Positions 1-64,000 of a DNA stretch of 64,000 nucleotides are shown here, piece by piece. The DNA lies in contig JAUXAO010000001.1 of assembly GCA_030619905.1 (NCBI GenBank), forward strand, positions 48,348 to 112,347, in the 5' to 3' direction. The DNA is from a bacterium (GTDB lineage Bacteria; Patescibacteriota; Minisyncoccia; Minisyncoccales; CG1-02-41-26). Numbering within the stretch: the first letter of the stretch is position 1; every line of letters starts with the position of its first letter. The notes under the pieces were generated by a model. The model was not told where the DNA came from and made no database searches. It was given only the letters and a program-made list of their open reading frames with translations. Made by a program: the position numbers and the translations under genes.

Positions 1-2
1 AC

Positions 3-551
3 GACGCGGCTGGTGAATGCTTTGATAAAACAGCCAGGATTTTAGGGCTTGATTATCCAGGAGGACCAGCTATTGCATCTGAGGCATTAAAATTATCAAT
101 TACCAAAGATCAATCATTAATTAGACTACCAAGGCCGATGATTAACAGTAAAAATTATGATTTCTCTTTTTCAGGATTGAAGACAGCAGTCTTATATGAT
201 TTCAAAAAAAGACCAGAAAAGATAAGACATTCAAGAAAATATATCAGCGAAATGGCAAAAGAAATTCAGCAGACAATTATTGACATCCTAATTAAAAAAA
301 CAATTAAAGCCGCTAAAGATTACAAGGTAAAAAGCATTATCCTGGGAGGCGGCGTGGCTGCTAATAAAGAATTGCGAAAACAATTTAAAGAAAGAATTAA
401 AAAAGAAATACCAAGTATTAAATATTATTTATCAAACACTGGATATTGCACTGATAATGCAGCTATGATTGGAGTAGCAGGATATTTTAACCAAAAAAAG
501 TCCACAAAAAATTGGCGAAAAATCCAAGTAAATGCTAATTTAAGGATATGA
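3..551 (+). CDS. tsaD: tRNA N6-threonylcarbamoyladenosine synthase TsaD (Kae1/YgjD family), C-terminal part; 5' end lies outside the window
   Basis: The frame is open from the window edge (DAAGECFDKTARILGLDYPGGPAIA...). The C-terminal region GGGVAANKELR...YCTDNAAMIG is typical of Kae1/TsaD. The track ORF 138..551 starts at an internal Met. Confidence 0.75.
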   Translation, partial: DAAGECFDKTARILGLDYPGGPAIASEALKLSITKDQSLIRLPRPMINSKNYDFSFSGLKTAVLYDFKKRPEKIRHSRKYISEMAKEIQQTIIDILIKKTIKAAKDYKVKSIILGGGVAANKELRKQFKERIKKEIPSIKYYLSNTGYCTDNAAMIGVAGYFNQKKSTKNWRKIQVNANLRI

Positions 552-2683
552 ATATTCCAAAAGTTTACAAACCAAAAACTATTGAAGGAAAAATCTACAA
601 ACTCTGGGAAAAATCAGGTTTTTTAAAAGCTAATCCTAAAAGCAAGAAAAAACCCTTTACTATTATTATGCCACCGCCTAATGCTAACGGGGTTTTACAT
701 ATTGGACACGCTGTTTTTGTTACTTTAGAAGATATTATGATTCGTTATCAAAGAATGAAAGGGAGAGAGGTTCTCTGGCTACCAGGAACTGATCATGCTG
801 GAATCATGACTCAAGTCGTTTATGAAAAAAAATTAGCTAAACAAGAAAAGACAAGATTTGATTTGGGCCGAGAAGAATTTTACAAACAGACATATAAATT
901 CTCAATGGAAAATAAGAAAAAAGTGGAAAGCCAACTTAGGAAATTAGGAGCAAGTTGTGATTGGAGTCGTTCAAAGTTCACTCTAAATCCAAAAATAAGT
1001 AAAGCTGTTTTTTATACTTTTAAAAAAATGTATGAAGATGGGTTGATTTATCGAGGTAAAAGAATTATAAATTGGTGCCCGAGATGCCAGACAGCCCTTT
1101 CTGATTTAGAAGTAGATCATCAAAAGAGAAAAGATCCACTTTTTTATATAAAATACGGACCTTTGGTTCTGGCTACAGTGAGACCGGAAACAAAATTCGG
1201 TGATACAGCTATAGCAGTTCATCCAGACGATAAACGCTACAAAAAATATATTAATAAAGAGATTAAAGTAAAAACTGTCTTAGGTGAAGTCAAAATGAAG
1301 GTTATTTCTGACAAGAACATTGATCCAGAATTTGGGACTGGTGTAGTAAAAATAACGCCAGCTCATGATCCTAATGATTTTGAAATTGGAAAAAGGCATA
1401 AATTAGAAATTCGTCAGGTTATCGGTTTTGACGGTAAAATGAACAAAAAAGCAGGAAAATATGTTGGAATGAAAATATTAGAAGCCAGGGAAAAAATTGT
1501 CAAAGAATTGCAAAAAATGAATCTGATAAAAAAAATCGATTCAAATTATAAACATAATGTGGCAGTTTGTGGACGCTGTAAAGCCACTATCGAACCATTA
1601 ATTTCTGAACAATGGTTTATCAAAACTAAAAAATTAGCTGCTCCGGCTATAAAAGCAGTAAAAGATAAAAAGATAGAATTTATCCCCAAGTATTTTAAAA
1701 AGATTTACTATCATTGGATGGAGAATATCAGAGATTGGTGCATATCCAGACAAATTTGGTGGGGTCACAGAATACCTGTCTGGTATTGCCAGTGTGGAGA
1801 AAAAATAATAGCTATTGAAAAACCAAAATCTTGTCCTAAATGTAAGAATTCAAAATTAAGACAGGATACTGACACTCTTGATACATGGTTTTCTTCGGGT
1901 CAATGGCCATTTACTGTCTTTGGTTGGCCTAAAAAAACTGAAGATTTTAAATATTTTTATCCCACTACTGTTTTAGAGACAGGCTGGGATATTCTATTCT
2001 TTTGGGTAGCTAGAATGATTATGTTCGGAATTTACTGTACTAAAAAAATACCCTTTCATTATGTTTATCTGCATGGTTTAGTCCGAGATAAAGATCGTCA
2101 GAAAATGTCAAAATCGAAAGGCAACGTGATTGATCCTTTGGGCGTAATTGATCTCTATGGAGCCGATGCTCTACGTATGGCTCTGGTTTTTGGAACAAGC
2201 CCGGGAAGAGATGTTATAATTTCTGAAGACAAAATTATCAGTCAAAGAAAATTTACCAATAAGATTTGGAATGCTACCAGGTTTATTCTAGGACAAATTG
2301 AAAACTCAAAATTTCAAAATCCAAAATTAAAAATCAAAACAGAAAATTTGACTAAAGCAGATAAAAAAATATTGAAGGCATTAGATAAAACAGTTAGATT
2401 AGTAACTAAAAATCTCGACGATTTCCAATTTCATGAAGCGGCTCAAAACTCCTATCATTTTTTCTGGCATGAATTCTGTGATTATTATATTGAAGAATCA
2501 AAAAAACAATTCCAAACTCCGGATATCAAATATCAAACATCAAATATTCTTTTATACGTTTTACTGGCTTCCTTAAAACTTCTTCATCCTTTTATGCCTT
2601 TTATCACTGAAGAAATATATCAAAAATTACCATTAGAAAACAAGAAAAAATGTTTAATGGTTGAACAATGGCCCAAAATATGA
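548..2683 (+). CDS. valS: valyl-tRNA synthetase (shortened, 711 aa)
   Basis: PPPNANGVLHIGHA (ValRS-type HIGH signature); KMSKSKGN motif; class I editing and anticodon-binding regions present. Short relative to typical ValRS of about 880 aa. Confidence 0.8.
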   Translation: MNIPKVYKPKTIEGKIYKLWEKSGFLKANPKSKKKPFTIIMPPPNANGVLHIGHAVFVTLEDIMIRYQRMKGREVLWLPGTDHAGIMTQVVYEKKLAKQEKTRFDLGREEFYKQTYKFSMENKKKVESQLRKLGASCDWSRSKFTLNPKISKAVFYTFKKMYEDGLIYRGKRIINWCPRCQTALSDLEVDHQKRKDPLFYIKYGPLVLATVRPETKFGDTAIAVHPDDKRYKKYINKEIKVKTVLGEVKMKVISDKNIDPEFGTGVVKITPAHDPNDFEIGKRHKLEIRQVIGFDGKMNKKAGKYVGMKILEAREKIVKELQKMNLIKKIDSNYKHNVAVCGRCKATIEPLISEQWFIKTKKLAAPAIKAVKDKKIEFIPKYFKKIYYHWMENIRDWCISRQIWWGHRIPVWYCQCGEKIIAIEKPKSCPKCKNSKLRQDTDTLDTWFSSGQWPFTVFGWPKKTEDFKYFYPTTVLETGWDILFFWVARMIMFGIYCTKKIPFHYVYLHGLVRDKDRQKMSKSKGNVIDPLGVIDLYGADALRMALVFGTSPGRDVIISEDKIISQRKFTNKIWNATRFILGQIENSKFQNPKLKIKTENLTKADKKILKALDKTVRLVTKNLDDFQFHEAAQNSYHFFWHEFCDYYIEESKKQFQTPDIKYQTSNILLYVLLASLKLLHPFMPFITEEIYQKLPLENKKKCLMVEQWPKI

Positions 2684-3363
2684 CTTACTTTCTTTATCTT
2701 TTTGGCTTTCTGCCAAGTATTATCTGGCTTTTATTCTATTTGAGAAAAGATGTCCATCCCGAATCAAATCATGCCGTCTTGAAAATCTTCTTCTATGGAA
2801 TGTTGATTGCCTTCGCAGCAATCTTTCTCGAAATAGGATTCAAAAAAATATCTTCAAATTTACTTTTGTATGTTTTCATCGGTGGAGCAATGGTTGAAGA
2901 ATACTTAAAATATTTAGTTATTAAATTTAAAGTTTTGAGAAGTTCGGAATTAGATGAACCAGTAGACATCATTCTTTATATGATTATTGCTGGTTTAGGT
3001 TTTGCCGCTCTAGAAAATATTTTAATTCTTATTAACTACCATCCTTTTTTAGAACTGCCAAAGACATTAGAGATTATTACTCTGCGTTTTTTGACAGCTA
3101 CTTTCCTTCACGCTCTATGTTCAGGAGTCGTGGGCTATTTTTTAGCAATTTCTTTTTTCAATATCAGAAAACAGAAAAAACTCTTATTAATGGGTCTAGG
3201 AATAGCAACTATCTTGCACGGTTTATATAATTTATCTATAATAAAGATTGATGGTTGGGAAAAGTTTATTCTACCAATTATCATCCTTATTGGAACAGCT
3301 TCGTTTGTTTCCATCAGTTTCAAAAAACTTAAAAGGTTAAAAAGTATTTGTATAATAAAATAA
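2668..3363 (+). CDS. PrsW-family intramembrane metalloprotease-like membrane protein
   Basis: Polytopic membrane protein with the EEYLK (EExxK), FLHAL (FxxxH) and HGLYN (HxxxN) motifs characteristic of the PrsW/CPBP-like family. Confidence 0.6.
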   Translation: MAQNMTYFLYLFGFLPSIIWLLFYLRKDVHPESNHAVLKIFFYGMLIAFAAIFLEIGFKKISSNLLLYVFIGGAMVEEYLKYLVIKFKVLRSSELDEPVDIILYMIIAGLGFAALENILILINYHPFLELPKTLEIITLRFLTATFLHALCSGVVGYFLAISFFNIRKQKKLLLMGLGIATILHGLYNLSIIKIDGWEKFILPIIILIGTASFVSISFKKLKRLKSICIIK

Positions 3364-3376
3364 TTAATTTAATTTT

Positions 3377-3859
3377 ATGTCCTTTTTAAAAAAATCAAAA
3401 AGGAATATTGAGCTTGAAGAAGAAACAGGAGAAAAATTAAAAGAGAATAAAAAGAGAAAAAATGAGAGAAAAGGAGAAGTTTCTCTTCAAAAACCAGATG
3501 AAGAGATAAATGATTGGCTAGAAACTGAAGGTCAACTAGCAGTTGATGTTTACCAGACAAAATCTTTTTTCATTATTCAAGCTCCAGTGGCTGGAATAAA
3601 ACCAGAGGATCTGGATATTTCAATTGAAGACGGAATTTTAGTTATAAAAGGAAAAAGAGAAAAAATAGAAGAAGTCCAAGAAAAAGATTATTTCTATCAG
3701 GAATGCTACTGGGGAGCTTTTTCCAGAAAAGTAAGTTTACCAGAAGATGTTGACTCTTCAAAAATAAAAGCGTCTCTGAAAAAAGGAATCTTAGTTATAA
3801 AACTTCCAAGAATCATTAAAAAAGGAAAGAAGAAGATTATTATTGAAGAGGAAGAATAA
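3377..3859 (+). CDS. Hsp20/alpha-crystallin family small heat shock protein
   Basis: Alpha-crystallin domain pattern (LAVDVYQT...IQAPVAGIKPEDLDISIEDGILVIKG...SLPEDVDSSKIKASLKKGILVIKLPR). Confidence 0.75.
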   Translation: MSFLKKSKRNIELEEETGEKLKENKKRKNERKGEVSLQKPDEEINDWLETEGQLAVDVYQTKSFFIIQAPVAGIKPEDLDISIEDGILVIKGKREKIEEVQEKDYFYQECYWGAFSRKVSLPEDVDSSKIKASLKKGILVIKLPRIIKKGKKKIIIEEEE

Positions 3860-3894
3860 TTAAAACTCTATTTTGATATTAAGTTTTATTGAAT

Positions 3895-3922
3895 AAAAAA
3901 AGCCGTTTCAACGGCTTTTTTG
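3895..3922. terminator. Rho-independent terminator-like hairpin (bidirectional)
   Basis: aaaaaGCCGTTtcaAACGGCtttttt lies directly after the Hsp20 stop codon, with A and T runs on both sides. Confidence 0.6.
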
Positions 3923-4004
3923 TGCCCTCGGCAGGATTTGAACCTGCATGGGTTTCCCCACAGCGTCCTAGGCGCTGCGCGTCTACCAATTTCGCCACGA
4001 GGGC
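3923..4004 (-). tRNA. tRNA-Leu (anticodon TAG), long variable arm
   Basis: Reverse-complement reading GCCCTCGTGGCGAAATTGGTAGACGCG CAGCG-CCTAGGA-CGCTG ... GGTTCAAATCC...CGAGGGCA; class II tRNA with a T-loop. Position 33 reads as C, which is unusual. Confidence 0.7.
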
Positions 4005-4032
4005 TCTTTGACAAGTTTTATTTTAACAAAAA

Positions 4033-4058
4033 CTGAGGCGGTTTTAAAGCCGCCTCAG
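4033..4058 (-). terminator. Terminator hairpin downstream of minus-strand gene 4104..4445
   Basis: CTGAGGCGGttttaaaGCCGCCTCAG followed on the minus strand by a TTTTTG run. Confidence 0.5.
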
Positions 4059-4103
4059 TGGGAAAAACGTCTCGAGATATCTTAAAGATTGACAATAAAT
4101 TTT

Positions 4104-4445
4104 CTAGACGCTTCCCAGAAGAGTCTCTATCAATACAGGAAGTCCTTTTGCTAATAAAGCTACTGCAATACCTATCAAGGCGTATATTAACATTTGCCTA
4201 GCTTTAGTAATTGTATCCGGATTGCCGCCCGCTGTTAAAAAATAAAAAGCAGCTAAAATAATAAACAAAACCGCTATAAGCATTACGGCCGTGAAAACAA
4301 AGTTAGTAACATACGTAATTATAGCCAAGAGTTGCTCAGGAGTAGTGATTATTTCTGGTGGTTCATCCACTGCTGACGCTATGGCTGGGAAAACTAACAG
4401 ACTGACAAGACAGACTAAAGTTAATTTCATTAAACTTCTTTTCAT
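4104..4445 (-). CDS. small secreted/membrane pilin-like protein (TrbC/VirB2-like architecture), paralog 1
   Basis: Signal peptide followed by two hydrophobic helices, with a conserved block AAFYFLTAGGNPD...KARQML. Tandem paralog of 4512..4847. Confidence 0.45.
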   Translation of the reverse strand: MKRSLMKLTLVCLVSLLVFPAIASAVDEPPEIITTPEQLLAIITYVTNFVFTAVMLIAVLFIILAAFYFLTAGGNPDTITKARQMLIYALIGIAVALLAKGLPVLIETLLGSV

Positions 4446-4511
4446 ACTATTTTGTTATTTTATTTTTGTTTTATTTTTTAATTAAGAGTATTCGACCTTT
4501 TATAATTTTTA

Positions 4512-4847
4512 TTATTTCACACTCAAAATTTCTTTTATTATACTCATTATTCCTGTACTTAACAATACTATTGCTATTCCTATAATTGTCCAGGTAATTA
4601 TCTTCTTGCCTGTATTTACCCTATCCGGATCGCCAGATGCTGTTATTAAATAAAAGGCACCAATTATTATCATTAATGGGGCTAGAGTCAAAGCTATCCA
4701 ATAAATCCATTTAGAAATTCCTTCCACTAATTCCCGGATATCATCAGCTTCAATAGGATTTTCAATCTCTACTCCTTGAATAAACAATGGAATTAGTAAA
4801 AGAAAGAATAATCCAAAAAATATTATTTTATTAGATAATTTTCTCAT
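4512..4847 (-). CDS. small secreted/membrane pilin-like protein (TrbC/VirB2-like architecture), paralog 2
   Basis: Same architecture and motif as paralog 1 (GAFYLITASGDPDRV...GKKII). Confidence 0.45.
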   Translation of the reverse strand: MRKLSNKIIFFGLFFLLLIPLFIQGVEIENPIEADDIRELVEGISKWIYWIALTLAPLMIIIGAFYLITASGDPDRVNTGKKIITWTIIGIAIVLLSTGIMSIIKEILSVK

Positions 4848-4862
4848 TATATTATTCTACAT

Positions 4863-5387
4863 CTAATCTTTTTCAAAGACAAGTCCATAGTGATAATCCC
4901 CAGCTGAAAATTCTTTTTTCAATTTCAACTTGGACTCTTTGGCCAACTCTTTCACTTCTTCTGGAGAGATTCTCCCTTGCTCAGGCCCTAAAGAAGATTC
5001 CGGTTTCCAATCAACAACTAAAATCTTTCCTTTTTGCTTTAAAACTCTGTTTGCTTCCATGAAAATTTCTTTTTTCTTCTCTGTTTGGAATAAAAGATTT
5101 GTCATTAAAACCAAATCACAGGATAGAACCGGGATTTTCGAACCATTTTCAATTTCTATATCTGATAAAACTTTCCTAATATTCTGAATTCCTTCTGCTT
5201 TCATTTTACTTTCTAGGGCTGACAAGGGTTCTTCTTGAATATCAATAGCATAAATCAAACCCTGCTCTAATCTTTTGGCCAATGGAATAACCCAACCCCC
5301 TGAACCGCATCCAAAATCAGCCGCGGTCATATCATTTCTTAACTTTAATTTATTTAAAACCTCATTTGGATTGACAAATTTTACCAT
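4863..5387 (-). CDS. class I SAM-dependent methyltransferase
   Basis: DFGCGSGGW motif I and a Rossmann-fold pattern. Confidence 0.65.
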   Translation of the reverse strand: MVKFVNPNEVLNKLKLRNDMTAADFGCGSGGWVIPLAKRLEQGLIYAIDIQEEPLSALESKMKAEGIQNIRKVLSDIEIENGSKIPVLSCDLVLMTNLLFQTEKKKEIFMEANRVLKQKGKILVVDWKPESSLGPEQGRISPEEVKELAKESKLKLKKEFSAGDYHYGLVFEKD

Positions 5388-5390
5388 AAA

Positions 5391-7865
5391 TTATAAGCAA
5401 ATAGCTGAAGCTACATTATCCCCTTTAGTCAATCTCATCACTCTAACGCCAGATGAGGCTCGGCCAATAATTGAGATTGAACCAAGGGGAAGTCGGATTA
5501 CCTGGCCATTTTTGGAAATGACAAGTAAGTCCTTTTCTTCTCCTCCCACAATTTTAGAAAAAACAATTTTTCCTGTCTTTTCAGTGATCCTGGCTGTTTT
5601 TATCCCTGTTCCTCCTCTCTTCTGTAATCTGTATTCTCGCACTTTTGTTCTTTTCCCATAACCATTCTCCATAATCACTAGCAAAAATGTTGGGACTTTG
5701 GTCTTCGATGTTTGAGGTTTAATAATATCCATCCCTAAAACCTCATCTCCCTTAGATAACCTTATTCCTCTCACCCCGGCAGCTGCTCTTCCCATTGGTC
5801 TAATATCTTTCTGTTTAAATCGAATTGATTTACCATTTTTCGTCACTAAAATTGTCTCATCACCTTCACTTACAATAGCAACTCCTTTTAAAGTATCTTC
5901 TTTCCCTAAGTTTATAGCTATTAAACCCGACCTTCGAACATTCTGAAAATCTTTTACATTAGTCTTCTTAATTATACCATTTTTAGTCACCATTATTAAA
6001 TACTTAACCCCTTCCTCTATATCTTTCTTACTATAAGGAACTAAATTCATTATTTTCTCTTCTTGAGAAATTTCTAAAAAATTCAAAAGCCCTCTTCCTT
6101 TTGATATCCTTGAAGATTCAGGAATTTCAAAGACTTGAGTTTGAAAAACTTTTCCTGAATTGGTAAAAAAGAGCAAATTATCAAGAGTATTAGTTAAAGA
6201 AAAATGTTCAACAAAATCTTCTTTACCAGTTCCCATCCCTAATATTCCTTTTCCCCCTCTCTGCTGAACTTTATAAACGCTCGGTTTTATCCTTTTAACA
6301 TATCCTCCTTTGGTTAAAATAATTATTGTTTCTTCTTTGGGAATTAAATCTTCATCTCCAATTTCTCCCGGTCTGCCAACAACCGCTTTTGTTCTCCTGT
6401 CATCACCATATTTTTCTTTCACTTCTCTGATCTCTTTTTTCACAAGTTCTTTTATCTTTTTAGAACTCTTTAAAATTAAAGAAAGCTCTTTTATCCTTGC
6501 CTTTATCTCTTTAAGTTCCTTCTCAATTGCCTCTCTCTCCAGTTTTGCTAATGATTGAAGTTTCATTTCTAGAATAGCATTAGCTTGTATTGAGGTAAGC
6601 TTGAATTTCTTCTCTAGGTTCTTCTGAGCTTCATTTCGGTTAGCTGATTTTTTAATAGTAGATATAACTTTGTCAATGTTCTTTTGGGCAATATTCAATC
6701 CTTCCAAAATATGGCTTCTTTCTTTTGACCTCGCTAAATCAAATGTTATTCTTCTTTTGATAACTTTTTCTTTGTATTCTAAATACAAACTTAAAACATC
6801 GCTTAGAGATAAAATTTTCGGCTGAATACCATCCACTAAAGCCAACATATTCAGATGAAAGGTTTTTTGAAGCGAAGTCCATTTATAAAGGCCGTTCAAA
6901 ACTTTTTTAGGAAAACTTCCTAGCTTAAGTTCAATGATAATTCGCATTCCCTCCTTGTCTGACTCGTCTCTGGCATCTTTTATGCCATCTATTCTTTTAT
7001 CCTCCACTAATTTTGCTATCTGTCTAAGTAATTCTGATTTCTGCACTTGAAAAGGAATCTCACTGATAATAATCTGAAATCCCCTTTTTTGCTCCTGAAT
7101 TTCAGCCTTGCCACGAATTAAAATCGGCCCCTTACCTTGAGAATAAGCAGAAATTATATCTTTTTTTCCGTAAATAATACCACCAGTTGGAAAATCAGGC
7201 CCTTTAACAAATTGGAAAAGATCTTCAGTAGTGGCATTAGCGTGGTCAATGAGATAAATAGTAGCATCGCAGACCTCAGAAAGATTATGAGGAGGAATAT
7301 TTGTGGCCATTCCTACGGCAATTCCCAGGGAACCGTTAAGTAAAAGTTGGGGCGCAGGAGAAGGTAAAACAATTGGTTCTTTTTTTGTTCCATCATAATT
7401 CGGACGGAAATCAACTGTGTCTTTTTCAATATCTTGAAGCATTTCTTCACCAATTGATGAAAGGCGTGATTCAGTATATCTCATCGCAGCAAATTCACTA
7501 GGATCATCAATCGAACCAAAATTTCCTTGACCCTGTATTAAAGGATATCTTAAAGAGAAATCTTGAGTCATTCGAACTAAGGCATCATAAAGGGCAACAT
7601 CACCATGAGGGTGGAATTTTCCAAGACAACTTCCAACGACTGTAGCAGATTTTTTAAACTTTGCCGTATGTCTGAGTCCATCTTCGTACATGGTATACAA
7701 AATTCGCCGATGAACCGGTTTTAAACCATCTCTAACATCGGGTAAAGCACGGGAAATAATGACAGACATAGCATAATCTAAATAACTTTCTCTCATTTCT
7801 TCGCTAATCTCCCGAGATTTTATGTAACCTATCTCATTCTCTTGTTTTTGAACATTTTTCGTCAT
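5391..7865 (-). CDS. gyrA: DNA gyrase subunit A
   Basis: [27 protein letters not shown] active-site region and a C-terminal beta-pinwheel repeat region. Confidence 0.95.
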
Positions 7866-7880
7866 AAGTTGACTAAATAA

Positions 7881-8186
7881 TTATTCTTGGCTACTGGTTG
7901 AAACCGAATTTTCCTCCATTTCTTTTATTATCTCCTCTATTTTTTTCATTTCTTCCCCAATCTGCTCTGACCATGGAGTTTTCAATTCTTGCTTAAAACT
8001 CTGAATATTCAAGTCCTCTAAAAAACTATCTGTTTTAAGGTTTTCTAGTCTTTTTTTAGAATTCTTTAAAAATAGGACGCCTAATCCTACTGTTAAACCA
8101 ATTATTATAAACCAAAAAATAAACTTTCTATAAGTTAAATCTAATCTTTGAATTTTTTTTAAAAAATTCATTTTAACAAGGTTCAA
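7881..8186 (-). CDS. hypothetical small membrane-anchored protein
   Basis: Single N-terminal hydrophobic helix; no recognisable motifs. Confidence 0.35.
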   Translation of the reverse strand: MNLVKMNFLKKIQRLDLTYRKFIFWFIIIGLTVGLGVLFLKNSKKRLENLKTDSFLEDLNIQSFKQELKTPWSEQIGEEMKKIEEIIKEMEENSVSTSSQE

Positions 8187-8829
8187 GAACTGCTATTTCC
8201 ATCTTTTCTTTTGGTAAATTAAAGGATTTTACCTTAAGTTTTTTTTGAGGTTCAATTGCTGAAGAACCTATTTCTTTCAGGAATTGCTCTAAAGAATTGA
8301 GTTTCAGCTTCAATTTAGGAATTTGGTAGTGCATTGGAATAACCAATTTTGGCTCAATTTGAGAAATAATCTTTGAGGCACCCTTAGCATCAATTGTATA
8401 AACACCCCCTACCGGCACCACTAAAATATCTACATCACCAAGTTGGTCAAGCTGCTCAGAAGTTAATTCTTTTTGACCAAAATCTCCTAAATGACAAATT
8501 TTTATGTCCTCTGTCTCAATAAGATAGATAATAATATCTCCTCTTTTTTCACCTTGAATATTATCGTGAAAAGCTGGAATTCCTTTAATGTGAACACCGT
8601 TTATCTCATATTCGCCAGGCTCCTCAATTAAAAAAGGCGTGCCACTTATTGCTTTTTTATTTGAATGATCAGAATGTTGATGAGTAATAAGTAAAATTCG
8701 AGCTTCGGTTTTCGGCACTTTAAAACCGATGCCTTCATTAAAAGGGTCAATAACAATTTTTAATTCTTTATTTTCTCTGTCTTTGGTAACTATCTCAAAA
8801 AAAGATTGTCCATGCCAAATAATATTCAT
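8173..8829 (-). CDS. MBL-fold metallo-hydrolase
   Basis: HQHSDH (HxHxDH) metal-binding motif. Confidence 0.65.
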   Translation of the reverse strand: MNIIWHGQSFFEIVTKDRENKELKIVIDPFNEGIGFKVPKTEARILLITHQHSDHSNKKAISGTPFLIEEPGEYEINGVHIKGIPAFHDNIQGEKRGDIIIYLIETEDIKICHLGDFGQKELTSEQLDQLGDVDILVVPVGGVYTIDAKGASKIISQIEPKLVIPMHYQIPKLKLKLNSLEQFLKEIGSSAIEPQKKLKVKSFNLPKEKMEIAVLEPC

Positions 8830-8911
8830 AATACGAAAATTAATCTTTATTTATTTTACCATAAGCGCTTTCCTCTTGCAATAAATAAGCTTTTTATGTA
8901 TATTTGTATAT

Positions 8912-9718
8912 ATGTCTCCAAAAAATTTAAGAAAAATCAAAGAAGAAATAATCTGTCCACCAAAAATTGGGGATATCATAGAAGGTGAAGTTGTAGCTTC
9001 TGAATCAAATACACTTTTTTTAGATCTTGGTTTTCAAGGAGTTGGAATAATTTATGGCAGAGCTTTTTATGAATCTAAAGATATCCTAAAAAACCTGAAA
9101 ATCGGGGATAAACTTTCAGCTAAAATAACGAGTCTGGAAAATGAAGATGGTTATCGAGAATTATCGCCAAAAGAGGCAACACAAGAACTTACTTGGGAAG
9201 AATTAAGAGATAAAAAAGAAAAAGGAGAAAGTTTGGAAGTAAAAATTTCCGGAGCAAACAAAGGAGGATTACTCGTTCAAATAATGGGAATCCCAGCTTT
9301 TTTGCCTACTTCTCAATTATCTCCAGAACATTATCCAAGAGTTGAAGGAGGAGATTCTTTAAAAATCGTAAAAGAACTCCAGAAATTTATCGGCCAGAAA
9401 TTAAAAGTGAAGATATTTGCTCTTAATCAAAGGGAGGAAAAAATAATTCTTTCAGAAAAAGCCAGTAAAATGGAAAAGGTTAAAGAAATGTTGAAAAATT
9501 ATAAAACAGGAGATGTAATAGATGGAAAAATTACAGGAATAACAAGTTTCGGCTTATTTTTGAAATTTGACAAAGATAATCTGGAAGGACTTATTCATAC
9601 TTCTGAAATACCAGAAAAAATGAATAAAGATTTATCAAAGATAAAGATTGATCAAAAAGTCAAAGCAAAAATCATTGAAATTAGCGGCGATCGAATCTAT
9701 CTTTCCTTAAAGCTTTAA
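8912..9718 (+). CDS. S1 RNA-binding domain protein (ribosomal protein S1-like, shortened)
   Basis: Three S1-like OB-fold repeats (GDIIEGEVV..., GDVIDGKITGITSFGLFLKF...). Confidence 0.55.
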   Translation: MSPKNLRKIKEEIICPPKIGDIIEGEVVASESNTLFLDLGFQGVGIIYGRAFYESKDILKNLKIGDKLSAKITSLENEDGYRELSPKEATQELTWEELRDKKEKGESLEVKISGANKGGLLVQIMGIPAFLPTSQLSPEHYPRVEGGDSLKIVKELQKFIGQKLKVKIFALNQREEKIILSEKASKMEKVKEMLKNYKTGDVIDGKITGITSFGLFLKFDKDNLEGLIHTSEIPEKMNKDLSKIKIDQKVKAKIIEISGDRIYLSLKL

Positions 9719-9725
9719 TATTAAT

Positions 9726-11573
9726 ATGAACAAAGTACTGCAAAATTTTCTCTTTGTCATTCTGATTTTTCTTTTAATATCTTCCCTTTTTGCTTTGTTT
9801 AACCCTCAGATTTTTGAAAAATCAGAAGAAGTTTCTTTTAGTCAGATTAGTCAAGATATTAATCAAGGAAATATAAAAGAGATTATTGTTTCCGGAGATG
9901 ATCTTTTAATCCTTTATCAAGATGGAAAACAGGTGACTTCAAGAAAAGAATCTGATTCTTCTTTAACTCAATCTTTAATAAACTACGGTGTTTCTCAAGA
10001 GAAAATAAGGGGATTTCAGATCAAGATAGAAAAAGAAAAAGGAAGTATCTGGGAATGGCTAATGCCTGTCTTGATTTTCTTACCTCTCTTGATCTTTATC
10101 TGGTTTTTTTGGACTATTTCTAAACAAGCCAAGGCAGGAGCAGGCCAGACATTCAGTTTTTTAAAGGCACCAGCCAAACTTTTTGGAAGCGGAAAAGCTC
10201 CGGGAGAAAAAGTTACTTTCAAAGATGTTGCCGGACTTGAAGGAGCAAAAGAAGAAGTAAAGGAAGTAGTTGATTTTTTGAAAAATCCCAAAAAATTCTG
10301 GAAAATGGGAGCCCGTATTCCTCGAGGAGTTCTACTGATAGGTCCACCGGGAACAGGAAAAACCTTATTAGCTAGAGCTGTAGCAAACGAAAGTGGTGTC
10401 CCTTTTTTCTCAATAGTTGGTTCCGCTTTTGTGGAATTATTTGTTGGAGTTGGAAGCTCTAGGGTAAGAAGTCTTTTTGAAACAGCAAAAAAGAACCAAC
10501 CAAGCATTCTTTTCATTGACGAAATTGATGCTATAGGTAAAACAAGAATGCCTGGAGTAGGTGGTGGTCATGAAGAAAGAGAACAAACTTTAAATCAAAT
10601 TTTGGCTGAAATGGACGGTTTTGAAAGAGACACTGGAGTAATTGTTATCGGAGCTACTAATAAACCTGATGTTTTGGATTCTGCTCTCCTCCGGCCGGGA
10701 AGATTTGATAGAAGAATTGTTCTGGATTTACCAGACATTAAAGGGAGAAAAGAAATTTTAAAGATTCACTGCCGAGATAAACCTTTATCTTTAGATGTTA
10801 ATTTAGATGAAATCGCCGAAAGAACACCAGGATTTTCTGGGGCTGACTTAGCAAATTTAGTTAATGAAGCAGCTATTTTCGCGGCTCGCAAAGATAAAAA
10901 ACAAATTTATCAAGAAGAATTTTTAGAATCAATAGAAAAAGTATTGTTGGGTCCAGAAAGAAAAAGTCATCTTTTATCAAAAAAAGAAAAGGAAATTTGC
11001 GCTTTTCATGAAGCCGGTCACGCTTTAGTTGCCGCTTCAATTCCTGAAGCAGAGCAGGTCAGAAAAATCTCAATTGTTTCCCGTGGAATGGTAGCTGGTT
11101 ATACTTTGGCCCTGCCTAAAGAAGAAAAAAGGATTAAAACCAAATCAGAATTTTTAGCCGAACTCTCTGTTCTCTTAGGTGGATTCTGTGCTGAAAAATT
11201 AAAATTTAAGGAAATCTCAACTGGAGCAACAAACGACTTAGAAAAAGTAAGTTTATTGGCTCGAAACCTGGTAACAAAATATGGGATGTCAAAACTAGGA
11301 CCTATCTCCTTTGGTAAGAGAGAAAGTATGCCTTTTCTCGGATGGGAAGCAGAAACTGAAAGAAATTACTCTGAAAAAATAGCAACCGCAATTGACAAAG
11401 AAACCGAGAGATTTATAAAAGAGGCCGAAAAGAAGACAATAAGGATTTTAAAAAAGAAGAGAAAAACTTTGGAGAGAATAGCTAAGGTTTTGATTGAAAA
11501 GGAAACAATTGAAAAAGAAGAATTTGAAAACTTGATAAAAAAGAAAGGAAAAATAAAGAAAGTAAAAAGATAA
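9726..11573 (+). CDS. ftsH: ATP-dependent zinc metalloprotease FtsH
   Basis: N-terminal TM segments, AAA Walker [12 protein letters not shown] region and the HEAGHA zinc-binding motif. Confidence 0.95.
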
Positions 11574-11578
11574 ACATT

Positions 11579-11650
11579 GGGCATGTAGCTCAGTGGTAGA
11601 GCGCCAAACTTATAATTTGGTGGTCCCAGGTTCAAATCCTGGCATGCCCA
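11579..11650 (+). tRNA. tRNA with anticodon TAT (reads AUA; tRNA-Ile UAU-type)
   Basis: GGGCATG TA GCTC AGTGGTA GAGC G CCAAA-CTTATAA-TTTGG ... GGTTCAAATCC ... CATGCCCA cloverleaf. Confidence 0.65.
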
Positions 11651-11654
11651 CCCT

Positions 11655-11728
11655 GGGCGCGTAGCTCAGTTGGTAAGAGTGTCGCTTTGACATAGCGGAG
11701 GTCACAGGTTCAACTCCTGTCGCGCCCA
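11655..11728 (+). tRNA. tRNA-Val (anticodon GAC)
   Basis: GGGCGCG TA GCTCAGTTGGTAAGAGT ... TCGCT-TTGACAT-AGCGG ... GGTTCAACTCC ... CGCGCCCA. Confidence 0.75.
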
Positions 11729-11740
11729 CTAAATAAAAAT

Positions 11741-12091
11741 ATGGCAGAAAAAACTGAAAAAATTATACAACCATTTCTAAAAAAAGATTTAGTTGATGTC
11801 CAACCAGGAAATACGGTCAAGGTTTATCAAAAAATTCCTGGAGAAAAAGAAAGGATCCAGGTTTTTGAAGGCGTTGTCTTAGCTAGAAAACATGGGAAAG
11901 GAATTTCCTCTACTTTGACAGTAAGAAAAATGGTTGGCGATGTTGGAGTAGAAAAAATCTTTCCTTTACATTCTCCAAATATTGAAAAAATTGAAGTTTT
12001 AGAGAGAGGAAAAGTAAGAAGAGCAAAACTTTATTATTTAAGAGAAAGAGTTGGTAAAAAAGCAAGATTAAAGAGGAAGAAAGATAAATAA
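11741..12091 (+). CDS. rplS: 50S ribosomal protein L19
   Basis: Conserved bL19 sequence over its whole length (…[13 protein letters not shown]…RIQVFEGVV…). Confidence 0.9.
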
Positions 12092-12093
12092 AT

Positions 12094-12178
12094 GCCCAGG
12101 TGCTGAAATTTGGTATACAGGCTAGCTTGAGGTGCTAGTGAGCGTTAGCTCGTGGGAGTTCAAGTCTCCCCCTGGGCA
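12094..12178 (+). tRNA. tRNA-Leu (anticodon GAG), long variable arm
   Basis: GCCCAGG...CTAGC-TTGAGGT-GCTAG, variable arm, GAGTTCAAGTCTCC ... CCTGGGCA. Confidence 0.75.
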
Positions 12179-12183
12179 CAAAT

Positions 12184-12258
12184 GGGCACTTGGCGCAGTT
12201 GGTTTAGCGCGTCACGCTTACATCGTGAAGGTCGGGGGTTCGAATCCCTCAGTGCCCA
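12184..12258 (+). tRNA. tRNA-Val (anticodon TAC)
   Basis: GGGCACT TG GCGCAGTTGGTTTAGCGC G TCACG-CTTACAT-CGTGA ... GGTTCGAATCC ... AGTGCCCA. Confidence 0.75.
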
Positions 12259-12263
12259 CATTT

Positions 12264-12339
12264 GCCGCGGTAGCTCATGTAGTAGAGCGCAAAGCTGAAA
12301 ACTTTGAGGTAGCCAGTGCAAGTCTGGCCCGCGGCACCA
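12264..12339 (+). tRNA. tRNA-Phe (anticodon GAA), CCA encoded
   Basis: GCCGCGG TA GCTC...GAGC G CAAAG-CTGAAAA-CTTTG ... CCGCGGCACCA. Confidence 0.8.
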
Positions 12340-12412
12340 AAGAGTCACGTCCATTGACATAGGATTAGACACTGGTATATAATTAATAATACATACTAAC
12401 TAGTGTCTAACT

Positions 12413-13093
12413 ATGAATGAAAAAGGACGTAAAATTATTGCCCTTCGTAAGCAAGGAAAGACCTACGGAGAAATAGAAAATATCTTGAAATTACCCAAAA
12501 GCACAGTGGGCTGGTGGTTAAGAGGTGTCAAAATACCAAAGATGATAGAAAGACAAACACTCGAACGATGTAGAGAAAAATGGCGTAGAAATATTTCTGA
12601 CTATAATAAAATCTATGCCCAAATTCGCTCTCAGAAAGCAGCTAGAATAAGAGAAAAATATAAAGAAAAAGGATTTAGAGAAATTAAAAAATTAACCAAG
12701 AAGGATTTAAAAATAATCGGTGGCGCCCTTTATTGGGCTGAAGGAAATACCAAAAACAGACATATTTTGCGTTTCGCAAATTCTAACCCAGAGATCATAA
12801 GAATAATGATGAAGTTTTTTCGTAAACCTTGTAATATAGCTGAAGAAAAAATTAAAGCAAGAATCCATCTTTATCCAACAATAAACCAGCGTAAAGCGAC
12901 CAATTACTGGAAAAAGATTACTGGTTTACCTAAAAAGAATTTTCATCCACCCCAAATGCAAATAAGCCGAGCAAGTAAGGGCAAAAGGTCAAGAAATACT
13001 CTACCTTATGGAACTCTACACTTGACGGCCGGTAACACTGAAATTACTTGCAAAGTAAAAGGATGGATTAGAGCTATCTCTGAAAAAATTTAA
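12413..13093 (+). CDS. HTH-domain protein with a degenerate LAGLIDADG-like motif (possible homing-endonuclease relic)
   Basis: N-terminal HTH (KTYGEIENILKLPKSTVGWWLRGV). Internal IIGGALYWAEGNTK resembles a single LAGLIDADG motif. Sits between tRNA-Phe and tRNA-Gly. Confidence 0.35.
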   Translation: MNEKGRKIIALRKQGKTYGEIENILKLPKSTVGWWLRGVKIPKMIERQTLERCREKWRRNISDYNKIYAQIRSQKAARIREKYKEKGFREIKKLTKKDLKIIGGALYWAEGNTKNRHILRFANSNPEIIRIMMKFFRKPCNIAEEKIKARIHLYPTINQRKATNYWKKITGLPKKNFHPPQMQISRASKGKRSRNTLPYGTLHLTAGNTEITCKVKGWIRAISEKI

Positions 13094-13094
13094 C

Positions 13095-13166
13095 GCGGGT
13101 GTAGTATAGTGGTTATTATGCAACCTTGCCAAGGTTGAGGCGGCGGTTCGATTCCGCTCACCCGCT
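13095..13166 (+). tRNA. tRNA-Gly (anticodon GCC)
   Basis: GCGGGTG...CAACC-TTGCCAA-GGTTG ... GGTTCGATTCC ... CACCCGCT. Confidence 0.75.
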
Positions 13167-13236
13167 CCGCCAGGTCTTGACATTCAGTCTCAAATATGAT
13201 ATTTTGAGCAAATCCCTATTCCTTAGGGATTTTAAT

Positions 13237-13746
13237 ATGTTATCAAATAAAAAATGGTATTTGCTGATTTCCTCAATTTTGATAGGAGTTTTAGGAATTT
13301 TCCCCTTCTATCTGCCAAGCGGAAAGCAAGTAATGGCAGATGCTGAGATTGATTTAACCAACCAAGAGTTTTTGGATTTACAAGTCATCCAGCAAACAAC
13401 CTTACTTCCTTTAATCTCTCATTTATCTTCAGAAAATATAGAGACCCTGGAAAAATTTGAGGTAATAGTAACCGCTTATTCTTCCAGTGTTTGGGAGACT
13501 CAAGGAGATCCTTTTATTACTGCTTCCGGAGCCAGAGTGGAAGATGGGATTGTGGCTAATAATTTTCTTCCATTCGGAAGTCAAATTAGATTACCAAAAA
13601 TCTTTGGTGATAAAATTTTTACAGTGAAAGACAGAATGCATTCAAGGAAAGGCCCTTATCAAATTGATGTCTGGTTCTCCTCAAGAGAAGAGGCTCTAGA
13701 ATTCGGAGCTAAATTAACAGAAATGGAAATTGTAAAATTACCTTAA
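13237..13746 (+). CDS. 3D-domain (YuiC/MltA-like) cell-wall protein, N-terminal membrane anchor
   Basis: Starts at the first Met after tRNA-Gly; the track start 13126 overlaps the tRNA. 3D-domain pattern VTAYSS...TASGARVEDGIVAN..LPFGSQIRLP...FTVKDRM...IDVWFSS...EFG. Confidence 0.5.
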   Translation: MLSNKKWYLLISSILIGVLGIFPFYLPSGKQVMADAEIDLTNQEFLDLQVIQQTTLLPLISHLSSENIETLEKFEVIVTAYSSSVWETQGDPFITASGARVEDGIVANNFLPFGSQIRLPKIFGDKIFTVKDRMHSRKGPYQIDVWFSSREEALEFGAKLTEMEIVKLP

Positions 13747-13774
13747 TAGTTTTAATAAATATAAATTTTATGTA

Positions 13775-13805
13775 AAACTCCGCGACAGCATCGCGGAGTT
13801 TTTGT
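13775..13805 (+). terminator. Rho-independent terminator
   Basis: CTCCGCGAcagcaTCGCGGAG followed by TTTTTGTTT, directly after the 3D-domain gene. Confidence 0.7.
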
Positions 13806-14011
13806 TTCTCTTTTGTACACTATAATTGAAAATAGTTCTAAGATTTTTCGTCGCCGCAGGCGGCGAAAACAAGTCTCCATAATTTGCGACTCGCCTGCAA
13901 GTTATCGGTTAGAAAACAAAGCACGAAAAAACAGAATCTTTTCAAATTTCTGTTTCCAAGTTAACAATGAAAAATTTCCTTTTATTAAAATATGATTCAA
14001 GCCGATATTTT

Positions 14012-14233
14012 TTACAGGTTTTCTAATAGTTTTTCAGTAAAAATTTTTTTATTTAATTGCCAACCAATTTTTGAAGGGTAGTTTTGTTTTATATAATGCC
14101 GTCTTTTCATTAATTTCCATTTCTCAAAAATTTTGCGTTTTCGAGAAAGATACAAAGTTGGATTATTTCTATACATGGATTTAGCCAATTTCTCACAATC
14201 ATCAATATAGAGACAAATATCATATAAAATCAT
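14012..14233 (-). CDS. 73-aa ORF overlapping the LAGLIDADG gene stop by 4 nt (ATGA); possible detached C-terminal extension or frameshifted tail
   Basis: Start/stop overlap of 4 nt. A basic tail (KRKIFEKWKLMKRRHYIK) is typical of homing-endonuclease DNA-binding C-termini. Confidence 0.3.
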   Translation of the reverse strand: MILYDICLYIDDCEKLAKSMYRNNPTLYLSRKRKIFEKWKLMKRRHYIKQNYPSKIGWQLNKKIFTEKLLENL

Positions 14234-14778
14234 TCTAACTCCCTGTTTATCAATTTTTGATGCACAGACTTTGTAGAGATATTTAAATTTTTACAAAGTT
14301 GTTGATTAAATCCAGTAATAAAAGATAAACTGGAACTCACGAATCCGACTTTAATCTGTGGTGTTTTATTAACTTTATAAATATAAACTGATCCATCACC
14401 ATCAAAAAATCCTCGAACAAAATCAGAGAAGTATCTATTAGGAACCTTGATGGGTTTTAGATTGTTATAGGTTTTCTTGGGTATAATTCCCAGATTTATT
14501 AAACTTTTACAAACTTCTTTATTGGAAATTTGGATGAAAGAATATTTTTTTTCGCCAGTACAACTACTGCTTTTTAGTCCTAATTTGTATTGAGACGACA
14601 TCGCTTTTTGAATTTTCTCTAAATGTTTTCTATCCTTACTGGTGATATTCATTATATAAGAATCTTTTCTATCTTTACGTTTGCACACCGAACCATCAGC
14701 TACAATAAAACCTAATATATATGCCATATTAGATGACCATTGCTGAAAAAATTTAGTATTTATTCTTTGTTTTAACAT
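14230..14778 (-). CDS. LAGLIDADG homing endonuclease (two-motif, monomeric type)
   Basis: Two canonical motifs, LGFIVADGSV and RGFFDGDGSV, about 100 aa apart. Free-standing between tRNA clusters. Confidence 0.8.
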   Translation of the reverse strand: MLKQRINTKFFQQWSSNMAYILGFIVADGSVCKRKDRKDSYIMNITSKDRKHLEKIQKAMSSQYKLGLKSSSCTGEKKYSFIQISNKEVCKSLINLGIIPKKTYNNLKPIKVPNRYFSDFVRGFFDGDGSVYIYKVNKTPQIKVGFVSSSLSFITGFNQQLCKNLNISTKSVHQKLINRELE

Positions 14779-14791
14779 TTTAAAATTTCAT

Positions 14792-14878
14792 TGGTGCCCG
14801 GAGTGGGATTTGCACCCACACGGGGAGAATCCCCACTGGATTTTAAGTCCAGATCGTCTGCTGTTCCGACACCCGGGC
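14792..14878 (-). tRNA. tRNA-Leu (anticodon TAA), long variable arm, CCA encoded
   Basis: Reverse complement GCCCGGG...CTGGA-CTTAAAA-TCCAG, long variable arm, GGGTGCAAATCCCAC TCCGGGCACCA. Confidence 0.75.
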
Positions 14879-14897
14879 AAATTAATATTTTTACAAG

Positions 14898-14969
14898 AGG
14901 CCGGGGTGAGAATTGCACCCACGTATAGCGGTTTTGCAAACCGCTGCCTTGCTACTTGGCTACCCGGCC
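14898..14969 (-). tRNA. tRNA-Cys (anticodon GCA)
   Basis: Reverse complement GGCCGGG TA GCCAAGTAGCAAGGC A GCGGT-TTGCAAA-ACCGC ... GGGTGCAATTCTCAC CCCGGCCT. Confidence 0.7.
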
Positions 14970-15006
14970 TTACTTAACTTTATTAAAACTTATTTCTCAA
15001 GATTTT

Positions 15007-15357
15007 TCAATCTTTTTCTTCCCGGATTTTGTCCAAAATCTCCTCAATCTTCTGAGTTTCTACTAATTTAGATTCTTTAAGAAATTCTATTCTGGGAACT
15101 GGTCTCATTTTTAGACGTTTATCAAGTTTTTTTTGAAGATTGTAGATATTTCTTTTTAAAACTCGGAAAGCTAGGAAAATTTGATTTTCAGGTATTACCG
15201 AGACCCAAATCTTTGCTCCTCTTAAATCAGGTGAACTTTCAACATTAGTTATAGTTATCAAGGTGTTTCTCGGAAATTCAAGTTCTTTAAGAATTATTTT
15301 TCCTAATTCCCTTTTTAGAAGTTCGTTTACTTTTTGAATTCTTTGGGAGCTTGCCAT
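15007..15357 (-). CDS. rbfA: ribosome-binding factor A
   Basis: KH-like RbfA pattern (RIQKVNELLKRELGKII...RGAKIWVSV...). Confidence 0.75.
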   Translation of the reverse strand: MASSQRIQKVNELLKRELGKIILKELEFPRNTLITITNVESSPDLRGAKIWVSVIPENQIFLAFRVLKRNIYNLQKKLDKRLKMRPVPRIEFLKESKLVETQKIEEILDKIREEKD

Positions 15358-15382
15358 TTAATTATTAATCATTTATTAGTGA

Positions 15383-16870
15383 TCACAATTCTCCTTTTTT
15401 CCTTTCTTCTTCATATATTTTCAGGATGTCTCCTTGCTCAATTTTAATTTCAGTTTCAAATAATATTCCGCACTCATTCCCCTTAATGGCTCTTTCAATA
15501 TCTTTTCTATTTTGCTGGAGATTGATGATCTTTCCCTCCCCAATTACTTCTTTTCCTCTCAAAATTTCACACTTCTTTCCTTTTTCCATAAACCCATCAA
15601 TTACCCTGCCCCCAATGGTTTGGCGATTTTTTCTTTTGCTAAAAAGGTTTGATATTTCAATTTCTCCTAAATCTTTTCTTAAAATTTCGGGCTCTAATAT
15701 TTTTTCCATTGCCTCTCTTACTCCTTGAACTAATTCATAAATTATCTCAAAAATTTTCACCTTTACCCTTTTCTGGCGCAGAAGATTTAATCCTGAAGGA
15801 TCTACTTTTATCCTAAAACCAAAGATTTGTGCTTTTGACGACTCAGCTAATTTGATATCAACTTCTTGGATGTTTCCTACTTCGCTTTTCAAAATTCTTA
15901 AAATTACTTTTTCTTGGGGAATATTCTTCAAAATATCCTCGATCGCCTCTAAAGAACCCAGAACGTCTGTCTTAAGGATTATATTTAAAACTTTTTTTTC
16001 TTCTTCTACAAAAAGAACAGAGGAAATCTTCTTTTCTTTTTTTTCTATCCCTTCTATAGCTTGATTAATATTTCCATAGACTTTGAATTTATCTCCAACC
16101 CGAGGAGTTTTTTCAAATCCCAAAATACTAACCGGCTGAGATGGTTTAGCATTTTTTATCGGAAATCCTTGAAAATCCATCAAATTCTTAATTTTCCCCC
16201 AGGTTGAGGGAGTACCAATAATCTGTTGTTCTTTCAAATCTCCTTTTTCCAAAATTAGAGTAGCGATCGGTCCCTTTTTCTCGTCAAGATAAGCCTCAAT
16301 TATTGTCCCTTCGCCAAACCCGGAAATATCAGCTTTCAAATTTTCCATTTCAGCCACTAATAAGATTATATCTAAAAGCCCTTCTATACCTTGACCAGTC
16401 TTAGCTGAGAGTTCAATTGAAGGAACTTTACCTCCTAATGATTCAACCAAGATCTCATTTTCCCCTAACTCCCTTTTTGCTCTTTCTATTTGGGCTTGCG
16501 GTTTATCAATTTTATTGATAGCAACAATCATTGGGATACCCGATTTTTTAACAAGATTAATAGCCTCTTTTGTCTGAGTTTTCACTCCTTCATCAGCTGC
16601 AACTACCAAAACAACAATATCAGCCACTTTAGCTCCCCTGGCTCTCATAGACGAAAAAGCTTCATGACCAGGCGTATCAATAAAAGTAATTTTCTTACCA
16701 TCTTTTTCTATTTCATAAGCTCCTATATGCTGAGTAATTCCACCACTTTCCTTCTCCGTAATTTTCAAATCTTTAATTTTCTCTAAAATTGATGATTTTC
16801 CATGATCAACATGGCCCAACATAACGACTACTGGCGGTCGGTCTATTAAATTCTTATTCTCTTCTGTCAT
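15383..16870 (-). CDS. infB: translation initiation factor IF-2 (shortened, 495 aa)
   Basis: G-domain GHVDHGKSS, DTPGHEAF, NKID; followed by the domain II and C-terminal beta-barrels. Confidence 0.9.
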   Translation of the reverse strand: MTEENKNLIDRPPVVVMLGHVDHGKSSILEKIKDLKITEKESGGITQHIGAYEIEKDGKKITFIDTPGHEAFSSMRARGAKVADIVVLVVAADEGVKTQTKEAINLVKKSGIPMIVAINKIDKPQAQIERAKRELGENEILVESLGGKVPSIELSAKTGQGIEGLLDIILLVAEMENLKADISGFGEGTIIEAYLDEKKGPIATLILEKGDLKEQQIIGTPSTWGKIKNLMDFQGFPIKNAKPSQPVSILGFEKTPRVGDKFKVYGNINQAIEGIEKKEKKISSVLFVEEEKKVLNIILKTDVLGSLEAIEDILKNIPQEKVILRILKSEVGNIQEVDIKLAESSKAQIFGFRIKVDPSGLNLLRQKRVKVKIFEIIYELVQGVREAMEKILEPEILRKDLGEIEISNLFSKRKNRQTIGGRVIDGFMEKGKKCEILRGKEVIGEGKIINLQQNRKDIERAIKGNECGILFETEIKIEQGDILKIYEEERKKGEL

Positions 16871-16936
16871 ATAAAAGCATATTAACCCAATTAAGTATTT
16901 ATTTCAAGGAAAAACCGCCCTTTCGGACGGCAGTAG

Positions 16937-17030
16937 CGGTGGGTGCAGGATTCGAACCTGCGAGAGCTTTCGCTCACTGCTTTTCGAAAGCAGCACTTTA
17001 AACCACTCAGACAACCCACCTTTCTAGTGA
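16937..17030 (-). tRNA. tRNA-Ser (anticodon CGA), long variable arm
   Basis: Reverse complement GGTGGGT...CTGCT-TTCGAAA-AGCAG, variable arm TGAGCGAAAGCTCTC, GCAGGTTCGAATCCTGC ACCCACCG. Confidence 0.7.
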
Positions 17031-17986
17031 AAGATAGAAGGGAAATCATTATCCCATTTCACTTCTTTAGGCAAAAGAAAAGGAAAATTATTACCAAAGA
17101 AATAAACTAAAGAATTAAGCAATTTTCCTTTAATAATTTTTAACCTGAAAAAACTTTTAACCTTCCTATGATATTTTTCAAAATCAGGAAAATTATCTAG
17201 CAGAATATTAGATGCTTTCAATCCCCAGATTATTCCTCCTCCACTCCAAGGTTTTGTTAAACCCATGCTATCTCCGCAAAGAGTAATATTCTTTGTTTTT
17301 GGAATAATTAATCCTTGAGGGACTAAGCTGGTTTTTAATTCTGTTTTTGAAATATTGACTTTTTGTTTCAGGTAAAATTCCTTAAATCCCTTTTTAATTA
17401 AACCTATTTTCCCGATTCCTCCGTATTCTACTTCTTCACCTCTGGGAATTTTCCATAAAAATCCTGATTTTAATGGCCAAGTTTCCACTTGAAAAGAAGA
17501 ATCCTGACAAGGAATTCTGAAAAAAATCCCTTGACGGAGATAAGGTTTAGGAAGAAAAAGACAATCCCTTATCTTTGATAAAGCTCCATCACAACCAATA
17601 ATTCTATCAAAACCTTCAGGAATTTTACTGACAAATTTATTAAATTTTACTTGAACACCGGCTCTCTGACTAAACTCAAGTAAACTTTCATCAAGTTTTT
17701 TTCGGTTAACAACTAAGTGGGGTGTTTTTAAATTCAGAATTATGTCTTTTTTAGAAAAATGAATAATAAAAGAACTAATTCTATTAGTAGCTGTTGATTC
17801 TTCTAAAGGAATAAAATCTTTTAGTCGTTCTGAAATAAGAGAAGAACAAGGTTTTTCTCCGACTTTGGCTTTTCTTTCAAAAACAGTAACTTTATAACCT
17901 TTCTCAGCCAACTTCCAAGCTAAATATAATCCTATTGTTCCAGCTCCAACAATAGCAACTTTCATTCTTTTAGAGTTTGTTTTCAT
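17024..17986 (-). CDS. FAD-dependent oxidoreductase (geranylgeranyl-reductase-like family)
   Basis: N-terminal Rossmann VAIVGAGTIGLYLAWKLAEKGYKVTVFERK. Confidence 0.55.
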   Translation of the reverse strand: MKTNSKRMKVAIVGAGTIGLYLAWKLAEKGYKVTVFERKAKVGEKPCSSLISERLKDFIPLEESTATNRISSFIIHFSKKDIILNLKTPHLVVNRKKLDESLLEFSQRAGVQVKFNKFVSKIPEGFDRIIGCDGALSKIRDCLFLPKPYLRQGIFFRIPCQDSSFQVETWPLKSGFLWKIPRGEEVEYGGIGKIGLIKKGFKEFYLKQKVNISKTELKTSLVPQGLIIPKTKNITLCGDSMGLTKPWSGGGIIWGLKASNILLDNFPDFEKYHRKVKSFFRLKIIKGKLLNSLVYFFGNNFPFLLPKEVKWDNDFPSIFH

Positions 17987-17992
17987 AAAATA

Positions 17993-18064
17993 TGGACCCG
18001 GCGGGACTCGAACCCGCGATCTTTAATATGCCATACTAACGCTTTTCCTCTAAGCTACGGGCCC
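17993..18064 (-). tRNA. tRNA-Ala (anticodon GGC)
   Basis: Reverse complement GGGCCCG TA GCTTAGAGGAAAAGC G TTAGT-ATGGCAT-ATTAA ... GCGGGTTCGAGTCCCGC CGGGTCCA. The G3:U70 Ala identity pair is present. Confidence 0.65.
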
Positions 18065-18070
18065 TGTGTG

Positions 18071-18143
18071 TGCCCCTGATAGGAATCGAACCTATATTTA
18101 AGGCTTAGGAGTCCTTTGTTCTAATCCATTGAACTACAGGGGC
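18071..18143 (-). tRNA. tRNA-Arg (anticodon CCT)
   Basis: Reverse complement GCCCCTG TA GTTCAATGGATTAGAAC...AAGGA-CTCCTAA-GCCTT ... AGGTTCGATTCCT ATCAGGGGCA. Confidence 0.6.
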
Positions 18144-18149
18144 TGAATG

Positions 18150-18224
18150 GGTGGCCGACGCGACTCGAACGCGCAACCGCCGGGGCCACATCCCGGAGCT
18201 CTAGCCAATTGAGCTACGGCCACC
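18150..18224 (-). tRNA. tRNA-His (anticodon GTG) with an extra 5' G(-1)
   Basis: Reverse complement G-GTGGCCG TA GCTCAATTGGCTAGAGC T CCGGG-ATGTGGC-CCCGG ... GCGCGTTCGAGTCGCGT CGGCCAC C. G-1:C73 is the His hallmark. Confidence 0.75.
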
Positions 18225-18230
18225 ATAAAT

Positions 18231-18704
18231 TTATAAAATCTTTTTATAATTGTGAACTAAGTGATGACAATTATGGCAAAGCCAAATAAGATTTGCAAAT
18301 TTGTTATTTTTTCTATCGCCATCTTTATGATGAACTACAAGTACACGTTTGTCAGAAATACCACAGTTCTCACATTTCATCTTTCTATTAGAACGCTTCA
18401 AAATTCCACGACCAGCAAATTCACCACCGGTCCAGTTTGGATGATTCTGTCCTACGAACATTATTCTGTTTTTCCAAATCATAAAACACGATTTACTGCA
18501 AAAGAATTTCCCGCTTTTTGAATGTTTAATCTTAGAAGGTATTCTCCAGGTTTTCTTTCCACAAATTTCACAATATACAAATTTTCCTTTTAAATAGGAC
18601 TTGTATTGGCATTTAGCAGAACAGAATTTTCCCCATCCACGTTTTAAATGACTTGGCTTTGCGTAAAATTCTTTTCCACAAATTTTACAGGATACAATAG
18701 GCAT
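18231..18704 (-). CDS. HNH endonuclease with three N-terminal zinc-ribbon repeats
   Basis: C-terminal HNH motif (ENCGISDKRVLVVHHKDGDRKNNKFANLIWLCHNCHHLVH). Three CxxCGKxF...KFCSxxC repeats. Lies directly beside tRNA-His. Confidence 0.7.
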   Translation of the reverse strand: MPIVSCKICGKEFYAKPSHLKRGWGKFCSAKCQYKSYLKGKFVYCEICGKKTWRIPSKIKHSKSGKFFCSKSCFMIWKNRIMFVGQNHPNWTGGEFAGRGILKRSNRKMKCENCGISDKRVLVVHHKDGDRKNNKFANLIWLCHNCHHLVHNYKKIL

Positions 18705-18784
18705 TCTTTTATTTTATCAAAGAACTAGTAAAAAGTAAACAGACGTCTTTATCACAGACTCTCGTGCTAACCCCTACATCATAG

Positions 18785-18856
18785 TGCCCCCAAGAGGAGT
18801 CGAACCTCTATCCCAAGCTTAGAAGGCTCGTGTTCTATCCATTGAACTATGGGGGC
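18785..18856 (-). tRNA. tRNA-Arg (anticodon TCT)
   Basis: Reverse complement GCCCCCA TA GTTCAATGGATAGAAC A CGAGC-CTTCTAA-GCTTG ... GAGGTTCGACTCCTC TGGGGGCA. Confidence 0.7.
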
Positions 18857-18872
18857 TGGTGATTATCTTAAC

Positions 18873-19166
18873 TCAAAAACGAAATAAATCAAGATATTGT
18901 TTAGAATCAACTGACTTGAAAGTTTCTTCTCTTTCCTGCCATTCTTCTAAAACATTATTTAAAAGTTTTTCATTTAATCCAAATACCTGAGATTGAAATT
19001 CTAAATCCCTCTTCTGAAGATAATATTTGTAAAATAAAACTCCTGTTAGAATTAAATCTAAAATTAAGAGAAAAAAGAGAGTTATAAAAAAATGCTTAAC
19101 CAAAATCTTGGGAATATTTAGTAAAAAATCTTTAATTTTTTTAATTTTATTTTTTTTAGGAATCAT
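18873..19166 (-). CDS. small membrane protein at the end of the type IV pilus assembly operon (PilP-position protein)
   Basis: One TM helix; last gene of the pilM-N-O-like run and translationally coupled by a 4-nt overlap. Confidence 0.3.
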   Translation of the reverse strand: MIPKKNKIKKIKDFLLNIPKILVKHFFITLFFLLILDLILTGVLFYKYYLQKRDLEFQSQVFGLNEKLLNNVLEEWQEREETFKSVDSKQYLDLFRF

Positions 19167-19732
19167 TTTTCTTTTGTATAAACCTTTAAAATAATGGAGA
19201 AGGAAACATCACCTAAAGAAAAATCTTTAAATCTTTCAAACTGAAGTTCTTTTTCTGCAATTCTTCTGACCTCTGTCATCTGAACCTCTAAAAGCCAGGG
19301 GCTTACTTGAAGTTTTTCTAAAAACTTCAGACAATTTGGGAAAGAACCTGTAAGTAAAATTTGGAATCCTATACTTTCCCAAGTATCGTTTTCTCGAGAG
19401 GTAATAATTGAAGGAGAAATTTTAATTAAAAGACCTAGATTCTTGCTCTCTTCCTCTAAGAATTGGACAAAATCAACAGGGACTTCCGCATTAAGAAATA
19501 ATTTATCAAGTTTTTCTAAATTTGACTGATAAAAAGCAGCATTCTTTTCAAAATTCTCAAATTCTTGAAATTCTCTTTCCATTGAAGTTAATGTTTTTCT
19601 CTCTAAAAGAAATTCTTGAGAATTTCTTTGAATATCTTTCATTAAAAAAATAACTAATAAAAGCATCAGGATAAAAGCTATCAGAATAATGCTAATTAAA
19701 ATAAAGAAAATTTTTCTTTTAAGAATAATCAT
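19163..19732 (-). CDS. PilO-like type IV pilus assembly protein
   Basis: N-terminal TM helix followed by a coiled-coil; positioned after pilN; 4-nt overlaps. Confidence 0.45.
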   Translation of the reverse strand: MIILKRKIFFILISIILIAFILMLLLVIFLMKDIQRNSQEFLLERKTLTSMEREFQEFENFEKNAAFYQSNLEKLDKLFLNAEVPVDFVQFLEEESKNLGLLIKISPSIITSRENDTWESIGFQILLTGSFPNCLKFLEKLQVSPWLLEVQMTEVRRIAEKELQFERFKDFSLGDVSFSIILKVYTKEK

Positions 19733-20286
19733 TTGATTTCAAGGGTTAAATTAAAATCAACATCTGTTGGCTCTAACCAGCTCTGGAGAGAAACATCAAC
19801 CTCTTTAAAATCATCGTTTTCGCTGAGAGCTTTTTGAAAGAGAAATAAATCTTCTCTGTTTTCGGCATAACCCCAAATATTTATTTTAAATAAATAGTCT
19901 TTCTCCTCCTCAGAAATTTCAGGTTTTTGAATAAAAAGTCGAGTAAAATAAACTTTTCGAGGAACAAGTTTTGAGAGTTCTTCTAAGATAGGTGTTATCA
20001 AAATCTGATTTTCGTAAAAGTTTTTAACCTTTGCTAATTCTTGGTTAGTTTCTTTAATTGTCTGTTTAAAGTCTTGAAATTGAGGAATTGACAGTTCTCT
20101 TTCTTTATTAAAGAGGAGTTCCTTTTGAAAATTAACCTGAGAAAAGAAATAGATTTTAAATAGAAATAAAAACAGGATTAAACAAACTAGAAAAAAGAGA
20201 CAAAAGACTCCTAAAATTAAAATCATCTTCCTGTTTTTACCGGATTCTAACTCCTTCTTCTCTTTTTCTGGTAATAAATTAATCAT
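19729..20286 (-). CDS. pilN: PilN-like type IV pilus assembly protein
   Basis: Characteristic N-terminal MINLLPEKEK, then a TM helix; directly downstream of pilM. Confidence 0.6.
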   Translation of the reverse strand: MINLLPEKEKKELESGKNRKMILILGVFCLFFLVCLILFLFLFKIYFFSQVNFQKELLFNKERELSIPQFQDFKQTIKETNQELAKVKNFYENQILITPILEELSKLVPRKVYFTRLFIQKPEISEEEKDYLFKINIWGYAENREDLFLFQKALSENDDFKEVDVSLQSWLEPTDVDFNLTLEIK

Positions 20287-21346
20287 AGTTTCTTAAAGCT
20301 AAACCTAAAGCAGAAGTATAGGCCAGAGATTTTTCAAATGACAACTCTGGTACTTCTTTAACTGTTTCTTTTAAAATATTTATCCAGGGATTGCTAAGTT
20401 CTACTTTAACTTTAAGAGTTGAAGATAAAAAGCCAACTAATCCCTTAAGATTCGCCCCTCCGCCACAAAGTAAAATTCTTTCTAATTTTCTTTTATCAGT
20501 TAAGGTTTGATCTTTAGGAGCATGGGAACGATAATATTTCAAACAAGTTTTTATTTGTTCAGCCAAATCTGTTAATGGAGGAATTATTGCCTCAAAAATT
20601 TCTTTTTTCCCCTCCAATCCTTCTTTCTTTTTTAGTTTTTCAGCTTTTTCATAACTAATTTTTAAATTTTTAGAAATATTTTCGGTTAAGGCTTGAGAAG
20701 AAATAGGAATAGTAGAGGTAAACCTTAAGCTTTTCCCAAAAAAAATAATAAAACTGGTTCTTGTTTCTCCAAAATCAATTATTAAAAGTGGTCCTGTGGA
20801 AGTATTTTTTTTAATTAAAGATCTAACAATAGCTAAGGATTCAATTTCCAAGGCTATCGGTCTTAACCCTGCTTGCTCTAAAGCCTTAAAGTAAGGATCA
20901 ACTATATGTTTAGGAGTAGCAGCAATTAATATTTCTTGATATTTTTTTTGTTTAGAAATCGGCTGAATTTTTTCAAAATCAAAATAGACATCATCTAGTT
21001 TAAGGGGAATATAATTTTCGGCTTCAAATCTTACTGCATTTTCAATTTCTTCTTCATTCATAACCGGAATTTGCAAAATATCTAGAAATGATTTTTCTTC
21101 GGGTAAAGAGGAGATTACATATTTAGTTCTTATCCTTTTGCCCTTAACCTGCTTCAAACCTTTTTTAATGATCTTGGCAAGGTTTTCTATATCTTTTATT
21201 TCGCCTCCTTTAATGATTCCAGAGGGAATTCTTGTTTCTCCAAAAGAGCTTAATTTTAAGCCTTCCCCATCTTTCTCAAGTTTTATTATCTTTAAAGAGA
21301 GATCGGAAATGTCAAGCCCAAAAGATTGTGATTCTAATTTAAACAT
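20279..21346 (-). CDS. pilM: type IV pilus assembly ATPase-fold protein PilM
   Basis: Actin/FtsA-like fold sequence (two GG-containing phosphate loops, …LLIIDFGETRTSF…CGGGANLKGL…). Confidence 0.7.
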   Translation of the reverse strand: MFKLESQSFGLDISDLSLKIIKLEKDGEGLKLSSFGETRIPSGIIKGGEIKDIENLAKIIKKGLKQVKGKRIRTKYVISSLPEEKSFLDILQIPVMNEEEIENAVRFEAENYIPLKLDDVYFDFEKIQPISKQKKYQEILIAATPKHIVDPYFKALEQAGLRPIALEIESLAIVRSLIKKNTSTGPLLIIDFGETRTSFIIFFGKSLRFTSTIPISSQALTENISKNLKISYEKAEKLKKKEGLEGKKEIFEAIIPPLTDLAEQIKTCLKYYRSHAPKDQTLTDKRKLERILLCGGGANLKGLVGFLSSTLKVKVELSNPWINILKETVKEVPELSFEKSLAYTSALGLALRNYD

Positions 21347-21379
21347 AATAATTATTCATCATTAATAATTGATTATTAA

Positions 21380-22750
21380 TCAGTACTCTTCTTCCCAATG
21401 ATCAATGGTTATAACTGGAGAATATTCCGGATCTCTAAAAGTATCAATAATCACATCAGGATCTAGATAAATATCAATTCCGTTCCACATGCTTGATAAT
21501 CTAAATTTTCTCGAGGCAATACCTCCATGTATCTCGATAAAAGCTCCTACGCTGGAAATCTTTATTTCATCCCCAGCATAAATCAAACCGTCAATATCCA
21601 TGGCTTTATCCTCAAACCCAAGCCAACTTCCTGTAGTTATCTTTCTTCTGGCCAAAATTCCTGCCGACTTGTTTTCTTCTGGAAGTCCTGGTCTATTAAC
21701 CATAACCCGGCTTGAGCCACAGCGAAGGAAAGGATATTCCGAACTTGTCCAACAATAATCTTCCCCCATATTAATATCTCTCTCAGCAATCAAAACACCA
21801 TTAACTGTTAATATTTGACCTGCTCTTATATTGATATCACCTCTAATATATGTGACAACGTCTTCCGGCAAGGAAAGCTCCGGATAGTTTTGCCACATTA
21901 ATTTTTCGAATTCCTCCAGGGTAAAAAGACAATTCGTTTTACCATCTATTCGCAGAAAACTACAATCGCTACTCTCGGCTGCTTGAAGGTAAAAATCAAA
22001 ATCTAAAGGAGGCATTGAAACTTCAGCCGGGGGACATTCAGTGCTTGTAGCACAACCAGGTTCACATATATCCGATGAACAAGTTATTGCATTTAACTCA
22101 GAATACGAAGAAATATTAATTTGATTACCAGCTAATGCTTTATTATCTACATTCACTTTACTCCAATATTTTATATTTATATTATTATTCGAGAAAAGAC
22201 TGCCATTATAAATATTCAGAGGATCAGTAGATTTAATATAAATATTTTCACTAGAACCACCTGTAAAAATATTAAAGTCAGAAACAGGATTTCCAATTGC
22301 TTTAAATACTTTCGTTTTTACCACTCTCTGAGCAATTTTTCCGCTTGAAAAAATTATAGTTGAAGTTGAAGTAATTTCTGCCTTGGCACAACCAAGATTT
22401 TCGATTCCAACTTCATAAGATCCATTTTCAAACAAGGCCTGATTTCTTTTATAAGGAGAAATTGACCAAGAAGAACAAGTAGGGTCATCAATAGTAGGCA
22501 TGGTCTCGAAAGCATTTCTCCAATCATCATCATTTTTAAGTTTAAAAATAGCCTCTTGAATTCCTGTTTCAGCTAAATAATAAGATTTAGCAGCATATAT
22601 TTGGCTCTCAGACATTCGAGAACCGGTTAAACTGAAAGAGATAAAATAAGAGGATAAAAGAAGCATTGTTGCCAAAAGCAAAATAGTAAAGATTAAAACT
22701 GATCCATTTTTAGCCCTATTATTTTCTATTTTCTCTAATAAGTTTACCAT
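21380..22750 (-). CDS. PilX-like minor pilin / pilus-associated large protein
   Basis: N-terminal TM helix followed by a PilX_N-like segment (SRMSESQIYAAKSYYLAETGIQEAIFKL). Large Cys-containing C-terminal domain. Confidence 0.4.
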   Translation of the reverse strand: MVNLLEKIENNRAKNGSVLIFTILLLATMLLLSSYFISFSLTGSRMSESQIYAAKSYYLAETGIQEAIFKLKNDDDWRNAFETMPTIDDPTCSSWSISPYKRNQALFENGSYEVGIENLGCAKAEITSTSTIIFSSGKIAQRVVKTKVFKAIGNPVSDFNIFTGGSSENIYIKSTDPLNIYNGSLFSNNNINIKYWSKVNVDNKALAGNQINISSYSELNAITCSSDICEPGCATSTECPPAEVSMPPLDFDFYLQAAESSDCSFLRIDGKTNCLFTLEEFEKLMWQNYPELSLPEDVVTYIRGDINIRAGQILTVNGVLIAERDINMGEDYCWTSSEYPFLRCGSSRVMVNRPGLPEENKSAGILARRKITTGSWLGFEDKAMDIDGLIYAGDEIKISSVGAFIEIHGGIASRKFRLSSMWNGIDIYLDPDVIIDTFRDPEYSPVITIDHWEEEY

Positions 22751-22753
22751 AGA

Positions 22754-23371
22754 TTAAAAATTCCTACCAAAAAGTTTCACCTGAAGATCTAATTCTTGCC
22801 CTCTGTTTTTTAAAACTAAAGAAATATCAATTAGACCAGCTCCCCAAAATTTTAAATCGTCAATATACTCACCAATTATTTTTTCCTCTAAGTTGCAAAA
22901 AACGGGATAGACTGTTTCTTCACCTTCAATCATAGTATCGTTCCATTGGAAATAAGTATTGCAGATGAGACAAGAGTCAAAACAATATACCCGGTACTGA
23001 CGATAAATCTCCCCGGTTGAAGTAGAAAAATAATAACGAATATAATAGTAATCACTTCCCAGATGTTCATATGGGGAAGGCATATGACCATCTTGGAATT
23101 CAATTTCTAAAGAAGGAGGATTATCTGGATTATCAGCTACCTGAGGCAAAGGAGTAACTATTTCTTCGGCCTGACGAATTTCTCTGGCCATTCTTTCTAA
23201 AATCACTCTCCCGTTTTGTAAAAGCTCTGCCCTAATAGTTCCTTGGCTATAAAATCTTTGGCTAAAAGAAAATAAATTAAAAACAGCTATTGAAACCAAA
23301 ACAAAAATGGTTATAGTTATTAATATTTCAACTAATGTAAAACCTGTATTTGATCGGCGATTTGGTATCAT
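22754..23371 (-). CDS. type IV prepilin-like protein (minor pilin)
   Basis: Prepilin N-terminus GFTLVEILITITIF (G/F cleavage-methylation motif with E+5). Confidence 0.65.
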   Translation of the reverse strand: MIPNRRSNTGFTLVEILITITIFVLVSIAVFNLFSFSQRFYSQGTIRAELLQNGRVILERMAREIRQAEEIVTPLPQVADNPDNPPSLEIEFQDGHMPSPYEHLGSDYYYIRYYFSTSTGEIYRQYRVYCFDSCLICNTYFQWNDTMIEGEETVYPVFCNLEEKIIGEYIDDLKFWGAGLIDISLVLKNRGQELDLQVKLFGRNF

Positions 23372-23377
23372 ATTGTT

Positions 23378-23782
23378 TTACTTCTCGGCAATTAAAGTGA
23401 CAAGATTCACACTTTTTCCTCTTAGTCTTAAAGGGGATTGCCATCGAACCGTAACCTCTATCTTTTTTAACCCTAAATCTAAAGTCGTGTCTGCTAAATC
23501 AGAATCTACATAAACTATCTTTATTTCCCTAGAAAACCTCTCAAATGGAGAAGGAAGAGAATCTTCAGTTTCAATGGTAACTTGAATGTCTTGATAAGCT
23601 CTGGAAATTTTCTCTTCAATTTTCTCTTGAGCTAAAAAGACGGCTTGCGTCTCCATTTGATTAAGTTTCTCAATATTTAAAGCTAAGGGAAAGACCTGCA
23701 GAACGGCAATGATTCCAATTATTAAAACTGAAATGGCAATTATTACTTCTAAAAATGTAAATCCAGTATTTATAGATTTCAT
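23378..23782 (-). CDS. type IV prepilin-like protein (minor pilin)
   Basis: Prepilin N-terminus TGFTFLEVIIAISVL. Confidence 0.65.
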   Translation of the reverse strand: MKSINTGFTFLEVIIAISVLIIGIIAVLQVFPLALNIEKLNQMETQAVFLAQEKIEEKISRAYQDIQVTIETEDSLPSPFERFSREIKIVYVDSDLADTTLDLGLKKIEVTVRWQSPLRLRGKSVNLVTLIAEK

Positions 23783-23784
23783 AT

Positions 23785-24252
23785 TTATTTTATTTTGACA
23801 AAACCAGAAGGTCTTACTTCAATAATTTTTATCTTTTCTTCGATATTAATTAAGGAAACACTACCCATTTCCTTTACTGCCCCATATGGGTTAAAAACTA
23901 CCTCATCATTGCTAAAACCTGTAATTTGATAAAAATCGACTCCTTCAGAAAGAGATTTTTCCAAAACATTTTCAGTTGTTGTTCCATACCTGATTATCTG
24001 ATATTCATTGGTAGTTGAAGAAAAGTGAATCCCGTAATTAATCTGCTCCGTAACTGATTGTTGCTGAGCATAACGGAGATCAGTAGCCAAATCACGCACA
24101 GCACCATCTAGTCGCCAGGAAGGTTGAAGTGTTCTGAGGGCAGACCAGGAAATAGTAGCAATTATTCCAATTATGGCGATAATAACTAAAAACTCAAATA
24201 GGGTAAATCCTCTTGACTTTTGACTTCTGATTTTTGATTCTTGATTTTCCAT
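23785..24252 (-). CDS. type IV prepilin-like protein
   Basis: Prepilin N-terminus RGFTLFEFLVIIAIIGIIA. Confidence 0.65.
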   Translation of the reverse strand: MENQESKIRSQKSRGFTLFEFLVIIAIIGIIATISWSALRTLQPSWRLDGAVRDLATDLRYAQQQSVTEQINYGIHFSSTTNEYQIIRYGTTTENVLEKSLSEGVDFYQITGFSNDEVVFNPYGAVKEMGSVSLINIEEKIKIIEVRPSGFVKIK

Positions 24253-25482
24253 TTATAATCCTCCCATTATGCTATATATTGGTTGAAACATTGAAACGGC
24301 AAAAAAACCAACTACTCCTCCAATAATTAAGATAAGAATTGGTTCTATAGTGGAAGATAGTTTCTGAAGAGCATCTATAACCTCTTCTTCGTAAAAATCA
24401 GCAAGGCCTTCTAAAACATCGGAAGTTTCCCCTGTTTCCTCACCAATTTCTATCATTTCTGTAACCATAGGTAAATAAAGATTTTTATATGGGCTGAGAG
24501 CTTGAGAAAGTCTCTCTCCTTTCTCTACCACTCTAGCCGTTTTCTCTAATGATTCTCTGAAATAGAAGTTTGTCAAAGTTTTGGAGGTAATTTCTAGAGC
24601 ACGGACAATCGGCACTCCTGCTTTTAAAAGAGAGCTAAGGGTTCTAAGACTTAAAGCAGAATTAGTTTGTTTGGTAATTTTAGAAATTATAGGAAGCTTT
24701 AAAATTAATCTTGACTTAAATTTTTCACCTCTTTGGCTTTTAAAATAAGTAAATAAAACAAAAATCAATGAACCTATAATTAAAATAGCAGTTACCCAAT
24801 TCTTAGTCATAAAATCAGCCAAAGCAAAAATTATCTTAGTAGTAAGAGGAAGTTCAATACTCAAATCTTCAAAAACCACTTTTAGATTTGGGATAATAAA
24901 AATGAACATAAATATACCCATTACCAGAGCTAAACCTAAAACAATTAAAGGATAAAGCATGGCTGTTTTAATTTTTGACTTTAAATTATATTCTTTTTCC
25001 ATTTGATCACTTAAAACTTTTAGTGAACTCTCCAAACTTCCTGTTTCTTCACCTACTCTTAAAGTTTCCTGGTATAAATTAGAAAAAATCTCCGGGAAAA
25101 TTCCAAGAGAGTTAGAAAGAGATTCTCCTTGAGCTATTTTTTCAGAAATTGCTTCTAAGGCTTTTTTAAATTTTTTATCTTTAGCCTGATTTGACAAAAT
25201 TTTAAAGGCTCTTGGTAAAGAAATTCCTGTTTTTACCATTATTCTTAGATTTCTGGTAAAAAATAGTTTTTCAGACAGAGAAATTCCAATAAATTTTTCA
25301 AAAAAAACTAAATTGGGAAGTTTAAATTTTCTTTTTTTCTCTGAGCCTTTTTTTTCTGCTGATATTAAAAAATATCCTTTTCGACGCAAAATTCTAGATA
25401 AATGAGAAGAACTTTGAGCGCTTAAAAAGCCTGATTCTTCTTCTCCTTTGAGATTTTTTGCTTTGTAAAAATAAATGGGCAT
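24253..25482 (-). CDS. pilC: type IV pilus inner-membrane platform protein PilC (GspF family)
   Basis: Two GspF-type repeats each with TM helices; gene order pilB-pilC. Confidence 0.85.
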   Translation of the reverse strand: MPIYFYKAKNLKGEEESGFLSAQSSSHLSRILRRKGYFLISAEKKGSEKKRKFKLPNLVFFEKFIGISLSEKLFFTRNLRIMVKTGISLPRAFKILSNQAKDKKFKKALEAISEKIAQGESLSNSLGIFPEIFSNLYQETLRVGEETGSLESSLKVLSDQMEKEYNLKSKIKTAMLYPLIVLGLALVMGIFMFIFIIPNLKVVFEDLSIELPLTTKIIFALADFMTKNWVTAILIIGSLIFVLFTYFKSQRGEKFKSRLILKLPIISKITKQTNSALSLRTLSSLLKAGVPIVRALEITSKTLTNFYFRESLEKTARVVEKGERLSQALSPYKNLYLPMVTEMIEIGEETGETSDVLEGLADFYEEEVIDALQKLSSTIEPILILIIGGVVGFFAVSMFQPIYSIMGGL

Positions 25483-25493
25483 ATTTCCTCATC

Positions 25494-27242
25494 CTATTCA
25501 ATAATAACCCGCAATACTTCTTCTATTGAGGTTATACCCTGGGCTGCTTTGATAAATCCATCTTCAATCATTGATCTCATCCCTTCTTTTTGAGCTCTTA
25601 TCTGAATCTCATCACTGGTCGCCCCTTTATTTATTAGGGTCTTTATAGACTCTGAAATCCTTAAAACTTCATAAATACCAATTCTTCCTTTATAACCATC
25701 AGGAGATTCTTTTGAAGCTTTGGGACGATAAAATTCAACATCTTTAAGTCCTTTTTTACCCTTTAGTATTTTTTCTTCTCTTAAAACCTCTTCTATTCTT
25801 TTTAAGCCACAATACTTAGCCAGGTTTTTTAATTCATCTTTTTTCATCTTGTATTTTTCCTTTTCTCCGCATAATCTTCTAACTAAACGCTGGGCCAAGA
25901 TTAAATTCAAGGTAGAAGAGAGTAAAAATGGCTCCACTTTCATATCAATCAGTCTAGGAATAGTACCTGCGGCTGAGTTAGTATGCAAAGTAGAAAGAAC
26001 TAAATGGCCAGTTAAGGCAGCATTAATTGATAAAGAAGCGGTTTCTTCATCTCTGATTTCCCCGACCATAATAATATCCGGGTCTTGTCTTAAGAGAGAC
26101 CTTAATCCCGAAGCAAAGGTCAATCCAATTTTTGGATTAACTTGGGTCTGATTAATTTTAGGCATTCGATATTCAATCGGATCCTCAACTGTTGAAATGT
26201 TTACTCCCGGAGTATTTAAAATCTCCATCATTGAATATAAGGTTGTTGTTTTTCCACAACCAGTAGGACCAGTGACTAAAATCATTCCTACTGGTTTTCT
26301 TATTGCTTCTTGGACTCTTTCTAATGTTTCTTCCCATAAACCTAAGGTTTCTAAACTGTATCCGCGAGCTTTTTCCGGTAAAAGTCGCATTACTGCTTTT
26401 TCTCCATTAAAAACAGGTAAAATTGAGACTCGAACTGAATATTTGTAATCTTCTGACTCTATTTTAAAACGACCATCTTGTGGAAGTCGATGTTCATCTA
26501 ATTTTAAATTACTAAGGACTTTTATTCTGGCTACAATTCCAGATTTAGTAATTATTGGCAAGGTCATAGCATCTCTCAGAATTCCATCTATTCGATACCT
26601 GACTAAAACCTCTTTTTCCATCGGTTCAATGTGGATATCTGAAGCTCTCTGCAAAATCGCGTGTTTTAATAAAGTGTCTACAATTCTTATAATTGGCAGT
26701 TCCTGAGCTTGTTTTTCCAACTCTTGTTTTTCTTCGACTACTTCTTCATCTGGAAGTTTTTTAATACCTCCTGCTTCTTTTTTTATAATCTCTCCAAATT
26801 CTGCTTCTAAACTTTCTTGATATTGGGTAAGAACATTTTTAATACTTTTAGGAGTGGTTAACCTTGGCATAATTTTCAAGTTGGCCTTTTTTCTAATAAA
26901 CTCAATTGTTTTTAAATCTTCGGGATCAAGCATCGCTACTTCTAAATTTTTCCCTTTTTTTCTAAAGGCAACAATATTATGAGAACGAGCAATAGGTTCT
27001 GGTATAATTCTCAAAATTTCCGGTGAAATTTTCTCTTTTTCTAAGTCAACAAAGGGAACCCCTAAAATATATGCCTCTAGTCTTATCAATTTTTCTTGGG
27101 AGACTAAATTCTGAGAAATTAAAATATCTCCAATTTTTTGATTGGTTTTTTTAGCTTTCTTATAAGCTTCTTCAAACTGGTCCTCCTTAATCAAACCAGC
27201 ATCCAAAAGAAATGCCTTTAATTGTTGGGGTTCTACCCGCAT
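25494..27242 (-). CDS. pilB: type IV pilus assembly ATPase PilB (GspE family)
   Basis: Walker A GPTGCGKTTTLYS, Asp box, His box and a tetracysteine-region equivalent. Confidence 0.9.
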   Translation of the reverse strand: MRVEPQQLKAFLLDAGLIKEDQFEEAYKKAKKTNQKIGDILISQNLVSQEKLIRLEAYILGVPFVDLEKEKISPEILRIIPEPIARSHNIVAFRKKGKNLEVAMLDPEDLKTIEFIRKKANLKIMPRLTTPKSIKNVLTQYQESLEAEFGEIIKKEAGGIKKLPDEEVVEEKQELEKQAQELPIIRIVDTLLKHAILQRASDIHIEPMEKEVLVRYRIDGILRDAMTLPIITKSGIVARIKVLSNLKLDEHRLPQDGRFKIESEDYKYSVRVSILPVFNGEKAVMRLLPEKARGYSLETLGLWEETLERVQEAIRKPVGMILVTGPTGCGKTTTLYSMMEILNTPGVNISTVEDPIEYRMPKINQTQVNPKIGLTFASGLRSLLRQDPDIIMVGEIRDEETASLSINAALTGHLVLSTLHTNSAAGTIPRLIDMKVEPFLLSSTLNLILAQRLVRRLCGEKEKYKMKKDELKNLAKYCGLKRIEEVLREEKILKGKKGLKDVEFYRPKASKESPDGYKGRIGIYEVLRISESIKTLINKGATSDEIQIRAQKEGMRSMIEDGFIKAAQGITSIEEVLRVIIE

Positions 27243-27252
27243 GATTTAAATT

Positions 27253-27621
27253 TTATTCTTCAAGAGCTTTTTCTATTTTCTTCACCACTTCTTCTAAAGT
27301 GTAACTTGATTTAACTAAATAAGTAGTTGCTCCCAGTTCTAATGCTTTTTGAATATCCTCTGTTTCTTCAAGGTTAGTCAAAATTATTACAGGAATATTC
27401 TTGGTTTCTTCATTTGTCTTTAGTCCTTTCAAAACCTTAAAACCATCCATTCTGGGTAAAATCAGGTCTAGCAAAATCAAATCTGGTCTTTCCTCTTTAG
27501 CTGATCTCAGACCACTTTCTCCATCTAGTGCTTTTATTACTCTATAATCTTTACTCTTTAAAATATCACCTATTGTTCTTTGAAGAGCTGATTCGTCTTC
27601 AATAAATAAGATGTTTTTCAT
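27253..27621 (-). CDS. response regulator receiver-domain protein (CheY-like, stand-alone)
   Basis: ILFIEDE...PDLILLDLILPRMDG...K pattern; 122 aa. Confidence 0.8.
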   Translation of the reverse strand: MKNILFIEDESALQRTIGDILKSKDYRVIKALDGESGLRSAKEERPDLILLDLILPRMDGFKVLKGLKTNEETKNIPVIILTNLEETEDIQKALELGATTYLVKSSYTLEEVVKKIEKALEE

Positions 27622-27724
27622 AGAAAATATGATGCAAACATATAAATAGTATACTAATCTACAAATTGCTAATAGTTATACAATTTACAGTATTAGTATT
27701 AAATTCGCATATCAGCATCATTCT

Positions 27725-28666
27725 TTATTTTATTGGTAATGTAAACCAAAATGTTGTACCTTTGTTTTCTTTAGATTTAAAATTAACTTTACCCTTCATT
27801 TTAGTAATAATTTCTTTAACAATATAAAGACCAAGGCCTGTTCCAATAGTTTGATATCTGAGAGCATTTTTGGCTCGAAAAAACTTTTGGAAAATATATT
27901 TTTGGTCTTCTTCTGGAATCCCAACTCCGGAATCACTGATTTCAAAGTAAATATTTTTTCCTTGTCTCCGGAGTGCAAGTTTAATATCACCTTTATTTTT
28001 TTGATAACGAATAGCATTATCCAGGAGATTTCTAAAAACTTCCTTTAAGCAAAAAGGATCAGAAAAAATCTTCGGTAACCCTTTTTCTTTTTCAAACTCT
28101 AGTGTCATATTCGAAGCCCCTAAAAGAGGTTTGAATCCTAAAATAGTTTCTTCTACTAAATTGGCCATTGAAATCATCTCTTTTCTGAGTTTGAATGTCC
28201 CTAATGAAATCCTGGAAACAGTTAAAATATTATTAATCAAATCTCCAGTTCGTTCTGTATTTTCCCTTAAAATTCTAAAATACTCTTCTTGATCTTTCTC
28301 TGTTAATTCTTCTGAAGTTAGGGCTTCCAGTGAATATTTTATATTTGTAATCGGAGATCTTAAGTGATGGGTTATTACACTAATAAATTCCATTTTTGCT
28401 CTGGCTACTTCGGCTAACTTTTCAAAACTATGCATAATAATATAATCAATAACTATTAAAACAGCACTTAAGAAAAGGACAATTAAAACTACTAACTGTG
28501 GGTCCTCTATTTGACGAGAAGCTATAAGAAAAGAAACAATAATAATAATCATTATAACAATTCCCATCAACACAAACAGGAACTGAGGGCATTGCCAAAG
28601 AGGAAGTCCATATTTTCTGCACTGAGCTCTAATATTTAATTGGTCATAAATCTTTTTGCGAATCAT
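27725..28666 (-). CDS. sensor histidine kinase
   Basis: N-terminal TM segments; H-box ITHHLRSP; N, G1 and G2 boxes (DNAIRY, DSGVGIP, GTGLGLYIVK). Confidence 0.85.
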   Translation of the reverse strand: MIRKKIYDQLNIRAQCRKYGLPLWQCPQFLFVLMGIVIMIIIIVSFLIASRQIEDPQLVVLIVLFLSAVLIVIDYIIMHSFEKLAEVARAKMEFISVITHHLRSPITNIKYSLEALTSEELTEKDQEEYFRILRENTERTGDLINNILTVSRISLGTFKLRKEMISMANLVEETILGFKPLLGASNMTLEFEKEKGLPKIFSDPFCLKEVFRNLLDNAIRYQKNKGDIKLALRRQGKNIYFEISDSGVGIPEEDQKYIFQKFFRAKNALRYQTIGTGLGLYIVKEIITKMKGKVNFKSKENKGTTFWFTLPIK

Positions 28667-28723
28667 ATATTAAATTATATCATAAATTGACTTCAAGAAA
28701 AAACAAGGATATACTTTTATAGT

Positions 28724-28794
28724 CGGGGTGTAGTGCAATGGTAGCACGAGTCCTTTGGGAGGATTTAGTCCGGGTTCGAGTCCCGGCACCCCGA
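28724..28794 (+). tRNA. tRNA-Pro (anticodon TGG)
   Basis: CGGGGTG TA GTGCAATGGTAGCAC G AGTCC-TTTGGGA-GGATT ... CCGGGTTCGAGTCCCGG CACCCCGA. Confidence 0.75.
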
Positions 28795-28800
28795 AAGATT

Positions 28801-28875
28801 GCGGGTGTCGTATAGTGGTTATTACTCGGCTCTTCCAAAGCCGTGACGAGGGTTCGATTCCCTTCACCCGCTCCA
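28801..28875 (+). tRNA. tRNA-Gly (anticodon TCC), CCA encoded
   Basis: GCGGGTG...CGGCT-CTTCCAA-AGCCG ... GGGTTCGATTCCC TTCACCCGCTCCA. Confidence 0.8.
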
Positions 28876-28876
28876 A

Positions 28877-28909
28877 AGACAAAACCCGCCTAGAGGGCGG
28901 GTTTTGTCT
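28877..28909. terminator. bidirectional Rho-independent terminator
   Basis: AGACAAAACCCGCCCtagaGGGCGGGTTTTGTCT lies between the tRNA-Gly 3' end and the stop of the convergent HU gene. Confidence 0.75.
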
Positions 28910-28923
28910 TTCTCAACTCTTTT

Positions 28924-29205
28924 TTATTTTACTGCGTCTTTTAATCCTTTACCAGATTTAAATTTGGGAACTTTCTTGGCCGCAATTTTGATGCTAGCGC
29001 CTGTCTGAGGATTTCTTCCTATTCTGGCTTTCCTATGGGAAACAGAAAAAGTTCCGAAGCCAGTCAAAACAACATCACTGCCTTTTGCTAAAGACGATTT
29101 GATTTCGTCTAATAAAGTGTTTAAACAATCTACGGCTTCCTTTTTTGAACAACAAACTTTTTTGGCTAAAACTTCGATTAAATCTTCTTTAGTTATCCTT
29201 GCCAT
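28924..29205 (-). CDS. DNA-binding protein HU/IHF family
   Basis: MARITKEDLIEVLAKK...GFGTFSVSHRKARIGRNPQTG...KVPKFKSGKGLKDAV. Confidence 0.85.
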   Translation of the reverse strand: MARITKEDLIEVLAKKVCCSKKEAVDCLNTLLDEIKSSLAKGSDVVLTGFGTFSVSHRKARIGRNPQTGASIKIAAKKVPKFKSGKGLKDAVK

Positions 29206-29285
29206 TTTTTTATTAAAAGTTATTTAAATTACTCGACCTTTCTTCTTTTTATGGCTATTATACCACATAATGACTAATCAAGCGA

Positions 29286-30815
29286 CTACCGAGCGTATTC
29301 TACTACCCTAGTCTCACGAATAACATTCACTTTTATCTCACCAGGATAATTAAGTTCCTCTTGAATTCTTGAAGCAATATCTTTGGCTAATTTATAAGCT
29401 TCAAGGTCGTCAATCTGTTCTGGTTCAACAAAGACCCGAATCTCTCTACCAGCTTGAATAGCATAAGCCCTGTTTACTCCTGGAAAACTCAAGGCAATAT
29501 CTTCTAATTCTTTTAATCTCTTGAGATAATTTTCTAAACTGTCTTTTCTGGCACCTGGTCTGGCTCCAGAAATAGCATCAGCAGTTTTTACTAAAATCGC
29601 TTCAATACTTTCAGCTGGATATTCATCGTGGTGAGCTTTCATAGCGTTAATTACTTCTTCCTTTTCATCAAATCTCTCTAGGATTTTTATCCCGATATCA
29701 ACATGAGAACCTTGAATTTGTTGGTCAACCGCTTTTCCAATATCGTGTAAAAGACCAGCTCTTCTTGCTACCTCAACATCTACTTTTAATTCCTCTGCTA
29801 AGGCTGAGGCTAAATGACTTACCTCAATAGAATGAAGTAAAACGTTCTGACCATAACTTGTCCTAAAATATAATCTCCCTAAAAGATGGACTAGTTTTGG
29901 ATGAAGATCTAAAATACCTGTTTCATAAACTGCTTTTTCTCCTGCTTCTTTTATCTGCTCTGCTATTTGTTCTTTTGCTGAAGAAACCACTTCCTCAATT
30001 CTGGCTGGCTGAATTCTTCCATCCTGAACAAGTTTTTCCAAAGCAACTTTGGCAATCTGACGTCTAATAGGGCTAAAACCAGAAATAATAACTGCTTCTG
30101 GGGTATCGTCAACTATAACTTCCACACCGGTCAGTTTTTCAAATACCTTGATATTTCTTCCTTCTTTTCCAATAATTCTTCCTTTAACTTCATCCGAGGG
30201 AAGAGCTAAGGTGGTAGTTGTTATTTCCTGAGCCTGAGAAAGACCGTATTTTTGAATAGCTTGAGTTATTATCTCTTTGGCTCTCTTTTCGAGTCGTTCT
30301 TCACCCACATTATTTAACTTTTGCATTCTTTCTAATATTTCTTTTTGATGTTCTTTTTCTACACTTTCTAAAAGTTTTTTCTTTGCTTCTTCCTTAGAAA
30401 GACCAGAGATTTTTTCCAATTCACTCTTGGCTTTTTCCTCCAGTTCCAGTACTCCTTCTTTCACTTTTTTAAGTTGACCTACTTTTTCTTTAAACTCTTT
30501 TTCTTTGTCCTCAAAAAGAGATATCTTTTCGTCTAAAGTATGTTCTCTTTTTAAAAGAATCCTTTCGGTTTTTAAAATTTGATTTCTTCTTTCATCGCTG
30601 TCTTTCTGAGCAGCAGCAACTACTTCTTTTGCTTTTTCCCGAGTTTTTTCTAAAATTTCTTCGGCTTCAACTTTGGTTTGGGAAATTTTCTTCTGAAGCT
30701 TTGCCTCTATGCTCCCCTTTCTCTTTCTAAGAATTGACTGGCGAGCATAATAACCTAAAACAGCTCCTACCCATAACAAAGCAATGCCTATTAAAAATAG
30801 GATAAATTGATTCAT
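29286..30815 (-). CDS. rny: ribonuclease Y
   Basis: N-terminal TM helix, coiled-coil, KH domain (GRIIGKEGRNIK) and HD domain (HSIEVSHLA...LLHDIGKA). Confidence 0.9.
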   Translation of the reverse strand: MNQFILFLIGIALLWVGAVLGYYARQSILRKRKGSIEAKLQKKISQTKVEAEEILEKTREKAKEVVAAAQKDSDERRNQILKTERILLKREHTLDEKISLFEDKEKEFKEKVGQLKKVKEGVLELEEKAKSELEKISGLSKEEAKKKLLESVEKEHQKEILERMQKLNNVGEERLEKRAKEIITQAIQKYGLSQAQEITTTTLALPSDEVKGRIIGKEGRNIKVFEKLTGVEVIVDDTPEAVIISGFSPIRRQIAKVALEKLVQDGRIQPARIEEVVSSAKEQIAEQIKEAGEKAVYETGILDLHPKLVHLLGRLYFRTSYGQNVLLHSIEVSHLASALAEELKVDVEVARRAGLLHDIGKAVDQQIQGSHVDIGIKILERFDEKEEVINAMKAHHDEYPAESIEAILVKTADAISGARPGARKDSLENYLKRLKELEDIALSFPGVNRAYAIQAGREIRVFVEPEQIDDLEAYKLAKDIASRIQEELNYPGEIKVNVIRETRVVEYAR

Positions 30816-30984
30816 AATTCAAACTAAAATTTTGGTAATTAAACATAGGTTTGATACTTTGGGTATCAAAATTATCCACCAAATTTCAATAATTAATTTC
30901 TAAGCCCATTTTAATCAAAAAAGCCCTTTTTGTAAAGGGCATATTCAGTAGACAATATCTAATAAAATAATCAGGGTTCAATTA

Positions 30985-32025
30985 TTATGGCGCTGACTCC
31001 TCCCATTCAGGTAATGGAAAAGTAACTCCAACCTGCTGGGTTTTACCACAAGTACCAACATCATCAGTTATTTCAAGTTTAATATTATAAGAATCTGAAC
31101 TACTGAATTTCATTTGGGGATTTTCCGTCGTATTTGTGGTTGACGTCCCTACTAATTCCACTCCTAGAGGTAATGTCCAGAGAAAAGTTTTTCCTGAACA
31201 AGATATAGGATTATTGTTTATATCATAGCAAGTACTGACATTCTCGGAACAAACACCAACTTCCTGAACTGCACAAAATTGGACAATCTCATCTACGCTT
31301 GGTGGAGAAGGAGACCAAGTAAAATCAGGGTCAGGATAAATATGCTGAGGAGTAGTAAATGATGGTCCATAAATCCAACTAGACTGAAGATCCTTGTCAT
31401 CCCAAACCTTTAATCTCCAATAATATGTGGTTTTGTAAGAAAGTCCGCTTGCTGTATAGATTTCTGAAGAAGAATAGACTTTACCAGAATCTACTTCCAA
31501 CGAAGAAAAATCAGAATTGTTATCTACTTGAACTTGATAAGCTCCTTGAGTATCACCCGGGTCAGAGTCGGAAAATTGCCAAGATAAAAACACATAGAGA
31601 GCACTACCACAATAATTTCCCTCTGTAACAGTTAGATCGGTAGCTGTTGGAGCATTATTAGTTATTGTTATAGTAACAGTATCACTTACTGTTCCACCTC
31701 CACCAGTACAGGTAACATTATAAGTAGTAGTAATAATCGGCGAAACAACATAGTTATAGTTCCCATCGTTAAGACTCTCATTAGAAATCACTCCTTGGGT
31801 AATAGAACAGATAGCAAAACTATCAGGAGTATTATCAACCTTGAGAGTCAGGGTTGATGAATTTCCTGCAGGAATAGCAGTCGGAAAAGCAGTAAACTCA
31901 ATACAGATCTCACAATGAATATCAAGTTGGGCAAAGATAAACTGCCTAAAAACTATTAATCCTGTTATTATTGAAAATGCTATAAGGAAAAAGATAAATC
32001 TTTTTTTGTTTTCGGACAACTTCAT
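30985..32025 (-). CDS. membrane-anchored secreted protein with PKD/FN3-like beta-sandwich repeats
   Basis: N-terminal TM helix; Thr-rich; FN3-like motif YKTTYYWRLKVWDDKD; PKD-like motif YNIKLEITDDVGTCG. Confidence 0.45.
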   Translation of the reverse strand: MKLSENKKRFIFFLIAFSIITGLIVFRQFIFAQLDIHCEICIEFTAFPTAIPAGNSSTLTLKVDNTPDSFAICSITQGVISNESLNDGNYNYVVSPIITTTYNVTCTGGGGTVSDTVTITITNNAPTATDLTVTEGNYCGSALYVFLSWQFSDSDPGDTQGAYQVQVDNNSDFSSLEVDSGKVYSSSEIYTASGLSYKTTYYWRLKVWDDKDLQSSWIYGPSFTTPQHIYPDPDFTWSPSPPSVDEIVQFCAVQEVGVCSENVSTCYDINNNPISCSGKTFLWTLPLGVELVGTSTTNTTENPQMKFSSSDSYNIKLEITDDVGTCGKTQQVGVTFPLPEWEESAP

Positions 32026-32094
32026 AACCTTAACGTTCTTAATCTAACTCTTTATATTATTATACTTGAAGTTTTAAAACTGTGTCAACTCAAA

Positions 32095-33402
32095 TTATCC
32101 TATTAAAGAGGCGATAATCGAACCTCTAAATAAAATGGTAACAATTAGACCTATGAATATCAAAATAGCAAATGGCGACGGTTTATATACTTCTAATAGT
32201 TTTATTTCTTTTCCTTTCACAAACTCCTTTAAAAATACTATCTGTTCTTCAGTTAGACCATCCGAATAAATCTTACCAATGGATTTTTTAAATAATCCTT
32301 CTTCTTTGCCTTTTAATTTATTGATTGTTTCTTCGGTCAAGCGCATACCTGATTTTAATTCTTCTATTTTGACTTTTTGAATCTCTTTTTCCTTAACATA
32401 CCAATCAAACGTTTTTCTAAAAGCAAAACCTCCAAAAATGATTATGGCTGTAACACTTAACATGGGTCTTATTATGAGAGCAGGAGATTGATTTAAACCA
32501 ATCCATTTATAGAACAACCAGAGAAGAAGAGCTACAGCTGCTACATAAAAAACCTTTTTAATTTTTTGTAAGAATTTCATTAAAAAAACAAAAACTCCTA
32601 AAAAAGTGATAAGCAAAACCCATTTTTCAAGGCCCAATATAATCGTGAAAAAATAAGTTAAATTTTCACCTATAATACTTTTAAAAAAGAGTCCAAAAAA
32701 ACTAACCATAACAAAGAAAATAACAAGAAGATTAAGAATTTCTTTAAATAGTGAGAAAATGCTCCTTTTAAATTCTTTTTCTCGAGCAATTTTTTCTTTT
32801 TCAGTTAAAGTTTCTTTTTTCCTTATAAAAATCCGACGAATAAAAGTGAAAACAAGTATTATTAAAAATATCCCTAAAGCAATAATGAAAATATTCAATA
32901 ATAAAGCAAAAGAAGGAAAATAAGATAAGTACGTTTTTGAATAAAATCTTAAAGGTAAAAGGAAAGAAAAAAGAGTAAAAAGTTTAGCATCTCCAGCCGA
33001 CCAAACATTCCAAAACCACATTAAAAATCCCATTCCTAAAGCGATGCCTGTATTAAGAGCGACTTCGCCGAGATAAGAAAGTTTAAAAACCGAGAAAGAA
33101 TATGGACTGATTTTAAAATATTCAAGAATCCAAAAAGTAAAATTCCAGAGAATATATAAACTAAAGATTGTTATGCCCCATAAAAAACCAATTTTTATCC
33201 ATTTATTTTTGATCTTGCCATATTTAAAATCTTCAAAACTAGTAATAAAACCAATAATAAAAATAGGAATCAAAAAAATATAATCTGTAAAAAAAAATTT
33301 ACTTAATAGAAACATTTTGAATCGGGCGATATTTATCAGTTGTTCCCTCGACAATATATTTTTTCTTGATTGGCTTAAACTCGTCACTGCCAACTTTTTC
33401 AA
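32095..33402 (-). CDS. polytopic integral membrane protein (about 10 TM helices) at the downstream end of the rSAM block
   Basis: Hydrophobic helices throughout. Same strand as the upstream rSAM gene and overlapping it; the true start is probably an internal Met (MFLLSKFFF). Confidence 0.45.
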   Translation of the reverse strand: MKKLAVTSLSQSRKNILSREQLINIARFKMFLLSKFFFTDYIFLIPIFIIGFITSFEDFKYGKIKNKWIKIGFLWGITIFSLYILWNFTFWILEYFKISPYSFSVFKLSYLGEVALNTGIALGMGFLMWFWNVWSAGDAKLFTLFSFLLPLRFYSKTYLSYFPSFALLLNIFIIALGIFLIILVFTFIRRIFIRKKETLTEKEKIAREKEFKRSIFSLFKEILNLLVIFFVMVSFFGLFFKSIIGENLTYFFTIILGLEKWVLLITFLGVFVFLMKFLQKIKKVFYVAAVALLLWLFYKWIGLNQSPALIIRPMLSVTAIIIFGGFAFRKTFDWYVKEKEIQKVKIEELKSGMRLTEETINKLKGKEEGLFKKSIGKIYSDGLTEEQIVFLKEFVKGKEIKLLEVYKPSPFAILIFIGLIVTILFRGSIIASLIG

Positions 33403-34237
33403 GATAATCTTTATGGATACCTAAACAATATTTTTTGTAAAGGCAAACTTCACACTTAGGCAAAAAAGTTATTTCATATTCTGGAAGCGTTCTCCAGGTA
33501 TATTTCCATAAAGAATGGTCAATTGTACAGAGGGGAAAATGATAAAAGCGGAATCCTTTAAATTCTGGAATCCATTTAGCTATTTTTGGTATAAATTTTC
33601 TAAACTGAGTATAGGTTAATCCAACAATTTTGAAGTTTTTTTTTGCTTGACCTTCCATTTCCATAAAAATAATCACGATTCGGTCTACTTCAGGAAAATG
33701 ATCCTTGATAAACTCCAATATTTTCTCAGTATACTTATAAGTAAGCTTAGTAATAATAATTCTTAATTCTAATTCATGAAGACCAAGATTTTTATACTTA
33801 AAAATATTTTCAATCCCTTTTATAGTTTGCAAAAAACTCCCCGGTGTTCTAGTAACAGCATCATGAGTCTTTGCATTAAATCCGTGCAAAGATGTATAAA
33901 TATTTATTCTTTTGAATCTTAAAACCTTTTTAGTAAAAGAATCATAACAAAATCTCCTCCCATTAGTGTCTAATTCTATTATTACCGGGGGAAATATTCT
34001 TTTAATGAAAGAAAGTATTCTAAAAAAATCCGGATGGATTGTTGGTTCTCCACCAGTTAGAATCATTTTATCGTCAATCAAGTTGCCTCTTTCATCGAAA
34101 ATTTTAGCAGCACTAATTCTTTTCTTAAGTTCATTAAAACCGTAATTATCATAGGAATCCTTGGCTTGAAAATCAGACGGATTCGTACACATAATACAGT
34201 TACTATTACATTTATTCCAAATAGAAATCACCGGCAT
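33299..34237 (-). CDS. radical SAM protein (short family 'MPxISIWNKC'; paralog of 42670..43599)
   Basis: CNSNCIMC (CxxxCxxC) at the N-terminus; GGEPT; C-terminal CEVCLYKKYCLGIHKDYLEKVG. Confidence 0.8.
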   Translation of the reverse strand: MPVISIWNKCNSNCIMCTNPSDFQAKDSYDNYGFNELKKRISAAKIFDERGNLIDDKMILTGGEPTIHPDFFRILSFIKRIFPPVIIELDTNGRRFCYDSFTKKVLRFKRINIYTSLHGFNAKTHDAVTRTPGSFLQTIKGIENIFKYKNLGLHELELRIIITKLTYKYTEKILEFIKDHFPEVDRIVIIFMEMEGQAKKNFKIVGLTYTQFRKFIPKIAKWIPEFKGFRFYHFPLCTIDHSLWKYTWRTLPEYEITFLPKCEVCLYKKYCLGIHKDYLEKVGSDEFKPIKKKYIVEGTTDKYRPIQNVSIK

Positions 34238-34271
34238 AATTCAAAATTATATTAAGATTATTATTTTATTT

Positions 34272-34481
34272 CTAATTAATATCAAAAGTGATCCTTTCTT
34301 GCTCTTTAAGCTCTCCAATTATTGCTTCCTCTATCTCGTAGAATTTTGCTTCACTTTTTAACTCTTTTTGAGCGCGAGTTATAGCTTTTTTTATATCTGA
34401 AGCCCTAACATATCCTAATACCTCATAATGTTCCTGACTCCGATAAACGACTATGTATCTCTTTAATAATGTTTTAGCCAT
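34272..34481 (-). CDS. 69-aa hypothetical protein embedded between rSAM genes
   Basis: Tightly packed (overlaps the neighbouring gene by 8 nt); no Cys or His; charged helical composition. Confidence 0.35.
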   Translation of the reverse strand: MAKTLLKRYIVVYRSQEHYEVLGYVRASDIKKAITRAQKELKSEAKFYEIEEAIIGELKEQERITFDIN

Positions 34482-35427
34482 ATTTTTTATTTATTTTTAT
34501 TTTTTTATTAACAGGGATAAGTTCTTTATCTCCATAATATTTTAAGTATTCTTTCCAAATTCCCTCACATTCATCATAAAGCTTACATCCTTCACATCTT
34601 TTAGTTTTTGCTCTACCAACTACCCGACGAGATTCTTCAACATCTCGATTCTCGAAATCTGGAGCCAAATGTTCAGTATGAAAAATTACTACCTCCTTTA
34701 ATTCGCTTATCTGGTCTAAATAATCAGTAAAATAACAAAGAGGAACATAACGGATATCCCAATGAGGAACTTTATAAATTCTACCAACATCAAGACATTT
34801 GCGAATATAGGATGCTGCCTCTGAGATTTTTGGAACAAATTTATAAAAATCATCATGGGCCGCTCCATAAGTCGGGTCAACAAAAATAAATTCTGAATTT
34901 CTAATTCCCAAATCGTAAATCAATTTTCCAATATGAGACAAGTTTTTGTAGTTTTGTTTAATTATTGTGGTATTTGAACCAATATCCTTTAGCCCTGCTT
35001 TTCTTACATTTTTTATTCCTTTTTTTAACTGCTCAAAACTACCTGGAACCTGAGTTAAAGAATCATGTAACTTAGCATTATGCCCATGAATAGAAAAAAC
35101 CAAACTATTTAAACCGGCTTCAATTATCTCTTCGGCAAACTTCTTGTAAGAATACATTCGACCATTAGTTGCCATCATTATCGTTTCAAACCCCAACTCC
35201 TTAGCGAATTTTATTAACTCGATAATATCCTGCCTAATACTCATCTCCCCTCCAACTAATTCTAAATAAGTTGTTCCTGAATTTTTGGCCTCCGCCATTT
35301 CTTTTTTTATCTGAAGGGTCGTTTTCTGAGGAATACTATTTCTTTTATGAATATTCAAACAGAAAATGCAATTATTATTGCAACGGTATCCAGGGATAAT
35401 AACTGTTTTTTTAATTTTAAAAGTCAT
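34474..35427 (-). CDS. radical SAM protein (short family '...EGIWKEYLKYYGDKEL'; paralog of 45054..45995)
   Basis: CNNNCIFC motif; GGEMS; C-terminal CEGCKLYDECEGIWKEY. Confidence 0.8.
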   Translation of the reverse strand: MTFKIKKTVIIPGYRCNNNCIFCLNIHKRNSIPQKTTLQIKKEMAEAKNSGTTYLELVGGEMSIRQDIIELIKFAKELGFETIMMATNGRMYSYKKFAEEIIEAGLNSLVFSIHGHNAKLHDSLTQVPGSFEQLKKGIKNVRKAGLKDIGSNTTIIKQNYKNLSHIGKLIYDLGIRNSEFIFVDPTYGAAHDDFYKFVPKISEAASYIRKCLDVGRIYKVPHWDIRYVPLCYFTDYLDQISELKEVVIFHTEHLAPDFENRDVEESRRVVGRAKTKRCEGCKLYDECEGIWKEYLKYYGDKELIPVNKKIKINKKYG

Positions 35428-35439
35428 CTTTTATTTTGA

Positions 35440-36348
35440 TTATTTCTCTTTAAAATCAAGGATAAACCCATCTGTTTTATCTTTTTTAAGATAAGAATAA
35501 AGGGATGAATTATTTTTAAGTATCTCGATCTTTTTTTCTTTAATGACAATCTTATTTCCTTTTATTATTTTATTAAGTAATGAAAAATCTATCGGAGAAA
35601 TCGGAAGAATCACTTTCTTGTAAAATAAGGTATTTTTTCTAACATATCCATCAAGGATAACCCATTTAAAAACATCAAAAAATAAGATTGGCTTAGAAAG
35701 AGTATATGTTACTACTTTTTCCACCTCAGGGGCATATTTTTTTAATAAAGCATTAATCTCTTTACCTGTTTTTATACTCTTCTGACAATTATAACTACAA
35801 GGAATATGGGAAATAAATTGCAGATATACAATAGGGATGGGAAAACGTTTATTCAAAAGAAGATATTGTTCTAATTTTTCATAGTCTTCTTTAGTATAAA
35901 GCCTAGTGGAAAAATTTAACAAATTATTTGTCAAAAAATTAAACTGTTTACTATTTTGATAGGATTGATAAGTTACAATTGGAGAATAACGTTGAAGGTT
36001 ATGTTGAAAAAAATACGAATGATTTTTAATACAACATTCTGGGTACCCTAATAATTTTCCGATTTTTTCTGAATCTTTTCTAGCAGTAAGGGAATTTACT
36101 GCCTCCTTTGCTATTTCTTTTTTCTTTGAAAGAGCACAGACTGTTATTTGTTTATTTGCTATAATTTTTTGTTTACACTCGATACTTAACTCTGGGAATT
36201 CACGGATAATTATTCTCTTTCTTTTTTCATTAAGATCCATGGTAAAACAAGGTTTTATTCCTGCTATAACTGCTAAAATTTCTTGAAGAATTACGCCTGT
36301 TTTAGAGACATTCAATAGTTTTTTTCTAAGTTTTTGGGATGTATTCAT
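35440..36348 (-). CDS. hypothetical protein (no rSAM motif) conserved inside the rSAM block
   Basis: 302 aa; LGYPECC and HIPCSYNCQ Cys motifs; no recognisable family. Confidence 0.4.
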   Translation of the reverse strand: MNTSQKLRKKLLNVSKTGVILQEILAVIAGIKPCFTMDLNEKRKRIIIREFPELSIECKQKIIANKQITVCALSKKKEIAKEAVNSLTARKDSEKIGKLLGYPECCIKNHSYFFQHNLQRYSPIVTYQSYQNSKQFNFLTNNLLNFSTRLYTKEDYEKLEQYLLLNKRFPIPIVYLQFISHIPCSYNCQKSIKTGKEINALLKKYAPEVEKVVTYTLSKPILFFDVFKWVILDGYVRKNTLFYKKVILPISPIDFSLLNKIIKGNKIVIKEKKIEILKNNSSLYSYLKKDKTDGFILDFKEK

Positions 36349-36412
36349 AGAAAATATTCAATAGCTACATACCAACAGAGATTAGATTACTTTATCAGTT
36401 AATACCCGGTAT

Positions 36413-37258
36413 CTATAACCTGAATTCCTTGGTCCAATATAAATCTATATAAGATTTTAAAACTCCGTCGCATTTATCGCTATAAGGACAATTTTTACAT
36501 AAAGGAATTCTTACTTTTTCTGGATTTTTTTCAAGACAAGGAAAAAAATATTTTCTTCCTTCCTTAGGAAGCGCACAAGGAAGAAATTCTACCAGTAAAA
36601 ATTTAAGAGAGAAATCAGTTTTGTAATCTTCTAAGATATTTATCACATACTGACCAAGTTCACTCATCTTCATTATAATCTTTTTACTGCGGGAACGTTT
36701 AGAAAGAGGAGCAGCATTGAGAATATTGATTTCCTTTATTCCTAAATCTTTTACTAAATTAATCATTTTAGGAAGTTCCAGATAATTTATTTTAGTCAAA
36801 AGTAGATTAATAATCAAGCTAAAATTTTCTTTTTTAAGGTCCAATATATTTTTTATTCCCATTATAGTTTGAGAAAAACTTCCATTAACTCGAGTCTGGT
36901 TATCATGTACTTCAGGGGTCGCTCCATTAAGAGAAACAACTATTTGATTAACTCCAGCAGCAAATATTTTTTTAACAAAATCCCTGTAAGCAAGTAGTCG
37001 TCCGTTAGTGGTAAAACCAATTTGCCTAAAATCTAGTTTTTGGGTAAATTCCAAAATTTCAATAAAATCCTTTCTTAAAGTCGGTTCTCTCCCCATAAAA
37101 TTAACAAAATCATAATGTTTTCTGGCTTGGGAAACTTCTTTTTTTATCTGTTTAATGGTTTTTAACTTTAAATCTTCCATATATTCGTCTGCTTCTGAAC
37201 AAAAAATACAATTATTATTACAACGGTAACTAATATATATATAAGGACTAATTTCCAT
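36413..37258 (-). CDS. radical SAM protein (short family)
   Basis: CNNNCIFC; GREPT; C-terminal CKNCPYSDKCDG. Confidence 0.8.
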   Translation of the reverse strand: MEISPYIYISYRCNNNCIFCSEADEYMEDLKLKTIKQIKKEVSQARKHYDFVNFMGREPTLRKDFIEILEFTQKLDFRQIGFTTNGRLLAYRDFVKKIFAAGVNQIVVSLNGATPEVHDNQTRVNGSFSQTIMGIKNILDLKKENFSLIINLLLTKINYLELPKMINLVKDLGIKEINILNAAPLSKRSRSKKIIMKMSELGQYVINILEDYKTDFSLKFLLVEFLPCALPKEGRKYFFPCLEKNPEKVRIPLCKNCPYSDKCDGVLKSYIDLYWTKEFRL

Positions 37259-37272
37259 AAAAAATGTGATGT

Positions 37273-38361
37273 TTATTCTACGTTTTCTTTAATAAATTCT
37301 CTAATTTTTCTCAACCGCTGCTCATCTTTTACTGGTCTAAGCTCCTCTGTTCCATATATCTGAGCATATATTTTCCAAAGACCAGCGCAGTAATTATTTA
37401 AAAGACAAATATTGCATCTTTCTGGCTTTATCTTGCTTTTACTATGAAATTCTTTTGTAGCTAATTGATATTGTTTTTTTACTTTCCCATCGATTAATTT
37501 AATATTTTCTGGCTGGTCAATAATTTGTTGAGCTATAAAATATTGCTCATAATTCTTGAAAAAACATAAAGGAACCATTCCACAACTGGAAATACTAAAA
37601 AATATATCTTTCTTCTTGCAAAGATCCAAGGCTTTTAAAAAATAAGGTTCTACTTCTGAAAGCTTTGGAAATATATGTTTATTTTTCAAAGCGGCACCAG
37701 CAGGATAAATAAAAGAAAAAATTACACACTTTATTGCCGGAAAACAATTAGAAAGAAATTCAATAAAATCAGGAGTATCTTTGTAATTTTGTCTTGCGAT
37801 AATATGATAAATAGAAATATATGCCCCAAGATTCAAGAGATTCTCAATGCCTTTTATGGTCTTCTTAAAGGTATTAGGAGTATCAACCAAATATTCGGAA
37901 ATTTCTTTTTTATGAGAATGAAGAGAGACCGAAAAAGATGGTTGTGTTTTACGAAAAGCAGAAACTATTTTAGCAGCAAATTTCTTATCAGAAAATTTAA
38001 GGGCATTAGTTAAAATACAAATTTTTCTGAACCCTAAATCTTCTGCAAAACTGATCAGTTCAGGCAGGTCTTTTCTTAAAGTTGGCTCTCCTCCGTCAAA
38101 CTGTAATTCTTGATAATTTTCCTCATATCCCTTTTTAATTTCCTTTTTACATTCTTCCGTATCAAGAGTTATTTCAGGATCTTTACTTTCTCTTTTCACA
38201 CAAAAAAGACAATTCTCATTACAAGAAGAAAGTGAAGAAAAATAAAACTTTTTTACTCTTTTAAACATTGATGTTTTTGGCTCAGAGCCATAATTTCTTC
38301 TTGACCATACAAATCTAAATAATCTTTCCAAATCCCACCGCATTCCTTGTAAAACTTGCAT
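37273..38361 (-). CDS. radical SAM protein (short family); true start probably internal (MFKRVKK...)
   Basis: CNENCLFC; GGEPT; C-terminal CNICLLNNYCAGLWKIY. The track ORF overlaps the upstream gene by 109 nt. Confidence 0.75.
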   Translation of the reverse strand: MQVLQGMRWDLERLFRFVWSRRNYGSEPKTSMFKRVKKFYFSSLSSCNENCLFCVKRESKDPEITLDTEECKKEIKKGYEENYQELQFDGGEPTLRKDLPELISFAEDLGFRKICILTNALKFSDKKFAAKIVSAFRKTQPSFSVSLHSHKKEISEYLVDTPNTFKKTIKGIENLLNLGAYISIYHIIARQNYKDTPDFIEFLSNCFPAIKCVIFSFIYPAGAALKNKHIFPKLSEVEPYFLKALDLCKKKDIFFSISSCGMVPLCFFKNYEQYFIAQQIIDQPENIKLIDGKVKKQYQLATKEFHSKSKIKPERCNICLLNNYCAGLWKIYAQIYGTEELRPVKDEQRLRKIREFIKENVE

Positions 38362-39224
38362 TTCACGCAGATACCTATTCTTTCCTTATGGATATCTGTA
38401 TAGATGTCATCTTCCTTTTTTTTAAATCTCACAGGTTTATATCCTATTTGTTTGGCAATGTTTTTCCTACCTTCAGCTGTAATAAAAGTAGTATGAAGAT
38501 TATCTTTTATTTCCGATTTAAAAAGACAAAGAGGGAAATCAAAAAAAGTAACAAGATCAAATTTATTTAAGATGCTTTCAAGATTATTTAAGGCGTCTGA
38601 TAAATCATTCATTCTCACCACTAATGTCTCATAGAAATCTTTTGCATAGCCGTCGGGAATAAGGTCTAAAATATTGAAAAATTTAATTTTTAAAGAGAGG
38701 ATAAACTTCCCCATATCAGTAAGATGAGAATAGTTCAACTTGGAAATTACCGTGTTTACAATAATTATCACTTCAGGAAACTTTTGAATGTTTTTTATTC
38801 CTTGAATAGTTTGTTCAAAAGCATTAGGAGTACGAGTGACAGCATTATGAATTTTTGCATTGTGCCCATAAAGGGAAAAATTGATTCGCCTTACACCATT
38901 TTTAATCAATTCCTCGGCAAAATCATTATAACTCAACATTCTTCCATTGGTACTCAGGGCTATATCTTTATAACCTAAATCTTTAGCAGATTTTATTAAA
39001 TCTAAAATATCTTTTCTTATAGTTGGTTCACCACCAGTAAATTCTACTCTTCTAAAGCCCTGCTTTATGCCTTTTTGAAGATCGTCTAATATTTCTTGAG
39101 TAGTCCTGTCTTTATAATTCTTCTCTTTGGGCTTAGTGGTACACATAATACAGTTATTATTACATGAAAACCCAAGCATGGCTAAAAATACTTGATCTGA
39201 TGGTTTATTTAAAGATTGAGGCAT
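38253..39224 (-). CDS. radical SAM protein (short family)
   Basis: CNNNCIMC; GGEPT; C-terminal CVKCKFYKECGGIWKDY. Confidence 0.8.
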   Translation of the reverse strand: MPQSLNKPSDQVFLAMLGFSCNNNCIMCTTKPKEKNYKDRTTQEILDDLQKGIKQGFRRVEFTGGEPTIRKDILDLIKSAKDLGYKDIALSTNGRMLSYNDFAEELIKNGVRRINFSLYGHNAKIHNAVTRTPNAFEQTIQGIKNIQKFPEVIIIVNTVISKLNYSHLTDMGKFILSLKIKFFNILDLIPDGYAKDFYETLVVRMNDLSDALNNLESILNKFDLVTFFDFPLCLFKSEIKDNLHTTFITAEGRKNIAKQIGYKPVRFKKKEDDIYTDIHKERIGICVKCKFYKECGGIWKDYLDLYGQEEIMALSQKHQCLKE

Positions 39225-39227
39225 AAA

Positions 39228-40145
39228 TTAAATTTTTGTATTTTTAGTTTCTACTGGTTTAAATTCTTCCCAGCCAAAAATTTGGGGATATTCTTTCCAT
39301 GGACCTTCACAAATTTTGAAATATTTACATTTTGAACAGTTCGGACCTTTGAGTTTCCCTTCTCTCCTTCTATATTCGCCATAATCCTCAATAGACCATT
39401 CAGCATCATAGACCGACCCATTTGGGATTCCCTTTTCAGCAATATAATCTTCATAGCCTTTCATAAAACAATAAGGAATAGCTTCAGTCATTACTCTTAC
39501 CCCTGCATCTATACCAATTTGAAGACCTTTTCTAACATAAGACATTATTTTGGATTTTCGAGGAACAATTTCATCTATTAATTTTTTATTTTCTAAAAGG
39601 ATATGATTAATGTGGATAAAAGCGAATTGGAATTGGTCAACTCCTAGACTTACCAGAAGTTTTGCAATCTGGGGGAGATATCTATAATTAGGTTTGGTAA
39701 TCACCGTATTCATGAGAATACGTTGACCTAACGATTTAAGATTCTTTATACCGGTAGTACTCTGCTTAAAACTTCCAGGAACAGTAGTTAAACTATCGTG
39801 AAGTTTAGCATTATGACCATGTAGGGCTAAAGCAAATTCGTTAGCTCCTTTTTTAATTAAATTCTCACAAAACTTTTTATAAGCAAACATCCGTCCATTG
39901 GTCTGAATCTGAATTACCTTAAAATCTAATTCCTTTGCATATTTAACAAGATCTGGTAAGTCTTTTCTAATAGTTGGTTCGCCACCGGTAAAAACTAGTG
40001 CCTCATGTTTTTTCCGGGCCTCTCTTAAAATCCTTTTAATTTCTTTAGTAGTTTTATCAGGGTATTCCTCTCTTTTATTTCCTTGGACGCAAAATCGACA
40101 ACGATTATTACATTGAAAACCTACTTTTATATCTACTCTCTGCAT
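39228..40145 (-). CDS. radical SAM protein (short family)
   Basis: CNNRCRFC; GGEPT; C-terminal CSKCKYFKICEGPWKEY. Confidence 0.8.
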   Translation of the reverse strand: MQRVDIKVGFQCNNRCRFCVQGNKREEYPDKTTKEIKRILREARKKHEALVFTGGEPTIRKDLPDLVKYAKELDFKVIQIQTNGRMFAYKKFCENLIKKGANEFALALHGHNAKLHDSLTTVPGSFKQSTTGIKNLKSLGQRILMNTVITKPNYRYLPQIAKLLVSLGVDQFQFAFIHINHILLENKKLIDEIVPRKSKIMSYVRKGLQIGIDAGVRVMTEAIPYCFMKGYEDYIAEKGIPNGSVYDAEWSIEDYGEYRRREGKLKGPNCSKCKYFKICEGPWKEYPQIFGWEEFKPVETKNTKI

Positions 40146-40154
40146 ATTTAAAAA

Positions 40155-41297
40155 TTATTTAAATAATTGCCAGCATTGAGGGTCTGGCAAAAATTGAGGA
40201 TCTTCCAAGTAAGAATCTTTCCAGTATCCATAACTTACACATTTAGCTCCTCCTTGACATTTATCAAAATAAGTACAACTTTGACAACGAGTGTTTATAT
40301 TCCTTGGATTTCTTAATTTTTTCAATTCTTCAGATTTATAGAATATTTCTTCTAAAGATTGTTTTAAAACACTACCAACATAAATTGGCAATCTCCGGCA
40401 GGGATAAACATCACCATTTGGTAAAATTGTCAAAGAAGAGTATCCAGCTACACAGGTATTTGCCTTATATCCTTCCTGGGCTAAAATTCCATCTTCGCAA
40501 CCTATGCCTACACTCAGTTTCGATTTCTGATTGATTAACTTTCTATTAGTTTTCAGAAGGGAGAGATACAATCTTTTTGTCTCTTGAGGAGAAAGGATTA
40601 ATTTCTTCATTTCTTCTCCTCTGCCAAGAGGAATGAATCTTCTTAATCCTAGACTATTTACTCCTAACTTTCTAGCCAGTTCAATTAATAAAGAAATATC
40701 TCTTAAATTCTGTTTAGTCACTGTTACTGAAATACCCGTATTAATTCTATTTTTAACTAGTAATTCTATTGCTTTTGCTATTTTTTTAAAAGTTCCTTTG
40801 CCCCGAATTTCATCATTTTTCTCTCTCATGCCTTCTAAACTTACCTGAGCATAATCAATCTTGAATCTGTTAAGTTTAATTATTTTCTTATCGTCAAGTA
40901 ATATACCATTAGTAAGGATTCCATATCTAGTTTTTTCTCTATTTTGGTAACATTTCTTCAGAAATTCAAAAAAATCATCTCTGAGCAATGGTTCGCCACC
41001 AGTAATAGAAATTCTTGATTTGTCGCAGGGAAGGTTCCATTTTTTTAGAAGTTTCATGTAATTATCAAGAATTTCAAAAAGCTTACTTAAAAAAAGCTCA
41101 TTTTTCAAAAATTTCTCATCAAAATAACAATGCTTACAGGACAAATTGCATCTTTCCGTAATATGCCATTGTAGATGGAAAGAATCTGGTTGATATTGAG
41201 ATTCAGTAAACATTTTCTTATAATAACACACTAGTCCTATTCTGAGAAATATTTTTTGGATTATACTTTCAAAATAGAAAATCCCTTGCCAAAACAA
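40155..41297 (-). CDS. radical SAM/SPASM-domain peptide-maturase-like protein
   Basis: CNLSCKHC; GGEPL; SPASM-type C-terminus (CVAGYSSLTILPNGDVYPC ... CQSCTYFDKCQGGAKC). Confidence 0.8.
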   Translation of the reverse strand: MFWQGIFYFESIIQKIFLRIGLVCYYKKMFTESQYQPDSFHLQWHITERCNLSCKHCYFDEKFLKNELFLSKLFEILDNYMKLLKKWNLPCDKSRISITGGEPLLRDDFFEFLKKCYQNREKTRYGILTNGILLDDKKIIKLNRFKIDYAQVSLEGMREKNDEIRGKGTFKKIAKAIELLVKNRINTGISVTVTKQNLRDISLLIELARKLGVNSLGLRRFIPLGRGEEMKKLILSPQETKRLYLSLLKTNRKLINQKSKLSVGIGCEDGILAQEGYKANTCVAGYSSLTILPNGDVYPCRRLPIYVGSVLKQSLEEIFYKSEELKKLRNPRNINTRCQSCTYFDKCQGGAKCVSYGYWKDSYLEDPQFLPDPQCWQLFK

Positions 41298-41311
41298 ACT
41301 GACAAGGGATT

Positions 41312-42502
41312 TTAATCACGTCCTACTATTTTTGAGAGACATCTGATTGATCCGCCAAATTTGGTAATTCCCATACCTATTTCTACTTCTTTTACTCTAA
41401 AACCTAAAGATTCGTAAATTTCTATTGCCTTCTTATCTAGTGACTCTATCCCGTATATTGGTAAATACACAACTTTTTCCTTTCCTTTTTCTTCAATTAG
41501 AACATTATTATATGTAATAAAATGAGCAAATCTCCCGTGCAAAATCTGAGTAGAATAAATAACTCCAAAGTAAGGTATTCTTATTACTCGAAATCCCTGA
41601 TTTTCAAGTTTATCTTTTGCCTTCTCTAGTGCTCCAGAGATATCTTCGGAAAGATTTAATTCAATCTGTTTTCTAAAAATCGGTGAATCAAGAATTGAAG
41701 GATCACCTGTTTTAAGCAATAAATCTACTGCTAATCTTGAATCTCCTAAAAGCAGAGTCTTCTTTCCGATTGGAGTTAAATACATATCGATATGATCAAA
41801 TGGGGCTCTATGATTCTTGTCTCCAATGATAACCACATTTTTACCAAACATTTCTTCTAATTTCTGGATGATTTCTTGTTCATCTAATTCTAATCTACTA
41901 TTTTCCTCAATCAGAGAATATCCTATGAATACATTTCTATCATTAGATACGATGTTCCCGCCATCGAAATCTAGATCGGATACAATACTTGTCATATGAG
42001 GATATGTTTCAGATAAAGCCCTTGAAACCGCTGAATACCTTTCTGATGCAGGCACTATAAGTGTAATTCCTTTATCTTTGTTTTTAACAATAACATACCC
42101 ATCTTGTCCCCAAGGAGAAAGTTTTTCCTCGCTTTCTGGAATCAGTAATGTTCTAATAGTATTGTGGATATTCCATTTGTCTTTTATTATTTCGGGCAAT
42201 CTTTCAAAATACGACTGAGATTCGGTAATTATAGTTATCTCTACATTACTATCAAGTTCTTCTAGTATCGATCGGAAGTAACTTAGTGAGACAGACCAAA
42301 AATAATTGTTTTTTGATTGTGGAATCTGAAATACAATGTGTTGAATTTTACCTTGATTGTCTGATAATATCTTCTCTGTTTCATATCTCCGAAAAATAAG
42401 GTCTGCAAATCCGGGAACGGTCTCATTCAAAACGACCAATAAGATTATCAAAAAAATCAACGAAACTACCAAAAATGATTGTCTCTTCATCTTTTTCACC
42501 AC
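41312..42502 (-). CDS. guanidino-group-modifying enzyme superfamily protein (agmatine deiminase / PAD_porph-like), membrane-anchored
   Basis: N-terminal TM helix; WGQDG, DFDGGNIVSNDRNVFIG, HIDMYL and C-terminal GGSIRCLS (catalytic Cys in a GGxIHCxT-like context). Confidence 0.55.
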   Translation of the reverse strand: MVKKMKRQSFLVVSLIFLIILLVVLNETVPGFADLIFRRYETEKILSDNQGKIQHIVFQIPQSKNNYFWSVSLSYFRSILEELDSNVEITIITESQSYFERLPEIIKDKWNIHNTIRTLLIPESEEKLSPWGQDGYVIVKNKDKGITLIVPASERYSAVSRALSETYPHMTSIVSDLDFDGGNIVSNDRNVFIGYSLIEENSRLELDEQEIIQKLEEMFGKNVVIIGDKNHRAPFDHIDMYLTPIGKKTLLLGDSRLAVDLLLKTGDPSILDSPIFRKQIELNLSEDISGALEKAKDKLENQGFRVIRIPYFGVIYSTQILHGRFAHFITYNNVLIEEKGKEKVVYLPIYGIESLDKKAIEIYESLGFRVKEVEIGMGITKFGGSIRCLSKIVGRD

Positions 42503-42669
42503 CTCTTTTATTTTTAATTTTCTGAAAATAAGAAATTCTTATATTTTCTTATTTTCCAATCTCTATTATAGCGCAAAATTAAACTGATGTCAAGATTCTA
42601 TTTTTCAATTAAAGGAATTCTTGTTTAAATCAATCTGCTGAGAAGATAATATGCTTTATTTTGATATAT

Positions 42670-43599
42670 CTATCTGCTCTGATTAAGATCCTTAATTTCG
42701 ACAATAGGGTGATAAAAATCATCTTCTGTCTTAATGGGTATCTTTTTTCTAATAGGTATAAATTCTTTACCTCCTACTAATTTTAAATAATCTTTATGAA
42801 TACCTAAACAATATTTTTTGTATAAGCATTTATTACAAGAAGGTAAAAAAGTAACCTCATCTTTACGCAGAGTTCTCCAATGATATTTCCATAAATTAAA
42901 ATCAATAGTGCATAAAGGGAAATGATATAAGCGAAGCTCTTTAAATTTTTTTTCCCATTTTTCAAACAAAGGTGGTAAATACTTTCTAATCTCTTTATAG
43001 GTAATACCCACCGTTTTAAAGTTCTCTCCGCATACCCCTTCCATCTCTTGAAAAAGGAGTACTACCCGGTCAACTGAAGGAAACTTATTTATTACTAAAT
43101 TAAGTATTTTATCTAAATATTTGTAATTTTGTCTGATAAGAATTATTCTTATTTCCAATTGGTGAGAATCGTTTTTATACTTCAAAACATTATGAATACC
43201 GGCTATTGTCTGGTTGAAGCTTCCTTTGACCCTAGTAATATTATCATGCATTCGAGCATTATAACCATGGATAGCTATTTCAAAAATAACATCATTTATA
43301 AAAAAACATTCTCTAGCGAATTTCGGATAACAAAACATCCTTCCGTTGGTGGCTACAACAACCTTCGTTTGGGGAAATTGTTTTCTGAACCATTTGAGTA
43401 ATCTTAAAAAATCGGGGTGAATAGTTGGCTCCCCTCCAGAGAGGTTAATTGTCTCTTCAATCTTCCCAAAAGATTTAATGTTCTGAATAATCTTTTCAAA
43501 CCTAAGAAGATCCGAATCTATTTCATTCTGAAAATTTGGAGAATTGGTGCACATTACGCAATTATTATTACATTTATTCCAAATCGAAATATCAGGCAT
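42670..43599 (-). CDS. radical SAM protein (short family 'MPxISIWNKC')
   Basis: CNNNCVMC; GGEPT; C-terminal CNKCLYKKYCLGIHKDYLKLVG. About 60% identical to 33299..34237. Confidence 0.8.
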   Translation of the reverse strand: MPDISIWNKCNNNCVMCTNSPNFQNEIDSDLLRFEKIIQNIKSFGKIEETINLSGGEPTIHPDFLRLLKWFRKQFPQTKVVVATNGRMFCYPKFARECFFINDVIFEIAIHGYNARMHDNITRVKGSFNQTIAGIHNVLKYKNDSHQLEIRIILIRQNYKYLDKILNLVINKFPSVDRVVLLFQEMEGVCGENFKTVGITYKEIRKYLPPLFEKWEKKFKELRLYHFPLCTIDFNLWKYHWRTLRKDEVTFLPSCNKCLYKKYCLGIHKDYLKLVGGKEFIPIRKKIPIKTEDDFYHPIVEIKDLNQSR

Positions 43600-43615
43600 G
43601 ATACAATTAAATAAT

Positions 43616-43762
43616 TTATTTTATTACTTTTAGCTCTTTATCTCCGTAATGTTTTAAATATTCCTTCCAAATTCCTTCACATTTATCGTATAATTTACAA
43701 GTTCGGCATTTTTCTGTTTTACCTTTAGCAATGATAATGAAAATCAATAATTTTTTCCATAT
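43616..43762 (-). pseudogene. remnant C-terminal fragment (about 45 aa) of an 'EGIWKEYLKHYGDKEL'-family rSAM gene
   Basis: The minus-strand translation ...AKGKTEKCRTCKLYDKCEGIWKEYLKHYGDKELKVIK* is nearly identical to the C-terminus of 45054..45995. It has no N-terminal part. Confidence 0.6.
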
Positions 43763-43765
43763 TCT

Positions 43766-44821
43766 TTAAATCCAACACATCGGGTCTGTTTCCAAATAAT
43801 CATCTCTTAAATTATGTGCCGTTCCTCTGCAACCACCACAAATATTTCGTTTTGGACATTTTCTACATTTACCCTTTAAATTATCTCTATTTCTTAATTT
43901 AAGAAAAAGTTCTGAGGTTAGCCAGAGATTTTTCAAATTATCCTTTCTCACATTCCCAACTTTAATCATTAATACAGGACAAGGAGTCACATCTCCAGTT
44001 GGAGTTATACATAAGCTCGTAACTCCTGCTCCACACCCACCATAAATACTTTTATAGGGACTCTTGGGATAATCGGGATCTAACAAACACTTTAACGGAT
44101 CACCGGTGCTAATTAACAATTTTCCCTCTAATTTTTTTTTATTTCTGTAAATCAATTTAAGTATTTTTTTGTTTTGTTCTTTAGTTAACGCTAAATAGCG
44201 ATTTTTTGCTCCTCTTCCAGTGGGAATAAATCGCTCCAAAGACAAGGCATTAACTTCTAATTTTAAAGCTAATTCAAAAAGTTTTTCTATTACAGGGCTT
44301 GTTTTTGTTAATGATGTTATAACTGAAACCATTGTAACTCTCATACCTTCTTTCTTGGCAATCTTAATTCCCTTAATTACTTTTCTAAATGTACCCTTTC
44401 CTCTTATTTCATCATTTAATTCAGCTGTGGGTCCATCAATACTGAAATGCATTTCTTCCATTCCAGCTTCTTTAAGTTTTTTTATAAGTCCCTTTGTAAC
44501 AATCGTTCCGTTAGTTGCTGTAGAAACTCGCAATCCAGCTTCAGAGGCTTTCTTTGTGTATTCTATGATGTGCTCATGCAACAAAGGTTCTCCACCTGAA
44601 AAAAAAAGCATCTTTACACCAGCTTCTATTATTTGATTAAGTACTTTTAAGCATTCTTCATGACTTAGCTCATCTCTCAGAGCTTTTCCGGAAAAAGAAC
44701 AGCATGTTTTGCACATTAGATTACATTTATGAGTAATTTCCCACACAACCATTATTAAACTATATTCCCTTTCTTTATTAACCATGTTTAAAAAAGTGTC
44801 AATTATTTTTTTACTTGCCAA
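43766..44821 (-). CDS. radical SAM/SPASM-domain protein (TTG start)
   Basis: CNLMCKTC; GGEPL; SPASM C-terminus (CGAGVTSLCITPTGDVTPC ... CRKCPKRNICGGC). Confidence 0.8.
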   Translation of the reverse strand: MASKKIIDTFLNMVNKEREYSLIMVVWEITHKCNLMCKTCCSFSGKALRDELSHEECLKVLNQIIEAGVKMLFFSGGEPLLHEHIIEYTKKASEAGLRVSTATNGTIVTKGLIKKLKEAGMEEMHFSIDGPTAELNDEIRGKGTFRKVIKGIKIAKKEGMRVTMVSVITSLTKTSPVIEKLFELALKLEVNALSLERFIPTGRGAKNRYLALTKEQNKKILKLIYRNKKKLEGKLLISTGDPLKCLLDPDYPKSPYKSIYGGCGAGVTSLCITPTGDVTPCPVLMIKVGNVRKDNLKNLWLTSELFLKLRNRDNLKGKCRKCPKRNICGGCRGTAHNLRDDYLETDPMCWI

Positions 44822-45053
44822 TTATTACTACAAATTTGCCTTTGATTTTACTACTAATTTTATCTTTCTAAATTTTTCCAATTACTCTCTTAATAGTGCA
44901 TTGGCAAATTATTTTAAATTTTCTAATCAATTTACGGTTGGACAATATAATTCTGGACATTATCTGGATCTAACTTAGAAGCTTTACTAAAATATTCTTC
45001 AACTTTTTCTAAATTTCCAAATAGAAATGTTAGGCATGATACAATTAAACAAT

Positions 45054-45995
45054 TCATTTTATTACCTTTAACTCTTTATCTCCGTAATGTTTTAAATATT
45101 CCTTCCAAATTCCTTCACATTTATCATATAATTTACAGTCCTGACATTTCTCCGTTTTGCTTTTAGCTAAATTTATTCTTGATTTTTCCACATTTAAATT
45201 AGTAAAATCTGGAGCAATATGTTCGGTACGGAAAATTTTCAATTCTTCTAATTCGCTTATCTGGTCTAAATAATCTCTAAAATAGCAAAGGGGAACATAT
45301 CGAATATGCCAGTGAGAAATATTATTTTTCCTCCCGATATCTAAACATTTGTGAGCATAGGGAGCTACTTCCGAAATTCGTGGGACAATTTTATCAAAGT
45401 TATCAAAGGCCGCTCCACAAGTTGGATCAACAAAAATAAACTCAGAATCTTTAAATCCTAAATTTAAAAGAAACTCTCCAATTTGAGGAAGATGTCGATA
45501 ATTTTGTTTAACTATAACAGTGTCTGAACCGAGATAAATATTTTTCAGTCTTAGTGCTTTTATATATTTTTTTACGTTTTCTAAACCTTTCTTTAATTTT
45601 TCGAAACTGCCAAGAACTTGTGTCAAAGAATCATGGAGTTCGGCTGTTTCACCATGAATAGAGAAAATAATGTTGTTCAGACCTGCTTTTAATATTTCTT
45701 TGGTAAAAGTTTCATAATAAAACATCATCCCATTAGTTGGAATAGTCATAACTAAAAACCCTAAGTTCCTAGCAAATTTTACTAAATCAATAATATCAGA
45801 CCTAATAGTCATTTCTCCTCCATTCAATTCTATGTAATCGGACCCTTTTTTTCTTGCTTTTATCATCTCTCTTTTTATTTCGTCACTAGTCTTGTCTGGG
45901 ATATCTCTCTTATTGGAATTAAGACAAAATAAACAGTGACAGTTACACCTATATCCAGCAATGATTACTGTTCTTTTTATTTTTTTTCTCTGCAT
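45054..45995 (-). CDS. radical SAM protein (short family '...EGIWKEYLKHYGDKEL')
   Basis: CNCHCLFC; GGEMT; C-terminal CQDCKLYDKCEGIWKEY. Confidence 0.8.
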   Translation of the reverse strand: MQRKKIKRTVIIAGYRCNCHCLFCLNSNKRDIPDKTSDEIKREMIKARKKGSDYIELNGGEMTIRSDIIDLVKFARNLGFLVMTIPTNGMMFYYETFTKEILKAGLNNIIFSIHGETAELHDSLTQVLGSFEKLKKGLENVKKYIKALRLKNIYLGSDTVIVKQNYRHLPQIGEFLLNLGFKDSEFIFVDPTCGAAFDNFDKIVPRISEVAPYAHKCLDIGRKNNISHWHIRYVPLCYFRDYLDQISELEELKIFRTEHIAPDFTNLNVEKSRINLAKSKTEKCQDCKLYDKCEGIWKEYLKHYGDKELKVIK

Positions 45996-47811
45996 ATTTT
46001 GTAAGACTATTTTTATAATCTTTAAATATCTGTTTCCTATCAGAGTAATCGCTTATTTTTTTAGTACTCCAGATTCCATTACAAAATTTAATTTTTTTGT
46101 TTTGGACAGTAAATAATTCTAAACATTCATAACAGTCTTTAGGAATTTTGTAGTTCTGAATAATCTCTCTATGTCTTAAGCCAAATAGACGTTTAGGAAG
46201 AGGCTTGGTCACTTTAAAAAATACTTTATTCTTCTTGAGATTGGAAAGAAAAATTTCCACCTTTTTTCCGGTTTCAATATTTAAATCATTCTTGAAAAAG
46301 TTGAAAGAAAGTAAAAGTAACTTTGGCTTATAGTCTTTATTTTTACAGGATAATATTTGTTTTAATAATAAACTTAAGTCTTTTTGGGCTAGATTAATTT
46401 TAATTAAGGAACTTTTCTCCATTAAATTTCCATCTGTTTCCATTAACTCGAATTTGTTGAAATACATAACGAAAAATAACGCTGATTTCTTCCGTTCAAA
46501 AAAAGGTTTTATTCCCTCCCAATATTTCTCAGCACGATAAAGTATATATTTTTTGGATACCTTTCTCGTAAATAAACAATCTTCTTTGGATGGTTTAAAT
46601 ATGTTTTTTGTTACTCTCAACGCTCGTGAAGGACAACTCCCCCCGCAATTCCATTTTAAAAAACAATCATGACATTTTCTCATATTATTTACAGTTCTCC
46701 TTTGTAAGTATTTAACTTTCTTTTGGTTCAAAATGAACTTGTTATTCTTTTTATCGTATTTCCCATAAATGAAAGGGGACTTTTCATGCGATTCGCCTAG
46801 ATAATCATCATAACATGCGCTGATAAAACCGTCCGTAGTCAACATAAAGTTAGGGATAGAACAATCACAATAAATATTTCTTTTACAATAAATGTTAAAG
46901 AAAACGTTTTCTTTTAGATAAATATCAAGCTCTTCTGCTAATTCTCTCGCAGCCAAAAACTCATTAATGTATGTGTCAAAATCTGGACGCTGAGTGAATA
47001 GACTTGTTGTTTGATCGCTCCTGCCCATTTTAAACAATGGCGAAAAATGTATTTGATTTATACCTAATCTGCGCAAATATTCTAATATTTCCTTCTGTCT
47101 TTCGACTGAATATGCTGTAATAGTAGCTCTAACAAAAAGATTAATATTAAATTTTGAAAGAATTTTTATTGTCCTTTCTATAAAATGACTAGTTTGCTTT
47201 CCATTTTTAGACGGCCTCTGCTTGTCCTGTACAGATGGGGGACCATCACAGGAAATTGAAACCCAATCCATATTTTTTGCCAGCCATAAAGCAGTTTCTT
47301 TTGCAAATACTCCATTTGTTTGAATACCAAAATAAGCTCTTTCTACTCTCTTTCTGGCATAAGCCACTATTTTTTTGACCAATTCTATTCTGACAGTAGG
47401 TTCTCCACCTCCTTGAAAACGAATGCAAAGACTTTTGGGATTCTTTCTAAGTTTTAAGAAAAAATCAATACTTTTTTTTGCTAATTCTAAATTTATATTA
47501 ATCTTTTTTTCTCCTCCTCTGGCATAACAATACTTACACTTTAAATTACAATTCGTCGTTGGGAAAATAAACATTAGAGTCCTAGGACCAAAAGATTGAT
47601 TATCCGGAATTGGCAAAGTATAAGAAACATTTCTATTTTTAATATTTCCTAATTTATTATTAAATAGAAAAACTCTGTTTAGTAAAGAACTATAAAAAAT
47701 ATAACCATCTTTAATTCGGCCTATTCTATGTAAATCCGGCTTAATTCTAATTTTATCATTGAGATTTCTTAGTTTCGAGTTGTCGATTAAATCAAATTTT
47801 TTTGTTTTCAT
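45949..47811 (-). CDS. large radical SAM/SPASM protein (anSME-like core with N- and C-terminal extensions; paralog of 48821..50182); HxsB/HxsC-like candidate
   Basis: CNLKCKYCYARGGEKK; GGGEPT; SPASM (CDCSIPNFMLTTDGFISAC ... CHDCFLKWNCGGSCP). The N-terminal 60 aa are shared with 48821..50182. Confidence 0.8.
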   Translation of the reverse strand: MKTKKFDLIDNSKLRNLNDKIRIKPDLHRIGRIKDGYIFYSSLLNRVFLFNNKLGNIKNRNVSYTLPIPDNQSFGPRTLMFIFPTTNCNLKCKYCYARGGEKKININLELAKKSIDFFLKLRKNPKSLCIRFQGGGEPTVRIELVKKIVAYARKRVERAYFGIQTNGVFAKETALWLAKNMDWVSISCDGPPSVQDKQRPSKNGKQTSHFIERTIKILSKFNINLFVRATITAYSVERQKEILEYLRRLGINQIHFSPLFKMGRSDQTTSLFTQRPDFDTYINEFLAARELAEELDIYLKENVFFNIYCKRNIYCDCSIPNFMLTTDGFISACYDDYLGESHEKSPFIYGKYDKKNNKFILNQKKVKYLQRRTVNNMRKCHDCFLKWNCGGSCPSRALRVTKNIFKPSKEDCLFTRKVSKKYILYRAEKYWEGIKPFFERKKSALFFVMYFNKFELMETDGNLMEKSSLIKINLAQKDLSLLLKQILSCKNKDYKPKLLLLSFNFFKNDLNIETGKKVEIFLSNLKKNKVFFKVTKPLPKRLFGLRHREIIQNYKIPKDCYECLELFTVQNKKIKFCNGIWSTKKISDYSDRKQIFKDYKNSLTKYAEKKNKKNSNHCWI

Positions 47812-48272
47812 TATATTAAATACTAAAAAACATTAAAACTATTATTCTCTCTATTCTTTTTATCTATAGAATTTCTAAATATTCATACTAATAGATTTTA
47901 TGATACTTCTTTTTGAATCGAATTCAATAGACTTGAACCGATAAAAAAATGAACCTGCAGATACGACCGTTATTATTTTATTTTTAGGATCACCAGAATT
48001 TGTAGGAAGTGAGAAATTTATTATAGTAATATCTTTTTTCCTACTCATAATTTATTTATCTTTTATAACTATATCTAAAAAATACTTTATAAATAATTAA
48101 TAACTATTTCCTCCTAAGATGATAGTTATGTCCATCAGAAATACTTTTTACTTAAATAAAAAATAAACACTTAATTTCTTCATCGTTGGATTTGATAATA
48201 AGTGTAAAAACTTGAGATAACTTTTTCAATTTTTGCTATAAAATGCTTACGAGATCAATTACCTTAGAGATG

Positions 48273-48818
48273 TTATTCTATAATCAATTTTAGCTCGGCT
48301 ATAATGGAATTAAACATTCCAACTAATAAATCGTCGTCTTTCGATACAGCAATGGCTTGGTCTCTACCAGGATAGACTGGTTCTGTAAAAAGTATTAGTT
48401 CTTTTCTTTCCTCTGAAATTGTTAAGTCAAAAATTGCATCGCATTTTCTTTCGCTCAGAGCAGGGATAATTTTAGGCCAAGGAACATAATAATAGGTAAT
48501 CTTTATGCCTAATCCTTCTTCTATTGCTTCAGCAATATCTTTATACAATACAGAAGGCACATAGAATCTATCTTGACAGATAGTTATTTCTTTTTTCACA
48601 GCAATATCAGAATTCTCTTTTAACCAACTAACCAATAATTCTTTCTGTTGACCTTCAAGACTAAAATCTAACGGCAGGAATTTCTCTCTGACCTGAAGAT
48701 CTGTTTCAGGAGGAAGATTATTATTAGAAAGAGAAAAATAAATGACACAGCCTAAAACTGCTGAAATAATAATCAAGATAACAAGTATTTTCTTATTTCT
48801 AAAATTAAATAATTTCAT
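48273..48818 (-). CDS. membrane-anchored fragment of a family-3 solute-binding protein (SBP_bac_3 N-lobe only)
   Basis: N-terminal TM helix; the CDAIFDLTISEERKELILFTEPVY block matches the SBP_bac_3 signature D-x6-T-x2-R-x5-F-[ST]-x-P-[YV]; the residue preceding the final P is E rather than the usual S/T (…FTEPVY), so the fit is close but not exact. Only 181 aa, against about 250-280 for a full SBP. Confidence 0.45.
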   Translation of the reverse strand: MKLFNFRNKKILVILIIISAVLGCVIYFSLSNNNLPPETDLQVREKFLPLDFSLEGQQKELLVSWLKENSDIAVKKEITICQDRFYVPSVLYKDIAEAIEEGLGIKITYYYVPWPKIIPALSERKCDAIFDLTISEERKELILFTEPVYPGRDQAIAVSKDDDLLVGMFNSIIAELKLIIE

Positions 48819-48820
48819 TT

Positions 48821-50182
48821 TTATTTAATAGAGCAAAGTTCCTTTTCTACTTTATAAAGTAGATACTCCTTGCTACATTTTTGTTTTGTACTACATCTCT
48901 CCCGATTAACTTTGAACATATCACCTGTCAAAGCGATCGTTTTACTATGACATCCTCCTGCACAATTCCATTTTAAGAAACAATTTTGACAGGATTGCAT
49001 ATTGCAAACTATTCTTTTCTGTAAATAATTAATCCTTTTTTGGTTAAAAACAATTTTCTTTCTTTTTTTATCAAACCTTCCATATATTAATTCTTTCGGA
49101 GCCGTTCTTCCAAGATAGGCTTCATAACAACAGCTGATATAACTATCAGGCGTAAGAAATATATTAGGAATGGAAGCACCACAATGAGCACATGATCTTC
49201 TGTAAACTGGTAAAAAAGCACTTATTAATTTAATATTTAATTCATCCGCTAATTTTTTTGCTTCCAAATAATTCTCTATGTATAAAGCTAGGTCAGGCGC
49301 TTTGGAAAAATTATCTTTTGGCTTAAAGCTCCTTCCTGCCTCAAATATTGGCTCAAAATGAACTGATTTTATGCCTAATTTATGAAAATATTTAATTATT
49401 TCTCTCTGTTTTGTAACGGAAAAAGCAGAAATTGTAGATCTTACTGAAAAAGGATAGTTATTTTTTACCAGGAATTCAATAGTTTTCTCGACAAAAGGAC
49501 TACTTTTATCTCCATCCTTTAATGGCCTCTGTCTATCCTGAATACGAGGTGGCCCATCTATAGATACAGAAAGTTGAAAATTATTCTTTATTAAATAAAC
49601 AAGGGTTGTTTTAGGAAGTTTACCGTTTATTTGGGTACCAAAATTTAATTTATCTATCTTCTTCTCGGCATATTTAATTATTTTCTTTATTAAACCAATT
49701 GCTAAAGTGGGTTCTCCTCCTCCATGAAAGTAAATATTCAAAGATTTTTTATTTCTCTCCGAAATATAATCTAAAACTGTTTTAACAAAACTGAAGTCAA
49801 TTGTTTCCTTTATATCTCCTCCTTGAGCAAAACAATACTTACACTTTAGATTACAGTCAGTAGTCAAAAGGATGAAGAGGTCACCATAATATCGAAACTT
49901 AGTATAAGGATTACAGTAAGAACGAAAAATATTACTATCTTTATTTAACAACAACTTAGCTTGAGAAAATGCTTTTTGTTTATCTTTCGGTATCTTCTTA
50001 GAATTAAGCAGATTTTTTGCCTCTTTATCTAATAAAAAAACTCTGTTTAGCAAAGAACTATAAAGAACATAATCATTTTTTATTTTACCAATATAATGTA
50101 GGTCTGGTATAATTTTTAAATCATCACCGAAACTTATTTTTGCATACGAATTATCTAAAAAATCAATAAAGTTTATTCTCAT
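48821..50182 (-). CDS. radical SAM/SPASM protein directly upstream-adjacent to the HxS-repeat genes (HxsB/HxsC-like candidate)
   Basis: CNLKCKYCFAQGGDIKE; GGGEPT; SPASM (CAHCGASIPNIFLTPDSYISCC ... CQNCFLKWNCAGGCH). Confidence 0.8.
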   Translation of the reverse strand: MRINFIDFLDNSYAKISFGDDLKIIPDLHYIGKIKNDYVLYSSLLNRVFLLDKEAKNLLNSKKIPKDKQKAFSQAKLLLNKDSNIFRSYCNPYTKFRYYGDLFILLTTDCNLKCKYCFAQGGDIKETIDFSFVKTVLDYISERNKKSLNIYFHGGGEPTLAIGLIKKIIKYAEKKIDKLNFGTQINGKLPKTTLVYLIKNNFQLSVSIDGPPRIQDRQRPLKDGDKSSPFVEKTIEFLVKNNYPFSVRSTISAFSVTKQREIIKYFHKLGIKSVHFEPIFEAGRSFKPKDNFSKAPDLALYIENYLEAKKLADELNIKLISAFLPVYRRSCAHCGASIPNIFLTPDSYISCCYEAYLGRTAPKELIYGRFDKKRKKIVFNQKRINYLQKRIVCNMQSCQNCFLKWNCAGGCHSKTIALTGDMFKVNRERCSTKQKCSKEYLLYKVEKELCSIK

Positions 50183-50205
50183 AAAAAGGAATTCTAATCA
50201 GGATA

Positions 50206-50745
50206 TTATATTTCTGCCCCAACTCCCGCACAACAAGGACAAGCACTACCATGGGAAGAATGATTAGAATGGGAGTCGTGAGAACTATGGGAACCATGAG
50301 AACCATGAGAAGAATGAGAAGAATGGGAGGCATGAGAACAATGAGATTGATGAGAACTATGAGAACTGTGAGATCCATGAGATCCATGAGATCCATGGGA
50401 AGAATGGGAAGAATGGGAACTGTGCGAGCCATGCGAGCCGTGGGAAACATGGGATCCATGAGAGCCATGCGAGCCATGAGAGACATGAGAAGAATGGGAG
50501 CCATGCGAGCCATGGGAAACATGAGAAGAATGGGATGTATGGGAGGCATGGGAAGAATGGGAAGAGTGGTCACATTTCCACTCTGCCTGAACATCCTTAG
50601 CGATCATAGACCCTCCTACAGCTGCACCTAACACAAGAAGCATTGTTCCTGCTTTAACAATGTCTTTTTTATTGACATTTCCTTCTTCAGAGGTAAGAAA
50701 GGCTTTAATATTCTTTTTAAATTTTGGCAATAATTTGTTTTCCAT
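50206..50745 (-). CDS. His-Xaa-Ser repeat precursor-like protein (HxsA-like), copy 1: leader followed by about 35 consecutive HxS triplets and a Cys-rich tail
   Basis: MENKLLPKFKKNIKAFLTSEEGNVNKKDIVKAGTMLLVLGAAVGGSMIAKDVQAEWKCD, then HSS HSS HAS HTS HSS HVS HGS ... HGS, then ACPCCAGVGAEI. The leader is shared with copy 2. Confidence 0.8.
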   Translation of the reverse strand: MENKLLPKFKKNIKAFLTSEEGNVNKKDIVKAGTMLLVLGAAVGGSMIAKDVQAEWKCDHSSHSSHASHTSHSSHVSHGSHGSHSSHVSHGSHGSHGSHVSHGSHGSHSSHSSHSSHGSHGSHGSHSSHSSHQSHCSHASHSSHSSHGSHGSHSSHDSHSNHSSHGSACPCCAGVGAEI

Positions 50746-50770
50746 TTTTTATCTATATTCGAATATTTTA

Positions 50771-51166
50771 TTAACACCAACCACCCTGAGCATGAGAACT
50801 ATGAGAACCGTGTGAGGCATGAGAACAATGGGAACTATGGGAACGATGGCAAGAACTATGAGATCCATGGGAAGAATGGGAAGAATGGGAACTGTGCGAG
50901 CCATGCGAGCCATGAGAGACATGAGAAGAATGGGAGCCATGCGAGCCATGAGAGACATGAGAAGAATGGGAAGAATGGGAACCATGGGAAGAATGTTCAC
51001 ACTCAGGCCACTGGGCTTGCACTTCACGAGCAATCATAGACCCTCCTACAGCTGCACCTAACACAAGAAGCATTGTTCCTGCTTTAACAATGTCTTTTTT
51101 ATTGACATTTCCTTCTTCAGAGGTAAGAAAGGCTTTAATATTCTTTTTAAATTTTGGTAGCTTCAT
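50771..51166 (-). CDS. His-Xaa-Ser repeat precursor-like protein (HxsA-like), copy 2: same leader followed by about 22 HxS triplets and a Cys/Trp tail
   Basis: MKLPKFKKNIKAFLTSEEGNVNKKDIVKAGTMLLVLGAAVGGSMIAREVQAQWPECE, then HSS HGS HSS HSS HVS ..., then AQGGWC. Confidence 0.8.
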   Translation of the reverse strand: MKLPKFKKNIKAFLTSEEGNVNKKDIVKAGTMLLVLGAAVGGSMIAREVQAQWPECEHSSHGSHSSHSSHVSHGSHGSHSSHVSHGSHGSHSSHSSHSSHGSHSSCHRSHSSHCSHASHGSHSSHAQGGWC

Positions 51167-51630
51167 TCTTGTTCACTTACCATTTTAGTTATTCTAATAG
51201 CTGTAAATTCATTAAGTTCATTGATTCCATCACGAGTTGACTCAATTGTCACTACTACAACATCATCGTCTACGCCTATTTCAGAAAACTCACAGGGATT
51301 TTTTTGTTTGTCATCTACGTAGTAAACTTCACACTCTGTATTGTTTGTAAGTTTGATAGTCTTTTCCATTGTTTCTTCCTGGGCATTTTCAATTAGAAAG
51401 GTTCTTGCTTCTATTTTAAAAGTCATTTCTTCAGAATCGATTGCCTTAACTATCCCCTCTATAAGATTATTTGGATATTCTTCTTCCAAAAGTTCTCTGT
51501 CTTCCTCTTCAGTAACAGGAGGCTGATAGGTCAATGCCAGAAAACCGATCAGAGCAACAATAATTACTCCTATTAAAATAAATAAATTCCTTTTATTTTT
51601 TTTCATAATTTTCATAATTTCAGTTTTCAT
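51163..51630 (-). CDS. cluster-specific membrane-anchored protein (paralog of 56841..57203)
   Basis: N-terminal TM helix. The YPNNLIEGI and NEFTAIRITKM motifs are shared with 56841..57203 (YPPNLIEGK, SKFTATKISKF). Confidence 0.45.
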   Translation of the reverse strand: MKTEIMKIMKKNKRNLFILIGVIIVALIGFLALTYQPPVTEEEDRELLEEEYPNNLIEGIVKAIDSEEMTFKIEARTFLIENAQEETMEKTIKLTNNTECEVYYVDDKQKNPCEFSEIGVDDDVVVVTIESTRDGINELNEFTAIRITKMVSEQE

Positions 51631-51719
51631 AATTTTATATTATTATATTATTATATGTTATTATATTATTTTATCTTACCAAATTAGACAGTGTCAAGCA
51701 ATTATCTTAAAAATTATAT

Positions 51720-52802
51720 CTAAAAGCAAATCTCTTCCTCTATTCTTTGAATATAATGGTTAAATAAGTTGTTACTTAAAGCATTAAGTTTAATTTTCTT
51801 GGAGGCTTTTAAACAAAGATTACGGCATATTCCATATACTTTCTCAGCTTTTTTATCAGCATAAGGATAATCAGAAGAATAATTTAATTGGCACATCTGA
51901 CAATTATGATTTTTAAAATTATATTTGCACTTTTTAAAACTTCCAAAAAATCCGGAATTAACATTGCCAATAATATATTTCTCTTTATCTGGAGAGTTTA
52001 ACAAAAAAGGGGAAAAGGCCATTATGCCTGAGGGATAAACTTCCAGGTTATACCAGAAAGGACATTCGATCCTAAGCGATTGACTGATTTTCTGATACTT
52101 AATTTCCCAATTAACCGGATTTAGAAATATAAAGTTCTCTTTTTGAATATTAATGAGAATAAAATCTATAATTTTATTGAAACTCGAAATAAATTTCTTC
52201 TGAGCCTCTTTTGACCATTCTTCGTACTGCTGGATTATTTCAAAACTCATATGATTAAAGCCGAGTTTTAATAGATGTTTAAAATTCTTTTCCATCCTTA
52301 TTACCGTAGAAGGAAATAAACAGAAACCAACGCCTAAATTCTTTCTGGGAATTTTTTCAAAAATCATTGGTAGTTTTTTTGAAATTATTTCATAAGTACC
52401 TTCGTTTTTCTCCAGATTTCTGAATTTATCCTGGTCAGACCTTCCTCCCACCAAGCTGATAATTAATTTTATGTCATGTTTTTCTAGAAAATCTAAATGT
52501 TTTTTTTCGAGCAAAACAGCGTTCGTACAAACTGTTGTGGTCAAATTCTTTTTCAACTTTTTAGCTTGAGATATCGCATAAGGTACCATTTCCTTAATTA
52601 ACTTAAAATTAAGTAAAGGTTCACCGCCATAAATTGATAAAAGTTTATCTTCCCCCCGCGATTTTAACAACAAATCAATACTATTTTTGGCAGTAGTAAG
52701 GTCCATGTATTCATTAGTCTTTTTTACAAAACAGTAATCACAGTTAAGATTACATTTTGTAGTTATGGCTAATTTTATTCTGTTTATTCGTTTTTTTATC
52801 AT
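51720..52802 (-). CDS. radical SAM protein with Cys-rich C-terminal (twitch/SPASM-like) region
   Basis: CNLNCDYC; GGEPL; C-terminal CPFWYN ... CQMCQLNYS ... CRNLC. Confidence 0.75.
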   Translation of the reverse strand: MIKKRINRIKLAITTKCNLNCDYCFVKKTNEYMDLTTAKNSIDLLLKSRGEDKLLSIYGGEPLLNFKLIKEMVPYAISQAKKLKKNLTTTVCTNAVLLEKKHLDFLEKHDIKLIISLVGGRSDQDKFRNLEKNEGTYEIISKKLPMIFEKIPRKNLGVGFCLFPSTVIRMEKNFKHLLKLGFNHMSFEIIQQYEEWSKEAQKKFISSFNKIIDFILINIQKENFIFLNPVNWEIKYQKISQSLRIECPFWYNLEVYPSGIMAFSPFLLNSPDKEKYIIGNVNSGFFGSFKKCKYNFKNHNCQMCQLNYSSDYPYADKKAEKVYGICRNLCLKASKKIKLNALSNNLFNHYIQRIEEEICF

Positions 52803-52803
52803 T

Positions 52804-53664
52804 TTATCTAAAATAAACCTCCAATTGTTTATTTTTAATAGCTATGAAGCTAACTCTAAAGTTTTTAACATGAGTTTTAATTTGTTCTAAAAAAGATTTA
52901 TGGGAGCTGAAACAAGACATTTTTGAAAACTGTTTGAAATCTAATCCTTTACAGCGAAAATATATGTCTTTTGAAAAAGGTTTATTATTTCTAAATCTAG
53001 TTAGTAAACCAATTCTTTTTATCGGCTTCAACTTATTAAGTTGTTGGAATACATTTTTCTCTTCCTTTCTTAAAATTTTAGAAGATGCTTTTATCGCCTG
53101 ATAAATTTTTAATGAACACTCACCATTTGGATAAAAATCGAAAATAATATTTTCTATATTAGTAAAATTTTGGTAAAGTGACTCCCATCTCTTTATTCCC
53201 AAAAATTTGCCTATAGTGGGTAGTAATTTAGTACTAACAGGATTTAAACCGATGCTAATTTTATCGAATTGGTTGCTAAAAGAATTAAAATCAACGTAAA
53301 ATACGATTACGTCATTTTTTCTTCCATGGGATAATGGAATAGATAAGATAAAATCTAAGATTTTTCGGTTAAACTTGAATTTAAAATTATCACTAATTTT
53401 TTTAAAAATATTTAATAGAATATCGCCTTTTATAAAATCTTGACATTTTTTTCGTCCAGAAAGCTTTGAATAATGAAAACAATAGGTAGCCTTAACCACT
53501 TTAAATTTTTCCATAGTGTTAAAAGAACTTTCAATATGATATCTTACCTTAGATTTTCTTAGATTATCGCCTAAATCAACTATCTTAAAAAATAACTTCT
53601 GGGTCTTTTTCGGGACTTTTATTAAAAATTTACTCGCCCATTTTTTATATTTATTTCTAGTCAT
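52804..53664 (-). CDS. hypothetical protein (no rSAM motif) inside the Hxs-like core
   Basis: 286 aa, basic, no recognisable motifs; packed at 2-nt spacing between rSAM genes. Confidence 0.4.
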   Translation of the reverse strand: MTRNKYKKWASKFLIKVPKKTQKLFFKIVDLGDNLRKSKVRYHIESSFNTMEKFKVVKATYCFHYSKLSGRKKCQDFIKGDILLNIFKKISDNFKFKFNRKILDFILSIPLSHGRKNDVIVFYVDFNSFSNQFDKISIGLNPVSTKLLPTIGKFLGIKRWESLYQNFTNIENIIFDFYPNGECSLKIYQAIKASSKILRKEEKNVFQQLNKLKPIKRIGLLTRFRNNKPFSKDIYFRCKGLDFKQFSKMSCFSSHKSFLEQIKTHVKNFRVSFIAIKNKQLEVYFR

Positions 53665-53680
53665 AATGGTCTACTTTTAG

Positions 53681-54787
53681 TCATAATGGTCTACTTTTCC
53701 ATTTTAAGATATTCTTTATTTTTAGAAAAGAAGAAATATAAATTTTTGAAATATTACAAAAGGTTTTAAAATATTTTTTAAAATCTTTCTCATTCTCAAT
53801 GCACCAGAGATATAAACCTATAGGACAAAAACAGTAATTTTCTAAAGAACACTTCAGACAACTATTTTGAGTTGATTCAACTATTTCTCTTTTTGCCTTT
53901 TTTAATAGCTCTAATCTTTTTACATAATTAACTCCTTTTTCTCCATTGCCAATTATGTATTTTTTTCTTCTGTTATCAAAGAAAGAAAATATTTTGTCAC
54001 AAAGATAAAAGTTCCCATCTGGACCTAATATCAGTTTTTGGCAGCAGAAATTATCACTATCTTTGTTCAACATCCTATTTATAAAAAGAATTTCGAGAGA
54101 AGAATCATAATTAGAATTCAAACTGCTATAAAATTCAGCAAATATATCAAATTCTTTTTTTAAAACATTAAGATGCTTCTTTGACCATAATCTATATATT
54201 TCTGGATAAAAATCTAGCTGGGAAAAACCATTCTCAACAAAAAACTTAATATTTTTGTTAAAATATTCTACTGTTTCCGGAGTAAAAACCGAACAAATCT
54301 TAATCTTTTTTTTATCCAAATCCTTGATATTACCCCAAGTTGTCTTAAAAACAGAAGATTTTCCATCTTTAAACACTCTATTTATATCATTTATATTTTT
54401 TCTACCATCTAGGCTCACTGAAAGAACAATATTATTTTTCTTTAAAAAGTCATACTTTTTTTTATTAAGTAAAGTTCCATTGGTAGAAACTATTATAATA
54501 GATTCCTTCCCTTTTTGGTTTTTCCTAACCGATTCTATTAATTTTTTTAGAGAAGACCAATATAACAAAGGTTCTCCTCCGGTAAAACTTATAACAGGAT
54601 TTTCTGAAGGATTTCTCAAAAAGAAATTAATTCCTTTTTTTATTAAAGGAATATTTAAAGGGATTTTTCTCAGGTTTTCTTTATCAATAAAACAATAGCT
54701 GCAATCAAGATTGCAGCTCCCACCAAGAAAAATAGAAAGAGAATGATATTTCATAAATAATACTAATGTTATCTTCTGCTGGTCCAT
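53681..54787 (-). CDS. radical SAM/SPASM-like protein (HxsC-like candidate)
   Basis: CNLDCSYC; GGEPL; C-terminal CCQKLILGPDGNFYLC ... CLKCSLENYCFC. Confidence 0.75.
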   Translation of the reverse strand: MDQQKITLVLFMKYHSLSIFLGGSCNLDCSYCFIDKENLRKIPLNIPLIKKGINFFLRNPSENPVISFTGGEPLLYWSSLKKLIESVRKNQKGKESIIIVSTNGTLLNKKKYDFLKKNNIVLSVSLDGRKNINDINRVFKDGKSSVFKTTWGNIKDLDKKKIKICSVFTPETVEYFNKNIKFFVENGFSQLDFYPEIYRLWSKKHLNVLKKEFDIFAEFYSSLNSNYDSSLEILFINRMLNKDSDNFCCQKLILGPDGNFYLCDKIFSFFDNRRKKYIIGNGEKGVNYVKRLELLKKAKREIVESTQNSCLKCSLENYCFCPIGLYLWCIENEKDFKKYFKTFCNISKIYISSFLKIKNILKWKSRPL

Positions 54788-56214
54788 TTCTTAAGCACCT
54801 TTAAACTCTTGGGTTCTTCGAATTTCTGGAATAGATAATCTAAGATACCTCTGTTTACCTGACAGCGAAAATTATTTGGAGTCTGGGAAAAAATGTTATC
54901 ACCTTCAGAATAATTAAAGACAGGACAAACTCCACAATAAGGAAGGTAAACGCACTCGCTGCATCCGCTAAGCCCTTCTAATGTGGAAGCAAGACATAAA
55001 GATTTAGTTACTGGTGAAGAAATAATTTCCTCATAACTATTTTTGTAGACATTACCAATTTTAAATGTCTCATCACCCATCTGACCGAGCATTCTTCCCT
55101 CATCGCACGTGTAAATGTCTCCGTTATAATGATAAGCTATCTGGCCGATACCTGCTCCACAAGGGGAGCGAAGATCTAAAAAATTAGGATCATTATCAGT
55201 AAATACTTTTTGAATAATTATAGCTGCTGTTCTTTCTCTAATCCTTACTCCTTTGATATTTAATTTTATAATATAGTCTAACGCCTTCTTGTAAAATTCA
55301 AGAAATTCCTCTGCTGTATATCCTATCACCTTTTGAAGACTCTTGGCCATTCCAAAAGGATTAAGGGGTCTTAGATGAATATCTCTCGCGCCTAATTTCA
55401 CATATTCATCGACAATCTCTTTCCAGAAAGGAAGAGAATATCGGGTTGTGGTTACTAAAGCGTTTACTCGATATCCCAAACCCCTATATTTATCTTTTAC
55501 CTTTTTAATTCTTTGTAATGTAATAGAATGACCATTCTTTTTATTAATCATTGGCCTATTCTTATTATGAAGCTTTTCTGGTCCGTCCAAGGAACTGCAC
55601 ATAGAAATCTTTTTGTTATAGAGCCAATTTAATTTCTTGTCATCCAAGAGTGTCAGGGTGGAAACTAAACTAAACCTTAATTTTTTCTTTGCTTTCTTAT
55701 TTTTCTCAAGCGCATAATCTACAATAAATTTAACTATCTCAAAATTTGCCAATGGTTCTCCTCCCTGAAATTCAATAATAATCTCAGAGGAAGTAGTTTG
55801 GAAAATCATATCTACTACCTTTTTGGCCGTCTTTTTCGTCATATCTAAATCTTTCCTAGCCATACTTTTCGAGGAAGCATGACAATATATACAAGCATGG
55901 TCGCAACGAAGAGTAATAACAATAATATGCAAACTTGGTCCTTGGGTTAAATATTTATGACGCTGAGCATATATTTGAGTCATCTGCATCTGACAATTTT
56001 GACAATTCCACGATTCAGAAGTAAAATGTTTTTTATCTAATTCCTTGTAGATAATACTGTTTCTTTTCAATTTACCTTGCGTGAAATCTTTAAATTCCTT
56101 TTCCTTAAGGAATCTAAAATCACCAAGATCATTGGTTAAAAGATATTTATTTCCTAATTTCCTAAAGCGAAGAAGTCCTGTTGAATTAATTTTTGATTTA
56201 TTATGATTATGCAT
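54769..56214 (-). CDS. radical SAM/SPASM protein with an N-terminal extension (about 100 aa) (HxsB-like candidate)
   Basis: CDHACIYC; GGEPL; SPASM (CGAGIGQIAYHYNGDIYTC ... CSECVYLPYCGVC). Adjacent to the HxsD-like gene. Confidence 0.8.
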   Translation of the reverse strand: MHNHNKSKINSTGLLRFRKLGNKYLLTNDLGDFRFLKEKEFKDFTQGKLKRNSIIYKELDKKHFTSESWNCQNCQMQMTQIYAQRHKYLTQGPSLHIIVITLRCDHACIYCHASSKSMARKDLDMTKKTAKKVVDMIFQTTSSEIIIEFQGGEPLANFEIVKFIVDYALEKNKKAKKKLRFSLVSTLTLLDDKKLNWLYNKKISMCSSLDGPEKLHNKNRPMINKKNGHSITLQRIKKVKDKYRGLGYRVNALVTTTRYSLPFWKEIVDEYVKLGARDIHLRPLNPFGMAKSLQKVIGYTAEEFLEFYKKALDYIIKLNIKGVRIRERTAAIIIQKVFTDNDPNFLDLRSPCGAGIGQIAYHYNGDIYTCDEGRMLGQMGDETFKIGNVYKNSYEEIISSPVTKSLCLASTLEGLSGCSECVYLPYCGVCPVFNYSEGDNIFSQTPNNFRCQVNRGILDYLFQKFEEPKSLKVLKKWTSRR

Positions 56215-56410
56215 TTTTAATTAATCCTAAAACATAATTACAAAATTCTTCTTTTATCACATTTCTTGATTCTGGATCTATATTTTTCAAATCAACTTTG
56301 ATATTTTTTTTACCCACTTCTATATCAAAATCAGCCAATCCTTTATAGTCATGGATGGCTTTTTCAATAGATTTCAGATTGTAAAAATTCCTATTGAAGT
56401 TAATAGTCAT
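56207..56410 (-). CDS. 67-aa hypothetical protein between the HxsD-like gene and the rSAM gene
   Basis: Overlaps both neighbours by 4-8 nt (translational coupling); no motifs. Confidence 0.3.
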   Translation of the reverse strand: MTINFNRNFYNLKSIEKAIHDYKGLADFDIEVGKKNIKVDLKNIDPESRNVIKEEFCNYVLGLIKNA

Positions 56411-56844
56411 GATTTTTTCTTCTCTCCATATCTTTCTTCCCAGGGTACAGCAATCCCAAGAGGATCTTCTTCAAATACTTCTTCTACTCCTTTTTCTCTC
56501 GTCTCTTGGGGAGAAAGAGCAGAAAATAAAGCTCTTTCAACAATAGTATCGCGAATCTTTCCTGTATTCTTGGCAATAGACAGTCTTAAAACATAATTCA
56601 GAAGTTCATTCTTAAATTCCCCGACTAATATTTCCAGTTCCTTGGAATTTAATTCCTTTTTTCCTTTTATGGAAACTTTTATTTCTTTTTTAGGATTCCC
56701 ATTTAAAAATAAATAAGCCCGATCAATAAAAACATAACAGGCTCCATAAACAGCTTCTAAAGGATACACGTCAGGATTAAGAGAGATTATAATCTCATTC
56801 TTTTTTTTAGTAATTTTTATACTTTTTTTATTTTTTGATTTCAT
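56407..56844 (-). CDS. HxsD-like protein (His-Xaa-Ser system accessory protein candidate)
   Basis: 145 aa. It contains ELLNYVLRL, resembling the LLNDYxLRE signature after which the HxsD family model is named. Located first in the operon. Confidence 0.45.
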   Translation of the reverse strand: MKSKNKKSIKITKKKNEIIISLNPDVYPLEAVYGACYVFIDRAYLFLNGNPKKEIKVSIKGKKELNSKELEILVGEFKNELLNYVLRLSIAKNTGKIRDTIVERALFSALSPQETREKGVEEVFEEDPLGIAVPWEERYGEKKKS

Positions 56845-57203
56845 TTACTTTTCTGATAATTAACGAATTTACTTATTTTAGTGGCTGTAAATTTACTGAT
56901 CTCATCTATTTTTTCATAGGTTGGTTCTTTGGTACTGATTACTATACAATCTCCTTTTCTAAATCTCGAAAACATTATGAGAGATTCTTTCTTTGTGGCC
57001 ATATCATATAATACAAGTTTAGTTTTTGGGGTAAGTTTAATTGTTTTTTTCATAAAAGGAGCCTTGGCCGTGCTAATTTTTGAAGTATCTGCATTCAAAA
57101 CCAAACTCTTTGGAATTGAGTAGTCAATTTTTAAAATCTTGCCTTCTATTAGATTAGGAGGATATTCTAACTCAGGCTGTATTTGTTTCTTCTTTTTTCG
57201 CAT
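56841..57203 (-). CDS. cluster-specific protein, paralog of 51163..51630 (lacks the TM anchor)
   Basis: Shares the YPPNLIEGK and SKFTATKISKF motifs with 51163..51630. Confidence 0.4.
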   Translation of the reverse strand: MRKKKKQIQPELEYPPNLIEGKILKIDYSIPKSLVLNADTSKISTAKAPFMKKTIKLTPKTKLVLYDMATKKESLIMFSRFRKGDCIVISTKEPTYEKIDEISKFTATKISKFVNYQKSK

Positions 57204-57226
57204 ACTAAATCTTTCTTGTTATATCT

Positions 57227-57811
57227 CTATTTCTTTCCCTTTATGACCTCGTCAATAATGCCGTATTTTTTGGCTTCTTCAGCTGATAAATAAAAGTCCC
57301 GGTCAGTGTCTTTTTCAACTTTTTTTATGGATTGACCAGTATGCTCAGCTAAAATCTGATTAAGTTTTCCTTTTATTTTCAATATCTGTTTGGCTTCAAT
57401 TTCAATTTCCGTGGCTTGACCTTTAATACCCCCAGCTACCTGATGGAGTAAGATCTCTGAGTTAGGCAAAGCAAATCGCTTACCTTTTGTCCCAGCTGCT
57501 AACAAAGTTGCTCCCATTGAAGCAGCCATACCAATACAAATAGTGGATACATCACAATTTATATGCTGGATTGTATCATAAATAGCTAAGCCAGCAGTTA
57601 CTGAACCACCAGGGGTATTAATATAGAGTTTTATATCTTTATTTGAATCTTTGGAAGCTAAAAATAGGATCTGGGCAATAACTAAATTAGCAACATCATC
57701 ACTAATAAGACCAGCTAAAAATATAATTCTTTCCTCTAAGAGACGGGAATATATGTCATAAACCCTCTCTCCTCTTTGTGATTTTTCAACAATTGATGGA
57801 ATTAAAGGCAT
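57227..57811 (-). CDS. clpP: ATP-dependent Clp protease proteolytic subunit
   Basis: Catalytic Ser (GMAASMGA), His (LLHQ) and Asp region; 194 aa. Confidence 0.9.
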
Positions 57812-57822
57812 ATTTTTATTTA

Positions 57823-59166
57823 TTATTTTAAAAAAGTTTCCAGTTTTTTAAATACTTTCTCATTATATATTACACTTTCAGTATAATCTTTTAACCTATC
57901 AAGGTCAATTTTTTCCTTAGTATTTCCAAGATCAGAATATTTTTTCAAGATTTTATTCGTCTCTTCTTTGATTTCATCCTCAGAAACCATAATATTTTCT
58001 GTTTTCCCAATTTCTCGCAAAACCAAAAAGTTCTTGACTCTTTTTTGGGCGTTTTCTGAAAAAGAATCCTTAATTTCTCCTTCTGTTTTTTTAATCTGAG
58101 TTAGATATTCATCAAAAGATACCTGAAGACCTTGACTAACCCTTTGTTTTAAATCGTCAAGAAGATGAGTTTTCTCAATTTCAACTAAAGATTCGGGTAA
58201 TTCACATTCTGAATCTTGAGCTATCTTTTCTAAAATTTCATTTCTTATCCTCTGACTTTCTTCAAGCTCTTTTTCTTTCTTAACCCCTTGCCTTAAATTT
58301 TCTTTTAATGAATTCAAATTTTCAAATTTCCCAAACTTAAGAGCAAACTCATCATTGATTTCCGGCAATTCCATTTTCTGAACTAATTTCATTTTGACTT
58401 TGAAGGGTATTTTTTTGTCAGCTAGTAATTTATTAGAATAATCCTTTGGAAAAAGAACGCTAAACTCTTTTTCTTCTTCCTTCTTCATCCCTTTTAGATT
58501 TTCTTCAAATCCAGAAACAAATTTTGCCTTGCCTAAAACAAATTTGTCTTTAAAAAGTTTATTGCTTTCAATCTGAGGACTCTGGTATTCAATTTCTACA
58601 AAATCATCGGATCTTGCTTCTCTTTCTAAAGGAGTAAAAACTGCCTTTGATTGTTGAATCCACTTTAACGTATCTTCAACGTCTTTATCTTCAACTAAAA
58701 CCTCCCTTTTTTTGATTTGGGAGGCAATTTTTTTGTAATCAGGAAGATTGACTTTCGGTAAAATGCAAATTTCCGCTTTAAACTCAAAGGGATTTCCCTT
58801 GGCTAATTTTGTAATATTAATTTGAGGCTGAGATGCTACTTCTATCTTCTTTTCTCTAATAATTTGAGAATATTTTTCTTCAATTGCTAAGTTGGCTGCT
58901 TTTTGAAGAATTTTTTCAGTTCCAATTTGTTCCTCCAATACCTCCTGAGGCATCTTCCCAGGCCTGAATCCTTTAACTATTATATCTTTACCTAATATCA
59001 AAGATGCTTTTTTAAAATAGCTTTCAAATTCTTCCCAAGGAACTTCAAATAGAATCTCCATCTTTGATTTCAATAATCTCTTAACCTCAGCCTTCATACC
59101 TTTCAACCGCTTTTTGTATAATTTCTTTAGCTTTATCTGCTTTTTCCCATCCTTTAATCTTGACAA
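57823..59166 (-). CDS. tig: trigger factor (true start probably an internal Met; the track ORF overlaps ppa by 80 nt)
   Basis: Trigger-factor N-domain, PPIase-like middle domain and C-terminal arm; tig-clpP gene order. Confidence 0.8.
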
Positions 59167-59617
59167 ATTTATCTTTTTCTAATTTTTTGTAGTCCTCAAA
59201 AAAGACCTTAATTTCTTCTTTTAAATGTTGATTAATATCTTCAATGTCTTTTATGTTTTTAAAATGAGGATCTATTTTCTCTAAAGGCACAGCAACAATT
59301 TTATGATCAATTCCTTTTTCGTCTTCCATTAAAAGGACTCCTACTGGTCTTGCTTTTATTAAACAACCAGAAAAGGTGGGGAATGTTGTCAAAACCAAGA
59401 CATCTAAAGAATCTTCATCCCCTGATAATGTTTGAGGCATAAATCCGTACTCAAAAGGAAAAAAGAGGGGAGAATAAATAACCCTGTCCAGCTCAAAATA
59501 TCCCTCTCCTTCTTTATACTCGTATTTATTCGAACAACCTTTTGGGATATCAATTATTACATTAATCTCTTCTGGCAGATTGTCACCAGGAGAAATATCT
59601 TTATAAAGATTAATCAT
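59087..59617 (-). CDS. ppa: inorganic pyrophosphatase (family I)
   Basis: DIPKGCSNKYEY...DVLVL...DHKIVAV pattern. Confidence 0.8.
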   Translation of the reverse strand: MINLYKDISPGDNLPEEINVIIDIPKGCSNKYEYKEGEGYFELDRVIYSPLFFPFEYGFMPQTLSGDEDSLDVLVLTTFPTFSGCLIKARPVGVLLMEDEKGIDHKIVAVPLEKIDPHFKNIKDIEDINQHLKEEIKVFFEDYKKLEKDKFVKIKGWEKADKAKEIIQKAVERYEG

Positions 59618-59643
59618 AGATTTAAATTTCTAATAAAGCTGAT

Positions 59644-60000
59644 TTAGTTTTGGCACTTTTTACAATAAACTGCCCGAGGGTAAACCTTTAAACGGTCTTC
59701 AGAAATAGGATTCTTGCATTTTTCACATATTCCATATTTGCCTCTTTCAATTTTTTCCAAGGCCCGATTAACTTTTTCTAATTCTATTTCCAGAGTATTT
59801 TCAATAGGTAAAAGATTACTGTATTCTTCCACTTCATCGGCCTCTTCTTCCATCTTGCCACCATCAAATTTCGGATATCTAGTATCCCAATCTCCTTTAG
59901 GTCTTTTATCTTTTTCGGCAAAACTCTTTAATTCTCTTTCTAATTTTTTCTTATTCTCTTCTAATTTATTCTTTAATTTTTTTAATAAATTGTCTTCCAT
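59644..60000 (-). CDS. DksA/TraR-family C4 zinc-finger protein
   Basis: N-terminal coiled-coil and C-terminal CEKCKNPI...CKKCQ. Confidence 0.7.
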   Translation of the reverse strand: MEDNLLKKLKNKLEENKKKLERELKSFAEKDKRPKGDWDTRYPKFDGGKMEEEADEVEEYSNLLPIENTLEIELEKVNRALEKIERGKYGICEKCKNPISEDRLKVYPRAVYCKKCQN

Positions 60001-60009
60001 AATTCAATC

Positions 60010-61992
60010 TTAAAAATACCTATATCGTAATAAATAAATTGCAATACCAATAGCAACAATCAGAAGAAAGATTAATACTCTCATCAAAATTTTCTCCTGA
60101 GAAGACTGCCCTTTGGGGAGGGGACGAAAAACAACTGTTTCCTGAGGCTTTTCAAGAGTAAAAAGAGCTTCCTCCTCTTTAACAGGTTTTCCCTTTGCTG
60201 ATTTCTTTTGTCTATTTTTAATTTTAGCTAAAAACTTTTCTCTTTCTTCTTCCTCTTTTGGAGAAATTCTACCCAACCCTTTTAGAATCTTTTCTTTTGC
60301 AAAAGTCCTTTCTTTTTCCTCTTCTATCTCCCTTAGTCTTGCTATTTCTCTCCTTTTTTCTTCTATTTTTCTCCTTTCTTTTTCCTCTTCTGACTCTTCT
60401 TTTTTAGCCACAGGGGTTTTGGCAGGGATGTCTTTTTTCATTTCTTCTTCCTCAATTACTATTCTCTCTTTTATCTCAGAAATTATATCTTCTTTTTCTT
60501 TTTTAATCGTTGCTTTGTCTTTGGCGACCTTAGCAGGAGCAGGAACCATAACCGGAACCGTCTTTTCTTTCTCTTTTCCTACCTTCTTTTCAGTAGGTTC
60601 AGAAACAGGAGTTATCTCTTTTAATAAAATATCTATCTCTTTTATTGTTGCTTCCAATTTTTCTTTTCCTTCCAAAATCTTTTGATACCTAGAATTGACT
60701 TCTTTTATCTCGTCTATGAGTTTTTCTCTCTTTTTTTCTATAGCCCATCTTTCTCTTTCTATTTTTTCTCTTTTTTCCTCTGCCTCCCATCTTTCTTTTT
60801 CTACCTCTTTTTCTCCTTTTAGAGTCTTGGCTCCTTTCTTTTTTTCTTCAATCAAATCCACTTCTTCCTCAATCTCTTCTTCCCTTTCTAAAATGTTCTC
60901 AAGTAACTGATCTAATTTTTCTTTTTGGCTTTCCATGTCCGCTCTGTCGGCTATTAAAGGCGCCAATTGGAGACGAAATAATCCAACTTCTCTTTTTATC
61001 TTTTCTTTTTCTCTTTCTAATTTTATATTTTCTTGAAAATGCAGAATCTCTTTTTTTCTTTTTTTAAATTCTCTTTCTTCTCTTGATATTTCTTCTAATT
61101 TTAATTCAATGTCTTCAATTTTTTCATTTATCTGCTCGATCTCCCCTGATTTCCCCCATTTCTTTTCCTCTACTTCCCGTCTCTTTTTTTCCAACTGCCA
61201 TCTCTGTCTTTCCACTAAATGTTTTTGTTTTGGGTCAGGAGTTTCTTTCTCCTCTTTTTCAATTTGTCTCCTCTTTTCTTTAATTTCTGTTTCTTCTTTT
61301 AAAATATTTTCAAGTATTTTTTCTAATTCTTTTTTCTCAACTTCAAACTCTGATTTTTGAGCTTCTAAAGGTAACTTTCTTGCCGGAAATTCTTTTAATC
61401 TTCTTTCTAAATCAAGATATTCCTTTCTGAATTTTTCCTCCATTTCTTTTTTCTTTAATGTCGTTTCTTTCTTTTCTCGTGCTTCCTCAATTGCTTTTTG
61501 CCTTATTTCTTCTATTATCTTCTCTTCTTCCTCTCTTCTGCTTTCTCTTTCTCTCTCCTTTGCTTCTTCTGTTTCCTTTTTTATTCTTTCTGCTTCCCTC
61601 TTGGCTTTTTCCTTGATCTCGGCTATCTTTTCTCTTTCCTTTCTCTCTCCTTCTTCCTTCAATTCTCTTTCTTCTTCTTTGGCTCTTCTTCTAATTTCTT
61701 CTATCTTTTTTCTCTCTTTTTCCAATCTTTCCTTTTCTTGTTTTATTTTCTCCTCCTTTTTTCTTTTTTCTATCTCTGTCTTTCCCGTATCTTCAGCTGC
61801 TTTTGCTCTCAACATCTCCGCTAATCTTTTATCTATCTCCTCTTCTATCCCTGCTTCCTCTATTTCCTTCCCTCTCCTCAAAAAATGAAGATCGCCTTTC
61901 ATAGTTAAAATTACTCCCTGCTCTAAAATTTCAGGAATTGACTTTTTAAAAAATGGTGATTGTTGTTTTGTTTCTTTTAATTTTTCCTCCAT
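60010..61992 (-). CDS. 660-aa E/K/R-rich coiled-coil protein with a C-terminal TM anchor
   Basis: More than half the residues are charged (KEEE/EKER repeats). The terminal segment ILMRVLIFLLIVAIGIAIYLL is hydrophobic. Confidence 0.5.
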   Translation of the reverse strand: MEEKLKETKQQSPFFKKSIPEILEQGVILTMKGDLHFLRRGKEIEEAGIEEEIDKRLAEMLRAKAAEDTGKTEIEKRKKEEKIKQEKERLEKERKKIEEIRRRAKEEERELKEEGERKEREKIAEIKEKAKREAERIKKETEEAKERERESRREEEEKIIEEIRQKAIEEAREKKETTLKKKEMEEKFRKEYLDLERRLKEFPARKLPLEAQKSEFEVEKKELEKILENILKEETEIKEKRRQIEKEEKETPDPKQKHLVERQRWQLEKKRREVEEKKWGKSGEIEQINEKIEDIELKLEEISREEREFKKRKKEILHFQENIKLEREKEKIKREVGLFRLQLAPLIADRADMESQKEKLDQLLENILEREEEIEEEVDLIEEKKKGAKTLKGEKEVEKERWEAEEKREKIERERWAIEKKREKLIDEIKEVNSRYQKILEGKEKLEATIKEIDILLKEITPVSEPTEKKVGKEKEKTVPVMVPAPAKVAKDKATIKKEKEDIISEIKERIVIEEEEMKKDIPAKTPVAKKEESEEEKERRKIEEKRREIARLREIEEEKERTFAKEKILKGLGRISPKEEEEREKFLAKIKNRQKKSAKGKPVKEEEALFTLEKPQETVVFRPLPKGQSSQEKILMRVLIFLLIVAIGIAIYLLRYRYF

Positions 61993-62016
61993 AAATTTAA
62001 GAAAAATAAAATTAAC

Positions 62017-64000
62017 TTATTTTTTAAAACCTGCCGCTTTGGCTGATAAATTGATTCTTCCCATTTCATCAATGCTTATCACCTTAACCGGAATAACATC
62101 TCCAACCTTTACCACATCAGTAACTTTGTTTACTCTCTCGGAAAGAAACTGGGAAATATGAACCAACCCTTCCTGTCCAGGCAGAACTTCCACAAAAGCG
62201 CCGAAGTCCAGGATCCTTTTTACCTTGCCTTGAAAGGTTTCTCCGATTTTAACTTCTTTGGTAATTCCTTTTACCCAGTCAATTGCTTTTTTAGCTGCTT
62301 CTTCTTTTTCAGCCGTGACAAATACTTTTCCTGAATCTTCAATATCAATAGTCACCCCACAACTATCTATTATTTCATTAATTATTTTACCTCCCGGACC
62401 AATAACATCTCCTATCTTCTCGGGATTAATCTGCAGAATATAGATTTTGGGAGCCCACTCTGAAAGTTGAGACCGTGGTTGAGAAAGTACTTTTCCTGTT
62501 TCAGCTAAAATCTTCAATCTGGCTTTCTTTGCTTTGTCTAAGCCTTCTTTTAATATTCTATCACTAATTCCATCTACTTTCACGTCCATTTGGATAGCCG
62601 TAATACCTATATCTGTTCCAGCCACCTTAAAATCCATACCACCATGACTATCTTCAGCTCCTTGAATATCAGTAAAAAGTTTTTGGTTTCCTTCTGAATC
62701 TTCTACTAAACCTATAGAAATCCCGGCAGCTGGTCTTTTTACTGGAACCCCTGCATCCATTAAGGCTAAACAAGCACCAGAGACCGAAGCCATACTGGTT
62801 GAGCCATTAGAAGAAATAACTTCTGAAACTATTAAAATAGTATATGGAAAATCATCAAAACTCGGGATTAAAGGGAAAAGAGCTTTTTCTGCCAAAACTC
62901 CATGCCCTATTTCTCTTCTTCCCGGACCTCTCATCGGTTTTACCTCTCCTGAAGAATAAGGAGGGAAATTATAATAATGAATAAATCGCTTTTTACCAAC
63001 AATCTCCATTTCATCAATAATCTGCTGATCATGGGGAGAACCCAAGGTTGCCACTGATAAAACATTAGTAAGCCCCCGGGAAAAAAAACCAGAACCGTGG
63101 ACTCTTGGTAAAAGGCCAACTTTTGCTTTAATCTCCCGAATTTCATCTAATTTTCTCCCGTCAGGCCTTTTGTTATTCTTTAAAATATTCTCTCTTAAAC
63201 TTGTTTCAAGATTTTCTTCAAAAAAATGAAGGGTTTGTTCAATTTTTTCTTCGCCAGCTTTAATCTCAGAAGCATATTTTTCTTCTATTTCTTTCAAAAG
63301 ATTTTCTTTTAGTGATTTAATCTCTTTCTCTCTTTTCTGAGCATCCTTCTGATAAAATGCTTTTTCTAATTTGCCAGATAAAAAACTTTCAACCTCCTTT
63401 TCCAAATCAGAATCATAAGATGGGGGAGATAAAACAATTTTCTCTTTACCAATCTTTTGACCAATTTCTTTTTGGAAATCAATCAAATTTTTCAAAAAAG
63501 GTCTGGCAAACTCAAAAGCCTGACAAATTAAATCCTCGCTGAGTTCATTAGCTTGACCTTCAATCATATTTATTAAAAGCTCTCCATTTTTTTCAACTGC
63601 TGCTAAAAGTAAATCTAATTCACCCTCTTCTCTCTCTTCGTAGTTTGGGTTTAGGATAAACTTATCATTTTTTCTTCCAATTCTTACAGCCGATACAGGA
63701 CCTTGCCAAGGGATTTCAGAAATTAACAAACTGAGAGAACTACCTAAAAGGCCTAAAATAGCCGGGTCGTTTTCTTTATCCCAGGAAAGACAAGTAGCAA
63801 CTATTTGAATTTCTCTTTTAAAATCTTTTTGAAATCTAGGTCGGACTGCCCTATCAATTATTCTGGAAATTAAAACAGATCTATCTGAAGGCCGCCCTTC
63901 TCTTTTCATAAAACGCGAACCGCGAATTCTACCAGCCGCATAATATCTTTCTTCATAACGGCAGGTCAAAGGAAAAAAATCAATTCCTTCTTTTTCTTCG
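62017..64000 (-). CDS. pnp: polynucleotide phosphorylase (N-terminus beyond the window edge)
   Basis: Two RNase PH-like domains, a KH domain (GPGGKIINEI) and C-terminal S1 (GETFQGKVKRILDFGAFVE). The frame stays open to the window end. Confidence 0.9.
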   Translation of the reverse strand, partial: EEKEGIDFFPLTCRYEERYYAAGRIRGSRFMKREGRPSDRSVLISRIIDRAVRPRFQKDFKREIQIVATCLSWDKENDPAILGLLGSSLSLLISEIPWQGPVSAVRIGRKNDKFILNPNYEEREEGELDLLLAAVEKNGELLINMIEGQANELSEDLICQAFEFARPFLKNLIDFQKEIGQKIGKEKIVLSPPSYDSDLEKEVESFLSGKLEKAFYQKDAQKREKEIKSLKENLLKEIEEKYASEIKAGEEKIEQTLHFFEENLETSLRENILKNNKRPDGRKLDEIREIKAKVGLLPRVHGSGFFSRGLTNVLSVATLGSPHDQQIIDEMEIVGKKRFIHYYNFPPYSSGEVKPMRGPGRREIGHGVLAEKALFPLIPSFDDFPYTILIVSEVISSNGSTSMASVSGACLALMDAGVPVKRPAAGISIGLVEDSEGNQKLFTDIQGAEDSHGGMDFKVAGTDIGITAIQMDVKVDGISDRILKEGLDKAKKARLKILAETGKVLSQPRSQLSEWAPKIYILQINPEKIGDVIGPGGKIINEIIDSCGVTIDIEDSGKVFVTAEKEEAAKKAIDWVKGITKEVKIGETFQGKVKRILDFGAFVEVLPGQEGLVHISQFLSERVNKVTDVVKVGDVIPVKVISIDEMGRINLSAKAAGFKK

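Follow-up and report, generated by a model that had tools for sequence, protein, structure and literature searches.

The region at positions 32095 to 57203 on the minus strand of the window, which is the whole 64,000-nucleotide stretch of DNA analysed, is on balance best explained as a real, chromosomal and greatly enlarged Hxs-type protein-maturation locus of a Patescibacteria-type genome. Among the loci compared, it is the largest version of the Hxs-type systems. The features of the block, from its upstream end, are as follows (rSAM, radical SAM enzyme; scores in bits).

56841-57203, minus: u120, small protein and paralog of u155 (common motif YP(P/N)NLIEG), first gene after ClpP; orthologs between ClpP and HxsD in L001, L004 and L089
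56407-56844, minus: HxsD (TIGR03976, 63.9; cut-off 50)
56207-56410, minus: HxsD_rel, small HxsD-related protein (NF038315, 70.3; cut-off 41)
54769-56214, minus: HxsB, radical SAM/SPASM maturase (TIGR03978 over the full length, 535.9; cut-off 370)
53681-54787, minus: B2, PapB/HxsB-like rSAM (best match NF047865 PapB, 147.5; cut-off 340; Radical_SAM passed; CxxCx5C at residue 310; gene callers start the close-strain copy at 54736)
52804-53664, minus: u286, protein without family; ortholog in the close strain L089 only
51720-52802, minus: B3, PapB-like rSAM with a divergent C-terminus (PapB, 138, N-terminal two-thirds only; Radical_SAM passed; 8 Cys past the core, exact CxxCx5C absent)
51163-51630, minus: u155, small protein anchored in the membrane, its gene immediately upstream of the two precursor genes (hydrophobic segment at the N-terminus, KD17 3.2)
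50771-51166, minus: HxsA precursor b, with conserved leader, hydrophobic segment, 22 HxS triplets and tail HAQGGWC (NF038313 HxsA4, 71; cut-off 55)
50206-50745, minus: HxsA precursor a, with leader as in b, 35 HxS triplets and tail ACPCCAGVGAEI (NF038313, 96.4; cut-off 55)
48821-50182, minus: B4, PapB/HxsB-like rSAM with an N-terminal extension of ~100 aa (PapB, 140; HxsB, 100; 43% identical to B5; L091 ortholog at 908)
48273-48818, minus: short membrane-anchored protein with an SBP_bac_3-like partial domain (PF00497, 51, partial; N-terminal TM segment)
47875-48048, minus: 57-aa in-frame remnant of a B12-binding rSAM (two ends match the 454-aa L091:4539-5903)
45949-47811, minus: B5, 620-aa PapB/HxsB-like rSAM (PapB, 141) with a conserved C-terminal extension of ~200 aa shared by orthologs in L002, L022 and L091
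45054-45995, minus: C8, HxsC-like rSAM (HxsC4, 145; cut-off 500; 61% identical to C2)
43766-44821, minus: S2, generic SPASM rSAM (best match AhbD, 228; cut-off 500; Pfam SPASM, 41.7; gene callers start at 44785)
43600-43765, minus: non-coding relic upstream of C7, duplicating the 3' end of a C8-like gene (153 nt 88% identical to 45015-45167)
42670-43599, minus: C7, HxsC-like rSAM, the paralog nearest canonical HxsC (TIGR03977, 184.6; cut-off 267.9; 50% identical to C1)
41312-42502, minus: membrane-anchored PAD/agmatine-deiminase superfamily enzyme (PF04371, 30.8; cut-off 25; N-terminal TM segment)
40155-41297, minus: S1, SPASM rSAM (SbtM, 166, and ACGX, 157, each below cut-off; Pfam SPASM, 45; gene callers start at 41213)
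39228-40145, minus: C6, HxsC-type rSAM conserved across phyla (HxsC4, 184; cut-off 500)
38253-39224, minus: C5, HxsC-like rSAM (HxsC4, 163; HxsC, 122)
37273-38361, minus: C4, HxsC-like rSAM (HxsC4, 114; HxsC, 104; Radical_SAM passed; gene callers start at 38268)
36413-37258, minus: C3, HxsC-like rSAM (HxsC4, 114; HxsC, 94; orthologs in L022 and L100)
35440-36348, minus: DUF483-family protein (invariant motifs LGYPxCC and HxPCxxxC)
34474-35427, minus: C2, HxsC-like rSAM (HxsC4, 150) opening the conserved terminal module C2-s69-C1-protease, also found in L088 and L102
34272-34481, minus: s69, conserved small protein encoded between C2 and C1; orthologs at the equivalent position in L032, L084 and L088
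33299-34237, minus: C1, HxsC-like rSAM (TIGR03977, 165; cut-off 267.9)
32095-33402, minus: terminal polytopic membrane protein, assigned by structure model and invariant Asp residues to the A24/GxGD intramembrane aspartyl proteases as a divergent member (likely start 33312, giving 405 aa)

The preliminary description had proposed an Hxs-type system, and this was borne out by HxsB, HxsD, HxsD_rel and both HxsA4-type precursors, which exceeded the NCBIfam curated cut-offs. The HxsD-like protein it listed is present, but there are two HxsD-type genes rather than one; HxsD_rel comes after HxsD in many loci. HxsB was matched by both Pfam Radical_SAM and Pfam SPASM. Pfam and NCBIfam profile searches gave no match for u120 or u286 and no convincing family match for s69.

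The two HxS precursors described earlier are both real. The conserved leader of both, PKFKKNIKAFLTSEEGNVNKKD, lies ahead of the hydrophobic segment, and in a leader alignment its motif was kept in 59 precursors from several phyla. Precursors of the Patescibacteria/Elusimicrobiota/Omnitrophota type have G or A directly before the hydrophobic segment. The tail of precursor a is identical in L091, L092 and L094, and in some relatives (L001, L032 and L088) the HxS region is fused to a C-terminal domain of ~330 aa. A scan of the gaps of the block detected no other precursor-like ORF. Orthologs of u155 were found upstream of HxsA in L001, L002 and L086, and a promoter-like site (11/12) is located upstream of u155 at 51697-51668.

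Fifteen intact minus-strand ORFs with CxxxCxxC were found between 33299 and 56214, and all of them passed Pfam Radical_SAM (gathering cut-off, 29.5). The reported count and core motif therefore hold for 15 of 15, but the GGEP motif said to accompany them occurs in only 12, the remainder having GGEM (two) or GREP. The estimate that at least seven carry SPASM- or twitch-type Cys clusters was exceeded, a C-terminal CxxCx5C being present in 14, and Pfam SPASM matched HxsB, S1 and S2 only. The set comprises one true HxsB, four HxsB/PapB-like, eight HxsC-like and two generic SPASM enzymes. When the 15 were profiled, no gene reached the cut-off of HxsC (best, 184.6 versus 267.9 bits) or HxsC4 (best, 184.4 versus 500 bits). 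HxsC4 was the best match for six of the eight HxsC-like paralogs, none of which counts as a member of that family because even the top score, 184 bits, falls short of the cut-off of 500. As had been supposed, the enzymes were placed with peptide-maturase families and not with cofactor equivalogs, and in the profile searches none of the 15 reached a cofactor-pathway cut-off (top match, AhbD, 228 versus 500). The combinatorial or iterative modification suggested in the preliminary description is a hypothesis that was not borne out as worded: across 37 loci, the number of rSAM genes was negatively correlated with HxS repeat number (rho -0.44) and only weakly correlated with X-residue diversity (rho 0.33, p 0.045).

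A 15-rSAM locus had been regarded as exceptional against a canonical two. This view was not sustained, since two rSAM genes are the proteobacterial form only and multi-rSAM Hxs loci are common outside the Proteobacteria. In the 80 GTDB-species loci whose HxsB is most similar to that of the window, the number of rSAM genes within ±10 kb had a median of 4 and a maximum of 9, and 51 of the 80 contained at least three. A metagenome locus, L100, contained at least 10 before running off. The 15 enzymes are therefore the top of a continuum. In addition, a further B12-type rSAM is retained in close relatives; given this and the multi-rSAM relatives, the locus is the largest seen here and not a singular outlier. 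The order HxsD, HxsDrel, HxsB, HxsA, B-like rSAMs, many HxsC-like rSAMs and then an A24-like protease recurs in Patescibacteria, Elusimicrobiota and Omnitrophota (L016, L027, L069, L088 and L102). C6 had 2450 homologs, the best 120 of which were 61-93% identical, and its orthologs (at least 35% of the self-score) co-occurred with HxsB in 33 loci (19 GTDB HxsB loci and 14 others). By this distribution, C6 is probably a core partner of HxsB. No paper on the HxsA4, HxsA3, HxsC4 or HxsD_rel families or on multi-rSAM Hxs loci was found in the literature.

All genes of the block are on the minus strand with the junction spacings described earlier, including both larger gaps (232 and 461 nt), but co-orientation is not specific to the block because every ORF of at least 120 aa from ~14.2 kb to 64 kb of the window is on that strand. 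Near-consensus promoters and a terminator were found inside the block, which suggests several transcription units. The PAD-like gene probably forms its own unit: it has a 12/12 promoter-like site at 42593-42565, and a hairpin terminator of 15 bp is located at 41313-41278. Its superfamily assignment stood, PF04371 being passed weakly, and its orthologs occur only in L084/85 and L091/92. The presumed SBP fragment does have a partial SBP_bac_3-like domain, but the protein, ~180 aa long and anchored in the membrane, is conserved (277 bits to L091) and has the same length in L091/L092. S2 is inverted in L091, where its nucleotide identity is 92% and that of its neighbours ~82%. PAD, S2 and other genes look like movable accessories. 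The remnant in the 461-nt gap is 71% (N-terminal 35 aa) and 84% (C-terminal 25 aa) identical to the ends of L091:4539-5903, which has Pfam B12-binding and Radical_SAM domains; judged by these matches, it is a relic of a 16th, B12-type rSAM.

It is very improbable that the block arose in assembly, by collapse or chimeric joining of a region rich in paralogs. The HxS repeat DNA (9-nt period, ~330 and ~200 nt) is difficult to assemble, and the exact number of triplets is uncertain because related contigs break or have N-runs there. However, no two paralogs exceed 61% protein identity, self-comparison of the block DNA detected no long near-identical repeats outside the two precursors, and the highest repeated-DNA identity was 88% over 153 nt. 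Furthermore, contigs from other samples (L084/L085, L089/L090 and L091/L092) reproduce the gene order across nearly the whole block: L084 forms one 14.9-kb alignment block to 46560-31660 (92% nucleotide identity), L089 matches 57254-51712 (88%), and L091/L092 cover 50.5-45.0 kb. No mis-assembly was thus detected.

The terminal polytopic membrane protein had been recognized, but not as an A24-type protease. Its structure model has a GxGD-protease fold with two invariant Asp residues, as in the A24 peptidases of class III signal peptides (PilD, FlaK and PibD). The window's protease alone did not match PF01478; its motif is (S/A)AGD rather than a strict GxGD, and unlike those peptidases it continues into an additional C-terminal half (~200 aa) in which DGL and PFA motifs are conserved. 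The HxS precursors resemble class III signal peptides in their charged leader, the G/A at the predicted -1 position and the following hydrophobic helix, but differ in a ~33-aa leader with conserved FLTSEEG and in lacking Glu5 and a pilin domain. Because a conserved leader precedes the hydrophobic segment in both precursors, the protease is probably their leader peptidase, with cleavage predicted here. An A24-like gene was found only where the precursor has a hydrophobic segment (7/32 versus 0/19, Fisher p 0.037), a weak association confounded by phylogeny and truncated loci. On the other hand, an AxA-like site (VQA|E) follows the hydrophobic segment in both precursors; signal peptidase I could therefore cleave, and some other protein might be the substrate of the A24-like one.

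The closest characterized system is the E. coli HXS antiphage system, HxsD-HxsB-HxsC-HxsA (Li et al., Nat Commun 2026; PMC13128918). HxsB, HxsC and HxsD are needed there for a non-canonical N-terminal cleavage of HxsA, to which no protease was assigned, for a +8 Da modification, and for periplasmic HxsA location and defence, which blocks phage DNA entry (PMC13128918). The published survey placed 99.7% of systems in Pseudomonadota and found >99.8% to be four-gene (PMC13128918); the MAG data here fit neither figure. Both systems have equivalogs of HxsB and HxsD, and in both the HxS-repeat substrate carries an export/hydrophobic segment at its N-terminus; the E. coli requirement for rSAM enzymes in N-terminal processing and modification before export may apply here by analogy. 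The E. coli system has four genes, two rSAM enzymes and five HxS repeats; its HxsA contains a peptidoglycan-binding domain, and a dedicated protease is absent. In contrast, the locus has 15 rSAM genes and two precursors (22 and 35 repeats) without that domain, and none of its proteins reaches the HxsC cut-off. It also has an extra HxsD-related protein, accessory proteins outside the cytoplasm and an A24-type protease. Of the NCBIfam variants HxsA4 (NF038313), HxsA3 (NF038309), HxsC4 (NF038332) and HxsD_rel (NF038315), cut-offs were passed for HxsA4 (both precursors) and HxsD_rel. The enzymes share the CxxxCxxC core and the C-terminal CxxCx5C auxiliary-cluster motif with SPASM/twitch maturases (PapB ranthipeptide, SCIFF, nif11-type and SbtM) and would, by analogy, also resemble them in the adjoining substrate gene and leader dependence, but all scores were far under each cut-off. 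Characterized RiPP clusters generally have far fewer rSAM enzymes per locus than this block.

The analysis establishes the gene identities, synteny, modelled protease fold with its invariant aspartates and leader conservation; the substrate-enzyme relations, cleavage site, export and biological role are inferred. The substrates would be the two ribosomally made HxsA4-type proteins, each with a cytoplasmic leader, a hydrophobic segment and a run of His-Xaa-Ser triplets (22 or 35) that closes with a Cys/Trp tail. In the cytoplasm, they would be modified by HxsB (with HxsD and HxsD-rel), the conserved HxsC-type C6 and 13 accessory rSAM enzymes accreted and turned over within the lineage. The hydrophobic segment would then drive insertion or export, and the A24/GxGD protease would cut off the leader where that segment meets the cytoplasm (~K-A-G|T). 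The modified His/Ser-rich domain would be left at or outside the membrane, where three proteins anchored in the membrane, the PAD-like, the SBP-like and u155, could act on it.

An unlikely though serious alternative is a secreted RiPP-type natural product, an antimicrobial or His-rich metal-binding peptide, with many rSAM enzymes placing thioether/C-C crosslinks on the Cys/Trp tail and repeats. RiPP maturases (PapB, SCIFF, nif11 and SbtM) are the best matches of the B- and S-type enzymes, the precursor core opens with Cys and closes with a Trp/Tyr or Cys-rich tail, residues typically used for crosslinks, the His content of over 20 per precursor suggests metal binding, and the peptidoglycan-binding domain is missing. 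Yet the sole Hxs system studied by experiment serves in defence (PMC13128918), the ~330-aa domain fused to the HxS region in relatives looks protein-like, the hydrophobic segment and A24-type protease point to a membrane-retained product, and the usual RiPP exporter or immunity genes were not found. Less probable still is a composite block, in which a small Hxs core (HxsD, HxsDrel, HxsB, HxsA and C6) adjoins one or more unrelated rSAM pathways and the apparent service of 15 rSAMs to a single substrate would be illusory. The far-reaching co-orientation and the internal promoter- and terminator-like sites fit this, as do gene content that varies even among strains ~90% identical and wide conservation confined to HxsB, HxsD, HxsDrel, C6 and, less so, C2, most others being lineage-limited. 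It is opposed by the HxsC-like rSAM arrays that follow HxsB/HxsA in dozens of loci of several phyla and end with the same protease, by the gaps free of other precursor-like ORFs, by the lack of any rSAM at a cofactor-pathway cut-off, and by the 12 of 14 non-HxsB rSAM genes that are paralogs of the HxsC or HxsB/PapB type.

In the favoured reading as an enlarged Hxs-type maturation locus, this small-genome Patescibacteria-type bacterium devotes 25 kb to 15 rSAM enzymes, a membrane protease and the two HxS-repeat proteins that the protease probably trims. The likeliest product, by analogy with the E. coli system, would be an envelope effector, for example one blocking phage DNA entry.

The block contains 27 intact ORFs and one gene remnant, and its gene order runs u120, HxsD, HxsDrel (HxsD_rel), HxsB, B2, u286, B3, u155, two HxsA genes and onward (u numbers denote proteins without a family match). 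Membership in the Hxs families was assigned with the curated NCBIfam models (the Haft and Basu families) at their cut-offs, and the following genes scored above them.

56407-56844, minus strand, HxsD: TIGR03976, 63.9 bits against a cut-off of 50
56207-56410, minus strand, HxsD_rel: 70.3 bits against a cut-off of 41
54769-56214, minus strand, HxsB: TIGR03978, 535.9 bits against a cut-off of 370, over the full model
50771-51166, minus strand, precursor b, HxsA4: NF038313, 71.0 bits against 55; 22 in-register His-Xaa-Ser (HxS) triplets
50206-50745, minus strand, precursor a, HxsA4: NF038313, 96.4 bits against 55; 35 in-register HxS triplets

Among the matches listed for the precursors at E<=0.01, the HxsA-type models were the A4 and A3 variants only, with no match to a canonical HxsA model. 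The locus is a variant of the known Hxs system. An exact-protein look-up with its HxsB returned no record, and a PADLOC scan, whose 2023 library predates the description of HXS, gave generic viperin-type radical-SAM (rSAM) matches only.

The presence of 15 rSAM genes, as given in the preliminary description, was confirmed: CxxxCxxC occurred in 15 ORFs, all of which scored at or above the Pfam PF04055 gathering cut-off (42-101 bits against 29.5). The second motif was less uniform than had been described, being GGEP in 12 of the 15 and GGEM or GREP in the other three. C-terminal Cys clusters of the SPASM or twitch type, previously claimed for at least seven enzymes, were found as CxxCx5C in 14 of the 15; the Pfam SPASM model matched only HxsB, S1 and S2, and the auxiliary Fe-S clusters are putative. 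Besides HxsB, the enzymes comprise eight proteins of about 300 aa (C1-C8), whose best match was HxsC or HxsC4 but always below the cut-offs, four HxsB/PapB-like rSAMs (B2-B5), and two generic SPASM enzymes (S1 and S2), whose best matches, SbtM/ACGX and AhbD/NirJ2, were far below the cut-offs of those families. No protein reached the HxsC equivalog cut-off (TIGR03977, 267.9; best C7, 184.6 bits) or that of HxsC4 (NF038332, 500; best C6, 184.4 bits). As judged by these models, none of the 14 non-HxsB rSAMs is a certified HxsC. The rSAMs do not belong to unrelated cofactor pathways either, since no paralog reached a cofactor-family cut-off; AhbD, NirJ, MoaA and PqqE identities were rejected, with all scores far under the curated cut-offs.

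The window HxsB has thousands of relatives, the closest in Patescibacteria. A search of GTDB, with each species represented by one genome, gave at least 577 HxsB loci, the best 80 of which were from Patescibacteria, Elusimicrobiota, Omnitrophota, Myxococcota and others. The compared loci spanned ±10 kb around the matched gene, and the rSAM counts per locus are limited to that span. Within ±10 kb of HxsB, the 80 loci contained a median of 4 and a maximum of 9 rSAM ORFs, and the window itself contained only 6; two related loci, L100 and L106, carried at least 10 and at least 9 rSAMs, respectively, before the locus end. The view that a 15-rSAM locus is exceptional was not borne out, because multi-rSAM loci are frequent (at least three rSAMs in 51 of the 80); 15 is the largest number among the loci examined (±10-kb spans) and stands at the top of a continuum. 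The comparison with syntenic loci that had been proposed earlier revealed a recurrent gene order in five related loci (L016, L027, L069, L088 and L102), namely HxsD, HxsDrel, HxsB, HxsA, one or more B-like rSAMs and several HxsC-like rSAMs, followed by a membrane protein. Only HxsB, HxsD, HxsDrel and C6 are widely conserved, C2 is less so, and the other genes are restricted to the lineage of the window. C6 has 2450 homologs, the top ones being 61-93% identical and annotated only as 'radical SAM protein'. A metagenome scan was run with the PAD-like protein (41312-42502) as the query and again with a B5 alignment; with the PAD-like protein, it detected no relative. For u286, which lacks a family match, no significant similarity to the 286-aa protein of locus L001 was found.

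A collapsed or mis-assembled repeat, raised earlier as a concern, does not account for the block: its paralogs are at most 61% identical (C2/C8, 61%; C1/C7, 50%; B4/B5, 43%), and contigs obtained independently from other samples show collinearity with the window. Contig L084 aligned to 46560-31660 as a single 14.9-kb block with 92% nucleotide identity, L089 to 57254-51712 with 88%, and L091 and L092 to about 50.5-45.0 kb. The longest similar DNA outside the HxS repeats was 153 nt at 88%. The sole assembly uncertainty in the block is the number of HxS repeats, because related contigs break or carry runs of N there.

All ORFs from 32095 to 57203 are on the minus strand, as previously stated; this orientation is not specific to the block, being shared by all ORFs of at least 120 aa from about 14 to 64 kb. 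The junction spacings and the two larger gaps were also found to be correct as reported. No further precursor-like ORFs were found in these gaps, and no Rfam RNA was found inside the block. The PAD-like gene has its own predicted promoter (12/12 consensus match) and a predicted strong hairpin terminator, and u155 and the precursors are preceded by an 11/12 promoter-like site; the block is therefore likely to comprise several transcription units, with predicted starts near 51.69 kb and 42.59 kb. The flanking genes are housekeeping genes, with trigger factor and ClpP upstream and RNase Y downstream. Fifteen tRNA genes lie in several small clusters at 11579-18856 and 28724-28872, and, taken with the flanking genes, they are more in keeping with a chromosome than with a mobile element. 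A minus-strand gene immediately downstream of the block (30985-32025) encodes a secreted or anchored protein that contains Cys and has repeat domains; it has its own 12/12 consensus promoter match (32088-32059) and is likewise located downstream in L084. In L088 (GCA_964450805.1), type IV pilus genes (1-4956) encoding T2SSE, T2SSF, two N_methyl pilins and a genuine PilD A24 peptidase lie immediately upstream of the Hxs locus, which ends with its own A24-like gene.

Comparison with closely related contigs also pointed to gene loss and movement within the block. The 461-nt gap contains a 57-aa ORF (47875-48048, minus strand), whose halves correspond to opposite ends of a 454-aa B12-binding rSAM. 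The gene for this rSAM is intact in L091 and L092, where it lies next to a gene for a DUF6580 membrane protein, and in L002 and L003 a B12-binding rSAM is directly upstream of the B5 ortholog. From these matches, the 57-aa ORF is read as what an in-frame internal deletion has left of a 16th rSAM gene, which explains the gap. S2 is flanked on both sides by copies of the C8/C7 junction (43577-43765 and 45015-45053): a relic of the C8 3'-end, 88% identical, lies upstream of C7, and C8 is followed by a relic of the C7 start. In L091, C8 directly adjoins C7, and S2 lies in inverted orientation; S2 there is 92% identical to that of the window at the nucleotide level compared with about 82% for its neighbours. 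These features suggest a recent movement of S2. The close strain represented by L089 (HxsB protein 96% identical; DNA about 88% identical over the compared stretch) has an extra 336-aa alpha/alpha-toroid protein with weak Prenyltrans/TED matches between B3 and u155 (5609-6619), which the window lacks. A rearranged locus was seen in L086 (10903-18139), in which the A24-like and C6 genes show 66-80% protein identity to those of the window, accompanied by glycosyltransferase genes (GT2 and PMT_2), small HTH (transposase-like) ORFs and a split S1. Such an arrangement suggests that the locus has decayed or been remodelled in some lineages.

A leader, (L/I)PxIKKxIKxFL(T/S)SEEGK(I/V)xKK, was common to 59 precursors from several phyla. 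In precursors of the Patescibacteria, Elusimicrobiota and Omnitrophota type, the leader precedes K-x-(G/A), after which come a hydrophobic segment and the HxS repeats; in many Myxococcota precursors, both the leader motif and the hydrophobic segment are missing. The core often has Cys at its start and ends with GSW, GQW, GGWC or a Cys-rich tail. The number of rSAMs did not increase with that of HxS repeats (rho -0.44), and the idea of such a link was rejected; against X-residue diversity, the rSAM count showed only a weak rise (rho 0.33). In three related loci (L001:18301-19968, L032:3311-4825 and L088:7334-8863), a conserved domain of about 330 aa, starting with CPF(I/V)xxWNGK, is fused to the C-terminal side of the HxS region, and HxsA is thus part of a larger protein in those Patescibacteria.

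The terminal polytopic membrane protein (32095-33402) resembles the GxGD aspartyl proteases of family A24. Across 46 sequences of its family, the two putative catalytic Asp residues, D28 and D108, do not vary, and its modelled fold is FlaK-like. In the second motif, W-x-A-G-D-A-K-L, the Gly at -1 is kept, and position -3 is S, A or P, not G. PF01478 matched 35 of the 46 family members at E<=0.01 (best E 6e-8) but not the window protein alone, and 20 of 88 profile matches carry a precomputed PF01478 annotation, some being named prepilin, FlaK or CpaA peptidase. The A24-like gene was confined to loci with a hydrophobic segment in the precursor (7 of 32 versus 0 of 19 loci, p 0.037), an association confounded by phylogeny and truncated loci. 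In class III signal peptides, A24 enzymes cleave at the cytoplasmic end of the hydrophobic helix. Cleavage at the equivalent point of the HxS precursors would remove exactly the conserved leader, and we therefore propose that the A24-like protease is their leader peptidase. In precursor a, the predicted cut falls behind residue 33, following K-A-G. Alternatively, signal peptidase I could cleave the precursors, in favour of which an AxA-like site follows their hydrophobic segment.

The PAD-like protein, the SBP-like protein (48273-48818) and u155 each have a predicted N-terminal membrane anchor and thus probably act outside the cytoplasm. The PAD-like protein scored 30.8 bits against PF04371 (cut-off 25), its PDB sequence match reached only E 0.007, and it carries GGSIRC at its C-terminus, near which the catalytic Cys is expected. 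A peptidyl-arginine substrate for it is not obvious, because precursor a contains no Arg and precursor b one. The DUF483 protein (35440-36348) has invariant LGYPxCC and HxPCxxxC motifs and gave a confident model with no informative fold match.

Hxs was first characterised experimentally in 2026, as a four-gene proteobacterial defence (PMC13128918). [quoted passage not shown] In contrast, the four-gene order is absent from the window, and neither precursor has a peptidoglycan-binding Pfam domain even at E<=10; the CHRSHSS of precursor b is a resemblance to SHRSS only. Because E. coli HXS is the only experimental anchor, the product is by analogy most likely an envelope-located modified effector, the main rival being a secreted RiPP or a metal-binding product. 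A more far-reaching reading, which we consider unlikely, is that HxsA4 represents a new class of prepilin-like surface proteins, in which the long conserved leader would recruit up to 15-16 rSAMs before a dedicated GxGD protease removes it. Ultra-small bacteria would thereby be coated with a heavily modified, His-rich protein that is anchored in the membrane or forms fibres. In this reading, the HxsC paralogs would differ in their targets, which would be distinct HxS contexts or the Cys/Trp tail, and a host-supplied protease of the same type might explain the cleavage of E. coli HxsA. The A24 peptidase genes of E. coli include gspO and pppA.

In a published survey, more than 99.8% of HXS systems were four-gene systems and 99.7% were in Pseudomonadota (PMC13128918). 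These percentages reflect the database sampled; the loci compared here show that the commoner environmental form of Hxs is far larger and modular, with HxsD, HxsDrel, HxsB, HxsA and C6 as its conserved core. A literature search found no description of HxsA4, HxsC4, multi-rSAM Hxs loci, an Hxs-linked A24 protease or such loci in Patescibacteria. Some enlarged loci, including that of the window, end in a dedicated A24-type protease, which is a candidate for the unexplained N-terminal processing step of HxsA. Loci with 2 to 15-16 rSAMs form a natural series for dissecting the effect of each enzyme on the HxS repeats. The genomes of the relatives are roughly 0.6 Mb, as estimated from the contig sizes of related MAGs, and the use of about 25 kb for a single family of modified proteins in genomes of this size implies strong selection.

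What the first reader, a model, noticed from the sequence alone, without database searches (positions are those of the whole stretch)
33299..47811. rSAM paralog families and a duplicated gene module with an inserted SPASM gene
The short rSAMs fall into recognisable pairs. 34474..35427 and 45054..45995 both end …EGIWKEYLK(Y/H)YGDKEL. 33299..34237 and 42670..43599 both begin MP(V/D)ISIWNKCN and end …LGIHKDYL. In the downstream copy, the module [EGIWKEYLK-rSAM → MPxISIW-rSAM] is intact at 33.3-35.4 kb. In the upstream copy, the module is interrupted by the SPASM gene 43766..44821, which is flanked by truncated remnants (see next finding). The two 45949/48821 large SPASM rSAMs likewise share an N-terminal domain of about 60 aa. 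The locus has therefore grown by segmental duplication and insertion.
Basis: seen in the sequence. Interest (0 to 1): 0.6.

Follow-up and report, generated by a model that had tools for sequence, protein, structure and literature searches.

The report
Old rSAM gene pairs, one shuffled
Two pairs of look-alike radical-SAM enzyme genes in a 15-enzyme cluster of a tiny uncultured bacterium are real, but they are ancient copies that each have their own counterparts in other genomes, and the only recent event is that a neighbouring gene hopped into the joint between one pair.

Summary
A (34474-35427) and A' (45054-45995) are 61% identical. B (33299-34237) and B' (42670-43599) are 50%. The large SPASM enzymes 45949/48821 are 43% identical over their whole body, not just 60 aa. 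The SPASM gene X (43766-44821) between A' and B' is flanked by a 153-nt direct repeat (88%) that carries a B' 5' stub and an A' 3' stub.

Each copy has closer orthologs in other Patescibacteria than its partner in the window: A 82-88%, A' 78-80%, B 73-77%, B' 79-95%. Synonymous sites between the paralogs are saturated. In NJ trees A'B' groups with the single-copy pair of another lineage (95-97% bootstrap). The pairing motifs are family-wide signatures. So the split is ancient, by duplication or transfer, and was not made recently in this locus.

X is not foreign. In contig L031 the order is A'-B'-X. In L001 X is inverted. In the window and L030 it sits in the A'/B' joint.

The cluster is an expanded His-Xaa-Ser (Hxs) system, with two HxsA4 repeat proteins and HxsB. 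Interest is moderate to low.

The parts
34474..35427 (-). A: short HxsC4-like radical SAM protein (317 aa) of the conserved core cluster
   Evidence: CxxxCxxC plus C-terminal CxxCx5C. Best NCBIfam hit is HxsC4 at 150 bits, below the cutoff of 500. Orthologs are 82-88% identical in L002, L003, L005 and P0001.
34272..34481 (-).
   Evidence: ORF found. Orthologs are 59-65% identical at the same position in L002, L003 and L005, and 41-50% in L007-L017. dN/dS versus L030 is 0.19. No family hit.
33299..34237 (-). B: short HxsC-like radical SAM protein (312 aa) of the core cluster
   Evidence: Best NCBIfam hit is HxsC TIGR03977 at 165 bits, below the cutoff of 268. Orthologs are 73-77% identical in L002, L003 and L005.
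45054..45995 (-). A': paralog of A (61% aa) in the accessory cassette
   Evidence: Orthologs are 78-80% identical in L001, L030 and L031. A mosaic breakpoint lies near 45260.
45015..45167 (.). J1: junction repeat copy 1. It holds the functional 3' end of A', a 16-nt spacer and a 23-nt B' 5' stub (stub ORF MPNISIWKFRKS* runs 45037-44999).
   Evidence: family D5.
43724..45012 (-). X cassette, about 1.29 kb: the SPASM rSAM gene with about 190 nt upstream and 36 nt downstream. The ORF is 43766-44821; the likely true start is 44785 (339 aa), as called in relatives.
   Evidence: It aligns as one block to L001 8546-7270 (86%, inverted there) and, from 44917 down, to L031 10733-11928 (91%, downstream of B' there). 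Best NCBIfam hit is AhbD/NirJ2-like SPASM, below cutoff. dN/dS is 0.21.
43577..43729 (.). J2: junction repeat copy 2. It holds an A' 3' stub (43616-43729, ...KTEKCRTCKLYDKCEGIWKEYLKHYGDKELKVIK*, no start codon), a 16-nt spacer and the functional start of B'.
   Evidence: family D5.
42670..43599 (-). B': paralog of B (50% aa) in the accessory cassette
   Evidence: Orthologs are 95% (L030), 81% (L001) and 79% (L031); nothing lies between 59% and 79% among 5.8 billion proteins.
45949..47811 (-). Large rSAM-SPASM peptide-maturase-like protein (620 aa) with an extra C-terminal region of about 170 aa; paralog of 48821
   Evidence: 43% identical to 48821 over about 450 aa. Best hits are PapB/HxsB-like, below cutoff. 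Orthologs are 77-85% in L001 and L031.
48821..50182 (-). Large rSAM-SPASM protein (453 aa); paralog of 45949
   Evidence: Orthologs are 87-90% identical, and both paralogs sit on the same contig L031.
47878..48048 (-). Deletion remnant of a B12-binding radical SAM gene (a 16th rSAM). Residues 1-35 and 420-454 remain.
   Evidence: tblastn of the L031 454-aa protein gives 71% and 69% on the two ends. The gene is intact in L031 and L001.
40155..41297 (-). Core-cluster SPASM rSAM; distant paralog (36%) of X
   Evidence: Orthologs are 72-76% identical in L002 and L003.
36413..40145 (-). Four further single-copy HxsC4-like short rSAMs: 36413-37258, 37273-38268, 38253-39224, 39228-40145
   Evidence: Each has its own ortholog at 65-81% in L002/L003.
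50206..51166 (-). Two tandem HxsA4 His-Xaa-Ser repeat proteins (50206-50745 and 50771-51166), the presumed substrates
   Evidence: NF038313 scores 96 and 71 bits, above the cutoff of 55. They carry 35 and 22 HxS units. The leader DNA is 100% identical over 126 nt.
54769..56214 (-). HxsB radical SAM/SPASM maturase
   Evidence: TIGR03978 scores 536 bits, above the cutoff of 370.

Best explanation
Window 32-56 kb is an expanded His-Xaa-Ser (Hxs-type) maturation cluster of a Patescibacteria (CPR) genome. It has three parts.

1. An HxsB / HxsA4 part at 50-56 kb.
2. A widely conserved core at 32-41 kb: SPASM, four HxsC4-like rSAMs, a DUF483 protein, A, a 69-aa protein, B, and a membrane protein.
3. 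A rare accessory cassette at 41-50 kb, wedged between them: 48821, SBP, (B12-rSAM, now deleted), 45949, A', B', X and a PAD-like protein.

A'-B' is an old second copy of the conserved A-B gene pair. The split, whether by duplication or by transfer of the pair, predates the divergence of several Patescibacteria lineages. Both copies are kept under purifying selection.

The only recent structural events are local rearrangements inside the accessory cassette. In the ancestor of the window and L030, the SPASM gene X, which originally lay just downstream of B' (the L031 layout), was moved into the A'/B' joint. This duplicated 153 nt of the joint and left a B' 5' stub and an A' 3' stub. CapK_C and most of a B12-rSAM gene were lost.

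Shown here: the pairings, the orthology, the repeat and the synteny. Inferred: the direction of the events, the molecular mechanism of the move (duplication plus deletions, or recombination between diverged strains), and that the rSAMs act on the HxsA4 repeat proteins.
For: - Pairing.
- Orthologs closer than paralogs.
- Saturated dS between paralogs (1.8-1.9) against dS 0.1-0.4 and dN/dS 0.08-0.23 between window and L030 for all 13 genes.
- Trees: A with L002/L003/L005/P0001 100%; A' with L001 100%. B' with L001 is sister to L007/L009/L010 at 97%, and the B clade groups with L011 at 89%. The concatenated split {A'B', L001, L007, L009} has 95%.
- Family-wide motifs.
- Core-cluster synteny in L002, L003 and L005 down to RNase Y and the pilus genes.
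- A directly followed by B in single-copy clusters L012 and L013.
- Junction repeat.
- The same J1-X-J2 layout in the independently assembled L030 (92% nt identity).
- L031 layout A'-16 nt-B'-X(+)-CapK(-)-PAD.
- L001 is the same with X-CapK inverted between 155-nt inverted repeats.
- Hxs identity: HxsB and both HxsA4 above the curated cutoffs. HxS-repeat genes lie next to the core cluster in L002, L012, L016 and L022. NCBI names a B homolog 'His-Xaa-Ser repeat-associated downstream radical SAM protein' (P0199).
Against: - Deep nodes of the A tree are weak: 49% for A' with the Nealsonbacteria-like clade.
- Only NJ on BLOSUM distances was possible. A fast-evolving recent copy could be pulled to a deeper position.
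- Raw identities among the deep lineages are all close (50-61%).
- The direction of the X move rests on three relatives, and no outgroup carries the cassette.
- No biochemical evidence links any of these rSAMs to HxsA4.
- All eight short rSAMs score below the HxsC and HxsC4 cutoffs.
Confidence: 0.8

Rival explanations
1. A-B was duplicated within this very locus in the recent ancestry of this genome. The new copy diverged quickly, and a foreign SPASM gene was then inserted into it.
For: A/A' and B/B' are each other's nearest paralog families within the window and keep the same order and strand. The two modules lie only about 9 kb apart. Gene content of this cluster is plastic in relatives.
Against: More than 120 clusters from other organisms are closer to A than A' is. 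About 65 are closer to B' than B is. Orthologs of A', B', 45949 and X exist in L001 and L031 at 76-88%. dS is saturated. Bootstrap support of 95-97% places A'B' with another lineage's pair. X is a resident neighbour in L031, not foreign.
Confidence: 0.06
2. The A'-B' pair, together with the rest of the accessory cassette, reached this lineage by horizontal transfer from another Patescibacteria lineage related to L007/L009 (Nealsonbacteria-like). It is not an ancient vertical duplication retained here and lost elsewhere.
For: B' groups with L007/L009/L010 at 97% and the concatenated pair at 95%. In that lineage the genes are the single-copy core-cluster pair. The cassette is very rare: only four or so closely related contigs carry it, with nothing between 59% and 79% for B', and no GTDB species representative exceeds 63% for A'. 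The 45949/48821 family has DPANN archaeal homologs at 40-44%, which shows that this gene family crosses lineages.
Against: A' and B' are only 56-63% identical to the L007/L009 genes, so any transfer is itself old or came from an unsampled donor. GC content of the cassette (0.29-0.31) matches its neighbours. The A tree gives only 49% support.
Confidence: 0.4
3. X is an autonomous mobile cassette that inserts at conserved gene junctions with a long target duplication, which would explain its three different positions and orientations in window/L030, L001 and L031.
For: A discrete block of about 1.29 kb (X with its own upstream region) is found at three positions or orientations at 86-91% identity. 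It is flanked by a 153-nt direct repeat in the window.
Against: No transposase, integrase or terminal inverted repeats lie in or next to the block. The L001 state is explained by a simple inversion between 155-nt inverted repeats. The window state is reachable from L031 by a tandem duplication of [joint-B'-X] plus two deletions. All moves stay within 4 kb.
Confidence: 0.08
4. The junction repeat and the interrupted module are an assembly artefact, for example a chimeric join of co-existing strains in a metagenome bin.
For: Related strains with different layouts (L001 and L030) co-occur in one sample, JGI 3300033153. The window is mosaic relative to L030.
Against: L030 is an independent assembly from another data set. 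It has exactly the same A'-J1-X-J2-B' layout and is collinear over 13.9 kb at 92% identity. J1 and J2 differ by 12-16%, so they would not collapse or mis-join. All flanking genes are intact and under purifying selection.
Confidence: 0.02

Closest known systems
HXS antiphage system of E. coli and other Pseudomonadota (HxsA, HxsB, HxsC, HxsD; Nat Commun 2026, PMC13128918)
   Same: A protein with tandem His-Xaa-Ser repeats is encoded next to an HxsB-family rSAM/SPASM enzyme (536 bits, above cutoff) and HxsC-like rSAM enzymes. In E. coli, HxsB and HxsC are required to mature HxsA, which involves N-terminal processing and a +8 Da modification in an HxS motif, and HxsC works with the small protein HxsD.
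   Different: The E. coli system has four genes in the order D-B-C-A, five HxS repeats and a peptidoglycan-binding domain, and 99.7% of systems are in Pseudomonadota. Here there are 15 rSAM genes and two HxsA4 proteins with 22 and 35 repeats behind an N-terminal leader and a hydrophobic segment. No peptidoglycan-binding domain was looked for in HxsA4. No HxsD was detectable. All eight HxsC-like proteins fall below the HxsC cutoff. The host is a Patescibacterium. No function has been tested.
NCBIfam HxsA4 / HxsC4 'rare' Hxs variant (NF038313, NF038332)
   Same: Both repeat proteins pass the HxsA4 cutoff (96 and 71 bits against 55). Six of the eight short rSAMs have HxsC4 as their best family.
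   Different: The HxsC4 scores are 114-184 bits against a cutoff of 500, so none is an HxsC4 equivalog. B and B' match HxsC better (165 and 185 bits against 268).
Multi-rSAM RiPP-type clusters with SPASM or twitch maturases (PapB/ranthipeptide, SCIFF, PqqE-like)
   Same: 45949, 48821, 51720 and 53681 have PapB, SCIFF and HxsB as best hits. The short rSAMs carry a C-terminal Cys...CxxCx5C motif that fits an auxiliary cluster.
   Different: All scores are below the family cutoffs. The putative substrate is a 130-180 aa repeat protein, not a short peptide. The core genes are unusually conserved (64-88% across lineages).

Membership tests
HXS (His-Xaa-Ser) system | HxsA: a protein with tandem His-Xaa-Ser repeats | tested here: met
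   NF038313 HxsA4 scores 96.4 bits (50206-50745) and 71 bits (50771-51166) against a cutoff of 55. The proteins carry 35 and 22 HxS units.
HXS (His-Xaa-Ser) system | HxsB radical SAM/SPASM maturase (TIGR03978) | tested here: met
   54769-56214 scores 535.9 bits against a cutoff of 370, full length.
HXS (His-Xaa-Ser) system | HxsC radical SAM maturase (TIGR03977) above the curated cutoff | tested here: not met
   The best scores are B' at 184.6 and B at 165.3 bits against a cutoff of 267.9. The other short rSAMs score 79-122 bits.
HXS (His-Xaa-Ser) system | HxsD small partner protein | tested here: not met
   No NCBIfam hit at E<=1 for the 69-aa ORF or for 52804-53664, and no HxsD model among the weak hits of 51163-51630. 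The 69-aa protein could be an analogue. Its single-sequence structure model was too poor to test this (pLDDT 57).
HXS (His-Xaa-Ser) system | Gene order HxsD-HxsB-HxsC-HxsA (99.6% of described systems, PMC13128918) | tested here: not met
   The order here is HxsB, two SPASM rSAMs with an unknown 286-aa gene between them, a 155-aa gene, then two HxsA4 genes. The HxsC-like genes lie 5-17 kb downstream.
HXS (His-Xaa-Ser) system | Antiphage activity and rSAM-dependent maturation of HxsA | not testable with these tools
   This needs expression and phage challenge. PADLOC v2 gave only generic viperin-type rSAM similarity.
HxsC4 (NF038332) | Score above the curated cutoff of 500 bits | tested here: not met
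   The best score is 184 bits (39228-40145). A scores 150 and A' 145.
Recent in-locus segmental duplication | Paralogs closer to each other than to any ortholog in other genomes, with unsaturated synonymous divergence | tested here: not met
   A/A' are 61% identical against orthologs at 78-88%. B/B' are 50% against orthologs at 73-95%. dS is 1.8-1.9. For contrast, the two HxsA4 genes share 126 nt of identical DNA.
Radical SAM superfamily | CxxxCxxC cluster motif and a PF04055 hit | tested here: met
   All 15 proteins show CxxxCxxC. PF04055 was confirmed directly for A and B, and precomputed PF04055 is recorded for their orthologs.

The most novel reading that the evidence does not exclude
The Patescibacterial multi-rSAM Hxs cluster may be a modular system in which accessory cassettes (A'B', X, the B12-rSAM, CapK_C) are gained, lost and reshuffled between co-existing strains by recombination at highly conserved gene joints. 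This would diversify the chemistry installed on long HxS-repeat envelope proteins, as expected for a locus in an arms race with phage or a host, given that E. coli HXS blocks phage DNA entry.
Probability: 0.2. Interest if true: 0.65.

Novelty: new variant of a known kind. Interest (0 to 1): 0.38.

Why it matters
The finding itself is ordinary genome evolution: gene families that grew by duplication and a local rearrangement.

The context carries more value. A reduced-genome CPR bacterium devotes about 24 kb to 15 radical SAM enzymes around two long His-Xaa-Ser repeat proteins. The only characterised Hxs system is a four-gene antiphage barrier in E. coli. The orthology map built here separates a conserved core, a rare accessory cassette and recent rearrangements. 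It shows which enzymes are universal partners of HxsA4-type proteins and which are strain-level add-ons. That is the information needed to pick constructs for reconstituting the chemistry.

The work also shows that shared terminal motifs can mark family membership rather than recent duplication.

Tried and rejected
- Looking up the window's own proteins in the contig index failed: A and the 100% match P0241 are not on record. The source record could not be read. It is probably an NCBI MAG with a 216-kb contig.
- The metagenome scan with B' returned only relatives at 56% or less, with no cassette orthologs. These were still useful as single-copy outgroups.
- The GTDB genome scan with A' found nothing above 63%.
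- PADLOC gave only generic viperin-like rSAM similarity.
- NCBIfam and Pfam gave nothing for the 69-aa ORF, 52804, 32095 or 51163. There were only weak DUF483 (35440) and PAD_porph (41312) hits.
- The single-sequence AlphaFold model of the 69-aa protein had pLDDT 57, so no fold search was run.
- A literature search for a described CPR multi-rSAM cluster found nothing specific.
- A short 45-nt similarity flanking the L001-specific segment was considered as a target duplication. It is better explained by the L031-to-L001 inversion.
- The idea that X is a mobile element was rejected for lack of any recombinase or terminal repeats.
- An assembly artefact was rejected because L030 reproduces the layout.

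Full report
**What is there.** From 25 kb to the end of the window, all genes lie on the minus strand. Between 33.3 and 56.2 kb there are 15 radical SAM ORFs, each with a CxxxCxxC motif. They fall into three architectural groups.

1. Eight short enzymes of 281-331 aa carry a C-terminal Cys...CxxCx5CxG motif. Their starts are 33299, 34474, 36413, 37273, 38253, 39228, 42670 and 45054.
2. Two compact SPASM enzymes are 40155 and 43766.
3. Five peptide-maturase-type SPASM enzymes with an N-terminal extension are 45949, 48821, 51720, 53681 and 54769.

NCBIfam identifies 54769-56214 as HxsB (536 bits, cutoff 370). It identifies 50206-50745 and 50771-51166 as HxsA4 His-Xaa-Ser repeat proteins (96 and 71 bits, cutoff 55). 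The eight short enzymes have HxsC or HxsC4 as their best family but all score below the cutoffs. The locus is therefore an expanded Hxs-type cluster. Named database homologs come from Patescibacteria: Portnoybacteria, Nealsonbacteria, Parcubacteria and Minisyncoccia.

**Checking the observation.** All-vs-all BLASTP confirms preferential pairs.

| Pair | Identity | E-value | Next best partner |
|---|---|---|---|
| A 34474 / A' 45054 | 61% over 306 aa | 4e-141 | 37-40% |
| B 33299 / B' 42670 | 50% over 307 aa | 5e-111 | 28-30% |
| 45949 / 48821 | 43% over about 450 aa | 5e-128 | below 25% |
| 40155 / X 43766 | 36% | 9e-51 | 24-31% |

The 45949/48821 similarity covers the whole enzyme body, not only the first 60 residues.

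The SPASM gene X sits between A' and B'. It is flanked by a 153-nt direct repeat, 45015-45167 and 43577-43729, at 88% identity (family D5). Each repeat copy consists of the last 115 nt or so of A', a 16-nt spacer and the first 23 nt of B'. A B' 5' stub therefore follows the real A', and an A' 3' stub precedes the real B'.

One correction applies to the 'intact' downstream module. A conserved 69-aa gene (34272-34481) lies between A and B. Its orthologs are 59-65% identical at the same position in relatives.

**Age of the pairs.** A has more than 120 database clusters at 64-88% identity, all closer than A'. A' has its own ortholog at 78% (P0116). Contexts fetched for these proteins give two kinds of loci.

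- L002 (GCA_030603395.1), L003 and L005 are syntenic with window 24-41 kb. Shared genes include the SPASM gene, the short rSAMs, DUF483, A, the small ORF, B, the membrane protein, the Ig protein, RNase Y, HU, the two-component genes and the pilus ATPase. Each window gene matches its positional ortholog at 59-84% and its in-window paralog at only 50-63%.
- L001, L030 and L031 carry orthologs of 45949, A', B' and X at 76-95%.

A search with B' found only the L030 and L001 proteins (95% and 81%), and then nothing above 59%. The window-type B proteins rank around position 90, at 49-50%.

Nei-Gojobori estimates give dS of 1.8-1.9 (saturated) for A/A', B/B' and 45949/48821. Window versus L030 gives dS of 0.1-0.4 and dN/dS of 0.08-0.23 for all 13 shared genes. 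Every copy is therefore functional.

NJ bootstrap trees agree with this.
- A groups with P0001, L002, L003 and L005 at 100%, and A' groups with L001 at 100%. A' is not sister to A.
- B' with L001 is sister to the single-copy B genes of L007/L009/L010 at 97%. The B clade joins L011 at 89%.
- The concatenated A+B split {A'B', L001, L007, L009} has 95% support.

They mark orthologous families, not a recent copy.

By contrast, the two HxsA4 genes share 126 nt of 100% identical DNA. That is what a recent in-locus duplication, or gene conversion, looks like here.

**The A-B pair as a unit.** In distant single-copy clusters A is directly followed by B (L012, L013) or separated from it by the small ORF. 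A' and B' show the same foreign affinity in their trees. Whether the origin was an ancient duplication with losses or a horizontal transfer cannot be settled here. The rarity of the cassette and its affinity to another lineage lean slightly toward transfer. The low identity to that lineage (56-63%) shows the event is old either way.

**The 'insertion'.** DNA comparison with relatives orders the recent events.

- L031 (14 kb) matches the window at 84-91% nt identity. It reads: 52804, 51720, 51163, two HxsA genes, 48821, SBP, a B12-binding rSAM, 45949, A', a 16-nt gap, B', X(+), CapK_C(-), then the start of the PAD-like gene.
- L001 is the same, but the X-to-CapK segment is inverted between 155-nt inverted repeats (96-99% identical) made from the X 5' region.
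- The window and L030 are collinear over 13.9 kb at 92% identity. They have A', J1, X, J2, B' and then PAD. CapK_C is gone.

The moved block, about 45012 to 43724, has sharp ends next to the two repeat copies. It contains no recombinase. The simplest route from the L031 layout is a tandem duplication of [joint-B'-X] followed by two deletions. An equivalent route is recombination between diverged strains.

Two observations hint at inter-strain recombination.
- Window versus L030 is 95-98% identical from 45260 downstream but only 73-86% upstream. The window A' is 78-80% identical to all three other alleles, while L030 and L001 are 89% identical to each other.
- The substitutions in the J2 stub that window and L030 share are almost all third-codon changes. 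Later changes found only in L030 include two that break invariant residues.

The window also keeps a fused remnant of the B12-binding rSAM at 47878-48048 (residues 1-35 plus 420-454). The gene is intact in L031 and L001.

**How it most likely works.** HxS-repeat genes accompany the core cluster in at least five independent loci: the window, L002, L012, L016 and L022. HxsB orthologs accompany it in L012 and L014. NCBI names one B homolog a 'His-Xaa-Ser repeat-associated downstream radical SAM protein'. In E. coli, HxsB and HxsC are both required for maturation of HxsA, which includes a +8 Da change in one HxS motif, and HxsC pairs with the small protein HxsD. The product blocks phage DNA entry (PMC13128918).

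By inference, the short rSAMs here modify the long HxsA4 repeat proteins. A/B and A'/B' would then be retained copies with diverged specificity, and the 69-aa protein might be an HxsD-like partner. None of this is tested. No HxsD similarity was detectable, and the structure model was unusable.

**Verdict.** The pairing and the disrupted joint are real, but the duplications are ancient and each copy has its own orthologs. The SPASM gene is a relocated neighbour rather than an insertion from outside. As a finding it is ordinary genome evolution in an unusual and poorly studied cluster. The cluster itself is a new variant of the known Hxs kind.

Noticed in passing
window 34272-34481 (-): A conserved 69-aa gene lies between A and B and overlaps the end of A by 8 nt. 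It is present at the same place in most related core clusters but absent from the A'-B' copy. It may be a small partner protein analogous to HxsD. No family hit was found and the structure model was poor.
   Followed up: partly
window 50206-50745 and 50771-51166 (-): Two tandem HxsA4 repeat-protein genes share 126 nt of 100% identical DNA covering the leader and hydrophobic segment, while their HxS arrays differ (35 versus 22 units). This is a recent duplication or gene conversion, unlike the rSAM pairs.
   Followed up: partly
window 47878-48048 (-): A remnant of a B12-binding radical SAM gene, with its N-terminal 35 and C-terminal 35 residues fused into a 57-codon ORF. The full 454-aa gene sits at this position in L031 and L001, so about 1.2 kb was deleted in this lineage.
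   Followed up: yes
window about 45260, inside A' (45054-45995): A recombination breakpoint. Window and L030 are 95-98% identical downstream (J1, X, J2, B') but 73-86% upstream (the A' body and the 3' end of 45949). The window's A' allele is 78-80% identical to L030, L001 and L031, while L030 and L001 are 89% identical to each other.
   Followed up: partly
L001 5180-5335 and 8309-8462: Inverted repeats of 155 nt, 96-99% identical, made from the X promoter/5' region. They flank CapK_C, a 113-aa gene and X. Compared with L031 the segment is inverted. It could be an invertible switch or a one-off inversion.
   Followed up: partly
window 45949-47811 and 48821-50182: This large SPASM family has homologs of 40-44% identity annotated from DPANN archaea (Altiarchaeota, Aenigmarchaeota) among its best database hits. 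That suggests exchange between episymbiotic bacteria and archaea.
   Followed up: no
window 37273-38361 (-): The listed 362-aa ORF overlaps 38253-39224 by 109 nt. The likely true start is the Met at 38268 (331 aa, 16-nt overlap), which matches the L030 call (331 aa). This gene is absent from L002.
   Followed up: partly
window 41312-42502 (-): A weak Porphyromonas-type peptidyl-arginine deiminase hit (31 bits, GGSIRC motif near the C terminus). The gene closes the accessory cassette and is conserved in L030, L031 and L001. It may be a guanidino-group-modifying tailoring enzyme.
   Followed up: no
L007 73-3240 and L009 1216-4392: In this other lineage the 38253-like and 37273-like rSAMs appear fused into one ORF of about 1055 aa. 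In L013 and L021 a 644-aa ORF covers two such domains.
   Followed up: no
window 24253-32025 (-): The rSAM cluster sits directly upstream of a conserved block: a membrane protein, an Ig-like protein, RNase Y, HU, a two-component system, and type IV pilus PilB- and PilC-like genes. This neighbourhood is conserved in L002 and L005.
   Followed up: no

Follow-up and report, generated by a model that had tools for sequence, protein, structure and literature searches.

A putative extracytoplasmic pentein enzyme of the PAD_porph family, encoded as a self-contained cassette in an expanded HxsA4-type radical-SAM cluster of a CPR lineage

Between approximately 33.3 and 56.2 kb of the window (the whole 64,000-nucleotide stretch analyzed here, roughly 30% GC), all genes lie on the minus strand. 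This block holds two HxsA4-type His-Xaa-Ser (HxS) repeat precursors (NF038313, above the curated cut-off), with 35 and 22 HxS units, and encodes about 15 radical-SAM (rSAM) proteins akin to HxsB/PapB, HxsC/HxsC4 and SPASM maturases, all of which score below the curated cut-offs. Judged by its gene content, the block is a much-expanded HxsA4-type His-Xaa-Ser rSAM cluster. Named homologues of one neighboring rSAM protein come from Candidatus Nealsonbacteria, the Parcubacteria group and Woesearchaeota; the window resembles DNA of a small-genome bacterium, in all probability a Parcubacteria-like (CPR) one. A membrane-anchored SBP_bac_3 fragment is encoded at 48273-48818. A sequence-only reading of this DNA had placed an agmatine-deiminase/PAD-superfamily enzyme among rSAM peptide-maturation genes; the direct flanks of that enzyme gene are indeed rSAM genes related to HxsB and HxsC/HxsC4. 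The features of the gene, in the direction of transcription, are as follows.

42565..42593, minus strand: sigma-70-type promoter, TTGACA-17-TATAAT, with 12/12 consensus matches (scan), within the 167-bp upstream gap
42524..42556, minus strand: A/U-rich hairpin or palindrome (12 bp) within the 5' UTR, after the -10 hexamer and before the Shine-Dalgarno (SD) sequence (fold -10 kcal/mol, z -2.5)
41312..42490, minus strand: coding sequence of the PAD_porph-family pentein enzyme (ORF scan, identity to P0001, Pfam, model)
42422..42475, minus strand: N-terminal hydrophobic helix, a predicted signal anchor, about aa 10-27, FLVVSLIFLIILLVVL, preceded by KKMKR
42101..42112, minus strand: W131-G-Q-D134, with D134 the putative first guanidinium-binding acidic residue, equivalent to Asp94 of Medicago AIH (MtAIH) (invariance, profile alignment, PMC6447857)
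41786..41794, minus strand: H237-I-D239, the putative catalytic His and second Asp, equivalent to His224/Asp226 of MtAIH (invariance, alignment, PMC6447857)
41339..41341, minus strand: codon of Cys388, the predicted nucleophile, equivalent to Cys366 of MtAIH (invariance; alignment of GGalRC with GGnIHC)
41278..41313, minus strand: intrinsic-terminator-like 15-bp hairpin that begins at the stop codon and is followed by the T-rich TTTTCTATTTTG (scan and folding)

A 396-codon ORF fills 41312..42502. Translation bears out this ORF and the four motifs that had been quoted from it, WGQDG (aa 131-135), DFDGGNIV (177-184), HIDMYL (237-242) and GGSIRCLS (383-390), and adds the strand (minus), which the sequence-only reading left unstated. 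Residues of the enzyme are numbered throughout by the 396-codon ORF. The likelier start is ATG 42490, which gives a product of 392 aa identical to a database protein (P0001). It is preferred over GTG 42502 (396 aa) because the latter falls within the SD sequence GAGGTG (42505-42500), with ATG 42490 lying 9 nt further downstream. The N-terminal transmembrane helix proposed earlier is apparent as a hydrophobic stretch in the translation (Kyte-Doolittle maximum 3.67), and is modeled by AlphaFold2 as a helix spanning residues 3-28. GC content of the enzyme gene (0.31-0.34) is the same as that of neighboring genes, so composition shows no sign of recent transfer.

From promoter to intrinsic terminator, the gene has the sequence signals of a self-contained transcription unit. 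The -35 and -10 hexamers are invariant in the orthologue loci L001, L005 and L007, and the terminator is kept in the same three, with one compensatory pair change in L007. The terminator hairpin has a folding energy of -20.5 kcal/mol (z -4.2), and none of 200 shuffled sequences folds as well (0/200). Both upstream of the -35 hexamer and downstream of the terminator, L005 and L007 are unrelated in sequence to the window. The 5' UTR hairpin, largely kept across four loci, might serve as an operator or act within the mRNA. Scanned against Rfam, the gene with its UTRs gave nothing above threshold and no guanidine riboswitch. TTG 41297 was considered as the start of the downstream SPASM rSAM gene, which would leave a 14-bp gap suggestive of translational coupling. 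It was rejected because the orthologues start at an internal Met (window position ~41213), leaving a gap of ~98 bp that contains the terminator.

The superfamily assignment made from the sequence alone is upheld by Pfam, by the AlphaFold2 model and by Foldseek. The protein matches PF04371 (PAD_porph) over aa 158-390 with 30.8 bits (gathering cut-off 25; E 2.3e-7), and the same family is precomputed for most of its homologues. The AlphaFold2 model, built on 44 homologues, has a mean pLDDT of 87.8 and a pTM of 0.84, and consists of the anchor helix and one propeller domain only. In a Foldseek search of the PDB, the best match is the agmatine deiminase of C. jejuni (6B10; E 8e-17, TM 0.74-0.76), followed by 1XKN, 1ZBR, plant agmatine iminohydrolases, PPAD, human PADs, DDAH and the amidinotransferase HsvA. 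All 42 matches at E ≤ 1e-3 are penteins (agmatine deiminases, PPAD, PAD2/3/4, DDAH, HsvA), and the best 27 are agmatine deiminases or PPAD.

D134, H237, D239 and C388, the canonical residues of penteins, do not vary across the 44-sequence alignment, in which homologues from outside the CPR clade share 23-35% identity with the enzyme. Other invariant positions are W131, G181, G182, R308, P310, Y331-N332-N333, G384 and R387. In a PDB profile search, the enzyme motifs align to the WxRD, EGG, GH(V/I)D and GG.IHC motifs of agmatine deiminases (6NIB, 1XKN, 6B10), so that D134, H237, D239 and C388 correspond to Asp94, His224, Asp226 and Cys366 of Medicago AIH (the 6NIB SEQRES is offset by 7 residues), which are its named guanidinium-binding and catalytic residues (PMC6447857). 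The Cys/His/Asp triad is thus conserved by alignment and fold match, and from these the four residues would be expected to cluster in three dimensions. The Cys in GGSIRCLS, earlier named as catalytic, is C388; it is the sole cysteine of the protein.

Purifying selection acts on the gene (dN/dS of 0.13-0.25 among five orthologues). The fold match, the invariant catalytic residues and the low dN/dS together make it very likely that the protein is an active guanidino-group hydrolase. A decaying or non-catalytic passenger gene might be suspected from the patchy distribution and from the surroundings in L005-L007, where the gene adjoins an IS-like HTH ORF, a SPASM (rSAM) gene fragment and an APH-like kinase. 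This reading is extremely unlikely, as the ORF is intact in all orthologues and its promoter, SD sequence and terminator are conserved along with the catalytic residues.

Another pentein chemistry on a guanidino or amidino compound, such as amidino transfer or a dihydrolase reaction in place of simple deimination, was also weighed. The Cys-His-Asp set is common to hydrolases and amidinotransferases (PMC6447857), the subfamily is uncharacterized, the invariant R308 and R387 have no assigned role, and HsvA and DDAH are among the weaker fold matches. On the other hand, the amidinotransferase and DDAH matches reach TM values of only 0.39-0.47, while hydrolases make up both PF04371, the nearest sequence family, and all 27 of the best structural matches. 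We therefore regard chemistry of this kind as distinctly improbable, and hydrolysis as the probable reaction. R308 and R387 might mark a carboxylate-binding site, as in enzymes acting on free or C-terminal arginine.

The enzyme belongs to a sizeable, distinct and uncharacterized subfamily within PAD_porph, as delimited by profile searches, and this subfamily is predicted to be exported. An exhaustive profile search returned 581 clusters (50% identity) at E ≤ 1e-30, a lower bound on the size of the subfamily, and 2221 at E ≤ 1e-10. Among species-representative genomes searched with a narrower alignment (A2), members are found mostly in Planctomycetota (Phycisphaerae), with scattered occurrences in Verrucomicrobiota, Armatimonadota, Vulcanimicrobiota, Myxococcota and others; this search returned no CPR genome with a subfamily member. 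A scan of the genome collection using the single protein as query found no relative. Near the Phycisphaerae members, the genes that recur are those for a histidine kinase (at 22 loci) and an OmpR-type regulator (at 20), and less often for a glyoxalase/VOC protein (10), an acidic-tailed small secreted protein (9) and a zinc-finger protein of the DksA/TraR type (5). ATP-grasp ligases are encoded near the gene in two family loci, with L002 adding a lysine-aminomutase-like rSAM protein and an S58 peptidase. L053 is the sole non-CPR family locus with rSAM-like hits, and these are weak.

A strongly hydrophobic N-terminal segment is present in 136 of 166 full-length subfamily members, and many of the remaining sequences look like truncated gene calls. 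Several members have a lipobox Cys or a Sec-type cleavage motif. Since signal peptides, lipoboxes or anchors occur in most members, the catalytic domain probably faces outward and works outside the cytoplasm. This topology rests mainly on the homologues because the charge bias around the enzyme's own helix (2-4 K/R before it, 2 after) does not make the positive-inside rule decisive.

The polyamine chemistry that the sequence-only reading had offered as one option would make the enzyme an ordinary agmatine deiminase (AguA), which supplies either putrescine synthesis or an energy pathway based on agmatine deimination. Agmatine deiminases are the best structural matches, and some database entries call the homologues 'agmatine deiminase family protein'. 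Yet identity to solved agmatine deiminases is only 13-18%, and no NCBIfam AguA model is matched at E ≤ 1, the sole return being a DDAH fragment of 13.8 bits. In MtAIH, Asp220, located before the catalytic His in the DxTDGH motif, binds the primary amine of agmatine (PMC6447857). Where agmatine deiminases have DxTDGH(V/I)D, the enzyme has NHRAPFDHID, which is unconserved in the family, so that Asp220 has no conserved counterpart, although the alignment of this loop is uncertain. The residue preceding the catalytic Cys also differs (Arg in the enzyme, His in agmatine deiminases). Polyamine and arginine-deiminase pathway genes are absent from the 64-kb window and from the conserved neighbors in 64 family loci, including genes for N-carbamoylputrescine amidase, putrescine carbamoyltransferase, carbamate kinase and an antiporter, so the orthologues are not restricted to polyamine operons. 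Together with the export signals in the family, this indicates that the enzyme is not an AguA orthologue, and we consider a role as an ordinary agmatine deiminase very unlikely.

Close orthologues of the enzyme form a narrow clade of six protein clusters with 74-100% identity. The seven readable loci of these orthologues cover five of the six clusters (the P0003 contig bears only the gene), and in all seven, as in the window, the gene sits inside an rSAM cluster in the same orientation, although its immediate neighbors are rearranged. Given this location, there may be a functional link between the enzyme and the rSAM cluster.

The adjacent HxsC4-like rSAM protein has 2450 homologues at E ≤ 1e-20, and we surveyed 80 metagenomic loci with its orthologues (57-86% identity), most of which are multi-rSAM clusters; HxS precursors were found within the fetched flank in 28 of the 80. 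Only one of these loci (L084, from the same narrow clade) contains the enzyme gene, and 30 of the 31 related CPR clusters with 4.5 kb or more of upstream flank lack it. The slot is filled by unrelated lipoprotein genes on the opposite strand in L067 and L068, the rSAM proteins of which are 75-86% identical to those of the window. Across the wider enzyme family, Hxs-type neighbors are absent from the ~60 family loci (64 surveyed) outside four CPR loci. The enzyme itself matches no Hxs model in NCBIfam, and PADLOC returned no match.

Because the gene is its own transcription unit, has a narrow phyletic pattern and belongs to a wider family unlinked to Hxs or rSAM genes, the enzyme is probably not part of the core machinery of the cluster. 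The description that fits the gene best is that of a cassette, specific to the lineage and expressed autonomously, which occupies a variable slot of a CPR HxsA4-type cluster as an accessory or a passenger.

A dedicated tailoring role had been suggested from the placement of the gene. After export, for example, the enzyme might citrullinate the HRS unit of copy 2 or some other Arg, or it might complete the rSAM-matured protein at the cell surface in a different way. All close orthologues with readable flanks reside in the same type of cluster despite rearrangement around them, and the precursors carry a signal-like hydrophobic segment, so that product and enzyme could meet outside the cell. Moreover, the essential +8 Da modification of the E. 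coli HXS system maps to SHRSS (PMC13128918), and copy 2 contains CHRSH.

The arginine content of the precursors points the other way. As had been observed from the sequence, they are nearly free of Arg, with a single HRS in copy 2: copy 1 lacks Arg altogether, and of the two in copy 2 one belongs to the leader (IAREVQA) and the other to CHRSH. In clusters lacking the enzyme gene, HRS accounts for 1 of 811 HxS units in 28 precursor-like ORFs. No Arg enrichment that could serve as a substrate signature was found in precursors, whether the enzyme gene is present (both precursors of the window, and copy 1 of L001 as a C-terminal fragment) or absent. The related CPR clusters without the gene still encode very similar precursors and rSAM proteins, and the canonical HXS system requires only HxsA-D. 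Taken with the separate promoter and terminator and with the wider family's lack of Hxs/rSAM linkage (apart from the weak hits in L053), these results lend the tailoring proposal weak support, and we consider it unlikely.

We favor, with moderate confidence, the reading that the gene encodes a signal-anchored, outward-facing pentein hydrolase of a distinct exported PAD_porph subfamily, acting on an arginine-type substrate as an accessory or passenger with its own promoter and not as a core maturase. If it works as agmatine deiminases and PPAD do, such an enzyme would hold the guanidinium group between Asp134 and Asp239 while Cys388 attacks the guanidinium carbon, giving an S-alkylthiouronium intermediate bound covalently. 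With His237 as general acid/base, ammonia would leave and a ureido (citrulline-type) product would form. The probable substrate is an extracytoplasmic guanidino group of the arginine type, whether of peptidyl, C-terminal or free arginine, with agmatine as a further possibility. The gene would be transcribed alone, from the consensus promoter to the intrinsic terminator. In this reading the fold, the conservation of the catalytic residues, the purifying selection, the cassette layout and the phyletic pattern are direct results of the analysis, and the outward topology, hydrolysis in place of amidino transfer and the class of substrate are inferences.

A more speculative version, which we hold to be rather doubtful, is that the enzyme represents an unstudied branch of exported penteins with a substrate other than agmatine or C-terminal arginine. 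It would have been captured in this CPR lineage, perhaps with the SBP_bac_3 fragment, and its target at the cell surface would be the HxS protein after rSAM maturation and export. It could, for example, neutralize the Arg of HRS, the counterpart of the essential modified SHRSS motif in the E. coli antiphage effector HxsA.

Action of the enzyme on the HxS product, if real, would be the first case in a His-Xaa-Ser system of tailoring that is extracytoplasmic and carried out by a non-rSAM enzyme; this family was tied to antiphage defense only recently. Its likelier value is that the gene flags a sizeable uncharacterized subfamily of guanidino-modifying enzymes with predicted export, and that the large CPR rSAM cluster has a variable slot taking self-contained gene cassettes. 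In annotating this cluster, the enzyme gene should not be counted as a core maturase.

Among known systems, agmatine deiminases (6B10; C. tepidum 1XKN; plant AIH 6NIB/1VKP; E. faecalis 2JER) share with the enzyme the five-bladed pentein fold (TM values reach 0.76) and an identical Asp/His/Asp/Cys set, in WxxD, (E/D)GG, HxD and G..xC motifs. Agmatine deiminases are cytoplasmic; the enzyme differs from them in its N-terminal signal anchor and in lacking a polyamine-pathway context. PPAD of Porphyromonas gingivalis (4YT9, 5AK7) belongs to the same Pfam family (PF04371) and is a structural match at E 1e-14. It is exported and acts on arginine outside the cytoplasm, as may the enzyme, whose export is predicted from family signals and lipoboxes. 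Two further domains are present in PPAD, one Ig-like and the other a C-terminal domain for type IX secretion, and PPAD binds a C-terminal carboxylate via Arg152/Arg154. In contrast, the enzyme (392 aa) is modeled with just one catalytic domain, ~350 aa long and preceded by a membrane anchor, with no Ig-like or T9SS C-terminal domain.

Bacterial PADs are reported to citrullinate citrulassin lasso peptides, a precedent for deimination of peptidyl arginine in RiPP tailoring (bioRxiv 10.1101/2020.07.16.207027, PMC12971885). The citrulassin substrates contain a defined Arg, whereas the cores here have 0-1 Arg.

The surrounding genes share HxsA4-type precursors and HxsB- and HxsC/HxsC4-like rSAM proteins with the HXS system and with the NCBIfam HxsA4 and HxsC4 families. 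The canonical four-gene HXS (HxsA-D) is an antiphage system that contains no pentein enzyme, and in which rSAM-matured periplasmic HxsA blocks the entry of phage DNA (PMC13128918). The HxS product of the window is probably exported, like HxsA, but where canonical HXS consists of four proteins, the present cluster has ~15 rSAM genes and precursors with 22-35 HxS units. The pentein gene, present in 1 of the 31 informative CPR loci, is not a recurrent component of Hxs-type clusters.

The immediate surroundings of the membrane-anchored pentein gene were compared with those of its close CPR orthologues (L001 and L005-L007), in which the following features were located (locus coordinates).

L005 and L006 9152-9843, L007 9134-9436 (intervals of the upstream features of each locus): partial SPASM rSAM gene, 5' of the pentein cassette
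L005-L007 11388-12296: APH-family kinase gene, downstream of the cassette in place of the SPASM rSAM gene
L001 2653-4682, L005 1457-3486, L007 1513-3543: one gene for a membrane protein of the DUF6580 family and one for a B12-binding radical-SAM protein

The SPASM fragment shows 56-57% identity over ~100 amino acids, and in L005 and L006 the region upstream of the cassette also holds an IS-transposase-like HTH_23/28/29 ORF on the opposite strand. Together with the kinase replacement downstream, these features point to the pentein slot as a site of recombination. The extra DUF6580/B12-binding radical-SAM pair of the orthologous clusters sits between an SBP_bac_3 fragment gene and the 620-aa HxsB-like gene; neither member of the pair is present in the window, where 47812-48272 holds just a 57-aa ORF.

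The window holds the following features in and around the cluster (window coordinates, all on the minus strand).

32095-33402: polytopic membrane protein of 435 aa, at the cluster end
35440-36348: DUF483 protein (PF04467, 29 bits)
42524-42556: conserved A/U-rich inverted repeat, AAUAAGAAA...UUUCUUAUU
48273-48818: SBP_bac_3-type protein of 181 aa; hydrophobic helix at the N-terminus, partial SBP_bac_3 domain
50206-50745 and 50771-51166: HxsA4-type precursors, with similar ones in L069-L143

The partial domain of the SBP_bac_3-type protein (PF00497, 51 bits) is of the Lys/Arg/Orn/His-binding type. Its gene was seen only in the pentein-bearing clusters (L001, L005-L007) and in 0 of 80 other related loci, whose flank coverage is limited; the two genes may have been acquired jointly, with the fragment as a second surface-exposed accessory. 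The inverted repeat lies downstream of the pentein gene's -10 box and ahead of its SD. It has no Rfam match and may act either as an operator or as a hairpin in the mRNA.

Other members of the wider pentein family occur in Planctomycetota. In the Phycisphaerae loci (L008, L009, L012-L043), the flanks often hold genes for a histidine kinase with an OmpR-type regulator, for a glyoxalase/VOC protein and for a zinc-finger protein of the DksA/TraR type; directly 5' of the pentein-family gene there is often one for a small secreted protein whose C-terminal tail is strongly acidic. This neighbourhood may represent a regulated envelope module. One further Planctomycetota MAG locus has a different set 3' of its pentein homologue, preceded by a sigma-54 activator.

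L002 9250-13502: two D-Ala-D-Ala-ligase-type ATP-grasp genes, a lysine-2,3-aminomutase-like rSAM gene and a peptidase S58 (DmpA-like) gene

This set may form an amino-acid or peptide modification operon.

Within the cluster itself, the 435-aa membrane protein has no Pfam match and contains a GDAKLF motif resembling the sequence around the active site of prepilin-type aspartic peptidases (family A24); the protein, kept in L001, L068 and ~15 further loci, is a candidate precursor leader peptidase. The DUF483 gene, which lies among the HxsC4-like rSAM genes, is kept in L001, L068, L146 and ~19 related loci. The HxsA4-type precursors of the window and of L069-L143 share a conserved leader (KKNIKAFLTSEEGxxxKK), followed by a hydrophobic stretch that closes with an AxA-like site, 8-50 HxS units and, frequently, a Cys-rich tail. 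The adjacent HxsC4-like rSAM has 2450 homologues, and both it and the precursors are widely distributed among metagenomic contigs of Parcubacteria/Nealsonbacteria-like and Woesearchaeota type. Compared with the canonical four-gene HXS antiphage system (HxsA-D), these HxsA4-type clusters are much more expanded.
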